Shown piece by piece: positions 1 through 64,000 of a stretch of 64,000 nt of DNA. The notes under the pieces are model-generated. The model was not told where the DNA came from and did no database searches. It saw only the letters and a program-made list of their open reading frames with translations. The first letter of the stretch is position 1, and the number at the start of each line of letters is the position of its first letter. This stretch comes from Candidatus Latescibacterota bacterium (lineage in GTDB: Bacteria; Latescibacterota; UBA2968; GCA-2709665). The position numbers and the translations under genes were made by a program. The DNA is taken from the NCBI GenBank assembly GCA_965219455.1, contig OZ244744.1, positions 992,001-1,056,000 of the forward strand. Direction: 5' to 3'.

Positions 1-984
1 CGCGGCAAGCTGCGCTTCCGGATCGTCCAGCGGCCGGGCGCCGATCTCCGCGAGCCGGCACGCGAGCGCTTCGGCAATCTCCCGACCATGCGCGGGTGTC
101 CACACGCCCGAAGCATTGATGCACGACCGACCGCCGTTTGCAGTTATCGAAACCAGGATCACATCCAGATAATCCTCCCAGCGGTCGACCAGGTCTTCAC
201 CAAGAATCACCTTGCTCCGGCCGGGGCCGTGAATCGACACCCGTGGATCGTTGCGCCACGGCGCAACCGTGGCCCCTCCGCCGAACAAAAGGGAGCGCCC
301 GCACCGCAGAAGGACTTCGTTGGCGCCGGCGTGCCCGGTCGGATAGATGCCGAACGCTTCGACCGGGCATCCTGCGGCAAAAAACGCCTGTGCAATCCGA
401 TACGGGGTCCAGGGATCCTCCCGCCCGGGCTTCAACACCAGGGGCACCTTCAATGAAATCGCCGGAACCCAGAGCGAATGCACCCCGGGGGAATTGCTGG
501 GCAACACCGCGCCCAGCGCATCAGTCTGGCACAGATAGCTCAATGGCCGACCGCTTTCAGGGTTCCACCCCCCATCCAGAACCGACAGATCCAGGTCACG
601 CGTCAGCCCGCCGAGCACCGCTTCAATCTGGCTGCAAACCAGCCGGATTTTTCCCATGTTCGACCGGCAAAGGGCTTCCGGAATTCCCGTTGTCCCCGAC
701 ACCTGGCGGACATAATCCTCGGGAGATTGCGGTTCGTTATCCAGCGGCAGAACCGCATCCGAGAAAAACCGGGCAGCCCTCCGGGTTACAGTTATAAGAT
801 CGGAAACGGTCAACGCTTCCAGGTTCCCTTTGTTCGCCGGCGCGGCGTTGAGATCCCTCGCGATCAACCCCGGATTCGCCTGGCTCACCCGGACCAGCGG
901 TTCTCCGGTCCGGACGTGCGGAACTTCCTGAACGTCCAGACTCGTATAGGGCTTGCCTGCCCGCAGAACCGGGATATGGGCCAC
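1..984 (-). CDS. Aldehyde dehydrogenase-fold acyl reductase (EhpG/GriD/LuxC-like), 3' end runs off window
   Basis: Missing from the ORF track. Partial manual translation from GTG at 984 (RBS GAGGAGG): MAHIPVLRAGKPY..., AVLPSNSPGVHSLW..LVLKPGREDPWTP, NGGRSCINAS (ALDH catalytic Cys). Lies downstream of an EhpF-like gene. Confidence 0.8.
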   Translation of the reverse strand, partial: MAHIPVLRAGKPYTSLDVQEVPHVRTGEPLVRVSQANPGLIARDLNAAPANKGNLEALTVSDLITVTRRAARFFSDAVLPLDNEPQSPEDYVRQVSGTTGIPEALCRSNMGKIRLVCSQIEAVLGGLTRDLDLSVLDGGWNPESGRPLSYLCQTDALGAVLPSNSPGVHSLWVPAISLKVPLVLKPGREDPWTPYRIAQAFFAAGCPVEAFGIYPTGHAGANEVLLRCGRSLLFGGGATVAPWRNDPRVSIHGPGRSKVILGEDLVDRWEDYLDVILVSITANGGRSCINASGVWTPAHGREIAEALACRLAEIGARPLDDPEAQLAA

Positions 985-1015
985 GCCACCCTCCTCGATC
1001 ATCTATTTAGCTTGT

Positions 1016-1180
1016 ACCCTGAGCCGCTCCCTGAGCCTGTCGAAGGGTCGGCGAAGTGTCACGAAGTTCACCCAACGTTGCAGCATGGGCCCGTCGAAGG
1101 GTAGCGAAACGCGGACGCTTCGACAGGCTCGGCGCAAGGAACGTAGCGAGACGGGTTGAACCGGCGGATGAATGGAGACG
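1016..1180. repeat. REP-like hairpin repeat (CCCTGAGCYTGTCGAAGGG ... CTTCGACARGCTC) plus tail GCGAGACGGGWTGAACCGGCGGATGAATGG
   Basis: Arms near-identical to 34535-34619; tail homologous to 61400-61490 and, reversed, to 39955-40055. Confidence 0.8.
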
Positions 1181-1198
1181 TAAATCCGTTTCCGGACA

Positions 1199-2272
1199 CT
1201 AATATACCCCGACGACGACCGACTCCTGCAACTCAGAGAAAAGGCCCAGATTTCGTACCCCGTCCCATGGAAACCTTTCGCTGGGTTCCGCCCGCTCTCC
1301 CTCGTCCCGTTCCAGAAACCTCGGCATGAAGAATTCTCGGGTCAGGGTTGTCAGCATCACCCTGCCAACGGCGTTGTATGCCACCGGTTCGTCAGGATTT
1401 TCGGGGTCCGCCAACTCGATAACCGCCCTGGGCACCGGCGGATAATAGGTAATGGCGTAATTGTCCGCGGGCTCCAGCGGTTTGGAATAAGCCAACCCCA
1501 TCAATGTATTTCCGTACGTCGGCACAAAATCGATACCGGGAACCAATTCCTCCCTGGCGAATCGGTTGAATTGCGCGTCCATCTCGGTCCCGCCGCAGAA
1601 AATCCCCGATATCCCGACCTTTTCCAACGAAATCTTTTCGCAGATCGCTTCGAGAAGCTTCGGGGTTGTAAACATACACTTCACATTGTCGTTCGCCCGC
1701 AAAATGGTCAGCGCCTGGTCGATCACGTGCGCTTTGTAGAGGTCCAATTCCTGGAGCGCGCCGCGCACGATCAGCTTATTCACCCACCGGGGATCCAGGT
1801 CCACCAGGAAACAGATCCCGCCGCGGATCTGGCACAGATATTCGACCGCCAGCCGCAGCCGCCTCGGTCCCGTGGGACCCAGCATCAGCCAGTCCGCCCC
1901 CGTGGGAAACGTCTCGTTTGAAAGGTGCCTGCTGAACATCTCATAGTCGATCTGGAAGTCGTCCTGGCTTATCCGGTATTTCGGCACCCCGGTGGATCCG
2001 CCGGTCTCGAAAACATACGTCCGCTTCCCTGCGCTTCCTCGGGGTATCCACCGGCGTACGGGTCCGCCTCGCAGCCAGTCGTCCTGAAAGTGTCCCAGAA
2101 TCTTCAAATCCGCAAATCCGCCGATCTCCCTTCGCGGATCGAAATCCAGCCGCTCCGCGAATTCCAGCCAGAACGGGCAGCCCGTGTCCGGATTGAAATG
2201 CCAGGCCACGGTTTCCCGCACGTGGGCATCCAGTTCGTCCCTGGCCTTCCTGACGCTATCGGCAATCGGCAT
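1199..2272 (-). CDS. EhpF/GriC/LuxE-like adenylating (ANL-related) protein
   Basis: WHFNPDTGCPFW, FETGGSTGVPK P-loop, DLDPRWV, YGNTLMG and ERD motifs; paired with the ALDH-like gene. Confidence 0.75.
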   Translation of the reverse strand: MPIADSVRKARDELDAHVRETVAWHFNPDTGCPFWLEFAERLDFDPRREIGGFADLKILGHFQDDWLRGGPVRRWIPRGSAGKRTYVFETGGSTGVPKYRISQDDFQIDYEMFSRHLSNETFPTGADWLMLGPTGPRRLRLAVEYLCQIRGGICFLVDLDPRWVNKLIVRGALQELDLYKAHVIDQALTILRANDNVKCMFTTPKLLEAICEKISLEKVGISGIFCGGTEMDAQFNRFAREELVPGIDFVPTYGNTLMGLAYSKPLEPADNYAITYYPPVPRAVIELADPENPDEPVAYNAVGRVMLTTLTREFFMPRFLERDEGERAEPSERFPWDGVRNLGLFSELQESVVVGVY

Positions 2273-2291
2273 GTCTATTCCGACTCATATC

Positions 2292-3392
2292 TTAAGTTTC
2301 GCTTCGCCACGCATCCAGGGGATGCCGACGATCTGAGAGCGGCAACGCGACCCGGCGCCCGCCTTCCCTGTGTGACTGATAAATGCCCAGAATCATCTCG
2401 AAAGCCGTTCGGCCGTCTTCGCCGCTCGACGGCGGATCCGTCCCTGTTTCAATCGCTGCCGCCATCCGGCGGTACATCCTGGCAATGGCGTTTCCGTCCT
2501 CCGATTCGCCGGACACGACGGGCACCCAGTCTCCCTGTCCCCCGGGCAACCCTTCCATGGGCCTTGGAAGATGCCAGAGGGCATGCGCAACGCTGCCTGA
2601 CGCACGGACCGACAGTTGCCCTTCGGTACCGATAACGTCCACACCGTAGTTCTCGCTCATAGGCGCCTGGAATCCGAGGAAGTAAATTTCTCCCAGGATA
2701 CCGCCCTCGAAGCCGTATTGGGCCGTTGCCCGGTCGCCCGCTACAGGGCCGGAATCGCGGTCCCGCGGCGACATCTCCTTTGCTTCCATGACGTCGTTGA
2801 CGTCCGCCAGGCGTCCCTGATAATGGACGGTACCGGAACACCACGTGGGCGCGCCGCCGAAGCGCATCATCATATCGGCCACGTGGGTTCCCATTTCCGT
2901 GAACTCGTTACCGCTCCGGCGCCCGCTCTTGTTCCGTCCGCGCACGAGCACGACCTGACCGATATCCCCTCTGCGAACCATGTCACGCGCGGTCAATACT
3001 GCTGAACTCACGTGGCTCTGATGGTTGACCGCCAGCCTTGCGCCCGATGCGCAGGCCGCCGCAACCATTTCGTCCGCCTCGGCGGGATCGATGGCGATCG
3101 GCTTCTCGCAAAGCACCGATATCCCGCGCTGCAGCGCCGCCACCGCGGGCGCGCGATGCCCCCGGGTCTGGGTGGCCACAACGGCAAGATGGGGGCGCAT
3201 TTCGTCGTACATCCGCACAAAGTCCGAAAAACGCGATGACACCCCGTATGTTTTTCCTGTCTGTTGGAGCGCTTCGGCAAACACGTCACAGACACCCACA
3301 ACCTCGAATTCGGGCATTTCCCGAAGGATGTTCAGGTGCTGGCGCCCCATCCCTCCACAACCCACAAGTGCCACTCGATATTTTTTATCCAT
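2292..3392 (-). CDS. Gfo/Idh/MocA family oxidoreductase
   Basis: VALVGCGGMG Rossmann motif, CEKP, GTH. Confidence 0.9.
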   Translation of the reverse strand: MDKKYRVALVGCGGMGRQHLNILREMPEFEVVGVCDVFAEALQQTGKTYGVSSRFSDFVRMYDEMRPHLAVVATQTRGHRAPAVAALQRGISVLCEKPIAIDPAEADEMVAAACASGARLAVNHQSHVSSAVLTARDMVRRGDIGQVVLVRGRNKSGRRSGNEFTEMGTHVADMMMRFGGAPTWCSGTVHYQGRLADVNDVMEAKEMSPRDRDSGPVAGDRATAQYGFEGGILGEIYFLGFQAPMSENYGVDVIGTEGQLSVRASGSVAHALWHLPRPMEGLPGGQGDWVPVVSGESEDGNAIARMYRRMAAAIETGTDPPSSGEDGRTAFEMILGIYQSHREGGRRVALPLSDRRHPLDAWRSET

Positions 3393-3420
3393 CGGAGGAT
3401 CCTTTTCCCAGAGAATTCGT

Positions 3421-4509
3421 TTAGTTGCCTTTTACCCAGCCTTTCGGCCGCCACGTGGACAGGGGATTCTGCCGGTGGCACTCCTCCATCACCGCCACCT
3501 GAACGGCGACCTGCTTCGGCGTGATATACAGTGCCGCACCGTTCTGCAGGACGTCATATAAATGATCATAGAACGCTCTGGACATAAACGTGAACGCATC
3601 CTTCTCCTCTTCATTTGGCGTCCACGTCTTCTCCGTCCAGGGCAGTTCTTCGCGGCAATAACTCGGTCCCGGAAGCGGGGATCGCAAGAGCCGCTGTTCC
3701 GGCGCCGCCTCGGGATCGAAAAAGCGCCAGCGGATCCCGTCGGATCCGCCCGTCAGCCCGCCCCGCGTACCGTAAACGTGATACATATCTCCGGAATAGG
3801 CGTCGCACGAGGAGATCTCCAGATCGACCGTGGGAGATCCTTTCCGCCGCAACAGCACGTTTACATGATCCTCCGCGTCTCCCCACGTATTGGTGCGGTC
3901 CATGATGCAGTGCACGGCGGGCTTTTTCCAGTCCAGCAGACACAGGGCCTGGTCCATCGCATGCGGCCCCGTATTCAGAAGGTTACCGCCTTTGAATTCC
4001 TGCAGCGTCTGCCAGTCCCATCGGCGCGCGAACCCGTTGAACGCAATCCGGATCTGGACGATTCGCCCCAGCACGCCGGAATCGATCACCCCGCGTATCT
4101 GCTGAAATTGCGGTGCGTATCTCGACTGCTGAAACGGTGCGAACACCCTGCCTGCCCGCCCGGACGCCGCCACCATTCGCCGAAATTCCCTCGTGCTGGC
4201 TGCCAGGGGCTTTTCGCAGACGACATGATGACCTGCACCAAAGGCTTCCACGGTACTTTGTGTATGCAGATGGCTGGGCAACGCGTTGACAATCACGTCG
4301 ACGTCCTGCCGCGCCAGCAGGTCCTTATAATCAGCATATGCATCACATTCAAACTCACGTACCGCGCGGTCACGACGGTCCCGCAGCAGATCCGACACGG
4401 CTACAATCCGATATTTCCCTGGCGACCGGGACAGCCACTCCGCATGGATATCGCGGCCGCTGCGTCCCTGACCGAGAATGCCGACCCGAATACGCCCCTG
4501 TCCTGCCAT
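3421..4509 (-). CDS. Gfo/Idh/MocA family oxidoreductase
   Basis: GILGQGRSG, CEKP, GGNLLNTGPHAMD; ATG 4509 follows GGAGG. Confidence 0.9.
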   Translation of the reverse strand: MAGQGRIRVGILGQGRSGRDIHAEWLSRSPGKYRIVAVSDLLRDRRDRAVREFECDAYADYKDLLARQDVDVIVNALPSHLHTQSTVEAFGAGHHVVCEKPLAASTREFRRMVAASGRAGRVFAPFQQSRYAPQFQQIRGVIDSGVLGRIVQIRIAFNGFARRWDWQTLQEFKGGNLLNTGPHAMDQALCLLDWKKPAVHCIMDRTNTWGDAEDHVNVLLRRKGSPTVDLEISSCDAYSGDMYHVYGTRGGLTGGSDGIRWRFFDPEAAPEQRLLRSPLPGPSYCREELPWTEKTWTPNEEEKDAFTFMSRAFYDHLYDVLQNGAALYITPKQVAVQVAVMEECHRQNPLSTWRPKGWVKGN

Positions 4510-4711
4510 CTTCCCGACCTCCATAAGTTGGTTAACGTCTGCCCGCTCCCGGGCTTCCCGCTGCGCATTAGCACCCGGACCGGTCGTCCCCGCCGACCCA
4601 CTGTCGATCGGTGTTTAGCGGGATTCCCCGGCTTTCAATCGAACGGGACACCCTCATCCCCAATACATCGGCCGCCGGGCGGACACCGCACGAATTCCAC
4701 CGCAGTTTTCG

Positions 4712-7249
4712 TTATTCTTCTCCCATTTCCGCATGGGACAACGCACCCAGAAAATAGGGAACACCGAAAAACAATAAACTGATGTACATCGGACTCATTT
4801 CGACCGCGCCGTGGCGTTTCGGGTCGTCCCCCCAGTACTGTCCCGCAATCAGCGTCTTCAAGACCGCCTGACCGATCTCCAGGTATTTCCGGTTCTCCGT
4901 CATCCTGTACGCGTAGCCCAGGTGCCGGCACAGGACGCCGCCGTACCGCTGTTGAATGGCGTTGTCCGCATTCAGTACTTCCGGATAACCACAGAACCAG
5001 TCTACCGCCCGGCGGTAGACCTCCGCCACGTCTTCCCGATCGGTGAGGCGGTGCAACAATTCCAACCCGACCAGAAGATAATGGGTCTGATACCCTTTCT
5101 GTTCCGAAACCGGCAGGACCCGGTCTACCGACTTCGCATCCCCTCTCAGCTTACGAAACTCGGCGTCGGTGAACGGCGCCGCCGTGCCCAACTCCACGGC
5201 CAGCGTCGTGCCCTCCGTGGCCATGCCGAACGGCCTCTGGTCGGACAGCCGGTCCGCGGTGGAGATCTGAAACCGCTTGTGCCAGCTTCCATCGTCATTC
5301 TGACCCCGCGCAATCGCCTCGTACACGGCAAGCGCACGCGTCTTGAACCGCTCCTCGCCCGTGACTTGGTACACATAAAGCAGACCGCGCATTGCGTTGG
5401 CAATGCTGCGCAGGCTGAAACTGAACGCCGGGTCTTCCGTCCACCGGTATCGCAACAGAAACTCCCCGGCCTCACGAATCACCTCCAGCGTCCGAAGGTC
5501 ACCCGTCAGGTAGTAATAGTCCATCCAGCCGTCCAGAAACGTGTGGGACGCACAGCTCTCATCCCCGAAATGGTCCACGCTATGGCGGAAACAGCCGCCC
5601 ACCATATAGGGTCTGAACGGGTGGTAGTGGCAGGTATCGACGTCCACCGAATGCCGGGTCATCGCTTCGCCGAGCAGAAAATGCCGGGGGTCGCCTGTGC
5701 GCATGTACTGCACCCAAACTCCGTGCCTCGGATCCCACTCGCTGTTGCACCAACCCCACCGGCCGTAAAATCGCCAGTCGTCGGTGCCCTGATCCCACGC
5801 CACCAGCGCATCGCCCCAGTCAAGAAATCCGTACCAGGCGCCCAGTTCGATATTCCGCTGCAGCCAATCAACGAAGGCCGCCATCATCCGCTCGGATTTC
5901 GGAAAACGCCCTTCGACAAAGGGTTGAAACCCGCCCGTGGCTTCACCCTCCGCCATCGATACCGGATCCACGGATACGTGCGGCGCCCGGAGCCAACCTC
6001 TCAGGCGCCCGGGGACGCCGTCGCTGTCCGACGTCCGGTAGAAACAAGCGAAGAACTCGGTCGTTTTGGAAGTGCCGGTACCATCGGCATAGACCCCCTC
6101 GCCTTCATCCCACGCCACGGCCTCCGAATACCGCTTTAAAGAAAGGCATTTCCCGTCGGGATCCTTCCAGCAATACACGTCGATCCCACCGCCGGTCCCG
6201 GAAACGCCAAGCGCTTTCGGATATTCCTCGGGCATATGGCGCAGACCGACGCCAACACCCACCCGGCTGTCTTCGCAGGCGATCCAACCCTCCGTGCGGT
6301 CACCTTCGGCAAGTGTTCTTGTGCCCTGGCCCTGACGCCGGTCCAGACGAAAATGGTTGTGGAGGCGCTGAGAAAGCAACAGCGATTCACCGGCGGCCGC
6401 CACACCGGCGATCTCCCGGCTCGCGGAAATCCGGTAATTAACGGAACCCGAGAGCGAGACCGGCACTCGCAATGCGATTTCCTCCACTTCCGTCTCTCTC
6501 GGATTGCAGGCGGCAACCACGGTGTGCAGCACGCGTAACTCGGTTCGGCCCGCGTAGGCGTAAATTCGCGTCACGAAACGAAACGGCCGATACCCCGAAT
6601 AGTGGTGCATCGGCAGATCGGCCTCGAATGAGCCTTCACACCGGATCACGGCCCTGATCGGGCCGGCCTCCTCCACGCTCACGTCGTACACGGCCTCCGC
6701 GAGAGACGCCCGGCAATCGCCGCCCATCCCATAGATGTACCGCTTCCCCTCGTCGTCCAGAAACGACTCGCGGATACGCACCCACGCGTCCCCTCCCAGG
6801 CTTGCGACTTCCTCTTCCGACGTAAACTCGCCGTCCGGCTCCATCCGCCCCAGCGCCACGTTTTCCACCAGAGAAAACCGGCGGCGATGCACCTCGAACC
6901 GGAGCGGGCCCGTACAGATGATCAACCTTTCGTCGGCTTCCTCAACGCGCACCTCATTGGCCGGCTTAACCCGGTCTCCACTCTGACAGACCGTATACAA
7001 CGACTTGCCACCGGGCGGCACATTCGCCTGGAAGTCCGTGAGAACCCACTTCAAACTCCCGTCCGGCCACCGACTCAACACGCGGAACTGTGAGGATACC
7101 GGCCGGCCGGCCGCATCTTTCACCCCCAACAGGGTCGGATCCTGAACAGCACCTCTGGGAATCGGGACCCCCCTCGTCACCGGCCAATTGCAACGCGCAA
7201 CGCCCTCAGATTCAACCACCCGCAACTTGATTGCCATTCGTTCCTGCAT
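4712..7249 (-). CDS. Exo-rhamnogalacturonan lyase-like (PcRGLX/YetA-like) large protein
   Basis: N-terminal PVTRGVPIPRG...LSRWPDGSLKW, EEAGPIRAV, WYGFLDWGD, RHSVDVD. Start 7249 chosen by RBS. Confidence 0.65.
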   Translation of the reverse strand: MQERMAIKLRVVESEGVARCNWPVTRGVPIPRGAVQDPTLLGVKDAAGRPVSSQFRVLSRWPDGSLKWVLTDFQANVPPGGKSLYTVCQSGDRVKPANEVRVEEADERLIICTGPLRFEVHRRRFSLVENVALGRMEPDGEFTSEEEVASLGGDAWVRIRESFLDDEGKRYIYGMGGDCRASLAEAVYDVSVEEAGPIRAVIRCEGSFEADLPMHHYSGYRPFRFVTRIYAYAGRTELRVLHTVVAACNPRETEVEEIALRVPVSLSGSVNYRISASREIAGVAAAGESLLLSQRLHNHFRLDRRQGQGTRTLAEGDRTEGWIACEDSRVGVGVGLRHMPEEYPKALGVSGTGGGIDVYCWKDPDGKCLSLKRYSEAVAWDEGEGVYADGTGTSKTTEFFACFYRTSDSDGVPGRLRGWLRAPHVSVDPVSMAEGEATGGFQPFVEGRFPKSERMMAAFVDWLQRNIELGAWYGFLDWGDALVAWDQGTDDWRFYGRWGWCNSEWDPRHGVWVQYMRTGDPRHFLLGEAMTRHSVDVDTCHYHPFRPYMVGGCFRHSVDHFGDESCASHTFLDGWMDYYYLTGDLRTLEVIREAGEFLLRYRWTEDPAFSFSLRSIANAMRGLLYVYQVTGEERFKTRALAVYEAIARGQNDDGSWHKRFQISTADRLSDQRPFGMATEGTTLAVELGTAAPFTDAEFRKLRGDAKSVDRVLPVSEQKGYQTHYLLVGLELLHRLTDREDVAEVYRRAVDWFCGYPEVLNADNAIQQRYGGVLCRHLGYAYRMTENRKYLEIGQAVLKTLIAGQYWGDDPKRHGAVEMSPMYISLLFFGVPYFLGALSHAEMGEE

Positions 7250-7364
7250 GTGCAAATCCCTTTCCGAAGGATTCCTTCGCGTTCCACGCTTCATCGGCAG
7301 CCTTGTGAAGTCCACGGCTCAGGCGCGGAACGAACATCCGGTCCTGAATCGCGTCGATCCTCCT

Positions 7365-8648
7365 CTATTGTTCAGATAGATATGGAATCGTCAACGGGCC
7401 GTCCGGAAGCACCGCCACCCGTGCGTCGCCGCCAATCGCCCGGATCTTTTCCCGAAGGGTTGCGTCAAGATCTGCCACGGCGTCCAGTTTGCACGCCTCG
7501 ATATCGCCCCTGTCCATACCGGAATAAACCCCGACTTCAATCCGCTCGAGGATGGCCGCCAGGGTCTGCGCCTGCCACTGGTCCAGGATGGGTTCCCGGT
7601 CGTGTACCGCCTGCATGACGTCCCGCGGCCGGTCTCCGGTGCGCATCAATTCGGCGAAGTTTCCGTGATCCGGGACCCCGTCGCTGCACTCGCTCGCGAC
7701 AAGCACGGTCCCGCCATCTTCCACGATGCGGGCGGCCGCCGACATGCCCTTGACGGCCTGGTACAGGTTCTGATCCAGGGGGTATCCGCTGTTCGAAGTC
7801 AGTACGACATGGAACGGCTTCTCTACGGGCGCCATCGAGGCCGCCCTCGCGGACACACACCCCAGTTGATGGGCCGCCAGATAGTCCCCCACAAAGAACC
7901 CCGAAATCGCCTTTTCCCCGTTCAGCGTTACGTTCACCAGGAAATCCGGCGGGCAAAGCGCGACCGCTTCGCGGACTTCCCGTTGCAGGGGGTTCTCGTT
8001 GAGGACACCCCATGTACTCATCGGATCCGCAATCAGTTCCGACCGATGCAACCGATAAATCGTCTCAATTCCCGCCACTCCAGGCGCAACGCCCTTTGGC
8101 CCGCCCGAAAAGCCCGCGAAGAAATGGGGCTCTATAAATCCCAGTACAATCCGCTTGTCCGCTTCTACATACGCGCTATCCAGCCAGACGTCCGTACCAC
8201 AGGCGGACTTGCCCAGAAACACGTTTTTCGATGCGTCGTACGCGTTATGATTCAGAATCCGCAACCGCCTGGAGACCTCGCTGCCGAACATCCCCGCGAT
8301 TTCTTCATCCGTGTTTGCCCGATGCGTCCCGTTTCCCAGCAACACCGTGACATTCTCATCGGGCACTGGCAGAGCCTCAAGAATCCAGGGAATCAACTGC
8401 CGGTTGGGCACCGCGCGGGTACCGTCGGACGTCACAATGACGACCCTGTCACGGGGTGAAACCAGATTGCCGAGCGGGTCTGACGCCACCGGATTCGCTA
8501 CCGCTTCCCGAAAACGACGTTTCGGGTCAGGCATCGCCGCCGCGAAGGATGGGCGAATCACGTCCCATTCGGCCAACGCGGGGTCGGCGCTGATGGACAC
8601 ACTGCCGTGGCCAAACGCAACGTCGACCCGATATTCATCCGTGAGCAT
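7365..8648 (-). CDS. larA: Nickel-pincer-dependent lactate racemase family (LarA homolog)
   Basis: SDGTR, GTHR, EPHFFAGFSGGPK, GYPLDQNLYQAVK, DQWQ motifs. Confidence 0.88.
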   Translation of the reverse strand: MLTDEYRVDVAFGHGSVSISADPALAEWDVIRPSFAAAMPDPKRRFREAVANPVASDPLGNLVSPRDRVVIVTSDGTRAVPNRQLIPWILEALPVPDENVTVLLGNGTHRANTDEEIAGMFGSEVSRRLRILNHNAYDASKNVFLGKSACGTDVWLDSAYVEADKRIVLGFIEPHFFAGFSGGPKGVAPGVAGIETIYRLHRSELIADPMSTWGVLNENPLQREVREAVALCPPDFLVNVTLNGEKAISGFFVGDYLAAHQLGCVSARAASMAPVEKPFHVVLTSNSGYPLDQNLYQAVKGMSAAARIVEDGGTVLVASECSDGVPDHGNFAELMRTGDRPRDVMQAVHDREPILDQWQAQTLAAILERIEVGVYSGMDRGDIEACKLDAVADLDATLREKIRAIGGDARVAVLPDGPLTIPYLSEQ

Positions 8649-9001
8649 AAGGATCTCCGATTTCAGCGGCTCCAGACCCGTTTCCCGGCACCCTCTGTCG
8701 CCAGCGAAATCTACGGCCTCCACATCCCTTTGTCAAGCCCGGCAGTTCGTCCGGAACCCACGACGAACCCACCTCGCCCATACCTACTGATATAGCGACG
8801 GGTTGTCCGAAGCTTACCCGTGGAAGCGGGTGTGCGGGCATCAGTCGATCCGCACCCGCGCCGGGTGATTCAATTGACATGCGAATCGCCATACGCTATA
8901 TTCCGGATACCCGGTGTCAGGATGTCAATGAGGCCGAACGGGTTACGGTGCAGGCAGTTCACGATTCACTGTCTGCGTTACGTCGTCACGAGTCAAATCG
9001 C

Positions 9002-9745
9002 ATGTCGGAAACGATCATCGTCGTGCCGTGCTACAACGAAGCAGGCCGTCTTCCGGTTGAGGCGTTTCAGGGATTCGTCAGGCGGACGCGTTGCATCAGG
9101 TTTCTGTTCGTCGACGACGGCAGCACGGATGCCACAGACGGGGTCCTGCGCACCCTGCGGGCGTCGGACCCCGAATCCTTCCACGTCCATACCCTCGCGG
9201 TGAATTCCGGAAAGGGCGAGGCGGTACGGCACGGATTCCTGAAAGCATTTGAATCCAACCCCGACTACGTCGGATTCTGGGATGCGGACCTTGCGACACC
9301 GCTGGAAGCCATCCTGAAGTTCCGCGACGTCCTCGAAGGCCGGCCGGACGTCGAGATGGCCTTCGGCGCAAGGGTACGTCTCTTGGGAAGGTCGATCAAA
9401 CGCAACCGGTTGAGGCATTGTCTGAGCAGGTTGTTCGCGATCACGGCCTCCTTATTTCTTCGCGTCGACATTTATGACACACAATGCGGCGCGAAACTTT
9501 TCCGGGTGACGCAGGGCCTGGCGGCCCTGTTTCAGGAACCCTTCGTTACTCGATGGATTTTCGACGTCGAAATCATCGCGAGGCTCATGCGCGCCAGAAC
9601 GGGCACGCAGCGACCACAGGTGCGGGATATCGTGTACGAGGTCCCGCTTTCGGAATGGCGCGACGCGGCCGGATCGAAAATCAGGTTTCGCGATTTCGTC
9701 ATCGCCATATTCGGAATGGTCGAAATCTTTCGAAAATATCGATAA
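9002..9745 (+). CDS. GT2 polyprenol-phosphate glycosyltransferase (DPG-synthase-like)
   Basis: VVPCYNEA, VDDGSTD, NSGKGEAV, DADL, DTQCGAKLF, FDVE. Confidence 0.9.
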   Translation: MSETIIVVPCYNEAGRLPVEAFQGFVRRTRCIRFLFVDDGSTDATDGVLRTLRASDPESFHVHTLAVNSGKGEAVRHGFLKAFESNPDYVGFWDADLATPLEAILKFRDVLEGRPDVEMAFGARVRLLGRSIKRNRLRHCLSRLFAITASLFLRVDIYDTQCGAKLFRVTQGLAALFQEPFVTRWIFDVEIIARLMRARTGTQRPQVRDIVYEVPLSEWRDAAGSKIRFRDFVIAIFGMVEIFRKYR

Positions 9746-9770
9746 GGCTTCTGCGATTGCCGACACCACA

Positions 9771-11990
9771 ATGTCAAGTTTAAAAGAAAATCGGAGCGCA
9801 TACGCGCTCCTTATCTTCATCCTGATTGCATCGGCAGCTTTGAGGTTCTACGGGATAGGCTGGGGAACCGATCCCGAAACCGGCAGGTTTCACGCCTTCC
9901 ATCCCGATGAACGTACGGTTGTCGAGAGCGCCGGGCTGGTGGGCGTGGAAGTAACCCGGGCGGTCACTGCCTATGCCAAGGGCCCGGCGTATGTCCTGTG
10001 GGTCCTGGCCAATGGCGCCGGGTTCGTTACGGGTATCGAGCCGTTCGATAAAAACGACAATCGATCGGTGCAATTCACCCACCTCGTGGGTCGGGGGATC
10101 TCGGCCACGCTGGGCATTCTGACCGTGTGGATCGTTTTCGCTATCGGCCGCCATCTGTCCGGAATCCGGACCGGCGTTCTCAGCGCGGCTTTTCTGGCCT
10201 TTTGCGCCGGGCACATCCAGCAGTGCCATTTCTATACCGTGGACGTGTCTCTTGCGTTCTGGACCACCCTGGGCGTCTACCTCATCCTGAAGCTGCCTTC
10301 GGACCGCACCCGTCCCTACCTGGTCTGCGGACTTGTCTGCGGAATGGCTGCAGGAACGCGGCTGATGGCGGGAATGCTGTGCCTGCCTTTTCTGCTGGCA
10401 CACGTTTGGCCGGCGCAGGCACGGACGGAGACCGGCGAAGTCCGGCGCGGGAAACGTAAACGCAGCCGCAGGTGGCGGTGGTTGGCGGCGGCGGCGGCCG
10501 AAAGGGTCTGGCGCCGTCTGAAGCCGGCGGTTACGCCGAGAGCGCTGTTTTGCGGGGCGGTCGTGGTTGCGGTTGTGGTGGTCTGCGAACCTCTCCTGCT
10601 CACGCCAGGAGAATTCTTCAGTTCGAAAGACATGAGGAATTTCCTGCCCAGCATGAAGATAGCGAAGGGGCAGACGATCCGGATCTGGGGGCTCTACGAT
10701 TTCTCCACCACACCCTATTTGTTCTTTATCACCCATCTATTCCGGTACGCGCTGGGAACGCCCCTTGAAATCGCGGCGCTGTGCGGTGTCGCACTGGCCA
10801 TCCGGAGGAGGGAGCGCGGCTGGTGGGTGTTGCTGGCCTGGCTGGCGCCATACTTCCTTATGGTGGCGGGACTCCACACCAAGCCTGTCCGTTATACCAC
10901 ACCGATGCAACCGCTGATGGCGGTGATGGGCGCGTGGGCCTGCCTTGAGGCCGCGGGTTGGCTGCGCAGTCGTCTGAACCAGTTTTGGGTCTATGCTTTA
11001 CCCGTGGCGCTTGTGGTTATTCCCACAGCTGCCTATGGGATCGCAACAACGCGCGTCTATCGGTCCAGCGGCCGTTTCGAAGCCGCTGGATGGATAAAGC
11101 GGAATATCCCAGAAGGGGAACGTGTGCTGGCCGAGCGGGGCGGATACCCCACGTCCTGGATGGCGCCGGCGGACCGATACAGGCGAAAGCTGGACGAGGC
11201 GGCCTGGTTCCTATATGCCGATGGCAACCTGCCCTACGAGGCACACGTCGAATTCATACAAAACCGGCTTGCGGGCGTCAATTGGATTGTCCTGATCGAA
11301 GAAAACCGCATGCGGCCGTTCATGAAGGTGCCGCAGCGATACCCGATCGGTCACACCTACTACAGTCGACTGGCCGATGAGAGCCTGGGCTTTGAACGGG
11401 TCGCGCTGTTCAAAGTCGCCCCCGAAATTCTGGGATACACGTTTTCCGAAGCGGACGCCGAACCCACCACCACGGCATTCGATCATCCCAGTGTTGCAGT
11501 GTACCGTCGCACGAGTGCGAACGTGCAGGAACTGCTCGAGCAGTGGAAGGCGGAAGTCCGGACAGACCCGGCGCTACCGGACAGATACGTCCATGCCGGC
11601 GTGGTCGCCTACCATCGGAAGGCCTGGAAGCGGGCCGAGAGCGCGTTCCAGCGCAGCCTGGAAGTGAAGCCGGAATTCGCGCTGGGACGCCTGTTGCTGC
11701 GCGAGGTCTATCTTGCGGAGGGCAGGAACGCGGACGCGAAGAGGGAACTTCGCAGGATCGCCGATTCCGGGCTGTCGGCCGGGGCCTACGTGGGCCTGAT
11801 CCGGGTGGGCATGGCGGAAAGGGGGGCGAAGTACCTGGCTGGATACGTGGAACTGACCGCGAAGAAAAAAAAGAGCAATACCGTCCTGTTGCATTACGGA
11901 TGGCTGATCGAAAAAATCCGCGCGGAACTAAGCGCGCGGCGCGAAAAGTCAAAACAGCCGTCGCAGAGTAAAGCGCCGCCATCGAACTGA
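9771..11990 (+). CDS. GT-C (ArnT/PMT-like) membrane glycosyltransferase with C-terminal TPR-like region
   Basis: LRFYGIGWG..FHPDE N-terminal motif, many TM segments, HFYTVD, FDHP; TPR-like A..FQRSLEVKPEFA. Confidence 0.8.
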   Translation: MSSLKENRSAYALLIFILIASAALRFYGIGWGTDPETGRFHAFHPDERTVVESAGLVGVEVTRAVTAYAKGPAYVLWVLANGAGFVTGIEPFDKNDNRSVQFTHLVGRGISATLGILTVWIVFAIGRHLSGIRTGVLSAAFLAFCAGHIQQCHFYTVDVSLAFWTTLGVYLILKLPSDRTRPYLVCGLVCGMAAGTRLMAGMLCLPFLLAHVWPAQARTETGEVRRGKRKRSRRWRWLAAAAAERVWRRLKPAVTPRALFCGAVVVAVVVVCEPLLLTPGEFFSSKDMRNFLPSMKIAKGQTIRIWGLYDFSTTPYLFFITHLFRYALGTPLEIAALCGVALAIRRRERGWWVLLAWLAPYFLMVAGLHTKPVRYTTPMQPLMAVMGAWACLEAAGWLRSRLNQFWVYALPVALVVIPTAAYGIATTRVYRSSGRFEAAGWIKRNIPEGERVLAERGGYPTSWMAPADRYRRKLDEAAWFLYADGNLPYEAHVEFIQNRLAGVNWIVLIEENRMRPFMKVPQRYPIGHTYYSRLADESLGFERVALFKVAPEILGYTFSEADAEPTTTAFDHPSVAVYRRTSANVQELLEQWKAEVRTDPALPDRYVHAGVVAYHRKAWKRAESAFQRSLEVKPEFALGRLLLREVYLAEGRNADAKRELRRIADSGLSAGAYVGLIRVGMAERGAKYLAGYVELTAKKKKSNTVLLHYGWLIEKIRAELSARREKSKQPSQSKAPPSN

Positions 11991-12005
11991 ACCGTGCGCG
12001 ACGGA

Positions 12006-13874
12006 CTACTTCCTGAGCGTCACGTTTCGCTCCTTCCCGCCCCCATACACCACCCGGACCGTCGCCGTCCGATCCCCCGCCGATGCCTCGACTTCCGGTC
12101 GATCTGAAGCGTCCCCCACGTGAATCGCCCACAACACCTCGATTTCCCGGCATGGATGAAACGGCCCGAAACTCCGATATTCGACGCTGACCCGATGGGG
12201 TCGATACTGATTGGACTCCGTGTACATGCTGGTCCGCTTCACGTCGCTCATCCGCCAGCATTCCATGTGTTCCGGAATCACTCTGGACAGCGACAACGTC
12301 ACGCCGTTCCGCCTGAACCCGGTTAGCCGCTCGTCGCCGTACACCTCGGCCCGGTGATGGAACAACCACTCCAGCAGCCGGGGCTCCTCGGACGAAATCC
12401 GGTCGTAGACCAGAACCACGTCAGGTTTCAAGAAAGCCAGCGTGCGCAGATATTGTTTCAGTTTCCCGCCGTAAGCCGCGGTCGCGTCTCCGACGGCTAC
12501 GTCCACCTCTTCACCACGCTCGAAAGAAACGATCCTCCCTGGATAGTCGGCCCCGTAACGCTGACCCTCGCCGTCGACCATCACCGTATTGTGCCCGATC
12601 GTCCCGTTTCCGTCAAAATTCCACCGCTCGCCCCCGTCGCTGTCGAAAAACCCCAGCGCGTGGCCGTACGGCCAGATACCTTCGTCGATCAACAGCCGTT
12701 CCCCCCGCGAGGTGACGACAAATGAATTCGCGTCGAGCTGTGAGTGGCCGACGGCGCTCGAACCCGATTTGAGGCCCACAAAGGTCGCCTGGTCGTCCCA
12801 CCCGCTGCGCATCGTCACCACACCGGTTGTGGGATAACTTCGCGAGGTCTCATTCGGAATCGCGTCTGCCAGCGATGGATCGTCCCAGATCAGGCGCTCC
12901 ACCGTCGTATGGTCGCTGGCCCTGGCGGTTCGCGCCCAGTCTCCCCGCCTGTTCAGGTTTGCCAGCAGCAGCAAATAGTCGAGACTGGATCCAAGGGAAA
13001 TCCCGTTATCGTTGAAATTGTATACCTGTCCGTCGGGCTCGGTCACGTGAACGATATAGTCCCCCGTTTCCCGCAATGCCGGATGCTCGAACAGATTCAC
13101 CGCTCCGCCCGTTGCCCGACGCAGCCCGACGCCGAACTTCACGCCGTGCCCCAGAGTGCCCAGCCAGTATCCGGGCCCTTCCGCCCAGTCCCCTTCCGGC
13201 GGAACGAAATCCAGAATGTCCAGGCACCCTTCGAGCGCCGCCCGCAACACCGCGTCGAAATCCGAAATTGCCTCCGCACACGCGATTGCAGCTGTACCCA
13301 TCTCGCCGCAGCACATGATCTTCCAGTTCCAATGATAGTCCGGACTTGACCAGTGCGCATCCTGATTTCTCCAGGTCTCGAGAAACCGGGCGACCGTATA
13401 CGCGTTGATTCGCTCGGAAATCGACGCCACCGCGTCAGCCGGCCAGAGTTCCGAACAGAGGTCCATCGTCGAACCGATTGCCGATGCCACGTTCAGCATG
13501 GCGTGGTCACATCGCATGGGGCGGTGAGGACGCGCCACCCACTCCTCGGGCGGAAATGAGAACATCACCTCCACGCCCGCCAGCGCCCTGGCCGCGAATG
13601 CGTCATCTTCCAGTATAAAGGCGGCGTTTGCCAGCGACCGGAGCGGCGTCTGGCAGAAATACGGAAGCTCCGGGGCGGCGCCGAAGAGGTCTTCATTCTC
13701 AGACGCGGCTCTCGCCTCTTTGACAAGCCTGTCCACAAATCCCGGTGTCGCGCTCGCCCGTCGTCGAACCTCCGCGACCTCTTCCGCGCCCAGCAGGACT
13801 CTCGGCCTCGTCTCCCGCGGCGCCACCGTTGCGTTTTCCAGTTTCGCGAGCAGATCTTCTGAGAATGGTTTCAT
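12006..13874 (-). CDS. Heparinase II/III family protein (lyase-like)
   Basis: HWNW, GDWAEGPGYW, NFND, MRSGW, GHSQLDANSF, HNTVMVDG. Confidence 0.85.
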   Translation of the reverse strand: MKPFSEDLLAKLENATVAPRETRPRVLLGAEEVAEVRRRASATPGFVDRLVKEARAASENEDLFGAAPELPYFCQTPLRSLANAAFILEDDAFAARALAGVEVMFSFPPEEWVARPHRPMRCDHAMLNVASAIGSTMDLCSELWPADAVASISERINAYTVARFLETWRNQDAHWSSPDYHWNWKIMCCGEMGTAAIACAEAISDFDAVLRAALEGCLDILDFVPPEGDWAEGPGYWLGTLGHGVKFGVGLRRATGGAVNLFEHPALRETGDYIVHVTEPDGQVYNFNDNGISLGSSLDYLLLLANLNRRGDWARTARASDHTTVERLIWDDPSLADAIPNETSRSYPTTGVVTMRSGWDDQATFVGLKSGSSAVGHSQLDANSFVVTSRGERLLIDEGIWPYGHALGFFDSDGGERWNFDGNGTIGHNTVMVDGEGQRYGADYPGRIVSFERGEEVDVAVGDATAAYGGKLKQYLRTLAFLKPDVVLVYDRISSEEPRLLEWLFHHRAEVYGDERLTGFRRNGVTLSLSRVIPEHMECWRMSDVKRTSMYTESNQYRPHRVSVEYRSFGPFHPCREIEVLWAIHVGDASDRPEVEASAGDRTATVRVVYGGGKERNVTLRK

Positions 13875-14036
13875 TCGTGTACTCCCTGGTTAGATTTCAG
13901 TATTGCAAGGGCCAGACCGTTTTCCCCGGTCGTAATAACTTACCCTCCAATGGCCACCTCTTTGCCCAATGACGCACGACAGGTCTTCGCTTCATTGAGT
14001 TTAATCTTGCGAATGTCTCACCCCTTCGATGTCGCA

Positions 14037-14483
14037 GCAGCCGATGCGGTGAAACATAAACCACGCTACCTACTGCGAGATGCCCAGATCCCGATGCAGC
14101 GTCATCGAAGAAACACCCTTCAGGCTCGTCACACACAGATAAATGCCCCACACCCACTTCTTGACAGGCAGCCGCGACTTCGCCATTACCGTGCCCGTCC
14201 TACAGCTAAAATACGACCTGCAATCATTGCAGAAATATGGCACCGGCGTGCCGCTCTTAACAACCGACGTGTTCAAGCCACCACAATGACCACAGCACCG
14301 CTCACCATCAGGCCAGATCTGCAACTCAAACCAACTCACCGCAGACGCCTCATCCGGAAACATCCCAGCCGACTGCAAAACCGAGATGCCTTCACGATCC
14401 GACTTTCCCGGTGCCATATGCCTCTCGTCCGTCTGCCCCATGACAACCCCCTATCCTACAAGTGCATAACTATATGTGCACCA
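14037..14483 (-). pseudogene. IS1595-family transposase 5' remnant with probable left end
   Basis: Zn-ribbon (CGHCG..YFCNDCRSYFS..TGTVMAKSRLP..KW) and KGVSSMTLHRDLGISQ*VAWFMFHRI with an in-frame TAG at 14070; no DDE domain. Putative end GGTGCACATATAGTT near 14482. Confidence 0.8.
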
Positions 14484-14624
14484 ATAAGATACGGAAGAAC
14501 GACAGCAATGTCAAGTACAAGTCGCTGGATTCGAGAGAAACAAAAAAATAGCCTGTTCGCTGTACCCTTCACTTTAGTAAAGGGTGCCTGAAGAACAGGT
14601 TACAGCCGAACGACTCGTGGGTTC

Positions 14625-14915
14625 CTACCTTTTTCTTTTCAGACTTTCATAAAAACTGCTGCGGGTATCCACATGGACAAACCGCCCGTGGCCCTCATCA
14701 TCCGTTTGAACGGCTATCCGATAACCGGAGGACAGCCAAAACTTGACAACATCCGAACGGGATTTTACTTTCTCCGCCTTTCTGCCTGGCGGTATTGTTC
14801 CAGATTCTATCTCTTTGACCAAATCTTCGATGTTTTCCTGAACATGACGAGGAAGTTTCTTAACAACCTTCTGCAACCTCTTGCTCGGATTTGTGAGTTT
14901 TATAGGCCCGAACAA
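14625..14915 (-). CDS. Putative RelE/ParE-like toxin (96 aa, basic)
   Basis: SKRLQKVVKKLP..., FWLSSGYRIAV, FVHVDTRSSFY pattern; TTG start 2 nt after the upstream stop, with a GAGG RBS. Confidence 0.55.
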   Translation of the reverse strand: MFGPIKLTNPSKRLQKVVKKLPRHVQENIEDLVKEIESGTIPPGRKAEKVKSRSDVVKFWLSSGYRIAVQTDDEGHGRFVHVDTRSSFYESLKRKR

Positions 14916-14917
14916 AA

Positions 14918-15418
14918 CTATCCTCGAAGTTTTCGTATATACTCCTCTGCATTTTCGCAAACGTCCTTCGACCAAGGCTCCTGCACTCCAGCATGAATTC
15001 CAACATGCCAGCGAAACTCCTCACAAACACCTATAAGATCTTCGAGAGAAGATACAAGACCGGAAATCTCTTCCTGGCTCACACCGGTGATGTTCTTGAA
15101 CGTTCGATACTCCGAAATACATTCCTTCGTGGTCTCTACAAAAACATCAATCTCCGTCATCACACGATCAACATCCTTGAAATAGGAACTGATCACAGAC
15201 GGATCTTCCTCCACCTCTTCAAGACGATCTATATAAAACTGGGTCCAGCTGTCTACCTTCTTCCAAAGAGAAAAGTGACCTTTTCGGCGAGTCTCAACAT
15301 CTTTGGATAATTCAGCCCCTCTCCGAGTAGCAGTCTTCATCTCGGAAACACCTAACGATGCCGGACGGGCCACACCGCTATAAGACGACAACATCTCCGT
15401 CACAGATGTACTCGACAT
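14918..15418 (-). CDS. Acidic helical hypothetical protein, putative antitoxin
   Basis: Strong RBS; coupled to the RelE-like gene; C-terminal CENAEEYIRKL resembles antitoxin C-terminal tails. Confidence 0.5.
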   Translation of the reverse strand: MSSTSVTEMLSSYSGVARPASLGVSEMKTATRRGAELSKDVETRRKGHFSLWKKVDSWTQFYIDRLEEVEEDPSVISSYFKDVDRVMTEIDVFVETTKECISEYRTFKNITGVSQEEISGLVSSLEDLIGVCEEFRWHVGIHAGVQEPWSKDVCENAEEYIRKLRG

Positions 15419-15648
15419 TATCCTCTCCTCTCTAGAAAAACCCCTGAGCAATAATACTTAAATCTTAGACCTTGTCAAGGTTTTCGTTGAAATTCTCTAT
15501 GACAACCCCCAATATAAAGCTCCAAGACAGATTTCCAAACGGACAGGAGAACAGAAACCCCTGTCAAGTTAGAGTTATTAGCCCCTAAATTGTTGATTTA
15601 AAGAAGCATACGATTCACATCGACCCACGTTACCGGGTGTTTTTCCAA

Positions 15649-15983
15649 TGTCGTGTTCAACCAATTTGGTTCGTGCAAATGTACCCGATTTGCACTGTTA
15701 ATGATCGCCCATATGCGGCCAATGCGGGATCGGCCCAATCAGGCCACCTGGTTACAATTGAGGGTTCGGAATTCCGAGTCACGTTTCTGCCTTCTGGCTG
15801 TCTCCCCGACATGCAGGAGGGAAGAACATGGCAAACCGAAGGTTCGAGATGTATCAGTATCGCCAGATATCGACGCGTATGCGGTTGGGCGAGTCGGATC
15901 GTGCGATCGCCCGTTCTGGGTTGATGGGTGGACAGAAGACCAGAAGCGCCTTCACCGGTTCTCACCCAGTATATGGGCAATAG
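15649..15983 (+). pseudogene. IS21-family left end and truncated istA
   Basis: TGT-initiated end at 15649; ORF 15828-15983 MANRRFEMYQYRQISTRMRLGESDRAIARSGLMG resembles the IstA N-terminal HTH and is then truncated. Confidence 0.75.
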
Positions 15984-16060
15984 GAATGGAACGAGATTCA
16001 GTACTGGGCCATCCTACCCCATTCATCCGGGTGAGGTGGTGAGGTTATATAAGGAGTTGT

Positions 16061-17223
16061 ATGGGACTTGAAAAAATGATATTCCGATTCTTCTGCATAA
16101 CCTGCTTCCTCACTCCGTCCTGCTCCAAGTCCCAAGACCCTACCAACCAGACTGCCATGAAAATTGGCTTTTTGGTTTCGGGCAATCGGGCTTCGTACGC
16201 GGACGCGGCCCAGTTGGCTGTAGATGAGATCAACACCAACGGTGGGTTACTCGACAATAGGACATTGGAGCTCATAACGCGAACCGATATTGAAGATGCT
16301 TCAGTAGCAGTTCAAGCTGCTCAGCAGTTGATTCAGAATGATGAGATCTTTGCGCTCCTGGGTCCGAATCGCTCTACCCATGCGGTTGAAGTGGGGCCGG
16401 TTGCTCAACGCGCACAGACACCAATGATAACGACCGGCGCGACCAATCCCAGTGTGACTAACGCCGGTGATTTCATATTTGTGGCGGCCTTTGCAGACCA
16501 GTTTCAAGGTGCCGTCCTCGCCCGGTTTGTGTGGGAAGATTTGAACAAAACTACAGCGGCGGTCCTTACCTTAGAAGGAGACGTTTATACCGAAGGTATT
16601 TCGATGTTTTTTATTTCTCATTTCGCGGAGTTGGGCGGAACAATAATCGCCAATGAGGTCTACACCCAGGGAGACACTTTATTCACCGTACAGCTTGGGC
16701 GAGTATCCGCAGCGAGGCCCGAAATATTCTTCATTTCAGGTTTGGTCCCGGATATGACTTATGTTGTTCGCCAAACGAGAACTCTGCCCGTGCTAACTCC
16801 CCAGGGCGAGCCCGTGATACTCCTGGGCGGGGATGCGTGGGACAATCCAGTATTCTTAGATGAAGTGATCGCGGAGGTCGAAGGGAGTTACTTCAGTGGA
16901 CACTTTTCCGCGGAGTCAACTGAACCAGGCGCGCGGGCGTTTGTAAGGGCGTATGAGGCGGCCTATGGCCGGGCCCCGACGGGGATGCGGTCAGTTGGGA
17001 CGCTATACGGTTGCTCTCTGGGGCTGTAGAACGGGCCAGGAGTTTTGAGGGAGCTTTAATTCGGGATCAACTGGCGGCAACGCAGAATTATCGAGGGGCG
17101 ACTAAGATCGTACATTATAACGCAAACCGACACCCGACCAAGAGTGCAGTGATATTGACGGTTAAGGACGGGGAGAGACGATTCTTTAAGGAGATTGAGC
17201 CGGGCGATTTGTATAGATATTGA
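16061..17223 (+). pseudogene. LivJ/LivK-like ABC substrate-binding lipoprotein, frameshifted
   Basis: Lipobox-like LTPSC, AQLAVDEIN..GGLL, ATNPSVT..GDFIF. Frame break at the G-run 16981-16984; the C-terminus continues in ORF 17011-17223. Confidence 0.8.
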
Positions 17224-17246
17224 GCCCAGAGCTTCGGCCCTGGGCT
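17223..17246 (+). terminator. Hairpin after SBP gene
   Basis: AGCCCAG-(10)-CTGGGCT stem; weak U-tract. Confidence 0.4.
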
Positions 17247-17265
17247 GTTGAAGAGGTGGAGTCTT

Positions 17266-17949
17266 ATGGAATCTTGGAGGATGATAGCCTGGCTAATAAC
17301 CATCGGCGCAGTGATTGTAGTCTTGGCTTTTTTGATTATTCCGCCGATAGTTTGGTGGGTCTATAAACGGAGCACATTTCCCTTTGAGGAACGCTATCGA
17401 ACCTTCTGGCCCAGGTTATGGGCAAGTTGGATTGATGTCCTGGTATTGATGCCAGCGGCTCTACTCTTTTCGTACCTACTTCATCCGAAAGTTTCATTAT
17501 GGGAGACCGCACGTTGGATGTTGGTTATCGTCTATATCATAAATCAAACCTATTTCTGGTTCTACTCAATTTATATGCATGGTCGATGGGGTCAGACTGT
17601 AGGGAAAATGACCACACGAGTAAAGGTTGTTGATCTTAAAACAGAAAAACCTATCTCTTATTTTCAAGCCTTGCTTCGAGACAGTATCCCAATTTTAATC
17701 TCACTTCCGTTTAACATCTATGTGCTCTGGCAATTGATAATTGGTTCAGAATACCCCACACCTTCACCAAATCTGTATGATCCGTCTACACCGGCCAGTG
17801 GGATCGCTTGGGTACAATTTATCGCTGGGGTTTGGTGGTTCGCCGAGATTGTAACTATGCTCACGAATGAAAAGCGACGGGCCTTACATGACTTCATCGC
17901 AGGGACGGTTGTGGTGAGGACGAATGTGGAGGAAGAAAATGCTGAGTAA
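17266..17949 (+). CDS. RDD family membrane protein
   Basis: FWPRLWASWID, GQTVGK, RRALHDFIAGTVVV. Confidence 0.9.
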   Translation: MESWRMIAWLITIGAVIVVLAFLIIPPIVWWVYKRSTFPFEERYRTFWPRLWASWIDVLVLMPAALLFSYLLHPKVSLWETARWMLVIVYIINQTYFWFYSIYMHGRWGQTVGKMTTRVKVVDLKTEKPISYFQALLRDSIPILISLPFNIYVLWQLIIGSEYPTPSPNLYDPSTPASGIAWVQFIAGVWWFAEIVTMLTNEKRRALHDFIAGTVVVRTNVEEENAE

Positions 17950-18160
17950 AGCTAAAAAGGATGGCCGGTGTTTTCATTGCACCCAGGAGAACCTTTACTT
18001 TACTCCGTGAGGAAACCCGACACGAAGATTGGTTAATCCCAATGTTGGTAGTGACAGCGGTAACTATTGTCGGGGGGCTTCTATTATTCGCCGGATGCTT
18101 TAGAACAATCAGTGCATGAACAGCTTCTATATATCGAGAATATTGCTAAGAAAGATTGGC
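17939..18160 (+). pseudogene. Degenerate Yip1-like membrane protein fragment
   Basis: MAGVFIAPRRTFTLLREETRHEDWLIPMLVV resembles Yip1 N-termini; broken by frameshifts and stops. Confidence 0.35.
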
Positions 18161-18235
18161 CAACGAGACTCGCATCGCCGTGAAATCTGCAATAAGGGCC
18201 TTACAAAAAAACGATGAGCGAAGCAACTTCAATGT

Positions 18236-18811
18236 TTATCGCGAAGTACGATCCGAGGGAAAGAGCCGCGACGCCGGACAGCGGAACCCAGGCAGCACGT
18301 CGCCGCCTTCAAGGTCGTCCTCCGTTCCCAGCACTTCAACCTGCTGTTGCGACCGGTAGACGTGGACCATGCGGGTTTCGGGTTCCGCCAGCCAGACCAG
18401 GCGGGTTCCGGCGGCGAAGTACTCGGCGATCTTGACGTGGACGTCGGCGAGGCGGTCCGAAGGCGAGATCACTTCAACCGCGAGATCGGGGGCGAAGGGC
18501 CAGTAGCCTACGGGGACGCCCGAGGCTGGAACGCGCGATGCCAGCACCACGGCGGCGTCCGGGGCGCGCACCGTATCGGGATCCCTCTCCAGGATGAACC
18601 CTGTCTCGGCGCCGCAGCAGACGCCGAGGTCGTTTGCTTCGACGTACTCGTCGAGCAGGCGCCCAATGCGGACCGCCAATGCACCATGGGCGCCGCCTGT
18701 CGGGGTCATACGAGCAAGTTCTCCTGCAACCAGTTCAATTCGACCACCGTCGTCCTGCAATTCGAACAACCCCTCGGCGGTCATGGGTGAACGCGGAGCG
18801 AGAATGGCCAT
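18236..18811 (-). CDS. Uma2 (DUF820) family putative endonuclease
   Basis: ELVAGEL, VRAPD, APDLAVEVISPSD, YFAAGTRLVW. Confidence 0.92.
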   Translation of the reverse strand: MAILAPRSPMTAEGLFELQDDGGRIELVAGELARMTPTGGAHGALAVRIGRLLDEYVEANDLGVCCGAETGFILERDPDTVRAPDAAVVLASRVPASGVPVGYWPFAPDLAVEVISPSDRLADVHVKIAEYFAAGTRLVWLAEPETRMVHVYRSQQQVEVLGTEDDLEGGDVLPGFRCPASRLFPSDRTSR

Positions 18812-18935
18812 TGAAGACCTCCTGCGGTTCGGAACTCGGCAGGTTCGGGGACTGAATCGCTATATTATCGATTCTCACGGCTTGGATCAAGCTCTATTTT
18901 TTTAGCGTATCGCCGTTCTCGCTTCGAGGGCAGGA

Positions 18936-18968
18936 CCTGCCTGCAGCGCAGGGCACTGCGCAGGCTGG
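18936..18968. mobile_element. 33-bp CCTGCCT...GCAGGCTGG mini-palindrome inserted in a hairpin
   Basis: Removal restores the hairpin TCGAGGGCA-GGA-TGCCCTCGA. Confidence 0.65.
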
Positions 18969-19034
18969 TGCCCTCGATCCAGTCAGGACCCTCTGTCGTT
19001 CAGAATACCACCATCCATCGCGGAATAGAGACCC

Positions 19035-20666
19035 TTACAGCGGACACACCAGTTGTCCGTCCAGCAGTTTGTGATTTTCGGAATAGTCCACGGGCACTTC
19101 GATCAGGTGCACGCCACCGGACTCGAGGCACCCTTTGAGCAATCCGGCCATGTCGTCCGTTCGTTCCAGCCGGTGCCCCCCGGCGCCGTAGCTCTCAGCG
19201 TAGCGCACGAAATCGGGATTCCCGTAATCCAACCCGAAATCAGCCAGACCCATATGGGCCTGCTTCCATTTGATCATGCCATAGCCGTTGTCCCGCAACA
19301 CCAGCGCCACCAGGTTCAGGCCCAGGCGCACCGCGGTCTCCAACTCCTGTGAGTTCATCATAAAGCCGCCGTCGCCGCAGACCGCCACCACGTCACGATC
19401 CGGGTGGAGCAGGCTGGCAGCCATGGCGGAGGGCAGACCGGCGCCCATGGTCGCCAGGGCGTTGTCCAGCAAGACGGTATTCGGCTGGTGGGCGCGGTAG
19501 TTGAGCGCGAACCAAATCTTGTAGACACCGTTATCGAGGGCAATCAGCCCATCGTCGGGCAGCACGCTCCGCACGTCGGCCACCAGCCGCTGCGGCAGTA
19601 CCGGAAAACGGTCGTCGTCATCTCCGGCGGCCAACTTCCCGTCGGCCCACTCCTTCACTCGAATGAAATAGTCGAACGACCAGTGGGGCTGGGGCTCGAT
19701 CCGCTGGCAGATCTGCCACAGGCTGTTGCCGATGTCGCCGATCACCTCGAGTTGCGGAAAGTACACCGGATCGACCTCAGCGGAAGAAAAGTTGACGTGG
19801 ATGACGTAAAGGCCCCCATCCTGCATCAGAAAAGGCGGCTTCTCCACCACGTCGTGGCCCACGTTGATAATCAGATCGGCCCGCTCGATGGCGCAGTGAA
19901 TGGCATCGCCGGAAGACAGTGCCGCGTTCCCCATGTACAGCGGATGGCGCTCGTCCACCACGCCCTTGCCCATTTGCGTGTTGAACCAGGGTATGCCCGT
20001 TATGTCTATGAACCGGGCCAGCATATTTGACGTTCGCTTGCGATTGGCTCCTGCGCCCACCAGCAGCAACGGCCGGCGAGCATCCTCGATCATGGCGACG
20101 GCCCGTGCGACCGCCTTGGCCTCCGCCACCGGGCGCCGCACCCGATCTCGGGGATAGAGATGCGCCACCGCCTCCTCGGCCGCGATGTCCTCGGGCAACT
20201 CCAGGTGCACGGCTCCCGGTCGCTCCTCCTCCGCCATGCGGAACGCCTCCCGCACTCGCGGCGGAATGGTCGCGCCGCTGACAATTCGGGTGGTGTACTT
20301 CGTGAGGGGGCGCATCATCTCAACCACGTCCACGATCTGGAAGTGGCCCTGTTTGCTCGACTTGATGGGCTTCTGCCCCGTGATCATCAGCAGCGGCATG
20401 CCACCCAGCTGGGCGTACGCCGCCGCGGTTACGAAATTCGTCGCCCCGGGTCCAAGGGTGGACATGCACACCCCGGTCTTGCCGGTGAGGCGGCCGTACG
20501 TAGCGGCCATGAAGCCCGCCGCCTGCTCGTGCCGTGTGAGAATGACGCGAATGCTCGAATTGCGCAGCGACTCGAGCAGGTCCAGGTTCTCCTCGCCGGG
20601 GATGGCGAAGATAAATTCAACGCCTTCGGCCTCGAGGGCCTTTACGAAAAGATCTGAGGCTTTCAT
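19035..20666 (-). CDS. Acetolactate synthase large subunit (ThDP enzyme, no small subunit adjacent)
   Basis: IPGEENL, RHEQAAGFMA, GPGATN, GDGGFMMNSQELET...N ThDP motif. Confidence 0.92.
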   Translation of the reverse strand: MKASDLFVKALEAEGVEFIFAIPGEENLDLLESLRNSSIRVILTRHEQAAGFMAATYGRLTGKTGVCMSTLGPGATNFVTAAAYAQLGGMPLLMITGQKPIKSSKQGHFQIVDVVEMMRPLTKYTTRIVSGATIPPRVREAFRMAEEERPGAVHLELPEDIAAEEAVAHLYPRDRVRRPVAEAKAVARAVAMIEDARRPLLLVGAGANRKRTSNMLARFIDITGIPWFNTQMGKGVVDERHPLYMGNAALSSGDAIHCAIERADLIINVGHDVVEKPPFLMQDGGLYVIHVNFSSAEVDPVYFPQLEVIGDIGNSLWQICQRIEPQPHWSFDYFIRVKEWADGKLAAGDDDDRFPVLPQRLVADVRSVLPDDGLIALDNGVYKIWFALNYRAHQPNTVLLDNALATMGAGLPSAMAASLLHPDRDVVAVCGDGGFMMNSQELETAVRLGLNLVALVLRDNGYGMIKWKQAHMGLADFGLDYGNPDFVRYAESYGAGGHRLERTDDMAGLLKGCLESGGVHLIEVPVDYSENHKLLDGQLVCPL

Positions 20667-20817
20667 TGTATTCACACTCGCGGTGATACTTCTTGTCGCC
20701 CTAAACCCGGCTGGGCTGAAACATTGGTCAAAAAGATTCGGCCCCCTGGTCTTAGGAATAAGCCCAAGGAACCGAATTCATCCAAAATAATAAACTTCAA
20801 TTGACAAATCAACTTTA

Positions 20818-20850
20818 AAGCCCAGGGGCACATACTCCCCTGGGCTTCTT
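20818..20850. terminator. Hairpin at edge of low-GC island
   Basis: AAGCCCAGGGG-(8)-CCCCTGGGCTT perfect 11-bp stem. Confidence 0.45.
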
Positions 20851-20916
20851 CTATTGACAACGAAACATCAGACATTTAGACTTGCTAATCCACAACTTAT
20901 AGTGAAAGGAAAAGTA

Positions 20917-21453
20917 ATGATCACTGTCTTGCTCTTGCTACTAACAATTCAACCTGTTGAAGCTAAATCCAAAATGTCACAATTTCAGTTATACACCAAA
21001 TGTCTTGGGGTGCATCTCTCGATTGAAGAACTCCCAGACAATGCAGAGCGGATTAACTTAACAAAGGAACATATAACAAACATTGTAAAGAACAAATTAC
21101 AAGCGGCCCGGCTATATGTGCCCAGGAGATTTACGGTCCGCGAAACAGAGGACATCCATCCAATCTTATACGTTCAGGTTAATACATCCAAAACTGCTTT
21201 TAGTATTGGAATTGAATTGCGGAAAGTTGTGTTAGATAACTACTCCGGGTTGAAGGAATATGCAGTTACTTGGCGCATAGGTGTTCTTGGTGTGCACGGA
21301 CGAAGAAATCAATTTATCCTACGTATGGTCAATAAATATACGGATGTATTTATTAAAGAATGGCGCAAGGTCAACAAATCAGAGTGTCTTGAAAAAGAAG
21401 AAGTGGTTAAGCCAGGTCAAGGGCCTGTGCAACCACCTAAGAGAATTCGCTAA
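20917..21453 (+). CDS. Hypothetical secreted protein
   Basis: RBS AAGGA; signal-peptide-like N-terminus (LLLLLTIQPVEA); AT-rich. Confidence 0.6.
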   Translation: MITVLLLLLTIQPVEAKSKMSQFQLYTKCLGVHLSIEELPDNAERINLTKEHITNIVKNKLQAARLYVPRRFTVRETEDIHPILYVQVNTSKTAFSIGIELRKVVLDNYSGLKEYAVTWRIGVLGVHGRRNQFILRMVNKYTDVFIKEWRKVNKSECLEKEEVVKPGQGPVQPPKRIR

Positions 21454-21464
21454 GGGGAATCGTG

Positions 21465-22004
21465 ATGAATAATAAGACTCAACTAACGATTGTTCTATTC
21501 GCCATTGTCTTTACAAATTGTAGTTCAACCACCAGGGCACTTAAGGAGCCCCCGTAAATAAAGCCCGAGGAAATACGTTCAAGAAAATTGAAAAAGAATG
21601 ACAAGTGCTGGCAAAAGTTGGATAGTCCTGCTGATTGCTATTTGTATAGGACTAATCAGCCAGATAGAGATGAATCCTACATTTGGTCAGGTGCCTGCCT
21701 GGGCGGTGTGCCTCACGGAAAAGGAGTTCTTAACTGGATCTATCGCAATGCGCCCCCGTTCCCAGGAAATCCGTCAACAGTGATGGAAAGAACACATATA
21801 GGTCTTAAGCATTATGGTCAAAGACACGGTGAATGGTTTGAGGATGGTCACGATGGGAACTATGCAGCCAAAGAGCAGTATATATATGGAAAGCTGATAA
21901 GTCGTTTTATGCGAGGCAATGAGGGTTCTTGCACGGATGTTGTGTATGATTCTTCGGGAAAAGTGTTAGGTATCCGTAATAAAAATCCGATATTTTGTAA
22001 ATGA
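21465..22004 (+). pseudogene. Cys-rich lipoprotein with MORN-like repeat, in-frame stop
   Basis: MNNKTQLTIVLFAIVFTNC lipobox is in frame with ORF 21588-22004 but interrupted by TAA at 21555; WSGACLGGVPHGKG and GQRHGEWFE motifs. Confidence 0.6.
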
Positions 22005-22036
22005 TTCTCATCTATTGGGGGGGAGGAGGATCTATA

Positions 22037-22618
22037 ATGACAACTTCAGTTATTGGCATATTGGTAGGAACAGGGCTCTTTGTCGGTGGATTCGTTTTTC
22101 ACGATATAAACTACAAAGAGGGGGGCAGCGCCTATCATCTGTATGATGGACACAGTAGAAGGTATATTATAGGTTCACCTGTGAATAGTGGACGAGAAGA
22201 CCTGGCCTACGTTGCCGGAACAGTAGGGGCGGTCTGTTTGGCAATTTCTGTCAAACGTGCTTGGAATCAGCGTAAAGCCAAGTCACCGACAAAGTCAGAT
22301 CGGGCCTATGGAAAATTTCGCATAATGCATGACCTAATCACTGGCGGAACTTTGTGGATAGTTGGTGGAAATCTGCATGACTCTGTATGGAAAAATGATG
22401 GTCTCACAAGCACAAAAACCCTGGAAGACAATTATGGAGGGAGGGGATGGAGGCCATATCAAAACTGGAGTCATAACAAACAAGAGCACTTTGGCTACGT
22501 TCTTGGTTCCGTAGGCATGGCTTGGTTATCATTGTCAGCAAAACAAGCCTGGACTCAGTGGGAACCCCACCACCTTAACCGCGCCTATGAAAAATTTCGT
22601 GAAAGGGTTTCTCAATGA
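22037..22618 (+). CDS. Orphan membrane protein made of two internal repeats
   Basis: RBS GGAGGAGG; two units, each TM-HD...E.(L/F)(A/G)YV.G..G-TM...RAY.KFR. Confidence 0.6.
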   Translation: MTTSVIGILVGTGLFVGGFVFHDINYKEGGSAYHLYDGHSRRYIIGSPVNSGREDLAYVAGTVGAVCLAISVKRAWNQRKAKSPTKSDRAYGKFRIMHDLITGGTLWIVGGNLHDSVWKNDGLTSTKTLEDNYGGRGWRPYQNWSHNKQEHFGYVLGSVGMAWLSLSAKQAWTQWEPHHLNRAYEKFRERVSQ

Positions 22619-23195
22619 AAATCGCAATTCTTGGAATACTCATAGGAACCGGAATCTTTACCAGTGGATTTATTCATCACGACATTAACTATGACAGCGA
22701 CCTTTCCTGGAATGACGATACTCACGAAAATGTGGCTTATCTCGTCGGTACAGCAGGTGTAATCATCACAACAGTTGCCGTAAAGCATCTGCTGAATCAG
22801 TATAAGCCCAAAGTCCCGAAAGAACTGCGACCTCTCAGTAAGTATTCGCATCAGTAACCCTGCAACTGCTCATTGGATTGGGACTTTGGGAAAGCGGACT
22901 GTGGCTTCATGAAATGGGAGAACTAGACGATCAAATCAATATCATATATTATGACGGTAATATGTATCGCCACAAAGACCGCGACGACATCCGCGAGCAC
23001 CTGGGCTATTTCGTAGGTGCATATGGAACCACCCTTTTTACGCTTTCGGCTTATCAGATGTTGAGCGCCAAAGGGCCTCCCAAACCGGCCCAGGATCTAG
23101 ACCACGCTTTCGGGGCTTTCCGGGCCGGGCTTAACCGCCCGTCACTGAATGACCCTAAAACGTGGTCTAAGGCGCTCAGCCAGGCGAACAGGTAG
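22615..23195 (+). pseudogene. Paralog of the preceding two-repeat membrane protein, split by a 1-nt frameshift (ORFs 22615-22857 and 22878-23195)
   Basis: GILIGTGIFTSGFIHHDINY matches GILVGTGLFVGGFVFHDINY; adding one base near 22842 joins the ORFs (..SK-VFASVTLQLLIGLGLWESGLWLHE). Confidence 0.55.
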
Positions 23196-23449
23196 TAAGT
23201 AGAAAAAAAATACCCCCGGCCGGATACTTAGTCCGACCTTAGAAGCTAACACAAGGCCCAGGGGGGGAGCAAGTCACTATGTTAAAATTAAGTTGATGGA
23301 AGACGTGAGGAGACCGCCCAACACCCCTTCGTTTTTCGCCTTTCCTCACTTCTCTTCGCCATGGAGGCAGGCGCCACCGGGGTCAATTTGCCGTTCACGG
23401 TTACGATGTTTAAACAACCGGACGTTTATGCAATCTTGCCAGCCGCTCG

Positions 23450-24337
23450 TCAGTCCAACCGTTCCAGGAATTCGTCCAGCCACTCATCGGGGCCGCCGTG
23501 CCCCGCGAAACCCCTCTCCACGTCCTCATCGGTATGGCAATCGGATCCGCCCGTGGAGAACAGCCCGTGACGTTCGCAGTATTCCCGGTATTTCGCCGTG
23601 AACGCCGGCGGCACGCCGGGATGGGCGCATTCGATCCCGTCCAGCGAACACTCCAATCGCAGCGCATCCATCCGTTCCACGTTGTCTTCCTTGAAATAGC
23701 CGAACGGATGCGCGATCGCCACCAGCGCACCCGCCTCCTTGACCGCCGGCATCGCATCCTTCACGTGCGGATACGGCGGAAACCGCGTCGCCGCGCCCGC
23801 TCGCGCCATCAGATCCCCGTAGTCCTCGATCCGGTCGATGAATCCCCGCGCCACGCAGTACTGCTGGATCACGCCGCCCTTCACGTGAGTATTTCCCTGC
23901 ACGTCGACTGTCTTCGCGGGTCGATAGGACCCGAGCAGTTCCAACCGGTCCGCATCCGTAAAACCGTATCCAATCGCCTGCAGGCCGGTCGAAATCGCCG
24001 AGCCGTAGTCCCGCTGCCAGTCGTGATACGCATCAAGAACCTGCACCATCGCCGGGGGCAGAACCGCGGGAAAACCGTAACACAGCAAATCCACCGATCC
24101 GATCGACGTGGTCATCGTCAATTCGGCCGATGGCACGACGCGTATCTCCGGGTAGCGTTGCGAGATCTCCAGCACCTCCGGAAGCGAATCCAGCACGTGG
24201 TGGTCCGTAATGGCGAAGCAGGAGACCCCGAGTTCCCGGGCGCGTTTGAAATGGTTCTCCGGCTGCGCAAGAGCGTCATAGCTCCAGTACGTGTGCAGGT
24301 GCAGATCGTAACGTGCGGTCACCCCTTCGTTGGCCAT
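23450..24337 (-). CDS. PHP domain metal-dependent phosphoesterase
   Basis: DLHLHTYWSYD, AITDH, IAHP, TGGSDCH. Confidence 0.9.
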   Translation of the reverse strand: MANEGVTARYDLHLHTYWSYDALAQPENHFKRARELGVSCFAITDHHVLDSLPEVLEISQRYPEIRVVPSAELTMTTSIGSVDLLCYGFPAVLPPAMVQVLDAYHDWQRDYGSAISTGLQAIGYGFTDADRLELLGSYRPAKTVDVQGNTHVKGGVIQQYCVARGFIDRIEDYGDLMARAGAATRFPPYPHVKDAMPAVKEAGALVAIAHPFGYFKEDNVERMDALRLECSLDGIECAHPGVPPAFTAKYREYCERHGLFSTGGSDCHTDEDVERGFAGHGGPDEWLDEFLERLD

Positions 24338-24353
24338 TGATTTGTCCCTTGTT

Positions 24354-25676
24354 TTATTGGCGAAGAAACCGATCCAGCACATTTCTCACGGTCCCCTGCA
24401 GCTTGCCGTCCACGATCAGACTGCCGCCGAATGCGATCGATCCAACCGAGAACACCCCGCCCCCGCCTGGATGGTCGTAATACGTCATATGGGCTCCCCC
24501 GGAGCCGTCCCAGTCGTACGCTTCGTCCGGATAAACCGCCGATTCCCCATCGGACATAAAATCCAGCGGATTGATTCCCCTTGCCAGCACTGTGATGTTT
24601 TCCGGTGACCATTCATCCCGAACCTGGTCCGCCTCCCATCCGCTTGCGGCGCCGCCGTTGATGCCCTTTTCGCCGATCAGATCGCCATTCTTCAGTCCGA
24701 GGCCCTCAAATACCCAGTGCGAGGCCGTATCGACCCTGTACGGCGAGAATGTCATATATCCCGGGCGCACATATCCCACCCCCAGCACCGAGTGCTCGGG
24801 CCGCCCAACGTTGCGCCAAAGCCCGCCTTGCTCACCATTCTGGTAGTGCGGCTTTCCGTCTTTCCGGATTTCCATGATCCGGCAGGTGGAATCCCAGGTT
24901 ACCTTCCAGTAGACGCCATTTCCCGAAAGATACAGCAGGCACCCGCCCGCGTCCAGCCAGGCATCCAGGTGATCTCGCATCGGCTCCGACCAGTACTCAC
25001 TGTGCGTATTGATCACAAGGACTTTGTAGTCGGCCAGCCAGTCCCATCCCTGGTGCAGATCGGTGTCCGAATACACGTCCACCGCGTAACCGCATTCCTC
25101 CATCCAGTCCAGAATCCACATCTCGGCCCGCAACAGGTGGCTTCGGCCCTCGCCGTCGGGGGATGCCGTGGGCATCGGCCGATCCAGGCTCAACGTTTTG
25201 GGCTGGGGCTCGCTGTAGGCCGACCGGCCGCCCCATCCGTTGTAGGCGTGCCACGTATTGGTGGACGCGAGCACCGCCACGTCACCCTTCCGGTGAAAAT
25301 AGGGTTTGACAACAAACGGAACGTGAAACCTGACGCCTTTTTCGTCCGTGAATTCCGCCGTATAGATCCAGGAACGCGTCTCTTCCGGCACAATCCAGAA
25401 AAAATCAGACTCCCAATTACATCCGTTCTCCCACGCCCATTCCGGACAGGCCTGCATCCTCCCGCGCAACCCCTTCAACTCACCGATCCCCGCGGCGGTT
25501 TTGCCCACACGCTTGAACGCCACGTCGTAGGTCTTGGCGAACGTGGTCATCCGAAACGCGACGTTATCGTCCGGCGATGCGCTCAGCCGGGATGCGTAAC
25601 CCTGCATTCTGGTCACGTCCGGGGGCGGATGCACCGACGGCATGGTGCAGTGCGAGTTCCGGGTGTCTTTCTTCAT
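24354..25676 (-). CDS. N,N-dimethylformamidase beta-subunit family domain protein
   Basis: TNTWHAYNGWGGRSAY, LSLDRP, HSEYWS, LSGNGVYW, GWEAD, GGVFSVGSI. Confidence 0.8.
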   Translation of the reverse strand: MKKDTRNSHCTMPSVHPPPDVTRMQGYASRLSASPDDNVAFRMTTFAKTYDVAFKRVGKTAAGIGELKGLRGRMQACPEWAWENGCNWESDFFWIVPEETRSWIYTAEFTDEKGVRFHVPFVVKPYFHRKGDVAVLASTNTWHAYNGWGGRSAYSEPQPKTLSLDRPMPTASPDGEGRSHLLRAEMWILDWMEECGYAVDVYSDTDLHQGWDWLADYKVLVINTHSEYWSEPMRDHLDAWLDAGGCLLYLSGNGVYWKVTWDSTCRIMEIRKDGKPHYQNGEQGGLWRNVGRPEHSVLGVGYVRPGYMTFSPYRVDTASHWVFEGLGLKNGDLIGEKGINGGAASGWEADQVRDEWSPENITVLARGINPLDFMSDGESAVYPDEAYDWDGSGGAHMTYYDHPGGGGVFSVGSIAFGGSLIVDGKLQGTVRNVLDRFLRQ

Positions 25677-25686
25677 CGCTGGTCCC

Positions 25687-26721
25687 CTACCTGTACCGGG
25701 CTTTTATCGCCCTTCCCCGCTTTGCGCTCTTCGCGGCGAGGTCCAGAATATGGATCGGCCGCCTGGCCCATTCGGGAGTGATCACCAGCGCTTTGCCGCC
25801 CGTCAGATGCTCGGCGACGTTCTCGTAGTATGCTTCCCATTGGCTGGTCATGTTGGCGCCTTTCGTCACCACCCGCTGCTCTCCCAGTTGCCGGATCATT
25901 TCGTAAGTGCGTCCGTCAAAGACATAACTGCCTCCGGTACCCGAGATCTCCAATTGTCCCGGCCTGGGATTCGCCTCGAGCGAAGACACCGTCAGACTCA
26001 GCCACGCGCCGTTGTCGAACCTTACCACCGCGCACGCCACGTCCTCGTTCGTATCGTCCTTCCACGGCGTCTCTTCCGCCCAGAAGCCTGTCTTTGCGAA
26101 CCCCGCGACCTCGACGACGTCCGCGGGTATGATCTGGAGCGCGTACTCCAGCAGGTGCACCCCCCAATCGTACATGATGCCCCCGGAAATCGACCGGCTG
26201 CTCCGCCACCAGTCTCCCGGGTGACCGTATCCGCCGATTCGCGCGTCGACGCGGTAGATCTCGCCGATTGCCTTCTCCTCGTGGAGATGTTTCAGCGCTT
26301 CCAGAACACAGCCGTCCCAGTGCCGGTTATGGTACGCGGAAAGCAGGAGATCCCGCGCCCCGGCCTCCCGGATCATGGCGTCGCATTCAGCGGTCGTAAT
26401 GGCGAACGGCTTCTCGCTGATCACGTGCCGGCCCGCCCGCAAACACTGCAGGGCCAGCTTCGCATGGGTGTTGTGCGGCGTAATCAGCACCACCAGATTT
26501 ACGTCCGATTTACTCAACATCTCCGAAACAGAGCGATATTGTTCGATTCCCGGGAAATCCGTCTCTGCCGCGGCCAGCCGCGCCGGATCCGTCTCGGCCA
26601 CCGCGCAGGGCGTCATTCCCGCTTTTCGCATATCCAACAGGTGGCGCCGGCCCATTTCGAAGGCCGCACCGTATCCGACCACACCTGTCCTGACGTCCGC
26701 CGCCCGTTCGAATTTCTCCAT
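25687..26721 (-). CDS. Gfo/Idh/MocA family oxidoreductase
   Basis: GVVGYG, TPHNTH, SEKP, HNRHWD, GGIMYDWGVH. Confidence 0.9.
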   Translation of the reverse strand: MEKFERAADVRTGVVGYGAAFEMGRRHLLDMRKAGMTPCAVAETDPARLAAAETDFPGIEQYRSVSEMLSKSDVNLVVLITPHNTHAKLALQCLRAGRHVISEKPFAITTAECDAMIREAGARDLLLSAYHNRHWDGCVLEALKHLHEEKAIGEIYRVDARIGGYGHPGDWWRSSRSISGGIMYDWGVHLLEYALQIIPADVVEVAGFAKTGFWAEETPWKDDTNEDVACAVVRFDNGAWLSLTVSSLEANPRPGQLEISGTGGSYVFDGRTYEMIRQLGEQRVVTKGANMTSQWEAYYENVAEHLTGGKALVITPEWARRPIHILDLAAKSAKRGRAIKARYR

Positions 26722-26877
26722 CGATTGCCCCTCAACCGTGAATCTCAATAACGCACCAAAGATGAGTCCCGGCATCTGGACACGCCGGGACTCCGCTGGT
26801 CTTCATCGCGCACGATTTGTCATCCGGCTTTTGTGAGTAGGAACGGTCACGGCCGATCTGCCGTTCGCCGACAGCGT

Positions 26878-29763
26878 TCAGGACCCGTCGGTCGTGTCCG
26901 GCGGATTCCCGGCCCCGTCCTGAGGTCCGCCCTCCGCCTTTTCCGGGTAGAGCACGAAACGCGCGTAGTTCTCCATATCGAAGTGCTTCTGTGCCGCATC
27001 CCGGACAATGTCTGACGTGAGTCCGTTCACCAGGTCGTCGTACGCCAGAATCTCAACGGGGTTCAGACCATGCCAATAGTTGGACGACAGGGACCTCAGC
27101 CAGAATCCGTTTTCCTTCAACGAAGCTTCCCGACTGCGGCGATCCCCCTCCTGGACTTTTTCGATATAGGTATCCGCTGCGCCGAACTGTTTGAGGCTGT
27201 CGATCTGGGCGAAAACCGCCCGGGTAAGTTGCTCGACGCTGTCGGGCGCGCAGCCGAAGTCGATCCGGATCCGGTACCGTTGCTCGGGATAATGGGACGT
27301 GAACACCCGCACCCCCACGCCGTAGGTCCCGCCCATCTCCTCCCTCAGGACCTCGCGAAGCCTGATTCGGAGTACGTCGATTGCCGACCCCAGGTTGTAA
27401 CGGTTCCTGCGGCTCCATTCGAAGGGCCCGGTGAAGACGATCCGGTTGCTGCTCTTGGGTTCCAGGCCCCTGTGGACGGTTTTTTCAATAACGCCCCGGG
27501 GAGGCCGCAAACCCACGTCGCGCCAGGTCTCGTTTCGCCGGGTCGCCGGCAGCCCGCCCAGGTAAGTCTTTACCAGGGGACGGATGCGATCCGGATCGAT
27601 GTTGCCCACAAAAAAGAAGTTGAAATCGCTCGCATCGGCAAACCGATCCTTGTAAATCTCCAACGAGCGCTCGAGATTCAATTCTTCCAGCAGCGCTTCC
27701 GACCACACCCTCGCACGGTGGTGGTATTGCGACATCGTGACCTGAATCGTATCGCCGAATGCCGCCGCCGGGCTGGCGCTGCGGTTTTCCAGCGATCCGC
27801 GGATGCGTTGAACGTAGGCCTGAAACGCGTCAGGGTCTTTACGTGGCGCCGTGAATGTGAGGTAGACCAGCTGGAACATCGTTTCCAGGTCCTTCAACGA
27901 CGCGCTGCCCCGGACCCCTTCGCGAAGTCCCTGGATCCAGGGCGATACGCGCACGACCTTACCCGCCAGTTTCTTTTCCAGGCCGATCGCGTCGAAGGTT
28001 CCCAGGCCGGCTTCCTGGACGACAGCCGATGCGGTCGCGGCCGCGACATAGTCCTGGTCCGAGACCAGCCCGTGCCCGCCGGGGCTGAATGCCGTAAACA
28101 GCACTTCGTCGTTCTTGAAGTCGGTCGGTTTGAGCACAACGCGCACGCCGTTCGCGAGCGTCCACTCCGTCACACCCAGTTCGGCTATTTCCTTCTGCGC
28201 GACGATTTCGGCGGGCTGCGGCGGCGTTTCGATCAGCGGGCGGCCCGAGACCGCGTCTTCGTACGGCTCGATCGCCTTCTCCTTGACGCGCGCGATTACC
28301 CCCGTCAGATCCGCTTCCGACGGCATCGGGGCATCCGGCTTCTCCGGACCGTCGACCAGCACCACGCGGTCGCGGTCGGTAATCCAATCGCCCGCCAGGC
28401 GGTTCACCTCGGCCAGTTCGATGCCGGGCACCACCTCCTGATACATCTTGTACTCGTACTCGATACCGGGAATCGGCTCGTCCGTCAGGAAATGCCGGAT
28501 ATACTCCGATGCGAAACTGCGGGACCGCACCTTGTCTCTCTCCGCGTTCGACCGCTCCATTGAACGGAGCGCCTCTGTTTTCTCCCGGTCCAGTTCCGAC
28601 TGCGTGAACCCGTGCAGGCGCACCCTCCTGGCTTCCGTGAGTACGGCCTCCAGGCCCCGCTGGATGCCACCCTCTCTCACACCGGCACCCAGCGCATAGA
28701 ACTCGCGAGTGCGGATAAAGCGACCCTGGCTGGAGAAAGCGAACATGTAAGGCGCATCGGGTTTCTTGGTCAATTCATGCAGCCGCGCGTTCAGCATCCT
28801 GTTGTACAGGGACTCGACAATATTCTGTCTGTAAGCCTCGGCCGAATTCTGCTCCCGCAGGGGTTGCTTATAGTAGATGGAAATATTCGTGCGCGTCGCC
28901 TCCGGATCGGTCGCAATGGCGAACAGGGTCTCTTCGTGCCCCGGCACCGGATACAGCGTCCGTCTTCTGGGCTGGCTCGCTGGAGGAATCCGCGCGAAAT
29001 GTTCCTGAATCAATCCCTCGATCCATTCCGTCTCGAAATCGCCCACGGCAATGACGGCCATCAGGTCCGGGCGGTACCAGTCCCGGTAAAAACGCTTCGC
29101 CGCCTCGTGTTTGAACGTATCGAGCACGGCCTTTTTTCCTATGGGCAGCCTTTCCGCGTATCGAGAACCCTTGAGCAGTATTGGAAACTGCTTGTCCCGC
29201 AGCCGGGCGCCCGCGCCCTGGCCCAGCCGCCACTCCTCGATCACCACCCCTCGCTCCTTATCGATCTCTTCCGCTTCAAAGAGAACGCCCGACGCCCAGT
29301 CCTCCAGAATCCGGAACGCCTGCGTGACAACCTGCGCGCTATCGGTGGGCACCTGGAGCATATACACGGTTTCGTCGAAACTTGTGTACGCATTCAGGTC
29401 CGGCCCGAAACGCATGCCGATCGACTCCAGGTAATCCACCAGGTCCTGCTTGGGAAAATTCCGGGTTCCGTTGAACGCCATATGCTCCACGAAATGCGCC
29501 AGCCCCTTCTGATCCTCGTCTTCCAGAATCGAACCCGCATTCACCACCAGGCGCAACTCCGCGCGGTTCTCCGGCCGTTTGTTTTCGCGGATAATGTAGC
29601 GGATGCCGTTCTGCAGCCTGCCGAGCGTCAGATTCGGATCCACCGGCATTTTGGGCGCAGGGGGCGGCGCGGGTGCTTGCGGCGGAACCGCCTTCTGCGA
29701 AGTCGCGCAGGCTCCAATCAATGTGAGACACAACAAAACCGGCAACCGCATTGCGTATTTCAT
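26878..29763 (-). CDS. M16 family zinc protease (PqqL-like), lipoprotein
   Basis: Inverted zincin HFVEH, NAYTSFDET, LREEMGGTYGV; lipobox LIGAC. Confidence 0.92.
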   Translation of the reverse strand: MKYAMRLPVLLCLTLIGACATSQKAVPPQAPAPPPAPKMPVDPNLTLGRLQNGIRYIIRENKRPENRAELRLVVNAGSILEDEDQKGLAHFVEHMAFNGTRNFPKQDLVDYLESIGMRFGPDLNAYTSFDETVYMLQVPTDSAQVVTQAFRILEDWASGVLFEAEEIDKERGVVIEEWRLGQGAGARLRDKQFPILLKGSRYAERLPIGKKAVLDTFKHEAAKRFYRDWYRPDLMAVIAVGDFETEWIEGLIQEHFARIPPASQPRRRTLYPVPGHEETLFAIATDPEATRTNISIYYKQPLREQNSAEAYRQNIVESLYNRMLNARLHELTKKPDAPYMFAFSSQGRFIRTREFYALGAGVREGGIQRGLEAVLTEARRVRLHGFTQSELDREKTEALRSMERSNAERDKVRSRSFASEYIRHFLTDEPIPGIEYEYKMYQEVVPGIELAEVNRLAGDWITDRDRVVLVDGPEKPDAPMPSEADLTGVIARVKEKAIEPYEDAVSGRPLIETPPQPAEIVAQKEIAELGVTEWTLANGVRVVLKPTDFKNDEVLFTAFSPGGHGLVSDQDYVAAATASAVVQEAGLGTFDAIGLEKKLAGKVVRVSPWIQGLREGVRGSASLKDLETMFQLVYLTFTAPRKDPDAFQAYVQRIRGSLENRSASPAAAFGDTIQVTMSQYHHRARVWSEALLEELNLERSLEIYKDRFADASDFNFFFVGNIDPDRIRPLVKTYLGGLPATRRNETWRDVGLRPPRGVIEKTVHRGLEPKSSNRIVFTGPFEWSRRNRYNLGSAIDVLRIRLREVLREEMGGTYGVGVRVFTSHYPEQRYRIRIDFGCAPDSVEQLTRAVFAQIDSLKQFGAADTYIEKVQEGDRRSREASLKENGFWLRSLSSNYWHGLNPVEILAYDDLVNGLTSDIVRDAAQKHFDMENYARFVLYPEKAEGGPQDGAGNPPDTTDGS

Positions 29764-29772
29764 ACAAAAACC

Positions 29773-31107
29773 TCAGGTATCAGGAGTCCACGTCTCGGCG
29801 AGCGGTCGATGGGTGAACGCCTTTGAGCCACCTCCGATATAATCGCCCGCAATTTGCCCGTTCCCCTCAATGATGTATTTGTAAATCACCAGACCCTCAA
29901 GGCCTACGGGCCCCCGGCTGTGCAACCGGTTGGTGCTGATGCCCACCTCCGCGCCCAGGCCGTAGCGGAAACCGTCGGCAAAACGGGTCGACGCGTTGTG
30001 CAACGTGGACGCGGAATCCACCTCGCGCAGGAATCTGGACGCCGCACCCCGGTCTTCCGTCACGATCGCATCGGTGTGGTTGCTGCCGTAGCGATTGATA
30101 TGATCGACCGCCTCCTGAACGCCATTCACCACCCTGACGGAGATCACCATATCGAGGTATTCCGTTCCCCAGTCGGTCTCCGTCGCCGGAACCAGCGCCT
30201 CTCCTGCCAGCGTTCGCGTCAACTTGTCCCCCCGCACATCGACGCCGTTCCGCTGGTATATCTCCACCATCTCCGGCAGAAATTCTCCGGCGATATCCCT
30301 GTCTACAAGCAACGTCTCCACCGCGTTGCACGCTGAGGGATACTGGATCTTGGCATCCAGACAGATCCGTTTCGCCTTCTCGAGATCCGCCGTCGCGTGT
30401 ACGTACACGTGGCAGTTTCCGTCGGCATGCCCCATCACCGGAATCCTGGTATTCCGCATAATGTGCCGGACAAGCGCGTTACCGCCACGGGGGATGATCA
30501 GGTCGATCAGATGGTGCAGATCCAGTATGGCCTGCACCTCCTCGCGCGCCTCCATCAGATGCATCCAGCCATTTGGAGTACCTGGTAACCCGCGCGTCGA
30601 CGCAATGAGGACGTTCGCCAGCGCGCGATTGGTATGAAACGCCTCGCTGCCGCCCTTCAACAGCGCCGCATTGCCCGACTTCAGACAGAGCGTGGCAATC
30701 TGCACCAGCGCGTCGGGCCGCGATTCGAACACGATGCCCACCACGCCGATCGGTACTGATACTTTATACAGGTTCAACCCCTTGTCCATCTCCGTCGCCG
30801 CCAACGTTCGGCCAATGGGATCCACCTGGGCCTTCACACTGCGCACCCCCGGTATGATCTCGTTGCGCAGCTTGCCCTCATCCACCTTCAGCCGGCCGAC
30901 CAGCGCACCGGTCAACCTGCCTTCGGCCAGCAGGACGTCCGCCGCTTCCAGGTCCCGTCGGTTCGCCTCCAGAATGGCGCCCGCTTTGGCCTCGAGACCA
31001 CGCGCGATCGCCTCCAGCGCCGCGTTGCGTTCCTCCTCGGACGCGTTGCTCAATTGCAATGCCGCGGCCCGGGCGCCCTCGGCTCTGGCTCGAATTTCGT
31101 CTGACAT
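29773..31107 (-). CDS. proA: Gamma-glutamyl phosphate reductase
   Basis: VPIGVVGIVFESRP, ACNAVETLL, NASTRFADGFRYGLGAEVGIST..HSRGPVGLEGL. Confidence 0.95.
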   Translation of the reverse strand: MSDEIRARAEGARAAALQLSNASEEERNAALEAIARGLEAKAGAILEANRRDLEAADVLLAEGRLTGALVGRLKVDEGKLRNEIIPGVRSVKAQVDPIGRTLAATEMDKGLNLYKVSVPIGVVGIVFESRPDALVQIATLCLKSGNAALLKGGSEAFHTNRALANVLIASTRGLPGTPNGWMHLMEAREEVQAILDLHHLIDLIIPRGGNALVRHIMRNTRIPVMGHADGNCHVYVHATADLEKAKRICLDAKIQYPSACNAVETLLVDRDIAGEFLPEMVEIYQRNGVDVRGDKLTRTLAGEALVPATETDWGTEYLDMVISVRVVNGVQEAVDHINRYGSNHTDAIVTEDRGAASRFLREVDSASTLHNASTRFADGFRYGLGAEVGISTNRLHSRGPVGLEGLVIYKYIIEGNGQIAGDYIGGGSKAFTHRPLAETWTPDT

Positions 31108-31193
31108 TTCCGACAACCTCCTGCGGAAATCCTTAAATGGTCGTACCTGGCAATGAGTCTTCCTCGGTGGCGGATTCGCCGTTCTGAGACCCG

Positions 31194-32237
31194 CTACAGT
31201 TCGAGGCCCACCTTTCGCCCCGTCTCCACGATCTGCTCCCAGGTCGAGTCCGGAACGGGAATGCCGGATTTCGACCGTTCCTTCCTGGTCCGCCACGACC
31301 GCTCACCCGGCACCAGCACCTCGTGCGACCCCGGCGCCGGTTCGGCCGATTTCACGTAGTCCACGAATCGCTTCACCTCCGCCTTGAACGCGTCGAGCGG
31401 CCGAAAGGCTTCAATATTGATGGCCTGCACAAAAAGCGCGTTCCCCGTCACCTTCGAGTCCTGGCGGGAACACCCGGCCGGTGAGAGCGCACCCGAGAGA
31501 ATGTCGATCACGAAGGCCAGGCCGTATCCCTTGTGCGCCACGGGACCGCCGAACGGCAGCAGCGCGCCTTTCGGTTCCGTCATATACACCCCGGGATCGT
31601 TTGTCGGATAGCCTTCGTGATCGATCATCCAGCCGTCCGGCATCCGTTCACCCTTCGCCAGTGTCACGCGGACCTTGCCTCCGGCCGCCACCGCAGTGGT
31701 AAAGTCCAGGGCGATCGGAAATTCCCCCGCCGATGGGCAGGCGACTGCGAGGCAATTCGCGGGCAGTACCCGCCCGATCCCGCCCGACGGAGGCATCGCC
31801 AGATCGGCCCCGTGTCCGTTATTCGCCAGCATTCCGATCATGCCGGCTTCGGCAGCCAGCGGCGAAAAAGCGCCAAGCCGGCCGACGTGGTTACACCGGT
31901 GAACCGTGACCAGCCCCACCGAGGCCTCGCGGGCCTTGCGTATGGCCACGTTCATTGCAGCCACCGCGGTCACGTGTCCGAACCCCCAGTTCCCGTTCAA
32001 CACCGCCGTTGCGGGTGTCTCCCGTTCCACCTCGACCACGGCGCCCGGGACTATCTGACCGGATGCCACCCCCGCGACGTACTGCGGCAGGCGCTGTACG
32101 CCATGCGAGTCGTGACCCGACAGGCTGGACGCCACGAGTTGTCCCGCGACCGTTTCCGCTTCATCGGACGTGGCGCCGGCCCGTTCGTAGATCTCCCGCC
32201 CTATTCGACGCAGTTCGACCGCAGATAAAACCGGCAT
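31194..32237 (-). CDS. Ldh_2 family (malate/L-lactate/sulfolactate-type) oxidoreductase
   Basis: GHDSHGV, NHVGRLG, LLPFGG..HKGYGL, VPGE. Confidence 0.9.
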   Translation of the reverse strand: MPVLSAVELRRIGREIYERAGATSDEAETVAGQLVASSLSGHDSHGVQRLPQYVAGVASGQIVPGAVVEVERETPATAVLNGNWGFGHVTAVAAMNVAIRKAREASVGLVTVHRCNHVGRLGAFSPLAAEAGMIGMLANNGHGADLAMPPSGGIGRVLPANCLAVACPSAGEFPIALDFTTAVAAGGKVRVTLAKGERMPDGWMIDHEGYPTNDPGVYMTEPKGALLPFGGPVAHKGYGLAFVIDILSGALSPAGCSRQDSKVTGNALFVQAINIEAFRPLDAFKAEVKRFVDYVKSAEPAPGSHEVLVPGERSWRTRKERSKSGIPVPDSTWEQIVETGRKVGLEL

Positions 32238-32271
32238 GCGAATGCTCCTCTGTACGAATTAACCGACCGCT

Positions 32272-32387
32272 CGGACCGGGGCGGCAGACCAGGGTTTCGC
32301 GCGGTGTATTTAACTGGAGTAGGCCGCCTACGGACTCGGGGCGGCAGAAGGGTTTCGCGCGGTGTATTTAACTGGAGTAGGCCGCCT
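32272..32387. repeat. Tandem direct repeat, 58 and 57 bp, each closing a GGCGGC/GCCGCC stem
   Basis: 39-bp identical core at 32291-32329 and 32349-32387. Confidence 0.85.
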
Positions 32388-34217
32388 CAACGCTGGAGTG
32401 TCAACGCCCGGTACCGCTCCAGAATCGCCCCCGGAACCACCTTCTTCAAGCCCCGCGTGAGCGTACCCGTCTCCTCGGTGAGCGCGTCGGGCAGCACCAG
32501 CACCCGCTGAGGACGCTCGTGTCCAGGCAGGCCGGCGGCGGTCGCCTCGTTCAACAGGAGTTCCCGCAACCGATCCGCCACACCCGAATGCCCGCGTACG
32601 GCGTCATCGTCTTCGGGAAGATCCGGCAAATCAGTCAACGTCCGCGCCTCCTCTACGTTGACCGTGACAACCGGCATGGGGAAGGACCCGCTCTGATCGC
32701 CCCAGACCATCACGTGCTCCACCAGCGGAACCCGGGCGTATATCCGTTCGAGTAACTCGGGATTCACAAACTCCCCGTTACTCAATTTGAACTGCCGTCC
32801 CAGGCGTCCTCCCGTCCCCATCCATACTGAACAGATCGCCCGTCCTGTACCACGTTTTGCCGGACTCGTCCTTCACCAGCGTCCGGGCGGTGCGATCGGG
32901 ATCATTCAGATATTTCCGCATCACGTGGGAACCGTGCACCCAGAGCTCTCCTTCCCTTCCGTGGCTTTCGCTGTAGGTCTGCGTGGCCGGATCGCCGGAC
33001 CCCACCTCTTCACCCTCTTCCGTCATCAGCTTCACCTCCAGAAGCGGCCTTCCCACGGTACCGGTCTTCTGAGCGTCCAGCGTATTCACCGCAATCAGCG
33101 GGCAGCACTCGGTCGTCCCGTATCCTTCAAGCGAGGCGATATCCAGCACGTCCTGGAAAAAATCCAGCGCCTCGGGGTCCGCCTTGGCGGAGCCTACAAT
33201 GAGCAGTTCCAGCCGGCCGCCCACGCGCTGGGACAGTTTCTCCTTGATCTTCGCCACCACCTTCCGTCCGATCAATCCATAGACCGCCCGGTCCGAGATG
33301 GAAGCCGTGCCCCTCGAGATGTTTGCCTTGGCCCGAACCGCGCGCTCCACCAGCCTGCCTTTTACGCCGCCCGCGTCAATCTCCTTGCGGACGTTTCCGT
33401 ACACCTTGTCGAGAATCAGGGGCACGGTCAGGAAGCCGTGAGGTTCCGAATAACGAATGTCCACCAGCACCCGATCCGGCGAACGCGCAAGATCCAGCGT
33501 CCAGCCCTTGACAAGGGGATAGTAGATATTCAGGATGCCCATGGTATGGTAATCCGGCGCGGACTTGAACAGAACGGGCTGTTCGCGACGGGATATCCCG
33601 TCCCACACCGACCTTACGTTATCCACCAGATTCTGATGGGTCTGTACAACGCCTTTCGGCAAACCGGATGATCCCGAGGTGTAGACCACCTTTGACTCGT
33701 CGTCCGGATGGATCTCCAGGTCCGGAGGAGGCGCCTCCGCTCCATCCTTCACCAGAGCGAAAAACGACCGGGTCTCTTTGGAGTGGCCCTCTGTAAGGAT
33801 CAGTTTTGGCGATTTCCCGAGGCGCGGCAGTACCCGCTCCACCTGTTCCCGGCTTTTGCTGTCCAGGAACAGCACAGCGAGGCCTGAATGGTCGATTTTG
33901 TACTTCAGAATATCGTCGGGCAGCTTATTGCACAGCGGCACCGAAGACAGACCCAGCATATCCGCCGCCAGGAAAATCAGCACCGGCTCCAGACCGCCGT
34001 CCGTCAATACCCCCACGCGGTCGCCCTTTGCAAAACCGGCGCGGGCGAGCCCGGAAGCCAGCCGGTCCCGCTGCTCACGGAGCTGCGCGTAGGTCATCGG
34101 AACGTAGCGCAATCCCCTTTCGCCCGGCTGATCGGACTGCCTCAGCACGCGTACCGCCGTCCGTTCCGCGTGCTTTGCGAAGCTCTCGTTCATCAGATCT
34201 TTAAGGGTCCGACTCAT
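32387..34217 (-). pseudogene. Long-chain acyl-CoA synthetase (FadD/FAA1-like), frameshifted
   Basis: YTSGSSGLPKG, EGYGTTE, WYRTGD in 32778-34217; GR..QFKLSNGEFVNP C-terminal domain in 32387-32821. Break near 32810, where the usual YL.x.GR residues are missing. Confidence 0.85.
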
Positions 34218-34534
34218 ATCCGAAGGTCTCCTTTTTTGCCGGATCCGGGATTGGAACCTGCCGTTGAAACAGGGTCGTCAGCCGATCTGACTACCCCTCC
34301 CGGAACCGCACCATAACACGTCGCTGGATGACACGCTCGACGTTTTCCCGGCGAGGACGAACAAGCGGGTAAATATAATCACGCACGTCACCCGCCGCAA
34401 TCGTTTCCCGTATTTCAATCAAGTGCCGGCACGGCTTCGTCATTTACCGGATTGCCGCCTCGAATTGTCGCTTGTTGCACGCTATCAAAGGGAGCACCCT
34501 ATCGTTTACATTAATCATACACCATTGCCCCCGG

Positions 34535-34619
34535 ACCCTGAGCCGCTCCCTGAGCTTGTCGAAGGGTCGGCAAGGGTGGAAAAACGCACCGAAACGCGGG
34601 CGCTTCGACAAGCTCAGCG
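34535..34619. repeat. REP-like CCCTGAGCTTGTCGAAGGG hairpin repeat
   Basis: Both arms match 1016-1135, with a compensatory C/T-G/A change. Confidence 0.8.
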
Positions 34620-34674
34620 TCCCCGTTTGGGTAAATTCTTTTCCACTGTACCAGGAGCAACAAATGGCAACTAT

Positions 34675-35127
34675 TTACTGCTCCTGGCAATAACATCGTC
34701 CCGTCCGCGCATTTACGGGACGAAAGGCCAGTTGCGTTGTGCGATCCTCGCCGCTGCCTCGATGCAGGTAAATCGCGGTCAAGGGTACGCCGATTTGGAT
34801 AGTTTCCGGATTCCGTGTGTCGACGCCTTCTATGCGGGCGACGATTCTGGGGCTTTCGTCCAGTTGGACAACCCCGGTGCAATACGGATTGTCGCGACTG
34901 TAGCCCTCCTCCTGCATGGCGGGCGGACCGATGGAAATGCATGTAAAGGCCACGAGCTTGCCGTCGCCTCTCATCCGGATCCATTGCATTCCCGTATTCT
35001 GACATTCTGTACATACCGGACGCGGCGGCACGTAACTGGCGTCGCACCGCGGGCACGCCGACCCCATCAATTTTTCTTCGCGGAGGAATGCCTCGAACCA
35101 GTAATCGCTGATCGGCCGCGTCGCCAC
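34675..35127 (-). CDS. DUF35 Zn-ribbon/OB-fold protein (thiolase partner)
   Basis: CPRC...PPRPVCTEC, PYCTGVVQLDE; 3 bp from the thiolase. Confidence 0.9.
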   Translation of the reverse strand: MATRPISDYWFEAFLREEKLMGSACPRCDASYVPPRPVCTECQNTGMQWIRMRGDGKLVAFTCISIGPPAMQEEGYSRDNPYCTGVVQLDESPRIVARIEGVDTRNPETIQIGVPLTAIYLHRGSGEDRTTQLAFRPVNARTGRCYCQEQ

Positions 35128-35130
35128 CGG

Positions 35131-36396
35131 CTATCGCCTCTCGAGAATCGTAAACGTACTCGTGCCGCCGGTGCCACCCAGGTTGTGGGCCGCGCCCAGG
35201 CGCAGATCACCGTTCGGCACCTGCCTTCCGCCGGCCTGTTGGCGCAGTTGTTCCCATACCTCGAACAACTGCGCGACGCCGGTCGCCCCCACGGGGTGCC
35301 CCTTGCACTTCAGACCGCCGGAAGTGTTAATCGGCTTCGGTCCGTGCAGCCGGGTCGCGCCCTCACCAACGGCCCGGCACCCTTCCCCGGGGCTGAAGAA
35401 GCCGAGATCCTCGATGTGGAGGATCTCCGCGATGGAAAAACAATCGTGCACCTCGGCGAACTGAATGTCCGCCGGGCCGAGATCCGCCATGGCATACGCT
35501 TCCCGACCGGCCTGGCGCGTGGCCTCAAAGCTCGTCAGATCCGGCGCCGCGTGGAGCCCCCTGCCGCTGCCCTGGCCAAGGCCCACCACGTATAGCGGAT
35601 CGTCGGTAAAACGTCTGGCGATCTCTTCGCCGACCAGCAGGATACAGCCGGCGCCGTCGCTGATGGGACAGCAATCGAACAGGTGCATGGGCCATGCGAC
35701 CGGCGGGTTGACCCCGGGGTCGCGCAGGAAGTCTTTTTCGTCCGTCCATTTTGGCAACGGGGCGCCACTTGCTCGGGCGCGCTCCACCTTCGAATCCATT
35801 ATATCAGCAATTGAGGCCCGGAACTGCGCTTTCGGATTCAGCGGCGCGTTCTCGTGACTTTTTATTGTGACATCCATCAGGTGCTCGCGGTTCGCGCCGT
35901 ACTTGTGGAAATACGCCGTCGCGATCGCGCCGAACACCCCTGGAAAAGTAAAGCCCGACTTCCGTTCGTAGGGTACCGCCGCCGACGCAAGGCCCTCCGC
36001 CACGTCGGCCGTGGAGCGCTTTGACATGTCCTCCACGCCGCCGACGAGGACCACGTCGTAGAATCCCGACGCGATAGCAAAGACGCCTTCACGGAAGGCG
36101 ATTGCGCTGGAGGCGCAGGCGCCCTCGGTGCGTGTCGCCGGCCTGGGAACCAGGCCCAGCGCATCGACAAGAACCGCGCCCCAATGGGATTGACCCACGA
36201 AGAAATCGTTGGTGAAATTGCCGATGTACAGCGCATCGATCTCGCCGGGATCCAGCCCCTTGTCCACCGATGCGATCATCGCGCGGAAAGCGTCTACGAA
36301 GAGATCCCTGGAATCCCTTTCTTCGAACATGCCGAATTCCGACATGCCGGCGCCCACCATGGCAACGCCCCGTCCGAGTTTGCGTTTCTTAACCAT
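35131..36396 (-). CDS. SCP2-type thiolase
   Basis: EGACASS, EVHDCF, INTSGGL..GHPVGATG, HNLGG. Confidence 0.92.
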   Translation of the reverse strand: MVKKRKLGRGVAMVGAGMSEFGMFEERDSRDLFVDAFRAMIASVDKGLDPGEIDALYIGNFTNDFFVGQSHWGAVLVDALGLVPRPATRTEGACASSAIAFREGVFAIASGFYDVVLVGGVEDMSKRSTADVAEGLASAAVPYERKSGFTFPGVFGAIATAYFHKYGANREHLMDVTIKSHENAPLNPKAQFRASIADIMDSKVERARASGAPLPKWTDEKDFLRDPGVNPPVAWPMHLFDCCPISDGAGCILLVGEEIARRFTDDPLYVVGLGQGSGRGLHAAPDLTSFEATRQAGREAYAMADLGPADIQFAEVHDCFSIAEILHIEDLGFFSPGEGCRAVGEGATRLHGPKPINTSGGLKCKGHPVGATGVAQLFEVWEQLRQQAGGRQVPNGDLRLGAAHNLGGTGGTSTFTILERR

Positions 36397-36502
36397 CGTA
36401 CATCGCCTCGGCGCCAATTTCAATTCGACAGGCGAGCGCGAGAATATGGGGAAGTGACGCTGCCGGCCCGGAATCGCATCCCGCAGGCATCAGGTCAACC
36501 CG

Positions 36503-38068
36503 TCAGATCACCCTGCTCGCCCTGCCGCCCCAATACGGCGCCCTTATCAGGTTCTTCACGACCTTGCCGTAGTTGTTCCTGGGCAATTCTTCGACAAAAT
36601 CCACGGATCCCGGTTTCTTGAAACTCGCGATTCGGCCTTTGCAGAAGTCGATCAGTTCTTCGCCGGACACGTCGCACCCGGGCGTCTGAACCACAACGGC
36701 CTTGACGGCCTCGCCCCACTCCGGATGCGGCACACCGATGACAGCGACCTCGAATACGGCCGGATGTCGAATGAGCACCTCTTCAATCTCGCGCGGGTAG
36801 ATATTCTCGCCGCCGCTGATGATCAGGTCCTTGGAGCGATCCAGGAGAAAAACGTACCCGTCGTCGTCCATGTACCCCACGTCGCCCGTGTGAAGCCAGC
36901 CGTCTTTCAGGGCGGCCGCCGTGGCTTCGGGATTGCGCCAGTAACCCTTCATGACCAGGTCCGACCGCGTTACGATCTGGCCGATTGCTCCCGGCGGAAG
37001 TTCGTTGTCGCCGTCGTCCAGGATTCTGACTTCGACGTCGGTACGCGCAAACCCCGCCGAACTGAGTCGCTTCATCTGTTTCGAGGTGCCGTTCAGGACG
37101 TGGTCGCGGTGGGGCAGGTGGGTGATCGTCATCGGAGACTCGCCCAGGCCATACAACTGCACGAGACGGGGCCCCAGCTTTTCGATCGCAACCCGGAGGT
37201 CTTCGGCCAGCATCGGGCCGCCGCCGTAGTTGAGGATCGTTAACGATCGAAGGTCGTACCGGTGCAGCGCGGGACTTTCCACCAGGCGCTTTACCATGGT
37301 CGGCGCGGCGAACATATTGGTGACCCGGTACTCTTCGATGGCCTCCAGAACACGGTCCGGATCAAAGGCAACGGTTTCAGGAATGATATTGGCCGCGGCC
37401 TTGCCGACGTTTGGCAGGGCGTACAGGCCGCTGCCGTGGGACAGGGGCGCCGCGTGCAGGGCCACGTCGTCGGGTCCGAAGCCCTGGCAGATGTCCGCAT
37501 AAAAGCTCATCGTCATCGCCAGCAGATTGCGGTGCGTCAGCAGTGCCCCTTTAGGTTGATCCGTGGTTCCGGACGTGTAGAACACCCACGCCACGTCGTC
37601 GGGATCCACGTCCACGTCGTCGAACGCGGCGCGCTCGGCGCGAATCAACGTTTCGTAGTCCAGCATGTCCCCTTGCGCTTCGGCAATGGTGACGACGTAC
37701 CGAACCCTCGGCAAACGATCTTTCACCTGCGAAATCGGCGCGTTGAATTCGGTGGAAAGAACAACCAGTTCGGCTTCCGAATGATCGATGATAAAGGCGA
37801 TTTCATTGGGATGCAGGCGGAAATTGATCGGTACGGCAGCGGCCCCGACCTTGAAACAGGCAAACATGGATTCCAGCATTTCGGGAAGATTTTGCATGAG
37901 GATGGCCACATGGCCGCCGGGGCGGACGCCGAGTCTGCAAAACGCGTTCGCCAACCGGTTCACGCGCTCGTTGAACCGGGCGTAGGTCCATCGCCGGGAG
38001 CCGCACGCCACGGCCAGATTCTCAGGAAACGTGCGTGCCGATTTCGTCAGCAGTGTGCCGATGTTCAT
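36503..38068 (-). CDS. Acyl-CoA synthetase (AMP-forming)
   Basis: YTSGTTDQPKG, YGLGE, GWLHTGD, DRSKDLIISGGENIYP, LPRNNYGK. Confidence 0.92.
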   Translation of the reverse strand: MNIGTLLTKSARTFPENLAVACGSRRWTYARFNERVNRLANAFCRLGVRPGGHVAILMQNLPEMLESMFACFKVGAAAVPINFRLHPNEIAFIIDHSEAELVVLSTEFNAPISQVKDRLPRVRYVVTIAEAQGDMLDYETLIRAERAAFDDVDVDPDDVAWVFYTSGTTDQPKGALLTHRNLLAMTMSFYADICQGFGPDDVALHAAPLSHGSGLYALPNVGKAAANIIPETVAFDPDRVLEAIEEYRVTNMFAAPTMVKRLVESPALHRYDLRSLTILNYGGGPMLAEDLRVAIEKLGPRLVQLYGLGESPMTITHLPHRDHVLNGTSKQMKRLSSAGFARTDVEVRILDDGDNELPPGAIGQIVTRSDLVMKGYWRNPEATAAALKDGWLHTGDVGYMDDDGYVFLLDRSKDLIISGGENIYPREIEEVLIRHPAVFEVAVIGVPHPEWGEAVKAVVVQTPGCDVSGEELIDFCKGRIASFKKPGSVDFVEELPRNNYGKVVKNLIRAPYWGGRASRVI

Positions 38069-38202
38069 GGCCTGACCGGTCTCCTCGCAGCAAGCGTCTC
38101 CGGGCACCGCCGAGCGTCCCGGCCGGACAGCAGGCAGCGCGCCGTATGTACTCAAGCAAGTCTGGGATCGAAGCGATTCGGACAGAGGCGTGTTTGGAAG
38201 TT

Positions 38203-39261
38203 TTACGCGGCGGGAATCATGTTGATGCAGACGGGCTGCGGCGTCCGAACCTCCTGCCCCGTCGGCGTGAGCCTGCCGGTACGTGCATCGATTCGATACG
38301 TGAAGATATTGTCCGTATTCTGGTTGGCAGCGAACAGGAACTGCCCGGAGGGGTCCACAGCGAAATTACGCGGGAACTCGCCGCGGGTCGACTCGTAGTC
38401 CACGACCGTGAGCTTGCCGGTCCCCGGGTCGACTTCAAAAATCACAATACTGTCGTGACCCCGGTTGGTACCGTACACGAAACGCCCGTCGGGCGACACG
38501 TGGATATCCGCGCAATAGCTGGTCTCCGTAAAGTCTCCGGGCAGTGTGGAAATCACCTGGATCGTCTGCAGAACCCCGCGATTCTCGTCATACGTGTACG
38601 CCACGGCCGTATTGTCCAGTTCATTGATCAGGTAGGCGTGCTTCCGGTTCGGATGGAACGCGAAGTGCCTGGGCCCGGCGCTCGCCTGAACGTCTACCCA
38701 CGGGGGTTCGTTCGGCGTTATCGTCGCTTCCTCCGGATCCAGCCGATAAACCATTACCTTGTCGATTCCGAGATCCGCTGACACGGCGTATCGATTGCCC
38801 GGATCGATCGTAATTGAATGCGCATGCGGCCCCTGCTGCCGGCCCGGGTGCGCGCTGGAACCTTCGTGCTGGAAAACCGACGTGGCCTCGCCCAGACTGC
38901 CGTCCTCCCGGATGGGCAACGCCGCCACGCCGCCGCTCGAATAGTTCGCAACCAGCGCCACACGCCCAGTCGCGTCCACGCTCACGTGGCATGGCCCGGC
39001 CCCCATACAGGACTGGTGATTCAGCGAACGCAACGCCCCCGTGGCCGGATCGATGGCGAACGCGTGTACCGCACCGCCCTCCTCCACCTCCGCCACCGAA
39101 TAAAGGAACCGATTCGTCGGATGCATAGCTTGAAATGAAGGATTCTTCACGTCCGAAACCGTACTTACCTGCGCCAGATCCCCCGTCGACAGATCCAGAC
39201 GGTAAATCGAAATACCGGTGCCGCCCACGTAAAACCACATCGCTTCCGCCTGCTGTGACAT
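38203..39261 (-). CDS. pgl: 6-phosphogluconolactonase family beta-propeller
   Basis: GPCHVSVD, ANYSSG, PHAH, AGPRH, NRGHDSI, PRNF. Confidence 0.88.
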   Translation of the reverse strand: MSQQAEAMWFYVGGTGISIYRLDLSTGDLAQVSTVSDVKNPSFQAMHPTNRFLYSVAEVEEGGAVHAFAIDPATGALRSLNHQSCMGAGPCHVSVDATGRVALVANYSSGGVAALPIREDGSLGEATSVFQHEGSSAHPGRQQGPHAHSITIDPGNRYAVSADLGIDKVMVYRLDPEEATITPNEPPWVDVQASAGPRHFAFHPNRKHAYLINELDNTAVAYTYDENRGVLQTIQVISTLPGDFTETSYCADIHVSPDGRFVYGTNRGHDSIVIFEVDPGTGKLTVVDYESTRGEFPRNFAVDPSGQFLFAANQNTDNIFTYRIDARTGRLTPTGQEVRTPQPVCINMIPAA

Positions 39262-39307
39262 AACTCGACCCTCCTGTTAAACCCGGTCCGCACGGCCCAC
39301 GCGTGGA

Positions 39308-39910
39308 TCAGGCGTCCGATACCAGATACCCCTGTTTCTCAGCCCGTTCGATCAACCCCCGGACGTAGGTCCACAGGGCCGGCGCCCCCGCTTCGATATG
39401 CCGGTTTCGAGCGATCACCTGCTCCCTGCTTATGTTGTGCTCCCGCCACGCGATCCCGCCGGATTCGTAGTTCAGCAAAATCGGCTGGAGCCTGTCCAGG
39501 GATTGCGCGTACTTCGCCTCGGGAGTCTCACGAGCTTCAAACTCGTCCCATAACGCAAACACGTCCCTCGCCAAATCGGCCGGCAGCAGATTGAAAATCC
39601 GTTCGGCGGCGCGCCGCTCCCGCTCCGATTTGTCGGCGTGCCCCGCCTCGTCGTAAGCGAAGGTGTCCCCGGCGTCGATCTCAACGACGTCGTGAAGCAA
39701 CAGCATTTTTACGACCTTCAGCAGATCCGGTTCCTCCCGCGCGTATTCCGCAAGCAGCACGGCCATCACCGCCAGGTGCCAGGAATGCTCCGCGTCGTTC
39801 TCCCGGCGCTTTCCGTCGATGAGATACGTCCGCCGGAGCACCCGCTTCAGCTTGTCGATCTCGGTAACGAAAGCGATCTGTTGTTCGATCCTGTCCGCAT
39901 TCATCAACAT
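39308..39910 (-). CDS. HD-domain hydrolase (YfbR/HDDC2-like)
   Basis: EIDKLK..RR, ENDAEHSWH, LLHDVVEIDAGD, LDRLQP. The longer ORF start runs through repeats. Confidence 0.9.
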   Translation of the reverse strand: MLMNADRIEQQIAFVTEIDKLKRVLRRTYLIDGKRRENDAEHSWHLAVMAVLLAEYAREEPDLLKVVKMLLLHDVVEIDAGDTFAYDEAGHADKSERERRAAERIFNLLPADLARDVFALWDEFEARETPEAKYAQSLDRLQPILLNYESGGIAWREHNISREQVIARNRHIEAGAPALWTYVRGLIERAEKQGYLVSDA

Positions 39911-39970
39911 GCGCCTTATTTGGTGTCCTGTCCCGAAAATATCTCCCCATTCTCCCGCCCATTCATCCCG

Positions 39971-40003
39971 CCTGCCTGCGCCAAGCACCGCGCGGCAGGC
40001 AGG
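39971..40003. mobile_element. 33-bp CCTGCCT...GCAGGCAGG mini-palindrome
   Basis: Removal gives TTCATCCCGTCTCGC, the exact reverse complement of 61431-61445. Confidence 0.75.
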
Positions 40004-40191
40004 TCTCGCAGCGTCGCTTGCGCTGCTGGTGCTGCTTGCACTGAGCTTGTCGAAGTGGCCCGTCAAAGCAAGCTTGTCGAAGTGCCCTCGCTCGCCGACC
40101 ATGCGCAGGTCGCCTGTTGGCGGACAAACACCCTTTGGAACTAACCTCCTGGGAAACAAGGGCTTTACCTCTCCCACCAACTTTCATTTTC

Positions 40192-40412
40192 TCTTCGTCC
40201 TTTTTCTTGTACGCCCAAGAAAAAGGACCAAAAAGAACGACGCCGCTCGGCGCGGGGCCGGTTTTTCCACGAATCTCGTCAGTGGCGTAGGCAAACGACT
40301 GTGCCCTGCGTGTGCATTCGTCCCCACTGTGTTTCGGTGCTGAACGGATTAACGTGGAAAAACCCCCAGCACCACCACGGGACGGTGGAGAGGTGGATCT
40401 GAACGGACCGCC
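40192..40412 (+). repeat. Structured ~220-nt dispersed element, copy A
   Basis: CCTTTTTCTTG-N-CAAGAAAAAGG hairpin and GGTTTTTCCACG...CGTGGAAAAACC stem; homologs at 49047 and 61116. Confidence 0.8.
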
Positions 40413-40456
40413 GTGGGGTGTGGCGTGTTTCCGCAGTATTGTGCTTGCTTTGTTCT

Positions 40457-40548
40457 GCTCCCCCTCTCCCCTTGGGAGAGGGGGCCGGGGGGTGAGGGTC
40501 TCCCGTCTCACCGCCTTTAGGAGAGGGGCTGGCGGGAGGGGTCACAAT
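40457..40548. repeat. CCCCTCTCC...GGAGAGGGG REP-like repeats
   Basis: Palindromic purine/pyrimidine hairpin; reverse-complement match at 60745-60790. Confidence 0.7.
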
Positions 40549-40681
40549 CTGCGAATTGATACCGCCAGGCCATATCGATATTCTGTGGACGCGGTGTGGT
40601 CGTCTCCCGTCTACCCTCTAACGTCTCACCGTCTTTGGCTGATAGCTGATCGCTGCTTTTCTCCGGCCGAATTCAGGCAAC

Positions 40682-41497
40682 CTATTTTCGGGACAGAACA
40701 CTCGCCTTCGGGGGCAGCGGCCACGTCTCGCCCGCCATGAATCCGCCGTCCACGTAGATGTGCTGGCCCGTTACGTAATCCGACGCGGCGGATGCGAGGA
40801 ACACCGCGGTTCCCACGAGGTCGTCCGGGATACCCAGGCGCCCGGCAGGGGTCCGACCTTCGCCCCATTCCCGCATCGTCGGGTCGGACCATAACTTTTC
40901 CGTTAGAGGCGTCAGAATAAATCCGGGACAGATCGCGTTCACCTGGATATTGTGCGGTCCCAGTTCCAGCGCCTGCGCTTTGGTCAACTGACCCACGGCC
41001 CCCTTAGTGGCGGTATACACCGAAACGCCGTGTAACGCGATTCCGGTTGTCAGGGAGCCGATATTGATGACTTTGCCCTGCCTTCGAGGGATCATGTGCC
41101 GGGCGGCCATCTGTGTCAGAAAATAGAGTCCCTTCAAATTAACCGCCATAATCCGATCGTAATGTTCCTCGGTGACCGCGTCCAGCGGCTCCCGGATATT
41201 CATCCCCGCGTTGTTCACCAGAATGTCCAGTTGCCCATAGTGCGCGCAGGTTGTCTCCATCCCCCGCTTGACGGAGTCCAGGTCAGCCATATCCATTTCC
41301 ACAGCCAGGGCGTCGCCTCCTGCCGCTTCGATCGCCGCCACGGTTTCGTCCAGTTGCGAACGGGTCCTCGCCGCGCAGACACACCGGGCGCCGTGCGCCG
41401 CCAGGCCCTTCGCGACGCCCTGCCCGATCCCCCTTCCGGCGCCCGTCACCAGCGCGACGCGCCCTTCCAGAGAAAACAGATTCAACTCATGCTCCAT
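40682..41497 (-). CDS. SDR oxidoreductase (gluconate 5-dehydrogenase/KduD-like)
   Basis: TGAGRGIG, NNAG, YTATK, VNAICPG, VDGG. Confidence 0.9.
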   Translation of the reverse strand: MEHELNLFSLEGRVALVTGAGRGIGQGVAKGLAAHGARCVCAARTRSQLDETVAAIEAAGGDALAVEMDMADLDSVKRGMETTCAHYGQLDILVNNAGMNIREPLDAVTEEHYDRIMAVNLKGLYFLTQMAARHMIPRRQGKVINIGSLTTGIALHGVSVYTATKGAVGQLTKAQALELGPHNIQVNAICPGFILTPLTEKLWSDPTMREWGEGRTPAGRLGIPDDLVGTAVFLASAASDYVTGQHIYVDGGFMAGETWPLPPKASVLSRK

Positions 41498-41658
41498 TTC
41501 ATGACGCCTTCCACTTACGGATTTTCCGATATGTCTGACCCCAGAGTCGGCGGGAATCGGGTGGCGCCCCATCTCGCATACGGCCGGTTCACCAAGACTG
41601 GCATGTCAGAACTCGTGGTACCGTAAACGTATACTGCCGGTTCGCAGCACACTTCTGG

Positions 41659-42120
41659 CTATTCCGTCATCCGGTCGATGAATTTTTTCACGTCCCGCCT
41701 GTGAATCTCTCTCAGGCGACGGACATTGCCGAGAAGATCGTCCAACTTATCAGGGTTCAATTCGGCCGTGTACGCGTGCCTGAAAAAATGCCGGAACCTG
41801 CGCAGTTCATCCAGCAGATCAAAGGCGCCATCGGATACCAGTGCCGGCCTGATCCCTTCGATTTCGAGGCGCATTCGTCGCAAAAGGTCAATATGGTACC
41901 TCTCCTCTTCAAGCCGGTTCTCGAAGAAATGGACAACGGTCTCGAACAACTGCTCGAAAGCGGAATAGAGGTTGTGGATCTGATAGGCCATACTGTCGAC
42001 ACCCTCGGCCGTTTCGCGGAAAATTCCCGCGCGCTGTTCGATCCGTTCACAAATGCGGTCGATGTCACGATCGCGTGAATCGATTTCCGCCTTCAGGATG
42101 GCGATCCTGGCTTCATCCAT
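41659..42120 (-). CDS. HEPN domain RNase toxin (HepT-like)
   Basis: HNLYSAFE, ELRRFRHFFRHAY (R-X4-H-X-Y); overlaps the MNT gene by 8 bp. Confidence 0.85.
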   Translation of the reverse strand: MDEARIAILKAEIDSRDRDIDRICERIEQRAGIFRETAEGVDSMAYQIHNLYSAFEQLFETVVHFFENRLEEERYHIDLLRRMRLEIEGIRPALVSDGAFDLLDELRRFRHFFRHAYTAELNPDKLDDLLGNVRRLREIHRRDVKKFIDRMTE

Positions 42121-42451
42121 ATACCTTCCAGCCCGTTTCCTTGATCGTATCGGGAAACGGATGCGTGTCCAGGTCGATGACGTCCACAACCCTGCCCGTG
42201 GCATCTTCCAACGCCTTCATCACGCCGAGGACCGCCCCGGAGCAGCCACCCACAGCCACGTCGACGTCGGAAGCTTGGTTCCACCTGTGCTCCACCAGAA
42301 GCGATCCCGAGACATAGGCCTCGCGGATGTCGTATTGGTTCCGGATGCGTTCCAGGGTTGCAGCAACGGCACGCAGACATGCCTTTCTCTCGCTGTTTCG
42401 CTTCTCTCTCCGTTTCTTGAGAGCCCGATCGAATACACCTGTATCAAACAT
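42113..42451 (-). CDS. Minimal nucleotidyltransferase antitoxin (MntA-like)
   Basis: GS-X10-DVD motif, VDVIDL; upstream of the HEPN gene. Confidence 0.85.
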   Translation of the reverse strand: MFDTGVFDRALKKRREKRNSERKACLRAVAATLERIRNQYDIREAYVSGSLLVEHRWNQASDVDVAVGGCSGAVLGVMKALEDATGRVVDVIDLDTHPFPDTIKETGWKVYG

Positions 42452-42570
42452 CTTCACGAATCCCAAAATACGCGGTTTCCCGTGAACGAACATCGACGTC
42501 TCGGCGCCGCTTTGGCGGTACGTGTCGAATGCACCGGTCGATTTTCCGATATACGCCTGTCCACACATGC

Positions 42571-43626
42571 TCAGGCAGCCGAGAACACCGACTGCATCAT
42601 CGCCTTGATATAGCCGAACTGGAAGGCGAACGCCTGTTCGAAGCTTCCCGGGGCGCTGTGGCCCGGTGCGTGGTCCGGCACGACCATGTGCGGATAGCCC
42701 ACGTCTCTAAGCGCCTGCATCAGCGTGAACATGTTCATGTCGCCTTCGTCGGGCCAGACCTCCTGGAATTTGTTGCGTCCGCCGAAGATATTCCGATAGT
42801 GGATCAGATGAATCTTCTTTCGTTCTCCGAAATAGCGAATAATATCCGGCACATCCCGGGCAGGATCCTCCACGCTCTCCGCCATGCAGCCCAGGCAGAG
42901 ATTCAGGCCGTGATAGGGACTGGGGCAGATATCGATAAACCGCTTGAATCCCTCAGCCCCGCCCAGGACGCGGTCCACGTCCTTGTATCCTGGCGGCAGC
43001 CAGGGATCGCAGGGATGACACGCCATGCGCACCTTGCACGCCTCGGCAACCGGAATCACGCGCTCCAGGAAGAACGTCACCCGCTCCCAGTTCTCCTCGG
43101 CCGTCACGGGTCTATCGAAGCGCGGCGTACCGGCATCGGCCTTTGAGAGATCCCAGGTGGAATACCGCGCGCCTCCACGCCCGAGCGGCACGCTTTCCGT
43201 GCGCTGGTTTTCCATCTCACACAGGAAATATTTGATTGCCGGAATGCCGGCATCGGCCGTCGCCTGCACCATTCTGCAGACGCGGTCGATCTCCTTCTCT
43301 CCCTTCTTCCAGTTTCCCAGCATATAGTTGGGCGTCGATCCGCCGTCGTCGTTGAACTGGTGGAGGGGCAGCGCCACCATTTCCAGGTCGACGCCGAAAC
43401 GCCGGCACTTCTCGCGTTTCTCCGCAAGTTCCTCGGCATCCCAACCCCGCTCGCGATCGAACGTGATATCGTTTGCGGCCATACTGTTCACGCCGAGGCG
43501 CGCGAGAAACGCCAGATGTTCGTCCGTTGTGTCGAACCGCTGCGTGCCCACGTGCATACGAGGATTGTCCTCGTTCCAGAGACTGTGAGGATCCGCCCGA
43601 TCGACTTCAGCTGATTCCGCTGCCAT
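42571..43626 (-). CDS. Mannonate dehydratase (UxuA) family
   Basis: FLERVIPVAE, CHPCDP, HGLNLCLG, IHYRN, DEGD, PDHAP. Confidence 0.85.
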   Translation of the reverse strand: MAAESAEVDRADPHSLWNEDNPRMHVGTQRFDTTDEHLAFLARLGVNSMAANDITFDRERGWDAEELAEKREKCRRFGVDLEMVALPLHQFNDDGGSTPNYMLGNWKKGEKEIDRVCRMVQATADAGIPAIKYFLCEMENQRTESVPLGRGGARYSTWDLSKADAGTPRFDRPVTAEENWERVTFFLERVIPVAEACKVRMACHPCDPWLPPGYKDVDRVLGGAEGFKRFIDICPSPYHGLNLCLGCMAESVEDPARDVPDIIRYFGERKKIHLIHYRNIFGGRNKFQEVWPDEGDMNMFTLMQALRDVGYPHMVVPDHAPGHSAPGSFEQAFAFQFGYIKAMMQSVFSAA

Positions 43627-43858
43627 CAGAAAATCGCCTCCCTCCGGCCTGTCGCGCTTCGCGAACATGCCTCTTGAATCCGCGGCACCTGTCGTTATCC
43701 CGACGCCGCGAAAATCAGTATGGATATGAACTTCATGTTCGATTCGTGTCAGTCCCGGCGACCCTGAAATCCCGGTGACTGCCGCTATCGAATCCGTTCA
43801 AAGAGCGGGCGCCAATCCTCTCGAAATTTACGAGATGCCAGCATGCAGACGGGTAAGA

Positions 43859-44650
43859 TCACGCGCCTTCCAGCACCTGCCGCATTTCCTTTCCCCGCGT
43901 TCGGAACCAGTCCATCAGAATGCTTACATCCGTACCGATACAGAAGTGTTTTACGCCCATATCCAGATAACGTTTCGCCTGGTCCGGACTGCTGATTTCC
44001 GCGCGCGGCGCCACGCCCATCTTCAACGACGTCTCGATGACGAACTTCTCGGCTTCTCTGACGCTTTCGTGTCCATATTCGCCGGGATGCCCGATACTCA
44101 TGGAATAATCGCCGGGTCCGAACTGCACCATATCCACACCTCCCACCGACAGAAGCGCCTCCAGATTCTCCACCGCCGGCGCTTTTTCTATCATCACGGC
44201 GATCACGACATCATCCATGGCATCCACAAACTCGGGCAGCCCCCCGGCCATCCCGAACTTCATGGTCCGGCGCATGCTGGCCCCATGCTGCCCGCCCGCC
44301 GTGGGCGTTTCGGCGCGCACCGCCTTCACGCACTCGCGCGCGTCCGAAACCGAACGCACGTCGGCGAACAGTACATTCTGAATGCCGGCGCCGATTGCCC
44401 GCGAAGCAAGGTGCGCTCTCGGTTCCTGTTCGACCTTGATCATCGATGACATATCGTACAATTCGATCGCCCTGGCAAGGTTCTCGAACGTATGCAGGTC
44501 GTACGGCGCGTATTCCGAAACATATTCCACGTAGTCGTACATTCCGGATATTCCGACCAGTTCCATCACGGTCGGCCAAGGGCTGTGAACGTGGGTTCCC
44601 AGACTGGGCCGATCGGCATTCAGCAACTCTCTCAGTCTATTTCTGCGCAT
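43859..44650 (-). CDS. HpcH/HpaI aldolase family
   Basis: YVSEYA, MIEK..AVENLE, QFGPGDYSMSIG. Confidence 0.85.
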   Translation of the reverse strand: MRRNRLRELLNADRPSLGTHVHSPWPTVMELVGISGMYDYVEYVSEYAPYDLHTFENLARAIELYDMSSMIKVEQEPRAHLASRAIGAGIQNVLFADVRSVSDARECVKAVRAETPTAGGQHGASMRRTMKFGMAGGLPEFVDAMDDVVIAVMIEKAPAVENLEALLSVGGVDMVQFGPGDYSMSIGHPGEYGHESVREAEKFVIETSLKMGVAPRAEISSPDQAKRYLDMGVKHFCIGTDVSILMDWFRTRGKEMRQVLEGA

Positions 44651-44793
44651 GCCGTCTCCTCCGGGTGTATTTGCGACGCGCTGATGCCAAACGATCTTGT
44701 ACATCTGCCATAGGTGTGAACGGCCGACCCCGGTACAGGCCGGCGGGTTCCTTCTCAATGACCGAACCCAATGTCAATTTCGTGAATCCGCCA

Positions 44794-45549
44794 CTATCCG
44801 AACGGCTTCAGGGCCCGGATCTGCCGTACGTGTTCGGCGACCTCATCCGCGGAAGCATCCAGCATACGCTCCCCGTCCTCCGAGCTTGCGACCGTGGGGT
44901 CGCCCACGCCGCCGTGGCGGGTGCGTTGATCGAAACGGTAATACGAGGCCACCCCCGGCACCCGCATACCGTCCCGCTCGCCGTCCGCATCCAGCCGGTC
45001 CGTGCGCACCAGTTCGGGACGGATCGCCAGGATCATCGACGTCTCCGATTCGCCGGCATGGCCGGACCCGCCGGAACCGAGTTGGCGTATCTTGTTCAGG
45101 GAATCGCCGGATGCCCACGCCCAGCGCGAGTAAAATTCCACGTCGCCGTCGGGGTACCGTTCCATCAGCCGCTGCAGCAGCACGGAGATATTCGCGCCGT
45201 TCCCGCCATGGCTGTTCTGAATCAGAATCTTCCGAAACCCGTGCCCCACCATCGACGCCACGATGTCCATCATCAGGAGCAGATGCGTCTGGGATACCGC
45301 GCTCACGGTGCCGGGATAACGGATGTGATGCTGGGAGTACCCCAGCCACTGCACCGGCAGCACCAGCACGTCGTCCGGGCAGCGCTCGTGCACCCGCCTG
45401 GCCACCTCGCCCCCGATCAGACTGTCGGTAAACACGGGCAGATGCAGGCTGTGCTGTTCACAGGATGCCACCGGCATCAATACCACAATATCCCGTGGCA
45501 GGGCGTCGACTTCGGGGGACGTCATTTCAGCGAGAATCATGTCTTCCAC
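44794..45549 (-). CDS. Creatininase family protein
   Basis: EQHSLHLP..TD, NSHGGN, HAGESET, GVGDP. Confidence 0.9.
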   Translation of the reverse strand: MEDMILAEMTSPEVDALPRDIVVLMPVASCEQHSLHLPVFTDSLIGGEVARRVHERCPDDVLVLPVQWLGYSQHHIRYPGTVSAVSQTHLLLMMDIVASMVGHGFRKILIQNSHGGNGANISVLLQRLMERYPDGDVEFYSRWAWASGDSLNKIRQLGSGGSGHAGESETSMILAIRPELVRTDRLDADGERDGMRVPGVASYYRFDQRTRHGGVGDPTVASSEDGERMLDASADEVAEHVRQIRALKPFG

Positions 45550-45635
45550 CTTTCACCAGTCAAAGCCGGCTACAACCACGCAACAGCGCCGAAAACGCCC
45601 GTTCTCTTCCGGGTGTCCGAACGGATAATTAACGC

Positions 45636-46652
45636 CTAACGCCCAAATCCATCAAGCACATTCTGCACACACGCGCCAACGGTGTCCAGGGCGTATCCGC
45701 CCTCCTGAACCAGCAGCGACGGAAGACCCGTGCGGGCCAGTCGTCGTCCGATTGTCCCGAACGTAGAAACCGGCAGGTCGAACTTGCCCAGCGGGTCTCC
45801 CCGGCAGATGTCCACGCCCAGCGACACCACGAGAAAGGCGGGGGCGAACCGATCCACTTCGTGCAGCGCCCGGTCCAGCGTCTGCAGGTACAGCGTGTCG
45901 CCCGTGCCGATGGGAAGCGGCAGATTCACGTTCAGCCCTCGCCCGGCGCCCGCACCCGCCTCATCCGGAAACCCGCTGAACCAGGGATACTCGCAGTCCG
46001 GGTCTGCATGGATGGAAACGAACAGAACCGCATCCGACGCGTAGAAGATCGACTGCGTGCCATTCCCGTGGTGATAGTCCACGTCCAGCACGGCCACCCG
46101 TCCACCCGCGCTGAGATATTCTGCCGCGACCGCCGCATGATTCAGATAGCAATAGCCGCCGTACAGGTCTCCCGCCGCGTGATGGCCCGGCGGACGGCTG
46201 AGCGCGTAGGCCGAGGTCTCTCCTTCCAGGAGCATCGCGGCGCCGGTCAGCGCGCAGAACGTGGCCTCGCGCGCCGCCGCAAAGGTGTGTTCCAGAATCG
46301 GCGTCTGTGTCTCGAAGCCATAGTACCCCGCCTGATGCACGGGGTCGCGCGGCCTTCGGGACGAAGCGCGCGCGGCGAAGGTATCCGGGATCAGTCCGGC
46401 TTCGCCGCCTCCCCCGCGATCCACCCACGCCGCATGGGCTCGTCCCAGGAAGCGCAGATATCCCGCGTCGTGTACGGCGCGGATCGCATCCATCGAAAAC
46501 CCTCGCGGCGGCATCACCTCGTACGTCCCCTCGATGGCGCGCAAAATCGCCTCCGCCCGTGCCGGGACCTCCGGATACGGCTTCAGCCCGCCTCCGATAA
46601 ACTGAAAGGGCGGCGCGTGGCGGCCGTGGTTCGCGGAATAGATGACCTTCAT
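45636..46652 (-). CDS. Histone deacetylase family (acetylpolyamine amidohydrolase-like)
   Basis: PEVPAR, RPPGHHA, GYCYLN, DVDYHHGNGTQ, QEGGY. Confidence 0.92.
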   Translation of the reverse strand: MKVIYSANHGRHAPPFQFIGGGLKPYPEVPARAEAILRAIEGTYEVMPPRGFSMDAIRAVHDAGYLRFLGRAHAAWVDRGGGGEAGLIPDTFAARASSRRPRDPVHQAGYYGFETQTPILEHTFAAAREATFCALTGAAMLLEGETSAYALSRPPGHHAAGDLYGGYCYLNHAAVAAEYLSAGGRVAVLDVDYHHGNGTQSIFYASDAVLFVSIHADPDCEYPWFSGFPDEAGAGAGRGLNVNLPLPIGTGDTLYLQTLDRALHEVDRFAPAFLVVSLGVDICRGDPLGKFDLPVSTFGTIGRRLARTGLPSLLVQEGGYALDTVGACVQNVLDGFGR

Positions 46653-46783
46653 TTCATCCCCAATCGTGCTGAGGGCGTGTCTGCCTGCCCGACGTGGAAT
46701 CCGGTCCGGAATCCGTGGATATGCCTGGAACGCCACCCGTCCTCCTGGATACCCTATCGCGGCATACTCCACGGCTTCCGTGT

Positions 46784-48349
46784 CTATAACCTCTCCAACC
46801 GTCCCTCGTCCAACATAAAGATCTCATCCGCCAGGTGAGAAACCAGACGCCGGTCGTGGCTGACAACGACGAAGCCGCCGGGAAACGTCTCAAGCAGCCG
46901 TTCCAGCACCTCCACGGACTCGACGTCCAGGTGCGTCGTGGGTTCGTCCAGCACCAGAAACTCCATCTGTTTCAGTATCATCTTTACAATGGCGCCGCGC
47001 ATCCGCTCACCGTAACTCAACGTATCAACCGGCCGGACCACCTTATCGGCGCGCAGTTTGGCCGCGCCCAGGAACTGCCGCACCTCGCTTTCCTCGAAAT
47101 CGACGTCTGCAAAATTGTGCAGGAAGATCTCCTGGTCGTAAAACCCGTCCAGGCCCTGCGTCACATATCCGGTCCTTACATTGGAATTGAAGTAGGCTGT
47201 GCCCGAGTCCGGCGGCATTTTCGCGGTCATCACATTCAGGAGCGTTGTCTTCCCGGCCCCGTTCGGCCCCATGATTGCGATCCGGTCTCGGGTCTCCACA
47301 ACCAGGTCCAGCGCCTCCAGGACCGGGCTGCCGCCCAACTGCTTGTCCACCGACTCCATCCTCCCCACCAGCCGCCGGTCCACCTCGTAGGGCGGAAAGT
47401 TCAATCGGATTCTTTTTTCGATCCAGGGCTTCTCCTCTTCCAGAGCGGCCGTGTGCCGCTCCAGCCGTCGTTCCATCACCTTCGCGCCTTTCATCACCTT
47501 TGCGGCCAGACGACGGCTTGACGAATCCCTTGTCTCGTTCTCTCTGCTCACCCCCCACGCCATGCGTCGCCGCATGGCCTCCTGCAGCCTGGATATCTTC
47601 TTTCTCAACGTCCTGGCCCTGTCCATCCGGCCCTGAAACTCCCGCTCCTTATGCTCCAGCGCCATTGAATAGCCGCCCTGAACCGAGAACATCCGTCCCC
47701 GCTCCAGGTAAACCGTTCTATCCGCGACATTGTCGATCAATTCCCGGTCGTGGCTCACGATCAACACGGCCCTACCCCGTCGTTTGACAAGACGGATGCC
47801 CTCCTCGAACGCCGTAATGCCCCTTATATCCAGGTAGTTCAACGGTTCGTCGAACAGCATCAGATCCGCGTCCAGGGCCAACACACCGGCCAGGTCCACC
47901 TTCCGCTGCTGCCCGCGAGACATGGTCCTGTACGGCGCCTCCAACTCCACACCGAAATTTCCGGCATAGACCCGGACCCGGTCCTCGCGTTCGAACCCGC
48001 CCGACTCGTAGTAGTCCTGATAAAACTCGTGCCGTCCCGCCTGAATGCCCCTGTAAAGCCGCACCAACTCGGCGTCGAATGACAACGCCCGCTCAAGCGC
48101 CGAACCTTCGAACCCCACCGGGCTCTCCTGGGGCACACAGGCGGGCCTGGCGGACCTGTCCAGCGCCACGGTTCCCCCGTAATCCGTGATCTCGCCCATG
48201 AGGCAATTCAACAGCGTGGTCTTTCCGCATCCGTTGGCGCCCACGACCGCAACCGCCTCACCCCCCTGCAAGCTGAATGTTATTCGGTCCAGCACTGAAA
48301 CAGCCCCGTAGGTAACGCGCAATTCATGCACCTGCAGCACGGCCCTCAC
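46784..48349 (-). CDS. ABC-F family ATPase
   Basis: Two NBDs (GANGCGKT..DEPLNYLD; GPNGAGKT..LSYGE..DEPTTHLD), no TM domain, long helical linker. Confidence 0.9.
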   Translation of the reverse strand: MRAVLQVHELRVTYGAVSVLDRITFSLQGGEAVAVVGANGCGKTTLLNCLMGEITDYGGTVALDRSARPACVPQESPVGFEGSALERALSFDAELVRLYRGIQAGRHEFYQDYYESGGFEREDRVRVYAGNFGVELEAPYRTMSRGQQRKVDLAGVLALDADLMLFDEPLNYLDIRGITAFEEGIRLVKRRGRAVLIVSHDRELIDNVADRTVYLERGRMFSVQGGYSMALEHKEREFQGRMDRARTLRKKISRLQEAMRRRMAWGVSRENETRDSSSRRLAAKVMKGAKVMERRLERHTAALEEEKPWIEKRIRLNFPPYEVDRRLVGRMESVDKQLGGSPVLEALDLVVETRDRIAIMGPNGAGKTTLLNVMTAKMPPDSGTAYFNSNVRTGYVTQGLDGFYDQEIFLHNFADVDFEESEVRQFLGAAKLRADKVVRPVDTLSYGERMRGAIVKMILKQMEFLVLDEPTTHLDVESVEVLERLLETFPGGFVVVSHDRRLVSHLADEIFMLDEGRLERL

Positions 48350-48478
48350 CCCCTTCCGTTCACCGTTTCATTCGTCCGGCGAGCGCTCAATGGTCGACGT
48401 CCCGCCCCTTCCGAAGTCTCCAGTCCCCGCAAGGTCGCTTATATGCACCGCGCTTGAGAAGACACATCCACCGTACCT

Positions 48479-48814
48479 TCACCGGGATGGAGGCATCGGT
48501 TGCGCATCTTCACGTGTCGGACCGACCCGGACAACGTCTACGCGATCGGAATCCGGATCCGCATTGCCGACCTCCTCGATCTGCGACTGCGCGGTCGGAT
48601 CGCTCTCGGGCACGTACCGGATCAGATCCTCGATCCCGCAGTCCAGCGCCCTGCAGAGACCGTCCAGCGTTTCGAACCGGATCCCCTTCACCCTGTGCGG
48701 CCGGTTGTACAACGCGTCCACCGTCTGGCGCGACAGGCCGGCACGACGGGCAAGACGGGAGATGCTACGTATGCGCCGCCGCCACATCATATCCTCGATA
48801 TTGATCTGTATCAC
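48479..48814 (-). CDS. Cro/C1-type HTH regulator (YozG-like)
   Basis: LARRAGLSRQTV..KGIRFETLDGLCRALDCGIEDL; GTG start after GGAGG. Confidence 0.85.
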   Translation of the reverse strand: MIQINIEDMMWRRRIRSISRLARRAGLSRQTVDALYNRPHRVKGIRFETLDGLCRALDCGIEDLIRYVPESDPTAQSQIEEVGNADPDSDRVDVVRVGPTREDAQPMPPSR

Positions 48815-49046
48815 ACCGGACACCTCCTTCCCTGAAATTGCCATTCCATTTAAATCCTGGCAACCCGATTGCGCCATTCCCTCACCGGGTAACTTGATGA
48901 CCTGAACTGTCTACCACCAATAAAAGCCAAAACCTTGAAACAAAGTGTATATATTTCTTGTCATATATTATGAAAACCATGATAAAATATATATAAATTA
49001 TGTCTTAATGACAAGATTTACATACAAAATGCAAAATACCCTTTTT

Positions 49047-49270
49047 TCTTCGTCCTTTTTCTTGTACGCCCAAGAAAAAGGACCAAAAAGAACGGCGCCG
49101 TTCGGCACGGGGCCGGTTTTTCCGCGAATCTCCTTAGTGGAAACAACTGGAAATTGTGTGCCCTGCAAACTCGTAAGCCGTTCCAGTACCACAGTGCTGA
49201 ACGGATCAGCGCGGAAAAACCCCCCACCCCGCCACCGGTCGCGTGGAGGGTGGAACCCTTGAATGGGCGC
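49047..49270 (+). repeat. Structured ~220-nt dispersed element, copy B
   Basis: First ~85 nt nearly identical to copy A; GGTTTTTCCGCG...CGCGGAAAAACC stem. Confidence 0.8.
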
Positions 49271-49272
49271 AC

Positions 49273-49410
49273 GTAGGGGCGGTTCGCGAACCGCCTGCCT
49301 CGCCTGCGTCAGCAGGCAGGCCCCTACAAGAACCAGACATCCGTGATATTTTTGTCACTGTGACGCGCGGCTGCGTTGTATTTGTAGGGGCAACCCTTGT
49401 GGTTGCCCGC
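49273..49410. repeat. GTAG-type REP palindromes (first one interrupted)
   Basis: GTAGGGGCGGTTCGCGAACCG^CCCCTAC at 49273-49327 and GTAGGGGCAACC-CTTGT-GGTTGCCC at about 49384. Confidence 0.75.
49294..49320. mobile_element. 27-bp CCTGCCTCGC...GCAGGCAGG mini-palindrome
   Basis: Removal restores a perfect 28-bp REP palindrome. Confidence 0.8.
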
Positions 49411-49678
49411 GTTGTGGCGTTGATATCGCCAGGCCGTATCGCTATCCGGTTTGGGCTGAGAGCTGACCGCTGTTCTTGCTGACGATTTCGACGGTCCCTT
49501 TCACAGTTGCGCCCGTTCGTGATCCCCATGTATATTCCCGATGATTACTGTGGCGAGGGTAACACAAGCGGACGAACGATTGCGGTAGACGCGCACGGGG
49601 TGCCTTTCATCCTGTCCATCCTGCAAATCCATGTTGCATTATTCACCATCGCGCAAGCGCCCGACAACGGAGACATAT

Positions 49679-50749
49679 ATGACCGACGTTTCGTTCGACG
49701 ACCTGCTGGATATCCGAAAGGGCGGAGACGGCCTCACGATGGGCGGCGGCGCGTCGCACATCGCCAGAATCGAAACCCAGGAGGAGTGGGAAACAAAAGC
49801 GGCGGCGCTGCGGGCTATTTTCCGCGAGACCCTCGGCCGAGGCCCCTCGGAAGTCTGCCCGGCGGACGAGGAGGTTATTTCCGAAACCTTCCACGGAGAC
49901 CACGTCAAGCGGAGCATAGCCTACAACGTGGGACCGGATGAACGCATTGTCGCGGACGTGCTCATCCCCGGGGGGCTCGATGCCGCGGCCCCGGCCGTAC
50001 TCTGCATCCACCCCACCACGCCGCTGGGGAGAGAACAGGTCATCGGTAACGATCCCTCCGAAAAGGGCCGCGACCGCGCCTACGCCCTTCACCTGGTCCG
50101 GCGCGGCTTCATTACCCTGGCGTACGACCTGATAAGCGCCAACGAACGTAAATACGAGGGGCTACGCGACTTCGACACCGCGCCCTTCTACGAAAAATAT
50201 CCCGAATGGTCCATCCGCGGCAAGGACCTGTGGGATCTGAGCCGGGCTGTCGATCTGCTCGAAACCATACCCGAGGCGGACGCCAAACGCATCGGATCCA
50301 TCGGCCATTCGCAGGGGGGCGGGATCACGATCCACGCGATGGCGCTCGAACCGCGCATCTCGGCCGGCGTCTCGAGTTGCGGCGACTGGCCCTCCCGGTT
50401 CTCCAGGAATCCGTTCAACCATGCGCGGACCGGCTGGTGGGTAGGCCGCCCCTTCCTGAGGCCGTACTGTCAGACCGGCAAACCCTTTCCGATCGAACTC
50501 CACGAATACCTCGCCCTGGCCGCGCCCCGCGCCATCTTGCCCATCACGGCGCTCAACGACTTTCAGTATGGCCTGGAGGAAACCCAAATCACACGGCCGG
50601 TTCTCGAGCGCATGGCCGAATCGGTCTCCGAGGTCTTTTCGCTCTATGGCGTTAAAGGCAACTTTCGCCAGGTCCTGCACGAAGAAGGCCACGGCTTCGA
50701 CGATGCGCAACGGGAAACCGCGTATCAATTTATGGAAGACAAGCTGTAG
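49679..50749 (+). CDS. Alpha/beta hydrolase (dienelactone hydrolase/esterase-like)
   Basis: PAVLCIH, RAVDLL, IGHSQGG nucleophile elbow, APR, GHGF. Confidence 0.88.
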   Translation: MTDVSFDDLLDIRKGGDGLTMGGGASHIARIETQEEWETKAAALRAIFRETLGRGPSEVCPADEEVISETFHGDHVKRSIAYNVGPDERIVADVLIPGGLDAAAPAVLCIHPTTPLGREQVIGNDPSEKGRDRAYALHLVRRGFITLAYDLISANERKYEGLRDFDTAPFYEKYPEWSIRGKDLWDLSRAVDLLETIPEADAKRIGSIGHSQGGGITIHAMALEPRISAGVSSCGDWPSRFSRNPFNHARTGWWVGRPFLRPYCQTGKPFPIELHEYLALAAPRAILPITALNDFQYGLEETQITRPVLERMAESVSEVFSLYGVKGNFRQVLHEEGHGFDDAQRETAYQFMEDKL

Positions 50750-50882
50750 GCTATCAGCAAAGGCGGTAGAGGGAAGACGGAAGACAAGGCGAGAAAGGCC
50801 GAATGAGGTGAGACGTGAGAGGTGAGAAACAGCAAAAACCGGTTGGGCGACGGTGTCTTCTTGCGTCTAACGTCTCACCGAA

Positions 50883-50911
50883 AAAGGGCTCCGGATACAC
50901 CGGAGCCCTTT
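50883..50911. terminator. Bidirectional intrinsic terminator
   Basis: AAAGGGCTCCGG-ATACA-CCGGAGCCCTTT between convergent genes. Confidence 0.75.
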
Positions 50912-50939
50912 GCGCTTATGAATCGACTGGCGCGCGCCC

Positions 50940-51470
50940 TCAGTCGTCCTCTAACTTGAAGTGTATCGGGATCACGAGCCAGACCTTAACGGGCCGATCG
51001 CTTTGACGGGCCGGCTCAAACAGAAACTTGCGCACCGCGTCTTCGGCCGATTTCCGGAAGATTTCCTCGCCCTTCAACATCCGGACACTCTCCGCTTTTC
51101 CGTCTTTGCCAAGAAGCACTTTCAACATGACGGATCCCTCCAGGCCCGCCTGATCAGCCTCGGCTTCTGCTCCACTTTCCACACGTCCAGGATTTCCTCC
51201 TCTTCGAAGGGAGCTAGTTCGCCTCCTGCAGGCGGGGGCGGAGGCGGCAGGTTCACGGGTACGTCTTCCAGTTCAAGATCGGTCGTCTCGATCGTCACGT
51301 CGTCCGGGACGTCATCGCTTTCGGTCTCGATGGGCAAAGCCGGGCGCGGCGGGGGCGGACGTGTGATCTGCTGGGTCTCGGGAAGGTCCTCAATCTGAAT
51401 CACGATCTGTTCCGGTTTGGATGTCGTAGCCTGAATATCCAGGGTTGGAAACAGAACGGCGATTACGGCA
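50940..51470 (-). pseudogene. TonB paralog, 5'-truncated and frameshifted
   Basis: Two ORF pieces match 55409-56179; an internal deletion removes the LPVYPQFALRA segment near 51145; N-terminus missing next to IS630. Confidence 0.85.
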
Positions 51471-51588
51471 GGCAACCCCCGCCTTTGCTCCGCCTCTCCC
51501 GTGGGACCTACCCCCTACTACTGACCCCCCTCCTTAATCAAAGCATAAAATACTTGACAATTCGGGTTGATATGCTTATATCGTCTGT

Positions 51589-52650
51589 ATGGCACAAAGA
51601 GATGCGAGATCGCTGTCGGCACAATCGCAAGAGGACCTGCGACATCGTGTGATTCAAGCCGTGACCGAAAAAGGGGTCACTCAGGTGCAGGCCGCCCGGT
51701 TGTTTGGTGTGTCGCGCCAGGCGATATACACGTGGCTGACGCGGTATAGAGCAAAGGGAGACAAAGGGCTGGCATCCAGGCGTCGAGGCCGTCCGTCGCA
51801 ACCCAGGCTGAAAGCGGCGCAGGCGCGTGTGGTGCAGCGCTTCATACGGGACCGGTGTCCGGATCAGCTCAAGTTGCCGTTCGTGTTGTGGACCAGAGAA
51901 GCGGTCCAGCAATTGATCGCCGATCGGATGGGTGTGCAGGTCTCGGTCTGGACGGTGGGGCGGTATTTGAAACGTTGGGGCTTCACCCCGCAAAAGCCGC
52001 TGAAGCGTGCGTATGAGCGCGACCCGGACGCGGTGGCGCGGTGGCTGGAGACAGAATATCCGCAGATCCGTGAGGAAGCCAGGAAGGAGGATGCCACGCT
52101 GTGGTGGGCAGACGAAATGGGCATGCGCATGGACGATCAGGGCGGGCGCAGCTACAGTATGAAAGGGCACACCCCCGTGATTCCGGGCAGTCTGCCTCGC
52201 CTTGCTCAGCAGGCAGGCGGTCAACGCGCTCGCTGCTCGATGATGTCGGCCATCACCAACCGAGGCCAGCTTTGCTTCCACGTGTTCAGAGGCCAGCTCA
52301 ACTCGAACGTGTTCATTGACTTCTTGCGCCGTCTCAAGCGGCAATCTGAACGAAAGCTCTTCGTGATCGTGGACCGACATCCTGTCCACCGCTCCGAAAA
52401 AACGCAAAAGTGGATCGACAAACACGCGGCCAAGGTCCGCCTCATCTTCCTGCCCGCCTACAGCCCGGACCTCAATCCCGATGAGATGCTCAACCAGGAT
52501 GTGAAATCCAACGCCGTTCGCACAAAGCGCCCTCCAACGCTTCAACAGATGATGGACAACGTCCGCGCTTACCTGCGCGGCAGACAACGAAAAAGGGCCA
52601 GCGTAAAACGCACCTTTCATGCCCCTTCCGTACGCTACGCCGCGCTCTAA
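51589..52650 (+). CDS. IS630 DDE transposase
   Basis: HTHs, WGFTPQKP, WADE, IVDRHPVH, LPAYSPDLNPDE. Confidence 0.95.
   Translation: MAQRDARSLSAQSQEDLRHRVIQAVTEKGVTQVQAARLFGVSRQAIYTWLTRYRAKGDKGLASRRRGRPSQPRLKAAQARVVQRFIRDRCPDQLKLPFVLWTREAVQQLIADRMGVQVSVWTVGRYLKRWGFTPQKPLKRAYERDPDAVARWLETEYPQIREEARKEDATLWWADEMGMRMDDQGGRSYSMKGHTPVIPGSLPRLAQQAGGQRARCSMMSAITNRGQLCFHVFRGQLNSNVFIDFLRRLKRQSERKLFVIVDRHPVHRSEKTQKWIDKHAAKVRLIFLPAYSPDLNPDEMLNQDVKSNAVRTKRPPTLQQMMDNVRAYLRGRQRKRASVKRTFHAPSVRYAAL
52191..52217. mobile_element. 27-bp mini-palindrome inserted in frame in the transposase
   Basis: TCTGCCTCGCCTTGCTCAGCAGGCAGG; removal gives TPVIPGSGQR, like typical IS630 TPVxxxTGQR. Confidence 0.75.
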
Positions 52651-52839
52651 TTGTGTCAACTATTTAACGCTCCCTGTAATAAACAAACCAGACCTCCTTT
52701 AATCCTTTCCCAAAAATACGACACCACTCTACCGCCGATTCATCCCGTCTCGCGGCGTCGCTTGCACTGCCTGGGCCAGGCTTGTCGAAGGGTCGAAGGG
52801 ATACGAAACGGTCCGAAAGTCTTCTTCCTTTAAATCGCA

Positions 52840-52871
52840 AAATGACAGGCAGCCTTCACTGCCTGTCATTT
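52840..52871. terminator. Hairpin / intrinsic terminator
   Basis: AAATGACAGGCAG-CCTTCA-CTGCCTGTCATTT perfect 13-bp stem. Confidence 0.65.
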
Positions 52872-53295
52872 ATTCGGTCCCAACCAGACGGGGCGGAACA
52901 TCCTGACCGGCGAGTCGCGGGCTAACCGGAAATCTGGAAAAGACCGTCGCCGGATATCGGTACAGTTGATTCGTCAAACGCGTTATAAATGGCGCAGAAA
53001 GAGCGCCGGGCGCAACCGTATCGGAATCCCTGACGTCCGTCAGGTCATTACGGCTCAAAACGATAGACCACGGGCAACTGCGCCGGGTCTACGACGCTCG
53101 TATCCGTGTGGTGGTAGATGTTCACACGCCCGGTGCCGCAGTCTCCGAACCCGTCACAGGTGAGTTCGCCGATGAGACCCGGAAGGCCCGCCGCGCTGAG
53201 CAGAGGCGACGCCGATGGCGATCTTTGCCGGCAGACCGCCGGGCGACAGCGGGGTCGCGCCCGTTACACTATCTCAGTAGGGGCCATAGATTGGC

Positions 53296-54432
53296 TTACT
53301 TGAAGACTTCAAAGGCACCGTTCCGCACCTTCAGCACAATGGGATTGTAAACCGCGTCGCCATCGGGATTGAACGAGAAACGCCCCAGAATCGTATCGAC
53401 CTCCCGGGTATTGATCATCGCGCGTTTGATCGCACTCGCGTCCATCGATCCAGTTTCCGCTATTGCTTTGGCGAGAACAACCAGCGAGACGTAAGAAATC
53501 GCGCCCCATGGATGCGGTTCATAGCCGTACCTGGCGATGTAATTTTCAACGAAGGCCTGGTTCCCAGGTGTGGAAGCGTTGCTTGCCCAACTCAATACGG
53601 AAATCGCGCCTTCGGCGGCGTCGCCCGCTTTCTTAACTTCGGTCAGGGACAGTTCAGGTATGATCATAGGAATCATTGAAGTGATGCCAACCTCACGGGC
53701 GTTGACCAGAACTTGAATCATCTCCGCCGCCAGACACGAGACAAACACGGCATGTGGCTTCAAAGCCATTATTCTGCTCAGCTGGTCGGCAAACGAGGTG
53801 TCGCCCGTTGCAAAAGTCTCCCTTGTCAGAATCTGGACCTCGTTCTCGGCCAGGGCGTTGCGCAATTCCTCGTCCAAGCTGCGGGAATACACGTCGGTCG
53901 AATCGACCATAATCGCCACTCTTCGATACCTCAGTTTCTCCTTCGTACCCTTGACGGCGCCTGGAGCGAGCGTGCCAACGTTGAGGCCTGTGCGGAAGAT
54001 ATAGTCGCCGATCGCGCTCAGGCCGACGGCGGTCGATGTCGAACTTAAAGTCAGAACCTCGCTCTGTTGAGCGATCGGAAACACCTCCTTCGCCACGGTG
54101 GAAATACCGGGACCCAGGATGACGGACACACCGTCCTCTTTGATAAGTTTATTGAACGCTTTCGTGGCGGCATCAACCGTGCCTCGGGAATCCTCCATGA
54201 TGAACTCGATGTTTGAGCCTCCGAGTATCGATGAACCGTTGATTTCTTCAAGTGCGAACTGGAAGCCTTCCCACGCCGGCGCGCCGTATAAAATCTGCGG
54301 GCCGGTCAGCGGGAGTGCGACGCCGATCTCGATCTTTTCGGGCAGACCATCTGCAACGCAGCCCCAGCTCACGGCTGCGACGAGCGAGAAAACGAACAGA
54401 CTGCGAATCTTGGTAAACAAGGCTGACCCCAT
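53296..54432 (-). CDS. LivJ/LivK-like ABC substrate-binding (lipo)protein
   Basis: SWGC lipobox-like, IGVALPLTG, ALEEIN, IGDYIFR, GRFSFNPDGD. Confidence 0.9.
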   Translation of the reverse strand: MGSALFTKIRSLFVFSLVAAVSWGCVADGLPEKIEIGVALPLTGPQILYGAPAWEGFQFALEEINGSSILGGSNIEFIMEDSRGTVDAATKAFNKLIKEDGVSVILGPGISTVAKEVFPIAQQSEVLTLSSTSTAVGLSAIGDYIFRTGLNVGTLAPGAVKGTKEKLRYRRVAIMVDSTDVYSRSLDEELRNALAENEVQILTRETFATGDTSFADQLSRIMALKPHAVFVSCLAAEMIQVLVNAREVGITSMIPMIIPELSLTEVKKAGDAAEGAISVLSWASNASTPGNQAFVENYIARYGYEPHPWGAISYVSLVVLAKAIAETGSMDASAIKRAMINTREVDTILGRFSFNPDGDAVYNPIVLKVRNGAFEVFK

Positions 54433-54628
54433 GGGTTACGTTTGCAATTGTGAACTTGAGGAATCTCTGATTAAGCTGTCGGTTGTCTCTGCTGGAAAGA
54501 AGAGTTATAATAGAGAGGGATGGCAAGGTGAAGTCATTCTCGGGACGCCACACTCAATCACCGAATGTAACGGATTTTCCGCCATATTGCAATGACAAAA
54601 AATCACGCCTTCGTGCCCTATTTCGCCC

Positions 54629-54735
54629 TTATTACGGGGAGCATGATTTAGTTTATCTGCCCCTGCTGTGTGGTAGCGGGGTAAGAACGTCAAAAAACAG
54701 AGCATAAAATACTTGACAATTGAGTTTAATATGGA
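54629..54735. mobile_element. Orphan IS630-type end sequences
   Basis: AGCATAAAATACTTGACAATT at about 54701 is identical to 51542; TATTACGGGGAGCAT near 54630 resembles the reverse complement of the IS630 right end. Confidence 0.6.
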
Positions 54736-54740
54736 TATCA

Positions 54741-55098
54741 CACCTGTCCAAAAACGGAATTTGAAAGTATTAGAATAATCCCTCCGAGGATGCGATCATG
54801 GAAGTAGAAGAGCCAACAAGAATCCCTGAACCGCATCTCGGAGGATTGGTGTATGGTACGCACAGCCAGTCTGTTCAGTCAACTGTTGGATTTATTCCCT
54901 CGCAACCAGTTTCAGCGTTCGGTGAAAGCGCACCGGGCAGAGCGATACATGAAAGGGTTCACGTGCTGGGAACAGTTTGTGGCAATGCTGTTCTGCCAGT
55001 TGGCGCAAGCGCATTCGTTACGTGAGATCTGAGACGGACTTTCGTGTTGTCTGGGCAAACTGATCCATGTGGGGGTTCGGGAGGCGCCGAAACGGTCT
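54741..55098 (+). pseudogene. IS4-family (DUF4372) left end and truncated transposase
   Basis: CACCTGTCC end; 54853 MVRTASLFSQLL..KGFTCWEQFVAMLFCQL..SLREI*DGL..GKL.H.G..APKRS with TGA at 55030. Confidence 0.8.
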
Positions 55099-55222
55099 CC
55101 CGCGTCTTTTCGCTATATGGCGTCGAAGGCAACTTCCGCCAGGTCCTGCACGAAGTAAGGTCATGGCTTCGACGACGCGCACCGCGAAATCGCGTACGCG
55201 TTCCTGGAGAATCGGTTAGACG
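55086..55222 (+). pseudogene. Diverged duplicate of the 3' end of the 49679-50749 hydrolase
   Basis: AETVSRVFSLYGVEGNFRQVLHE vs AESVSEVFSLYGVKGNFRQVLHE; 1-nt insertion follows. Confidence 0.8.
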
Positions 55223-55349
55223 TGAGACGCAAGACGTGAGAGATCCCCTGCCGCGTCCGGTTTCATTTTGTGCCGGAGGCATAAAGGAAAAACCAATCGG
55301 GCAAGGACGTCGTCTACCGTCTAACGTCTTACCTCTACCCTCGAACACA

Positions 55350-55380
55350 CGACGGGCTCCGGTTTTTCCGGAGCCCGTCG
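55350..55380. terminator. Terminator hairpin downstream of tonB
   Basis: CGACGGGCTCCGG-TTTTT-CCGGAGCCCGTCG; homologous to 50883-50911. Confidence 0.65.
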
Positions 55381-55408
55381 TGTGTTCGTATCGGCTGACG
55401 CGCCGCTC

Positions 55409-56179
55409 TCATTCCTCAAGCTTGAAGTGAATCGGAATCACGAGCCACACCTTGACGGGCCGATCGCTTTGGCGCGCCGGCTCGAACAGGAACTTGCGCA
55501 CCGCGTCTTCGGCCGATTTCCGGAAGATTTCCTCGCCCTTCAACATCCGGATACTCTCCGCTTTTCCGTCTTTGCCAAGAAGCACTTTCAACATGACCGA
55601 TCCTTGCAGGCCGGCACGCAGCGCGAACTGAGGATACACCGGCAACGCCCTCCTCAGCAGCCTGGGCTTCTGCTCCACCTTCCAGACTTCCAGAATCTCC
55701 TCTTCTTCGAAGGGAGCCTCTTCGCTTCCTGCCGGCGGGGGCGGCGGCAGATCCACTGGTACGTCCTCCAGTTCGAGATCGGTCGTCTCGATCGTCACGT
55801 CGTCTGGAACGTCTTCGCTTTCGGTCTCGATCGGCACGGCCGGACGGGGCGGTGGCGGCGGACGGCTGATCTGTCGGGTCTCAGGAAGATCCTCTATCTG
55901 AATCACAATCTGATCGGGTTTGGAAGGTGTGGCCTGAATGTCCAGGGTTGGAAACAGAACGGCGATTCCAGCATGAACCGCCGCGGAGATAACGAACGAA
56001 AGACCCAGAACCTTCCGGTACCGCCGCTTCAGATCCGCCTCGGAATTCTTGTCCCGTTTCTCCACCTGGATTCCCGTCCGCCGATCCGCCAGGAGCAGCT
56101 CAAAACGCTTGCGTCGATCTCGCAGAGCGGCCAGATTCGACAGTATTGAACCGTCAAACCGTTGCAGCACGAACTTCAT
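55409..56179 (-). CDS. tonB: Energy transducer TonB
   Basis: TM with SAAVH (S-x3-H), Pro-rich linker, YP..A..AGLQGSV, FEPARQ...VKVW..IPIHFKL; RBS GAGGGG. Confidence 0.9.
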   Translation of the reverse strand: MKFVLQRFDGSILSNLAALRDRRKRFELLLADRRTGIQVEKRDKNSEADLKRRYRKVLGLSFVISAAVHAGIAVLFPTLDIQATPSKPDQIVIQIEDLPETRQISRPPPPPRPAVPIETESEDVPDDVTIETTDLELEDVPVDLPPPPPAGSEEAPFEEEEILEVWKVEQKPRLLRRALPVYPQFALRAGLQGSVMLKVLLGKDGKAESIRMLKGEEIFRKSAEDAVRKFLFEPARQSDRPVKVWLVIPIHFKLEE

Positions 56180-56546
56180 CTGATCCCCCTCACGATAATT
56201 CCACTAAACCACCGTGAAAACCGTCCCTTATGAATGTAGATCCGAAATGTTACGGATCGGTTACGCAAATATTGCGATTCTGTAACCTCCGGAGACGAAC
56301 CGACATCGCGCCGTGAATCCTGTGTATCTTTTCGACGTCGAAATTTTCCACTTCGTTCCAAAACCCGAACTTCGTCCCTCCCTGTACCAGGGCTAAGAGG
56401 ACGGGGCGGCGCCGGGTGGACCCTGAGGTCCGGCCCCGGTTTATTTTCGTTTTAAATGACGACCCCCAATCGTATACTTAATATCCGTACACGTAGTATA
56501 CTTATATTTGCACTTAACATGAATAAAAAAACGGGAGGTATTGCCC

Positions 56547-58874
56547 ATGAACTCGACGATTCGATGGGGCATCGGCGGCGCCGGAGGCGCTTATTTTCTG
56601 GCTACGCCGGGTGAACTCGTAATCGACCTACTTAAACGCGACCGCAACGTCCACAACCGCCGCACGGATCTGCGCGCGCTTCTGATAACGCCCGACCGGA
56701 AGGTTGTACAGGAGGTTACCTTGCCGGACACCGGCCCCGGCGACGGCGCCGGCCCGCTTCAACGGGCCCGGCTGTCCACGCACGTCAACCACAAGGGCAT
56801 CTATAAACTCAACGTCACCATCTCCCAGGACAGATACGGCGAGGAGATCGTCTGGGCGTTTCGAACCAACTGCAAGCGTTACCTCGTCGAGACTTCCCGC
56901 GGCCACAAAGACGCCGCGCACCAGGAACCCATCGTCCTGCTCTCGCCGGAGTATCCCGGCGACGTCTGCTTTCTTCCTCCCGAAGGCGCGTTTTCCGTTG
57001 AAATCGGAGACCTGCCCGACACCGTGGAAACGCTGCCGGTGTTCGACGCTTCAGGGAGCCTCGTTGATACCCTGACTGTTCAGGGCGGACGCGCCACCCA
57101 TACGTTCACCGGGCACACTCACCGGTCCGCACCCTGGCGTCTCCACCTGCCCGCCCAGCAAGCCGTAATCCACGTCGACGGGGTCACGCGCTGGTCCGAT
57201 GACGATCCGCACGCGAACATGTCCTACTGGACCCCGCACCTGGATTCTTTCTTCCCCCTCCACCCCTGCCGCTGGCTTCTGACGCCCTACAACAGGAACC
57301 TTTACGTCCGCCCGGGCGAGTCAGGAGCGGTCGACTTCCGGGTCCGGAACCATTCGTGCAGCCCGCAGACCGTGCGCCTGGCGCCCGAATACGACGAGGA
57401 CGCGGCCTTTCCCGTCCGGCTCTCCGAGGACACCTTCGATCTCCGCCCAATGGAAAGTGCCGGCGTCACCGCCCGCTACAGCATGCCCGATACGGCAGGC
57501 GAAAGTGAAATTCTAACGTGCCGACTGCGGGCGACTTCCGAAAAACATCCTGAAGTGTCCACGTATTCAACGCTGACGCTCAGGGCCGGAACTTCACCCG
57601 TCCGGCGTGCCATCAGACTGCCCCTGGTGTTGAAACCCTATGAACACGAGAACGCACAGTTCGGCTATGTACCCGACTGTCCCGTGGAGAATCAGATCTA
57701 CTTCGGCCTCGACAACCGGCCCTTCGTACGGACCGAAACTGGTATCACCGCGTTGCGGGACGGTCGCTGGACGACGTCCGACTTCAGAGATTCCGTCCGG
57801 GACTTTGAGAACGCCGCCTTTGGAACCGCGTCCACCAAGATTGCCTTCGATGCCAAGAATTTACTATATCTTGTGGCCAATGTCAATGGTCAACCCAACC
57901 TGCTGTATTCCACCGATCACGGCCTTACTTTCTCCGCGTGCGCTATTCCCGGAAAAGAAAGATTTCCGCTCACTTTTGATATCGAATGGTTTACGGGTCA
58001 TAACACGTGCGACGGTCCGCCGCCCCTCCTTCGTTACGCCCGCACTGGAGAAGATGTACTTCATTTCTGGCGGAAAGTCAACGACCTCGAACTCTTTCTG
58101 CCGGAGAAAACGTCCGGGGGGCTCTCGATAGGTCGTCCGATTCTCGTATCAGACAATTGTATCGGCCTCTCACAGCACTCGGGTATTCCCGCCTCGGTGG
58201 TCTCGAAGCACGGGAAGGTGCACGTCATCTGGGCGGAAGCGACCGATCCGGACGAAGACGTCCCCGGCGTACCGACCTACGTCGCCACCATCGACAGAAA
58301 GACGCGGCAAATGAGCCCACCCGCGCTGGTCGGCTACGGACCGCCCGCAAACGACATCCACAATTCACCCAGCATCACCATGGACAGCCAGGGTTATCTT
58401 CACGCCCTGTCGGGTACCCACGGTTGTCCCTTCCCGTATTCCCGTTCACTGGCCCCCAACACCGCGGGCGGCGGCTGGTCCGAGCCTGCAGACGCCTGGC
58501 CGGATGCACGCCAGACCTACATCGGCTTCGTCTGTGATCCGGAAGACACGCTTCACTCCGCCTTCAGGCTCTGGTGGAACGGCACCGGCTACTTTCCTGC
58601 CGGCAATTACGCGACCCTCGCGCATCAGCGACGCCCTGCGGGCGGCTCCTGGCAGGAACCGCGGGTGCTTGTCGTGCCTCCGTTCTCGGAATACAGCGTG
58701 TTCTACCACCGCCTCACCATAGACCGTATCGGGCGGCTCTTCCTCTCGTACGACACCTTTTCCACCTACTGGTTCTATCGGAATGACCACCAGGGAAGCC
58801 GACGCTCGCTGATGATGTCCGATGACCGCGGAAGTAGCTGGAAGCTGGTGGAAACGTCCGATCTGGCCGGGTGA
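56547..58874 (+). CDS. BNR/Asp-box repeat beta-propeller protein with Ig-like domains
   Basis: YSTDHGLTF and MSDDRGSSW Asp-boxes; DIHNSPSITMDSQGYLH (BNR_4-like). Confidence 0.75.
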   Translation: MNSTIRWGIGGAGGAYFLATPGELVIDLLKRDRNVHNRRTDLRALLITPDRKVVQEVTLPDTGPGDGAGPLQRARLSTHVNHKGIYKLNVTISQDRYGEEIVWAFRTNCKRYLVETSRGHKDAAHQEPIVLLSPEYPGDVCFLPPEGAFSVEIGDLPDTVETLPVFDASGSLVDTLTVQGGRATHTFTGHTHRSAPWRLHLPAQQAVIHVDGVTRWSDDDPHANMSYWTPHLDSFFPLHPCRWLLTPYNRNLYVRPGESGAVDFRVRNHSCSPQTVRLAPEYDEDAAFPVRLSEDTFDLRPMESAGVTARYSMPDTAGESEILTCRLRATSEKHPEVSTYSTLTLRAGTSPVRRAIRLPLVLKPYEHENAQFGYVPDCPVENQIYFGLDNRPFVRTETGITALRDGRWTTSDFRDSVRDFENAAFGTASTKIAFDAKNLLYLVANVNGQPNLLYSTDHGLTFSACAIPGKERFPLTFDIEWFTGHNTCDGPPPLLRYARTGEDVLHFWRKVNDLELFLPEKTSGGLSIGRPILVSDNCIGLSQHSGIPASVVSKHGKVHVIWAEATDPDEDVPGVPTYVATIDRKTRQMSPPALVGYGPPANDIHNSPSITMDSQGYLHALSGTHGCPFPYSRSLAPNTAGGGWSEPADAWPDARQTYIGFVCDPEDTLHSAFRLWWNGTGYFPAGNYATLAHQRRPAGGSWQEPRVLVVPPFSEYSVFYHRLTIDRIGRLFLSYDTFSTYWFYRNDHQGSRRSLMMSDDRGSSWKLVETSDLAG

Positions 58875-58888
58875 AGGGATTACTCGCG

Positions 58889-60640
58889 ATGGCAGAGAGA
58901 AAGTTTCGCAGGAATGAACCGATCAGTGAAAACGCATCTGCGAGTAATGCCGAAATCTGCAAGGCAGCGGGCTCGGGCGACCTGGATCGTGTACGGTCTA
59001 TTCTGAAGCAGAAACCCGAACTCGCCTGCCGGGACGGAATACAGGGCTATCAGGCCATACACCACGCGGCGAGGGAGGGTCACATGGAGGTGGTCAGGCA
59101 CCTTCTGACGGCTGGCGCCAGCCCGACCCGGATAACCTACCGGGAGCGCGTGTCCGCCATCGATATGGCCAGGCACCACGGGCATACCGAAGTGGCCGAA
59201 GCGATGGAAGAATGGCGGTCCCAACACTCGGGTGAATCAGAAACAGGGATCCAGCTCTGCCAAGCCGCCGGCAGCGGTGATATTGAAGGCGTGAGGGAAC
59301 TGCTTGACACGGACCCTTCCGGGATACACTCGGTGAACAGGAGCGGCGACACGGCGCTGCACGCAGCCGTGGAAAACCATCGTATCACGGTGGTCGAGGA
59401 ACTCCTGGACCGGGGCGCCGATCCGAATCGATCCAACGCGCGGGGCAAAAAGCCCATCCATCTCACCTTCGGGCCTCGGCTCAAACGTGGTTGGGACCCA
59501 CCTCCGAGCCCGTTGTGGCCGGTCATAGGCGGTCTTCTGTTGGGACGGGGCGCAGAATACGATCTTTGGGTTGCGTGCGCAATCGGCGACGTCGACCGGG
59601 CGCGGGAAATCCTCGATGCCGATCCCGGGGCCGTAAACGATTGGTCCCGAAACTATCCCGGCATGGACGCCTATCCGATCACGATTGCCGCGGAGAAGGG
59701 CCACCACGAAGTTGTGCGCCTCCTGTTGGAACGGGGAGCGGATCCGGACACGCCATATGACAAGGACGAGGGATACCGCGTGGCGGAGCAAGGCGCCCCT
59801 CTGCATGCCGCGGCAGCCAACGACGATTTGCAGTTGGCGACACTGCTTCTGGCGCACGGGGCATCGGCACATACCGTGATGGATGCGTCCGGCAATGCAT
59901 TCAACCTGGCGATCTCCAACGGGAACGATGCGATGGAAAAACTGCTTTTGCGACACGGCGCATTTCCCGGGTATGACAACGCGATCACTCCAGGATTCTA
60001 TGCACAGCACAGTGACAATATCACTGTCGATGCAGCGCTCGTTAAATCCGATCCCTCGTGTGTCAAGGACGTTCTGAAAGGGGCCGTCCACGGCGGCCAT
60101 CCGGATCTCGTGGACCTCTGCCTCTCACGGAATCCGGGTTTTACGGAAAGCGAAATGCATGACGTGCTGTGCCTGGCAATGCGGGTGTGGCGGCTCCGGT
60201 GTCCGAGAAAACCGGGCGATGCGCGCGTGGAACACTTCTACGCCTGCTTCGAACTCCTTTTGGATTGCGGATTCGATCCGAACGCCCGCGCGAAGGAAGG
60301 CGGCTTGACCCCCCTTCATTGGACCGCGGAAATCACCTGGCACGTCAGCGAGCAGGATCGAATCGTTTTCGCGCAAAAGCTGCTGAACCACGGCGCCGAG
60401 ATAAGCGTGCTGGGCGGAGAAAGACAGTCGACGCCGCTGGCAATGGCAGTACGCTACGAGTGGCCCGAGCTTGCCAGGTTCATGCTGGAAGCGGGCGCCG
60501 ATCCGAATCTGGCGGGTGCGCAATGGGCGACACCACTGGCCTGGAGTGAGAAACCGCAGGGCCATAAGGAATATGAACGACTCGACTCGAAAGAAGCCGA
60601 TATGGGCGCTTTGCTGAGGAGATATGGCGCAAAGAAATAG
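58889..60640 (+). CDS. Ankyrin repeat protein
   Basis: Repeated TALHAA..G...VV..LL..GADPN units throughout. Confidence 0.92.
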   Translation: MAERKFRRNEPISENASASNAEICKAAGSGDLDRVRSILKQKPELACRDGIQGYQAIHHAAREGHMEVVRHLLTAGASPTRITYRERVSAIDMARHHGHTEVAEAMEEWRSQHSGESETGIQLCQAAGSGDIEGVRELLDTDPSGIHSVNRSGDTALHAAVENHRITVVEELLDRGADPNRSNARGKKPIHLTFGPRLKRGWDPPPSPLWPVIGGLLLGRGAEYDLWVACAIGDVDRAREILDADPGAVNDWSRNYPGMDAYPITIAAEKGHHEVVRLLLERGADPDTPYDKDEGYRVAEQGAPLHAAAANDDLQLATLLLAHGASAHTVMDASGNAFNLAISNGNDAMEKLLLRHGAFPGYDNAITPGFYAQHSDNITVDAALVKSDPSCVKDVLKGAVHGGHPDLVDLCLSRNPGFTESEMHDVLCLAMRVWRLRCPRKPGDARVEHFYACFELLLDCGFDPNARAKEGGLTPLHWTAEITWHVSEQDRIVFAQKLLNHGAEISVLGGERQSTPLAMAVRYEWPELARFMLEAGADPNLAGAQWATPLAWSEKPQGHKEYERLDSKEADMGALLRRYGAKK

Positions 60641-60744
60641 ACAGGAGAGAGAAAATCGGTATGGCCGACCAGAAGCAGCAGAAACAGCGTAGAGCTATCA
60701 GCAGTCCGCTTGAATCAAAAACCAAATCAGTTGACGTCATTGTC

Positions 60745-60900
60745 GTGACCTCTCCCCCCGGCCCCCTCTCCTAAAGGAAAGGGGGAGACTGGCGTTGACC
60801 CGTAACTATAAGTCGCGTGGATTCTTTAACTGTCGATATGTCTTCAACGGTTGTCCGTTCCTCCTTCCTTCAGGAAGGGGGAAAGGCGGTAGGTCTCGCC
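60745..60900. repeat. CCCCTCTCC...GGGGGAG REP-like repeats
   Basis: Reverse complement of the motif at 40513-40548, plus a degenerate second copy. Confidence 0.6.
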
Positions 60901-61115
60901 CTCACTCCCATCCAGTCCGGGTAGAGGAGGCATTGTTCGCAGCGTCAGACGCGCCGCTCACCGTCAAGCTCGAACGCCAGAACCACGCGTGACCTGAAGG
61001 CACGAAAAATCGCCGGTACAACAGGTCACCCGATACGCGGGCGGAGGCGGATTCTCTGCGCTCAAACGTCCAGCATTATTATTGTACAGGAAAAGCATGT
61101 AATTTACATACAAAA

Positions 61116-61343
61116 GCCGTTCACCCGCTCCTTCGTTTCACCGCTCGCGCGAACGGTCTGGGAATATGGGGGTTTTTCCGCGTTTTTCCGTCCAGCACAG
61201 CAGTACTGGTACATCTGACGGGCTCGTAGGTCGCCCAGACGCCATTTTGTCCTTTAGGGGATTCGCGGAAAAACCGGCCCCGTGCCGAGCGGCGCCCTTC
61301 TTTTTCGCCCTTTTTCTTGGGCGATGCAAGAAAAAGGGCAAGG
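61116..61343 (-). repeat. Structured ~220-nt dispersed element, copy C (inverted)
   Basis: Reverse complement has CCTTTTTCTTG-N-CAAGAAAAAGG, GCGCCGCTCGGCACGGGGCCGGTTTTTCCGCGAAT and CGCGGAAAAACCCCC. Confidence 0.8.
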
Positions 61344-61380
61344 GAATAAGGGACGTTAGGGGGTGGCGAGATGCGGTTGC

Positions 61381-61490
61381 TTCGGCAAGCTCAGTGTAAA
61401 CACTTCGACAAGCTCAGCGCAAGCAACGTCGCGAGACGGGATGAACCGGCCTGCCTGCTGAAGCATGCGAGGCAGGCGGATGAATGGTGA
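61381..61490. repeat. CTTCGACAAGCTCAG repeat plus tail, homologous to 1118-1180
   Basis: Aligns to 1118-1180 apart from a 27-bp insertion. Confidence 0.8.
61450..61476. mobile_element. 27-bp mini-palindrome (inverted)
   Basis: Reverse complement CCTGCCTCGCATGCTTCAGCAGGCAGG; empty site GAACCGG^CGGATGAATGG present at 1158-1175. Confidence 0.85.
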
Positions 61491-61522
61491 CACATTTTTG
61501 GGATGGGACAAAGGAATTCCTT

Positions 61523-63757
61523 ATGACGATTGCAGCAGAACCCGAACGATACGGCCTTGCCACCCTCGATCCGGACGGTGAGATCGTTGCCGGCAGCTAC
61601 GGCACCTGGAAACTCACCTACACGGCGGGCTCGGAAGGGGTGGCGCCCGGCGGCAGCATACGGGTCGACACCGACTCGGACACCGACTGGGCGATTCCCC
61701 AGTTCCAGGACCCCGCCGGCGCGGACTATATGACGGTTGAAGCGCCGGCAAGAGTGCATGTGGGCGTCCTCAATCAAAGTGTCACGTCCCTGGTCTTGCT
61801 CGTGCATGGACGCGGACTTGAGTCCGGCGAGAAGGTCATCCTCATTTATGGGGACCGCAGCGGCGGGGGGCCGGGTTCCCGTGCGCAGACCTTCGTGGAG
61901 GCGAAGCGCTACTTCCGGGTCGCTGTGGATACGAACGGCAGCGGCGCCTGCACCGAACTGAAGGACTCGCCCTGTGTTTCCATCGTGGGCGGACCCGCGG
62001 ACCGGATGATCGTTGTCGCGCCGTCAACCGCGACTGTCGGAGACCCGTTTCGCCTGATGGTCAAGGCGGAAGACGCCTGGGGAAACCCGTCCGCGGAATA
62101 CGCGGGAAGCGTGGAACTCATCGGGGACGGCGTGAAGCTCGCCGAACAATCCCTCATCTTCCAGCGCGAACACAACGGCGTTCGCTGGATGGAGGGATGC
62201 ACCCCTTCACGGCCCGGCGTTTACAGAATCACCGCAACGGACACGCAGTCCGGACTGGAGGCACGGAGCAATCCCGTCGTCTGCAGGGATCAACCCGAAC
62301 CCTACGGCCTTTATTGGGGTGACTACCACGGGGGCCAGGTGGCGCTGGCAGAGAAGATTTCCGGCTTCTTTCGCTACGCACGTGACGTGGCCGCCATCCA
62401 GTTCGCCAGCTACCAGCGCAACGACCACGCCGTCTCAAAATCCGACTGGGAGATCCAGCAGCGGGCTGAGCGGGAGTTTTACCAGCCCGGACGGTTTATT
62501 GCCATCCCGGGATTCGAATGGTCTCCAAAGACGGAGGCGGGCGGCCACCACAATGTCTACTTTCGACGGCACGATCAACCCATTCGCCGGTCCAGCCGCC
62601 AGGCCCTTCGGGACCGTTCGGACGTCGACACGGACATTCATCACATAACGGACCTGTATCGGACCTACCGCGGCACGGACACCGTCATCACGCCCCACGT
62701 TGGCGGCGAACACTCCGACCTCAACCACCACGATCCCGGGCTGGAACCGGCCGTGGAAGTCACCTCAACACACGGCAGCTTCGAGTGGTTCCTGCGGGAA
62801 ACCCTGGAGCACGGATACAAACTCGGCTTCTTCGGTGGCAGCGACAGCCACACGGGAAGGCCCGGCGACGACCGTCCCGGCCACCAGCACCGGCGCTACG
62901 CAAAGGCGGGGCTTGCGGCCGTTTACGCCACCGAGGTAAGCCTGGAAGCCCTTCTGGAAGCCCTGAAGGCGCGCCGATGCTATGCCACCACTGGCGCACG
63001 GATCGTTCTGCACACGGAAATGGACGGCCACCTGATGGGCAGCGAACCCATAACCCACTCCCCGCCCAAGATCTCGGTATCCGTCATCGGGACCGCACCC
63101 CTGGAATCCGTGGAACTCTTCCGCGGGCTGGAAACCCTCCACACGCACCCCCTCACTGTAGCGCCCGCCCATAACCGGGTCCGCATCCTATGGGAAGGCG
63201 CGAGTCGAAAAAGCAGCTACTCGGGCGTTATCTGGGACGGGACCCTGGATCTGGACGGCGCCAGGATCACGGCGGTTGAAAAGCTGCGCTTCGACAGCCC
63301 GCGCTCAGACATTCTGGACCGCGGCGAAAGCAGCATGCGTTGGCACTCGGTAACCTGTGGGTACCGGAGCGGCGTGATCCTGGACCTGAATGCGGACCCG
63401 GACGCCGAACTCCGGCTTGCGATCCATACCTCGCTCATTGCAGGCCCCACCTACGGCGGCCACGGCGAAACAGGACCCAGGCGGATATCCTACGCCCCCG
63501 CCGAGAGAGTAAGCCTGAGCGTTAGCCTCCGGGAGCTTCGCGAACAGCCCATGGAGATAGACACCGGCCTTCTCGAGCGAAAGGTCACTGTCTCCCTCGC
63601 GCCCGAACAATCCGCGACGGATACCGCCGAATTCACCTTCACCGACCCCGCGCCTGTTCCGGGCGTGAACCCCTACTGGGTGCGGGTGGTACAAACCGAC
63701 ATGGAAATGGCCTGGTCCAGTCCCATCTTTGTGGATTACGCGCCGCCGGGGCCATGA
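61523..63757 (+). CDS. DUF3604 / CehA-McbA-like PHP metallohydrolase
   Basis: YWGDYH, GFEWS..GGHHNV, PHVGG, GGSDSHTGRPG, RRCYATTG, MAWSSP. Confidence 0.8.
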   Translation: MTIAAEPERYGLATLDPDGEIVAGSYGTWKLTYTAGSEGVAPGGSIRVDTDSDTDWAIPQFQDPAGADYMTVEAPARVHVGVLNQSVTSLVLLVHGRGLESGEKVILIYGDRSGGGPGSRAQTFVEAKRYFRVAVDTNGSGACTELKDSPCVSIVGGPADRMIVVAPSTATVGDPFRLMVKAEDAWGNPSAEYAGSVELIGDGVKLAEQSLIFQREHNGVRWMEGCTPSRPGVYRITATDTQSGLEARSNPVVCRDQPEPYGLYWGDYHGGQVALAEKISGFFRYARDVAAIQFASYQRNDHAVSKSDWEIQQRAEREFYQPGRFIAIPGFEWSPKTEAGGHHNVYFRRHDQPIRRSSRQALRDRSDVDTDIHHITDLYRTYRGTDTVITPHVGGEHSDLNHHDPGLEPAVEVTSTHGSFEWFLRETLEHGYKLGFFGGSDSHTGRPGDDRPGHQHRRYAKAGLAAVYATEVSLEALLEALKARRCYATTGARIVLHTEMDGHLMGSEPITHSPPKISVSVIGTAPLESVELFRGLETLHTHPLTVAPAHNRVRILWEGASRKSSYSGVIWDGTLDLDGARITAVEKLRFDSPRSDILDRGESSMRWHSVTCGYRSGVILDLNADPDAELRLAIHTSLIAGPTYGGHGETGPRRISYAPAERVSLSVSLRELREQPMEIDTGLLERKVTVSLAPEQSATDTAEFTFTDPAPVPGVNPYWVRVVQTDMEMAWSSPIFVDYAPPGP

Positions 63758-63816
63758 ACGTCCGCTCGTCTGCCTGTCGCTTGCCGCAATCCGACCCAGG
63801 ACAGGTGTAAATCCCG

Positions 63817-64000
63817 ATGTCGAGATCGACAATGCATCCTGACCGGGATCATCTCCGGCTCGAGCAGTATGGAGATTCGACAAATCTCAACGCGCGATAC
63901 GAACTCCACGCCCGATTCAGCACGAACAGGTACGGTTGGCACCCATGGGTCTTCGATCAACTTTCAGTGCCAAGGAACGGGAAGATCCTGGAGGTCGGGT
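63817..64000 (+). CDS. Class I SAM-dependent methyltransferase, N-terminal part (runs off window)
   Basis: Manual translation: QYGDSTNLNARYELHARFSTNRYGWHPWVFDQL...ILEVG (start of motif I). Confidence 0.7.
   Translation, partial: MSRSTMHPDRDHLRLEQYGDSTNLNARYELHARFSTNRYGWHPWVFDQLSVPRNGKILEVG

What the first reader, a model, noticed from the sequence alone, without database searches (positions are those of the whole stretch)
18936..61476. Minimal 27/33-bp mobile palindrome (CCTGCCT...GCAGGCAGG) with empty sites visible in the same window
Seen: five copies at 18936-18968 (33 bp), 39971-40003 (33), 49294-49320 (27), 52191-52217 (27) and 61450-61476 (27). All have CCTGCCT/AGGCAGG arms (single mismatches in two copies) and a variable centre. 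Each excises cleanly. 61450 restores GAACCGG^CGGATGAATGG, present uninterrupted at 1158-1175. 39971 restores the reverse complement of GCGAGACGGGATGAA at 61431. 49294 restores the perfect palindrome GTAGGGGCGGTTCGCGAACCGCCCCTAC. 18936 restores TCGAGGGCA-GGA-TGCCCTCGA. 52191 restores an IS630-like protein motif. All junctions are R^Y (G^C three times, G^T, A^T), none shows a target duplication, and both lengths are multiples of 3. Inference: a tiny non-autonomous element mobilised in trans without TSD (as HUH/Y1 enzymes or recombinases do), favouring other hairpin repeats and tolerated in ORFs, loosely analogous to Rickettsia palindromic elements but far shorter. No mobilising enzyme is evident in the window.
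Basis: partly seen in the sequence, partly recalled or inferred. Interest (0 to 1): 0.88.

Follow-up and report, generated by a model that had tools for sequence, protein, structure and literature searches.

The report
Tiny self-inserting hairpin DNA elements
This bacterial genome and its relatives carry a family of 25-36-base hairpin sequences that have inserted cleanly, without duplicating the target, into other repeats and even in frame into ordinary genes, making them among the smallest mobile DNA seen outside cyanobacteria.

Summary
All five copies are at the stated coordinates, and every proposed clean excision matches a real uninterrupted sequence. The family has conserved ends, CCTGYCTG...CAGRCAGG, which form the base of a hairpin, and a variable centre. 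The genome holds 81 loci with exact ends, against 0 for a reversed-pattern control.

Insertion is shown by filled/empty comparisons:
- hpt carries 30 nt in this genome only; 14 of 14 congeners are empty.
- The hairpin repeat at window 18936 is empty in two relatives.
- The IS630 transposase insert is missing from 13 of 13 database homologues.
- A TPR gene shows a 33-mer, later hit by a nested 36-mer.
- One intron-like repeat copy carries three inserts.

No insertion shows a target duplication. Flanks favour G^C.

- Lengths also include 25, 26, 28, 30, 31 and 36 nt.
- The R^Y junction rule fails.
- Much of the copy number is hitch-hiking inside an IS630-derived MITE family of about 150 copies and other carrier repeats.

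The genome's RAYT is flanked by a different hairpin repeat, so the mobilising enzyme remains unknown. The closest analogue is the cyanobacterial small dispersed repeats. I rate it a new variant of a known kind.

The parts
18936..18968 (.). 33-nt hairpin element inserted in the loop/3'-arm junction of a REP hairpin (host TCGAGGGCAGGA at 18924-18935 and TGCCCTCGA at 18969-18977)
   Evidence: Sequence read. It folds as a DNA hairpin at -11.8 kcal/mol. The orthologous REP is uninterrupted in G011 and G013.
39971..40003 (.). 33-nt element at 'site B' (GCGAGA^CGGGATGAA, read on the minus strand) of an IS630-derived MITE copy spanning roughly 39923-40702
   Evidence: The same insert type at the same MITE position recurs at 5 other genomic loci.
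49294..49320 (.). 27-nt element inside the 3' arm of a GTAG-type palindrome (host 49273-49293 plus 49321-49327)
   Evidence: The uninterrupted palindrome occurs elsewhere in the genome, and this is the only interrupted copy found. The whole repeat region is absent at the syntenic place in G011.
52191..52217 (+). 27-nt element, in frame, in the IS630-family transposase ORF; it encodes LPRLAQQAG
   Evidence: 13 of 13 database homologues lack exactly these 9 residues. The G016 copy also has it. A contig of run X12 bridges 52025-54022 with 4 differences and no gap.
61450..61476 (.). 27-nt element at 'site A' (GATGAAYCGG^CGGATGAATGG) of an IS630-derived MITE; the composite insertion 60670-61505 is absent in G011
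1158..1175 (+). Empty site A in another, degenerate copy of the same MITE family
51589..52650 (+). IS630-family transposase ORF (353 aa). Its element ends match the MITE terminal repeats, and it is the only full-length copy in the genome.
   Evidence: Pfam domains of the homologues, including PF13358, are listed.

Best explanation
These are ultra-small (25-36 bp) non-autonomous insertion elements. Each is one imperfect hairpin. The base of its stem is the conserved pair CCTG[C/T]CTG / CAG[G/A]CAGG. The upper stem and loop vary, and there is usually a 1-2-nt bulge.

Shown:
- A copy enters DNA between two adjacent bases, with no duplication or loss of target bases.
- The flanks favour G^C.
- Some places were hit repeatedly.
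- Copies nest in the loops of earlier copies.
- In-frame copies persist in genes.
- Most of the copy number comes from hitch-hiking inside larger mobile repeats, mainly an IS630-derived MITE family.

Inferred:
- A trans-acting protein recognises the 8-bp basal stem of the extruded or single-stranded hairpin. It cuts at the base of the stem and rejoins the unit into a target, in the manner of HUH/Y1 enzymes acting on REPs or IS200/IS605 ends.
- The enzyme has not been identified.
- The excess of lengths that are multiples of 3 reflects selection on elements that often land in coding DNA.
For: Family reality:
- 60 matches against 0 for the reversed control in G000, and 0-178 matches per genome in 30 relatives.
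- 81 loci with exact ends fall into 41 flank classes, with 50 distinct sequences.
- All 10 folded copies form hairpins closed by the conserved ends.

Insertion without duplication, each with an empty counterpart:
- hpt: 30 nt in G000 only; 14 of 14 same-genus genomes lack exactly these 30 nt.
- Window 18936: empty in G011 and G013.
- IS630 ORF: the G016 copy has a further 30-mer at AACGCCGT^TCGCA, a site that is empty in G000.
- IS630 27-mer: absent from 13 of 13 database homologues.
- TPR gene: empty in 5 genomes, a 33-mer in G013, and the 33-mer plus a nested 36-mer in G000. G009 and G001 carry other nested pieces.
- Locus 1653321: filled in G000 and G011, empty in G013.
- One intron-like repeat copy has three inserts (33, 27 and 25 nt) against 4 empty copies.

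Repeated hits at the same place:
- 36 of 163 MITE right ends are filled, by at least 5 unrelated centre types.
- The 27-mer occupies the same IS630 codon position in two lineages that are not sisters. Forcing them into one clade costs 80 log-likelihood units (AU p 0.001).

Flank bias:
- G^C at 18 of 41 classes, against 8.3% expected (p 1e-9).

Hitch-hiking:
-.
Against: - No enzyme has been linked to the elements. The genome's RAYT (NF047646, 97.7 bits) and its orthologues in G011 and G013 are flanked by GAGGGCAGGATGCCCTC hairpins, not by these elements.
- Y1-family hits do not track copy number. G007 has 101 copies and no hit; G012 has 20 and none; G021 has 62 and only fragments.
- The asymmetric copies show no replication-strand orientation bias (17:19 against 12:7, p 0.39). 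IS608-type single-strand transposition would predict one.
- No long element with these ends exists in G000.
- The flank classes are not fully independent, so the p-values are optimistic.
- The two-lineage IS630 pattern could also come from recombination between IS copies or from precise losses.
- One unique-site copy (G000 2752405) could not be scored, because the spacer differs in all relatives.
Confidence: 0.75

Rival explanations
1. They are simply another REP family, mobilised by the genome's REP-associated tyrosine transposase (RAYT).
For: - G000 encodes a RAYT with an HUH motif and a tyrosine region.
- REPs are 20-40-bp hairpins, lack target duplications and are sometimes found inside genes (abstract and passages of PMC3733652).
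- Genomes with RAYT-like hits include most of the high-copy ones: G000, G001, G009, G011 and G016.
Against: - The RAYT in G000, G011 and G013 is flanked by a different hairpin, with 0 CCTG-type elements in those three loci.
- No unpaired GTAG or CGTC tag is present.
- Copies are mostly single rather than inverted pairs.
- G007 (101 copies), G012 (20) and G021 (62) have no intact Y1 hit.
- The 199-aa Y1-like gene of G001 has its own GTAG hairpin, and its duplicated unit is not bounded by these elements.
Confidence: 0.15
2. There is no dedicated enzyme. Hairpin copies are placed at new sites by host replication or repair, through template switching to an existing copy or capture of excised hairpin fragments at nicks and breaks.
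For: - No co-distributed transposase was found.
- Insertions are blunt, with no duplication.
- Targets are heterogeneous apart from a G^C bias.
Against: - An 8-bp end is invariant across 50 distinct sequences, across genera, and sporadically across the phylum. This argues for sequence-specific recognition.
- Element boundaries are exact at every tested site.
- The same sites were hit repeatedly.
Confidence: 0.08
3. The hairpins are not mobile on their own. They are internal modules of MITEs and other repeats, and the 'empty' sites arise by precise deletion of the palindrome.
For: - Many copies lie in carrier repeats.
- The MITE family is modular, with shorter and longer forms.
- Hairpins are known to be prone to deletion (general knowledge).
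Against: - hpt is filled only in G000 among 15 same-genus genomes.
- The REP at 18936, the TPR gene, the IS630 ORF and the intron-like repeat all have the filled state as the rare, derived one.
- None of these hosts is a MITE.
Confidence: 0.02

Closest known systems
Small dispersed repeats (SDR4-6) of Nostocaceae cyanobacteria (Elhai et al. 2008, Genome Res 18:1484). The paper is not held here. Its properties are recalled, except for what PMC5861425 says about it.
   Same: - Sub-40-nt dispersed hairpin repeats with conserved outer parts and a variable core.
- They are found nested in each other, in other repeats and in genes.
- No target duplication and no known transposase (all of this recalled).
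- A palindromic preferred target: PMC5861425 (passage) says HIP1 may be an SDR5 insertion site.
   Different: - A different sequence family.
- Longer, at 25-36 nt against 21-27 nt (the latter recalled).
- A different phylum. [quoted passage not shown]
- Here the target bias is G^C, and most copies ride in an IS630 MITE.
REP / REPIN elements with RAYT (TnpA-REP)
   Same: A 20-40-bp imperfect palindrome, no target duplication, patchy copy number among relatives, and occasional copies inside genes (PMC3733652 abstract and passages; PMC3116915).
   Different: No GTAG or CGTC tag. Not arranged as inverted doublets. Not flanking the RAYT, which has its own REP family here.
IS200/IS605 family and its palindrome-associated derivatives (PATEs)
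   Same: Hairpin-dependent mobility without target duplication or terminal inverted repeats, with a Y1 HUH enzyme acting on single strands (PMC6006769 abstract).
   Different: - Those elements have two different subterminal hairpins and insert 3' of a fixed tetra- or pentanucleotide with a strand bias (recalled).
- Here there is one hairpin, only a G^C bias, no strand bias, and no IS200-type TnpA in G000.
Rickettsia palindromic elements (RPE)
   Same: Palindromic repeats inserted in frame into protein-coding genes (recalled). PMC3733652 mentions a gene interrupted by RPE-1.
   Different: RPEs are about 100-150 bp (recalled), several times longer. Their taxon and sequence are unrelated.
Mobile GC-rich palindromic clusters of yeast mitochondria
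   Same: Short GC-rich hairpin elements that spread within a genome (PMC4478555; only the search listing and the start of the abstract were seen).
   Different: An organellar, eukaryotic setting. Target duplication and classes are as recalled and were not checked.
Integron attC sites
   Same: An imperfect hairpin with conserved boxes at the base of the stem, a variable centre and extrahelical bases (recalled).
   Different: attC sites are 57-141 bp, sit at cassette ends in arrays and recombine through IntI. None of these features was seen, and IntI was not searched for.

Membership tests
REP/REPIN-RAYT | Short imperfect palindrome repeated in the genome | tested here: met
REP/REPIN-RAYT | Conserved unpaired GTAG or CGTC tag at one end | tested here: not met
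   The ends are the paired CCTGYCTG/CAGRCAGG. The flanks show only G at -1 and C at +1.
REP/REPIN-RAYT | RAYT gene flanked by copies of the same repeat | tested here: not met
   The RAYT loci of G000, G011 and G013 carry GAGGGCAGGATGCCCTC hairpins and 0 CCTG-type elements.
REP/REPIN-RAYT | Predominantly inverted doublets at fixed spacing (REPIN) | tested here: not met
   Only 13 clusters of 2 or more elements lie within 4 kb among 109 loci, and their spacings are irregular.
IS200/IS605-derived PATE | Y1 TnpA of IS200 type in the genome | tested here: not met
   G000 has only 2 partial-profile PF01797 hits, a RAYT and a segment of a DUF1156 protein.
IS200/IS605-derived PATE | Insertion 3' of a fixed tetra- or pentanucleotide, with orientation tied to the replication strand | tested here: not met
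   No fixed upstream word. Orientation against replichore gives p 0.39.
DDE-type MITE | Terminal inverted repeats plus target-site duplication | tested here: not met
   The element is an inverted repeat, but none of the sites with a known empty state shows a duplication.
Cyanobacterial SDR families | Membership by sequence family (SDR1-8) in Nostocaceae | not testable with these tools
   The paper is not held. The resemblance is behavioural only: tiny hairpin, nesting, no duplication. The host is not a cyanobacterium of that family, judging from the anonymous phylum scan.
Integron attC | Association with IntI and cassette arrays | not tested
   No IntI search was run. Copies are dispersed singly.

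The most novel reading that the evidence does not exclude
The hairpins are mobilised by something other than a Y1/RAYT or any catalogued transposase. Candidates are an unrecognised hairpin-specific nuclease-ligase or a host replication/repair route that reads the 8-bp basal stem. On that reading they would be a distinct class of minimal mobile DNA. Their multiple-of-3 lengths would be an adaptation for colonising coding sequence, and they would build larger repeats by nested growth.
Probability: 0.3. Interest if true: 0.85.

Novelty: new variant of a known kind. Interest (0 to 1): 0.72.

Why it matters
- Here the same behaviour appears in another phylum, with clean filled and empty sites in housekeeping and other genes.
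- There is a ready comparative panel: many single-contig genomes of one order, with 0 to 178 copies each. That makes the search for the enzyme and the target rules directly testable.
- It matters for annotation. The elements add 9-23 residues to proteins, often reading LP...QAG.
- They inflate and diversify MITEs by nested insertion.
- Raw copy counts can mislead, because most copies are passengers in larger repeats.

Tried and rejected
- Elhai 2008 is not held, by DOI or by PMC id. The comparison with small dispersed repeats therefore rests on recall and on citing passages.
- The search for related loci on genome contigs with Hpt returned only distant hits (best segments at most 60% identical) and spent the cap without naming close kin.
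- Looked for a long element with CCTG-type terminal repeats. The one hit (G000 5034965-5038314) is an artefact of two inverted IS copies flanking a DUF262-like gene.
- The G001 199-aa Y1-like gene near two elements was rejected. Its duplicated unit is not bounded by them, and it has its own GTAG hairpin.
- Orientation against replication strand: no bias.
- Tried to test whether resident MITEs gained hairpins after speciation. All 3 MITE loci examined (of 8 fetched) are absent in G011 and G013, so the test was uninformative.
- G000 2752405: the spacer is different in all relatives, so it could not be scored.
- Public runs: only contigs were available, and they break at repeats. Copies 49294 and 61450 could be neither supported nor refuted.
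- An X12 contig with 30 extra CCTG-type letters at window 49097-49099 may come from a paralogous repeat copy.
- Literature searches for a prior description found none. Most subscription journals are not searched, and supplements are closed.
Full report
**1. Observation**

In the window, CCTGCCT-N-AGGCAGG occurs 3 times exactly, against 0.01 expected from shuffles. A relaxed rescan adds the two one-mismatch copies and nothing else convincing.

The window lies in a single 5,844,228-bp contig with 58.3% G+C. Genome-wide there are 47 exact pairs of the 7-nt ends, with sharp length peaks at 27 (18) and 33 (16). The conserved end is really 8 nt, CCTG[C/T]CTG paired with CAG[G/A]CAGG, followed by Y then S. 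With exact 8-nt ends the lengths are 27:11, 28:15, 30:7, 33:26 and 36:16, plus a few others.

After merging overlaps there are 116 loci with at most one end mismatch (some of the one-mismatch ones look like chance). Of these, 81 have exact ends. They fall into 41 classes of flanking sequence and 50 distinct element sequences. The same pattern read backwards gives 0 matches, against 60 forwards.

All 10 copies that I folded as DNA form a hairpin closed by the conserved ends, usually with a 1-2-nt bulge below a variable upper stem.

**2. Context in the window and genome**

Two window copies (39971, 61450) lie inside a MITE family with about 150 copies. I counted 298 terminal-repeat hits. Its terminal repeats match the ends of the IS630-family element at 51589-52650, which is the only full-length copy in the genome. 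The MITE is modular, ranging from forms of about 55 bp to several hundred bp.

Immediately upstream of its right end (GATGAAYCGG^CGGATGAATGG), 36 of 163 copies carry a hairpin element and 127 do not. The 36 inserts belong to at least five unrelated centre types of 27, 33 and 36 nt.

The other window copies sit in three different hosts:
- a REP hairpin (18936);
- a GTAG-type palindrome (49294);
- the IS630 transposase ORF (52191).

**3. Are they insertions?**

Yes, at every site where an empty counterpart could be found.

(a) hpt. G000 has 30 nt (CCTGTCTG...CAGGCAGG) in frame in the N-terminal part of hypoxanthine phosphoribosyltransferase. All 14 of 14 same-genus genomes lack exactly these 30 nt, including G011, whose Hpt is 91% identical.

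(b) Window 18936. The orthologous REP hairpin is intact in G011 and G013.

(c) IS630 ORF.
- The G016 homologue has an additional 30-mer between AACGCCGT and TCGCA, a site that is empty in G000.
- The 27-mer of window 52191 is missing from 13 of 13 database homologues, which are 344 aa against 353.

(d) TPR gene.
- Five genomes (G002, G004, G006, G007, G008) are empty.
- G013 has a 33-mer.
- G000 has that 33-mer with a 36-mer inserted in its loop, at CCGGACA^CGGCGCAGG.
- G009 and G001 carry the 33-mer with other nested material.
- The total in G000 is 69 nt, in frame.

(e) G000 1653321. Filled in G000 and G011, empty in G013.

(f) A group-II-intron-like multicopy repeat. The G000 copy has three inserts (33, 27 and 25 nt). 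Four copies in G011 and G013 have none.

At none of these sites is there a target duplication. Removing the element restores the empty sequence base for base, apart from ordinary substitutions.

**4. Target choice**

Among the 41 flank classes:
- the base before the element is G in 30, and the base after is C in 27;
- G^C occurs in 18, against 8.3% expected (p about 1e-9);
- YG^CR occurs in 10, against 2.1% expected;
- read outwards from the element, the flanks start with CGC, CGG or CAG in 40 of 82 sides.

The classes are not fully independent, so these p-values are generous.

Some places were hit repeatedly:
- the MITE site was filled by at least 5 unrelated inserts;
- loops of resident elements were hit again;
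- the same IS630 codon position is filled in two lineages that are not sisters. In a maximum-likelihood tree G000 groups with P0003, P0004 and P0006 (support 100/99) and G016 groups with P0008 (92/88). Forcing G000 and G016 together costs 80 log-likelihood units (AU p 0.001).

That IS630 pattern means two gains, several precise losses, or recombination between IS copies. I cannot tell which.

**5. Length**

Forty of the 50 distinct sequences are multiples of 3. All six coding examples are 27, 30, 33 or 36 nt. However, 28-mers (15 copies) and 25-, 26- and 31-mers exist in non-coding carriers. I read this as selection on a family that often lands in coding DNA, not as a rule of the mechanism. 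That reading is an inference.

Four of the five coding inserts whose translations I read are in the phase C|CTG|CCT|G..., giving LP...QAG-like peptides.

**6. Distribution**

In 30 relatives the count ranges from 0 to 178 within one genus and family, and the dominant centre differs by genome. Across all 168 genomes held for the phylum, high counts are confined to two families of one order. A few genuine-looking copies occur elsewhere, for example 6 in G037. The control pattern gives 0-1.

Much of this variation is hitch-hiking:
- all 20 sampled copies of the dominant 33-mer of G016 lie in one larger repeat;
- three hairpin-bearing MITE copies of G000 are absent from G011 and G013;
- the window's own MITE and IS630 are absent at the syntenic places in G011.

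**7. The enzyme**

G000 has two PF01797 (Y1) hits.
- One is a RAYT (NF047646, 97.7 bits against a cut-off of 80), with an HVH motif and a tyrosine region. It and its orthologues in G011 and G013 are flanked by GAGGGCAGGATGCCCTC hairpins. That is the host hairpin at window 18936, not the CCTG elements.
- The other is a segment of a 1220-aa DUF1156 methyltransferase-like ORF in a defence-type neighbourhood.

Y1 hits do not follow copy number: G007 has 101 copies and none, G012 has 20 and none, and G021 has 62 and only fragments.

Other checks also gave nothing:
- no long element with these ends exists in G000;
- a lead in G001 failed;
- orientation shows no replication-strand bias.

The mobilising activity is therefore unidentified. 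My proposal is an inference from anatomy. It rests on the invariant 8-bp stem base, the variable top, the bulge, the exact boundaries and the absence of duplication. From these I infer that a protein reads the basal stem of the extruded or single-stranded hairpin and cuts and rejoins at its base.

**8. Read support**

Six runs from two studies hold 0.89-0.97 of a 5-kb stretch of the window. Only contigs were available.
- A contig of X12 bridges the 52191 insert (52025-54022, 4 differences, no gap).
- Contigs break at the repeats that hold 49294 and 61450.
- A contig of X1 joins 48378 to 52540 with 99 other letters between, like G011.

**9. Comparison with known systems**

The behaviour matches what I recall of the cyanobacterial small dispersed repeats: tiny hairpins with conserved outer parts, nested, found in genes, with no duplication and no known enzyme. 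The paper is not held. [quoted passage not shown]

REPs and REPINs are similar in size and in lacking a duplication. However, the defining tag, the doublet arrangement and the link to a RAYT were each tested here and not met.

My four literature searches found no description of this family. Subscription journals and supplements were not searchable.

**10. Verdict**

This is a real, well-supported family of very small insertion elements. I rate it a new variant of a known but rare and mechanistically unsolved kind. Its junction and length rules, and the implied preference for hairpins, need the corrections above.

Noticed in passing
window 51400-52800, and genome-wide: An IS630-family element is the apparent parent of a modular MITE family of about 150 copies. 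The MITEs have TA-like flanks and minimal forms of about 55 bp. Three copies tested, and the window's own copy, are absent from the close relative G011, which suggests a recent burst even though the only full transposase ORF carries a 9-aa hairpin insert.
   Followed up: partly
G000 C1:1922865-1923599 (L007:14865-15599, minus strand): A RAYT gene flanked on both sides by several GAGGGCAGGATGCCCTC hairpins. The same arrangement is seen in G011 and G013. It is a classic REPtron-like locus, distinct from the finding.
   Followed up: yes
L007:2353-6015 (minus strand; G000 C1 about 1910352-1914014): A 1220-aa ORF with DUF1156 and methyltransferase hits plus a Y1_Tnp-like segment (residues 309-384). 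It sits beside SNF2-helicase and AAA ATPase genes. Similar long frames occur in G009, G011 and G016.
   Followed up: no
L142:12650-13650 (G000 C1 about 1664650-1665650): A multicopy repeat whose end reads like a group II intron 5' end on the opposite strand. This copy alone carries three hairpin inserts.
   Followed up: partly
L033 (G015 hpt, around the loop before the conserved LILxGxLKGA block): A genome of another genus has a cluster of nested CCTGTCTG-type pieces at about the same place in hpt where G000 has its 30-mer. This is independent colonisation of the same protein loop.
   Followed up: partly
IS630 transposase, window 52191 and L009: The same 27-nt subfamily sits at the same codon position in two IS630 lineages that are not sisters in a protein tree (AU p 0.001). 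Closer relatives of each lack it.
   Followed up: partly
G000 C1:62850-63500 and 1844400-1845050: Another carrier repeat (…GTCATCCTGAGGA…[hairpin]…GACGAAGGATC…) occurs as direct pairs 377-378 bp apart, each with a 28-mer. Other copies carry 31-mers in the same slot.
   Followed up: no
L178 (G000 C1:5034051-5039228): A composite transposon: two inverted 1662-nt IS copies (448-aa transposase) flank a 599-aa gene.
   Followed up: partly
window 49097-49099: A contig of run X12 has 30 extra letters of CCTG-element type at this point. It may be a polymorphic insertion or a paralogous repeat copy.
   Followed up: no
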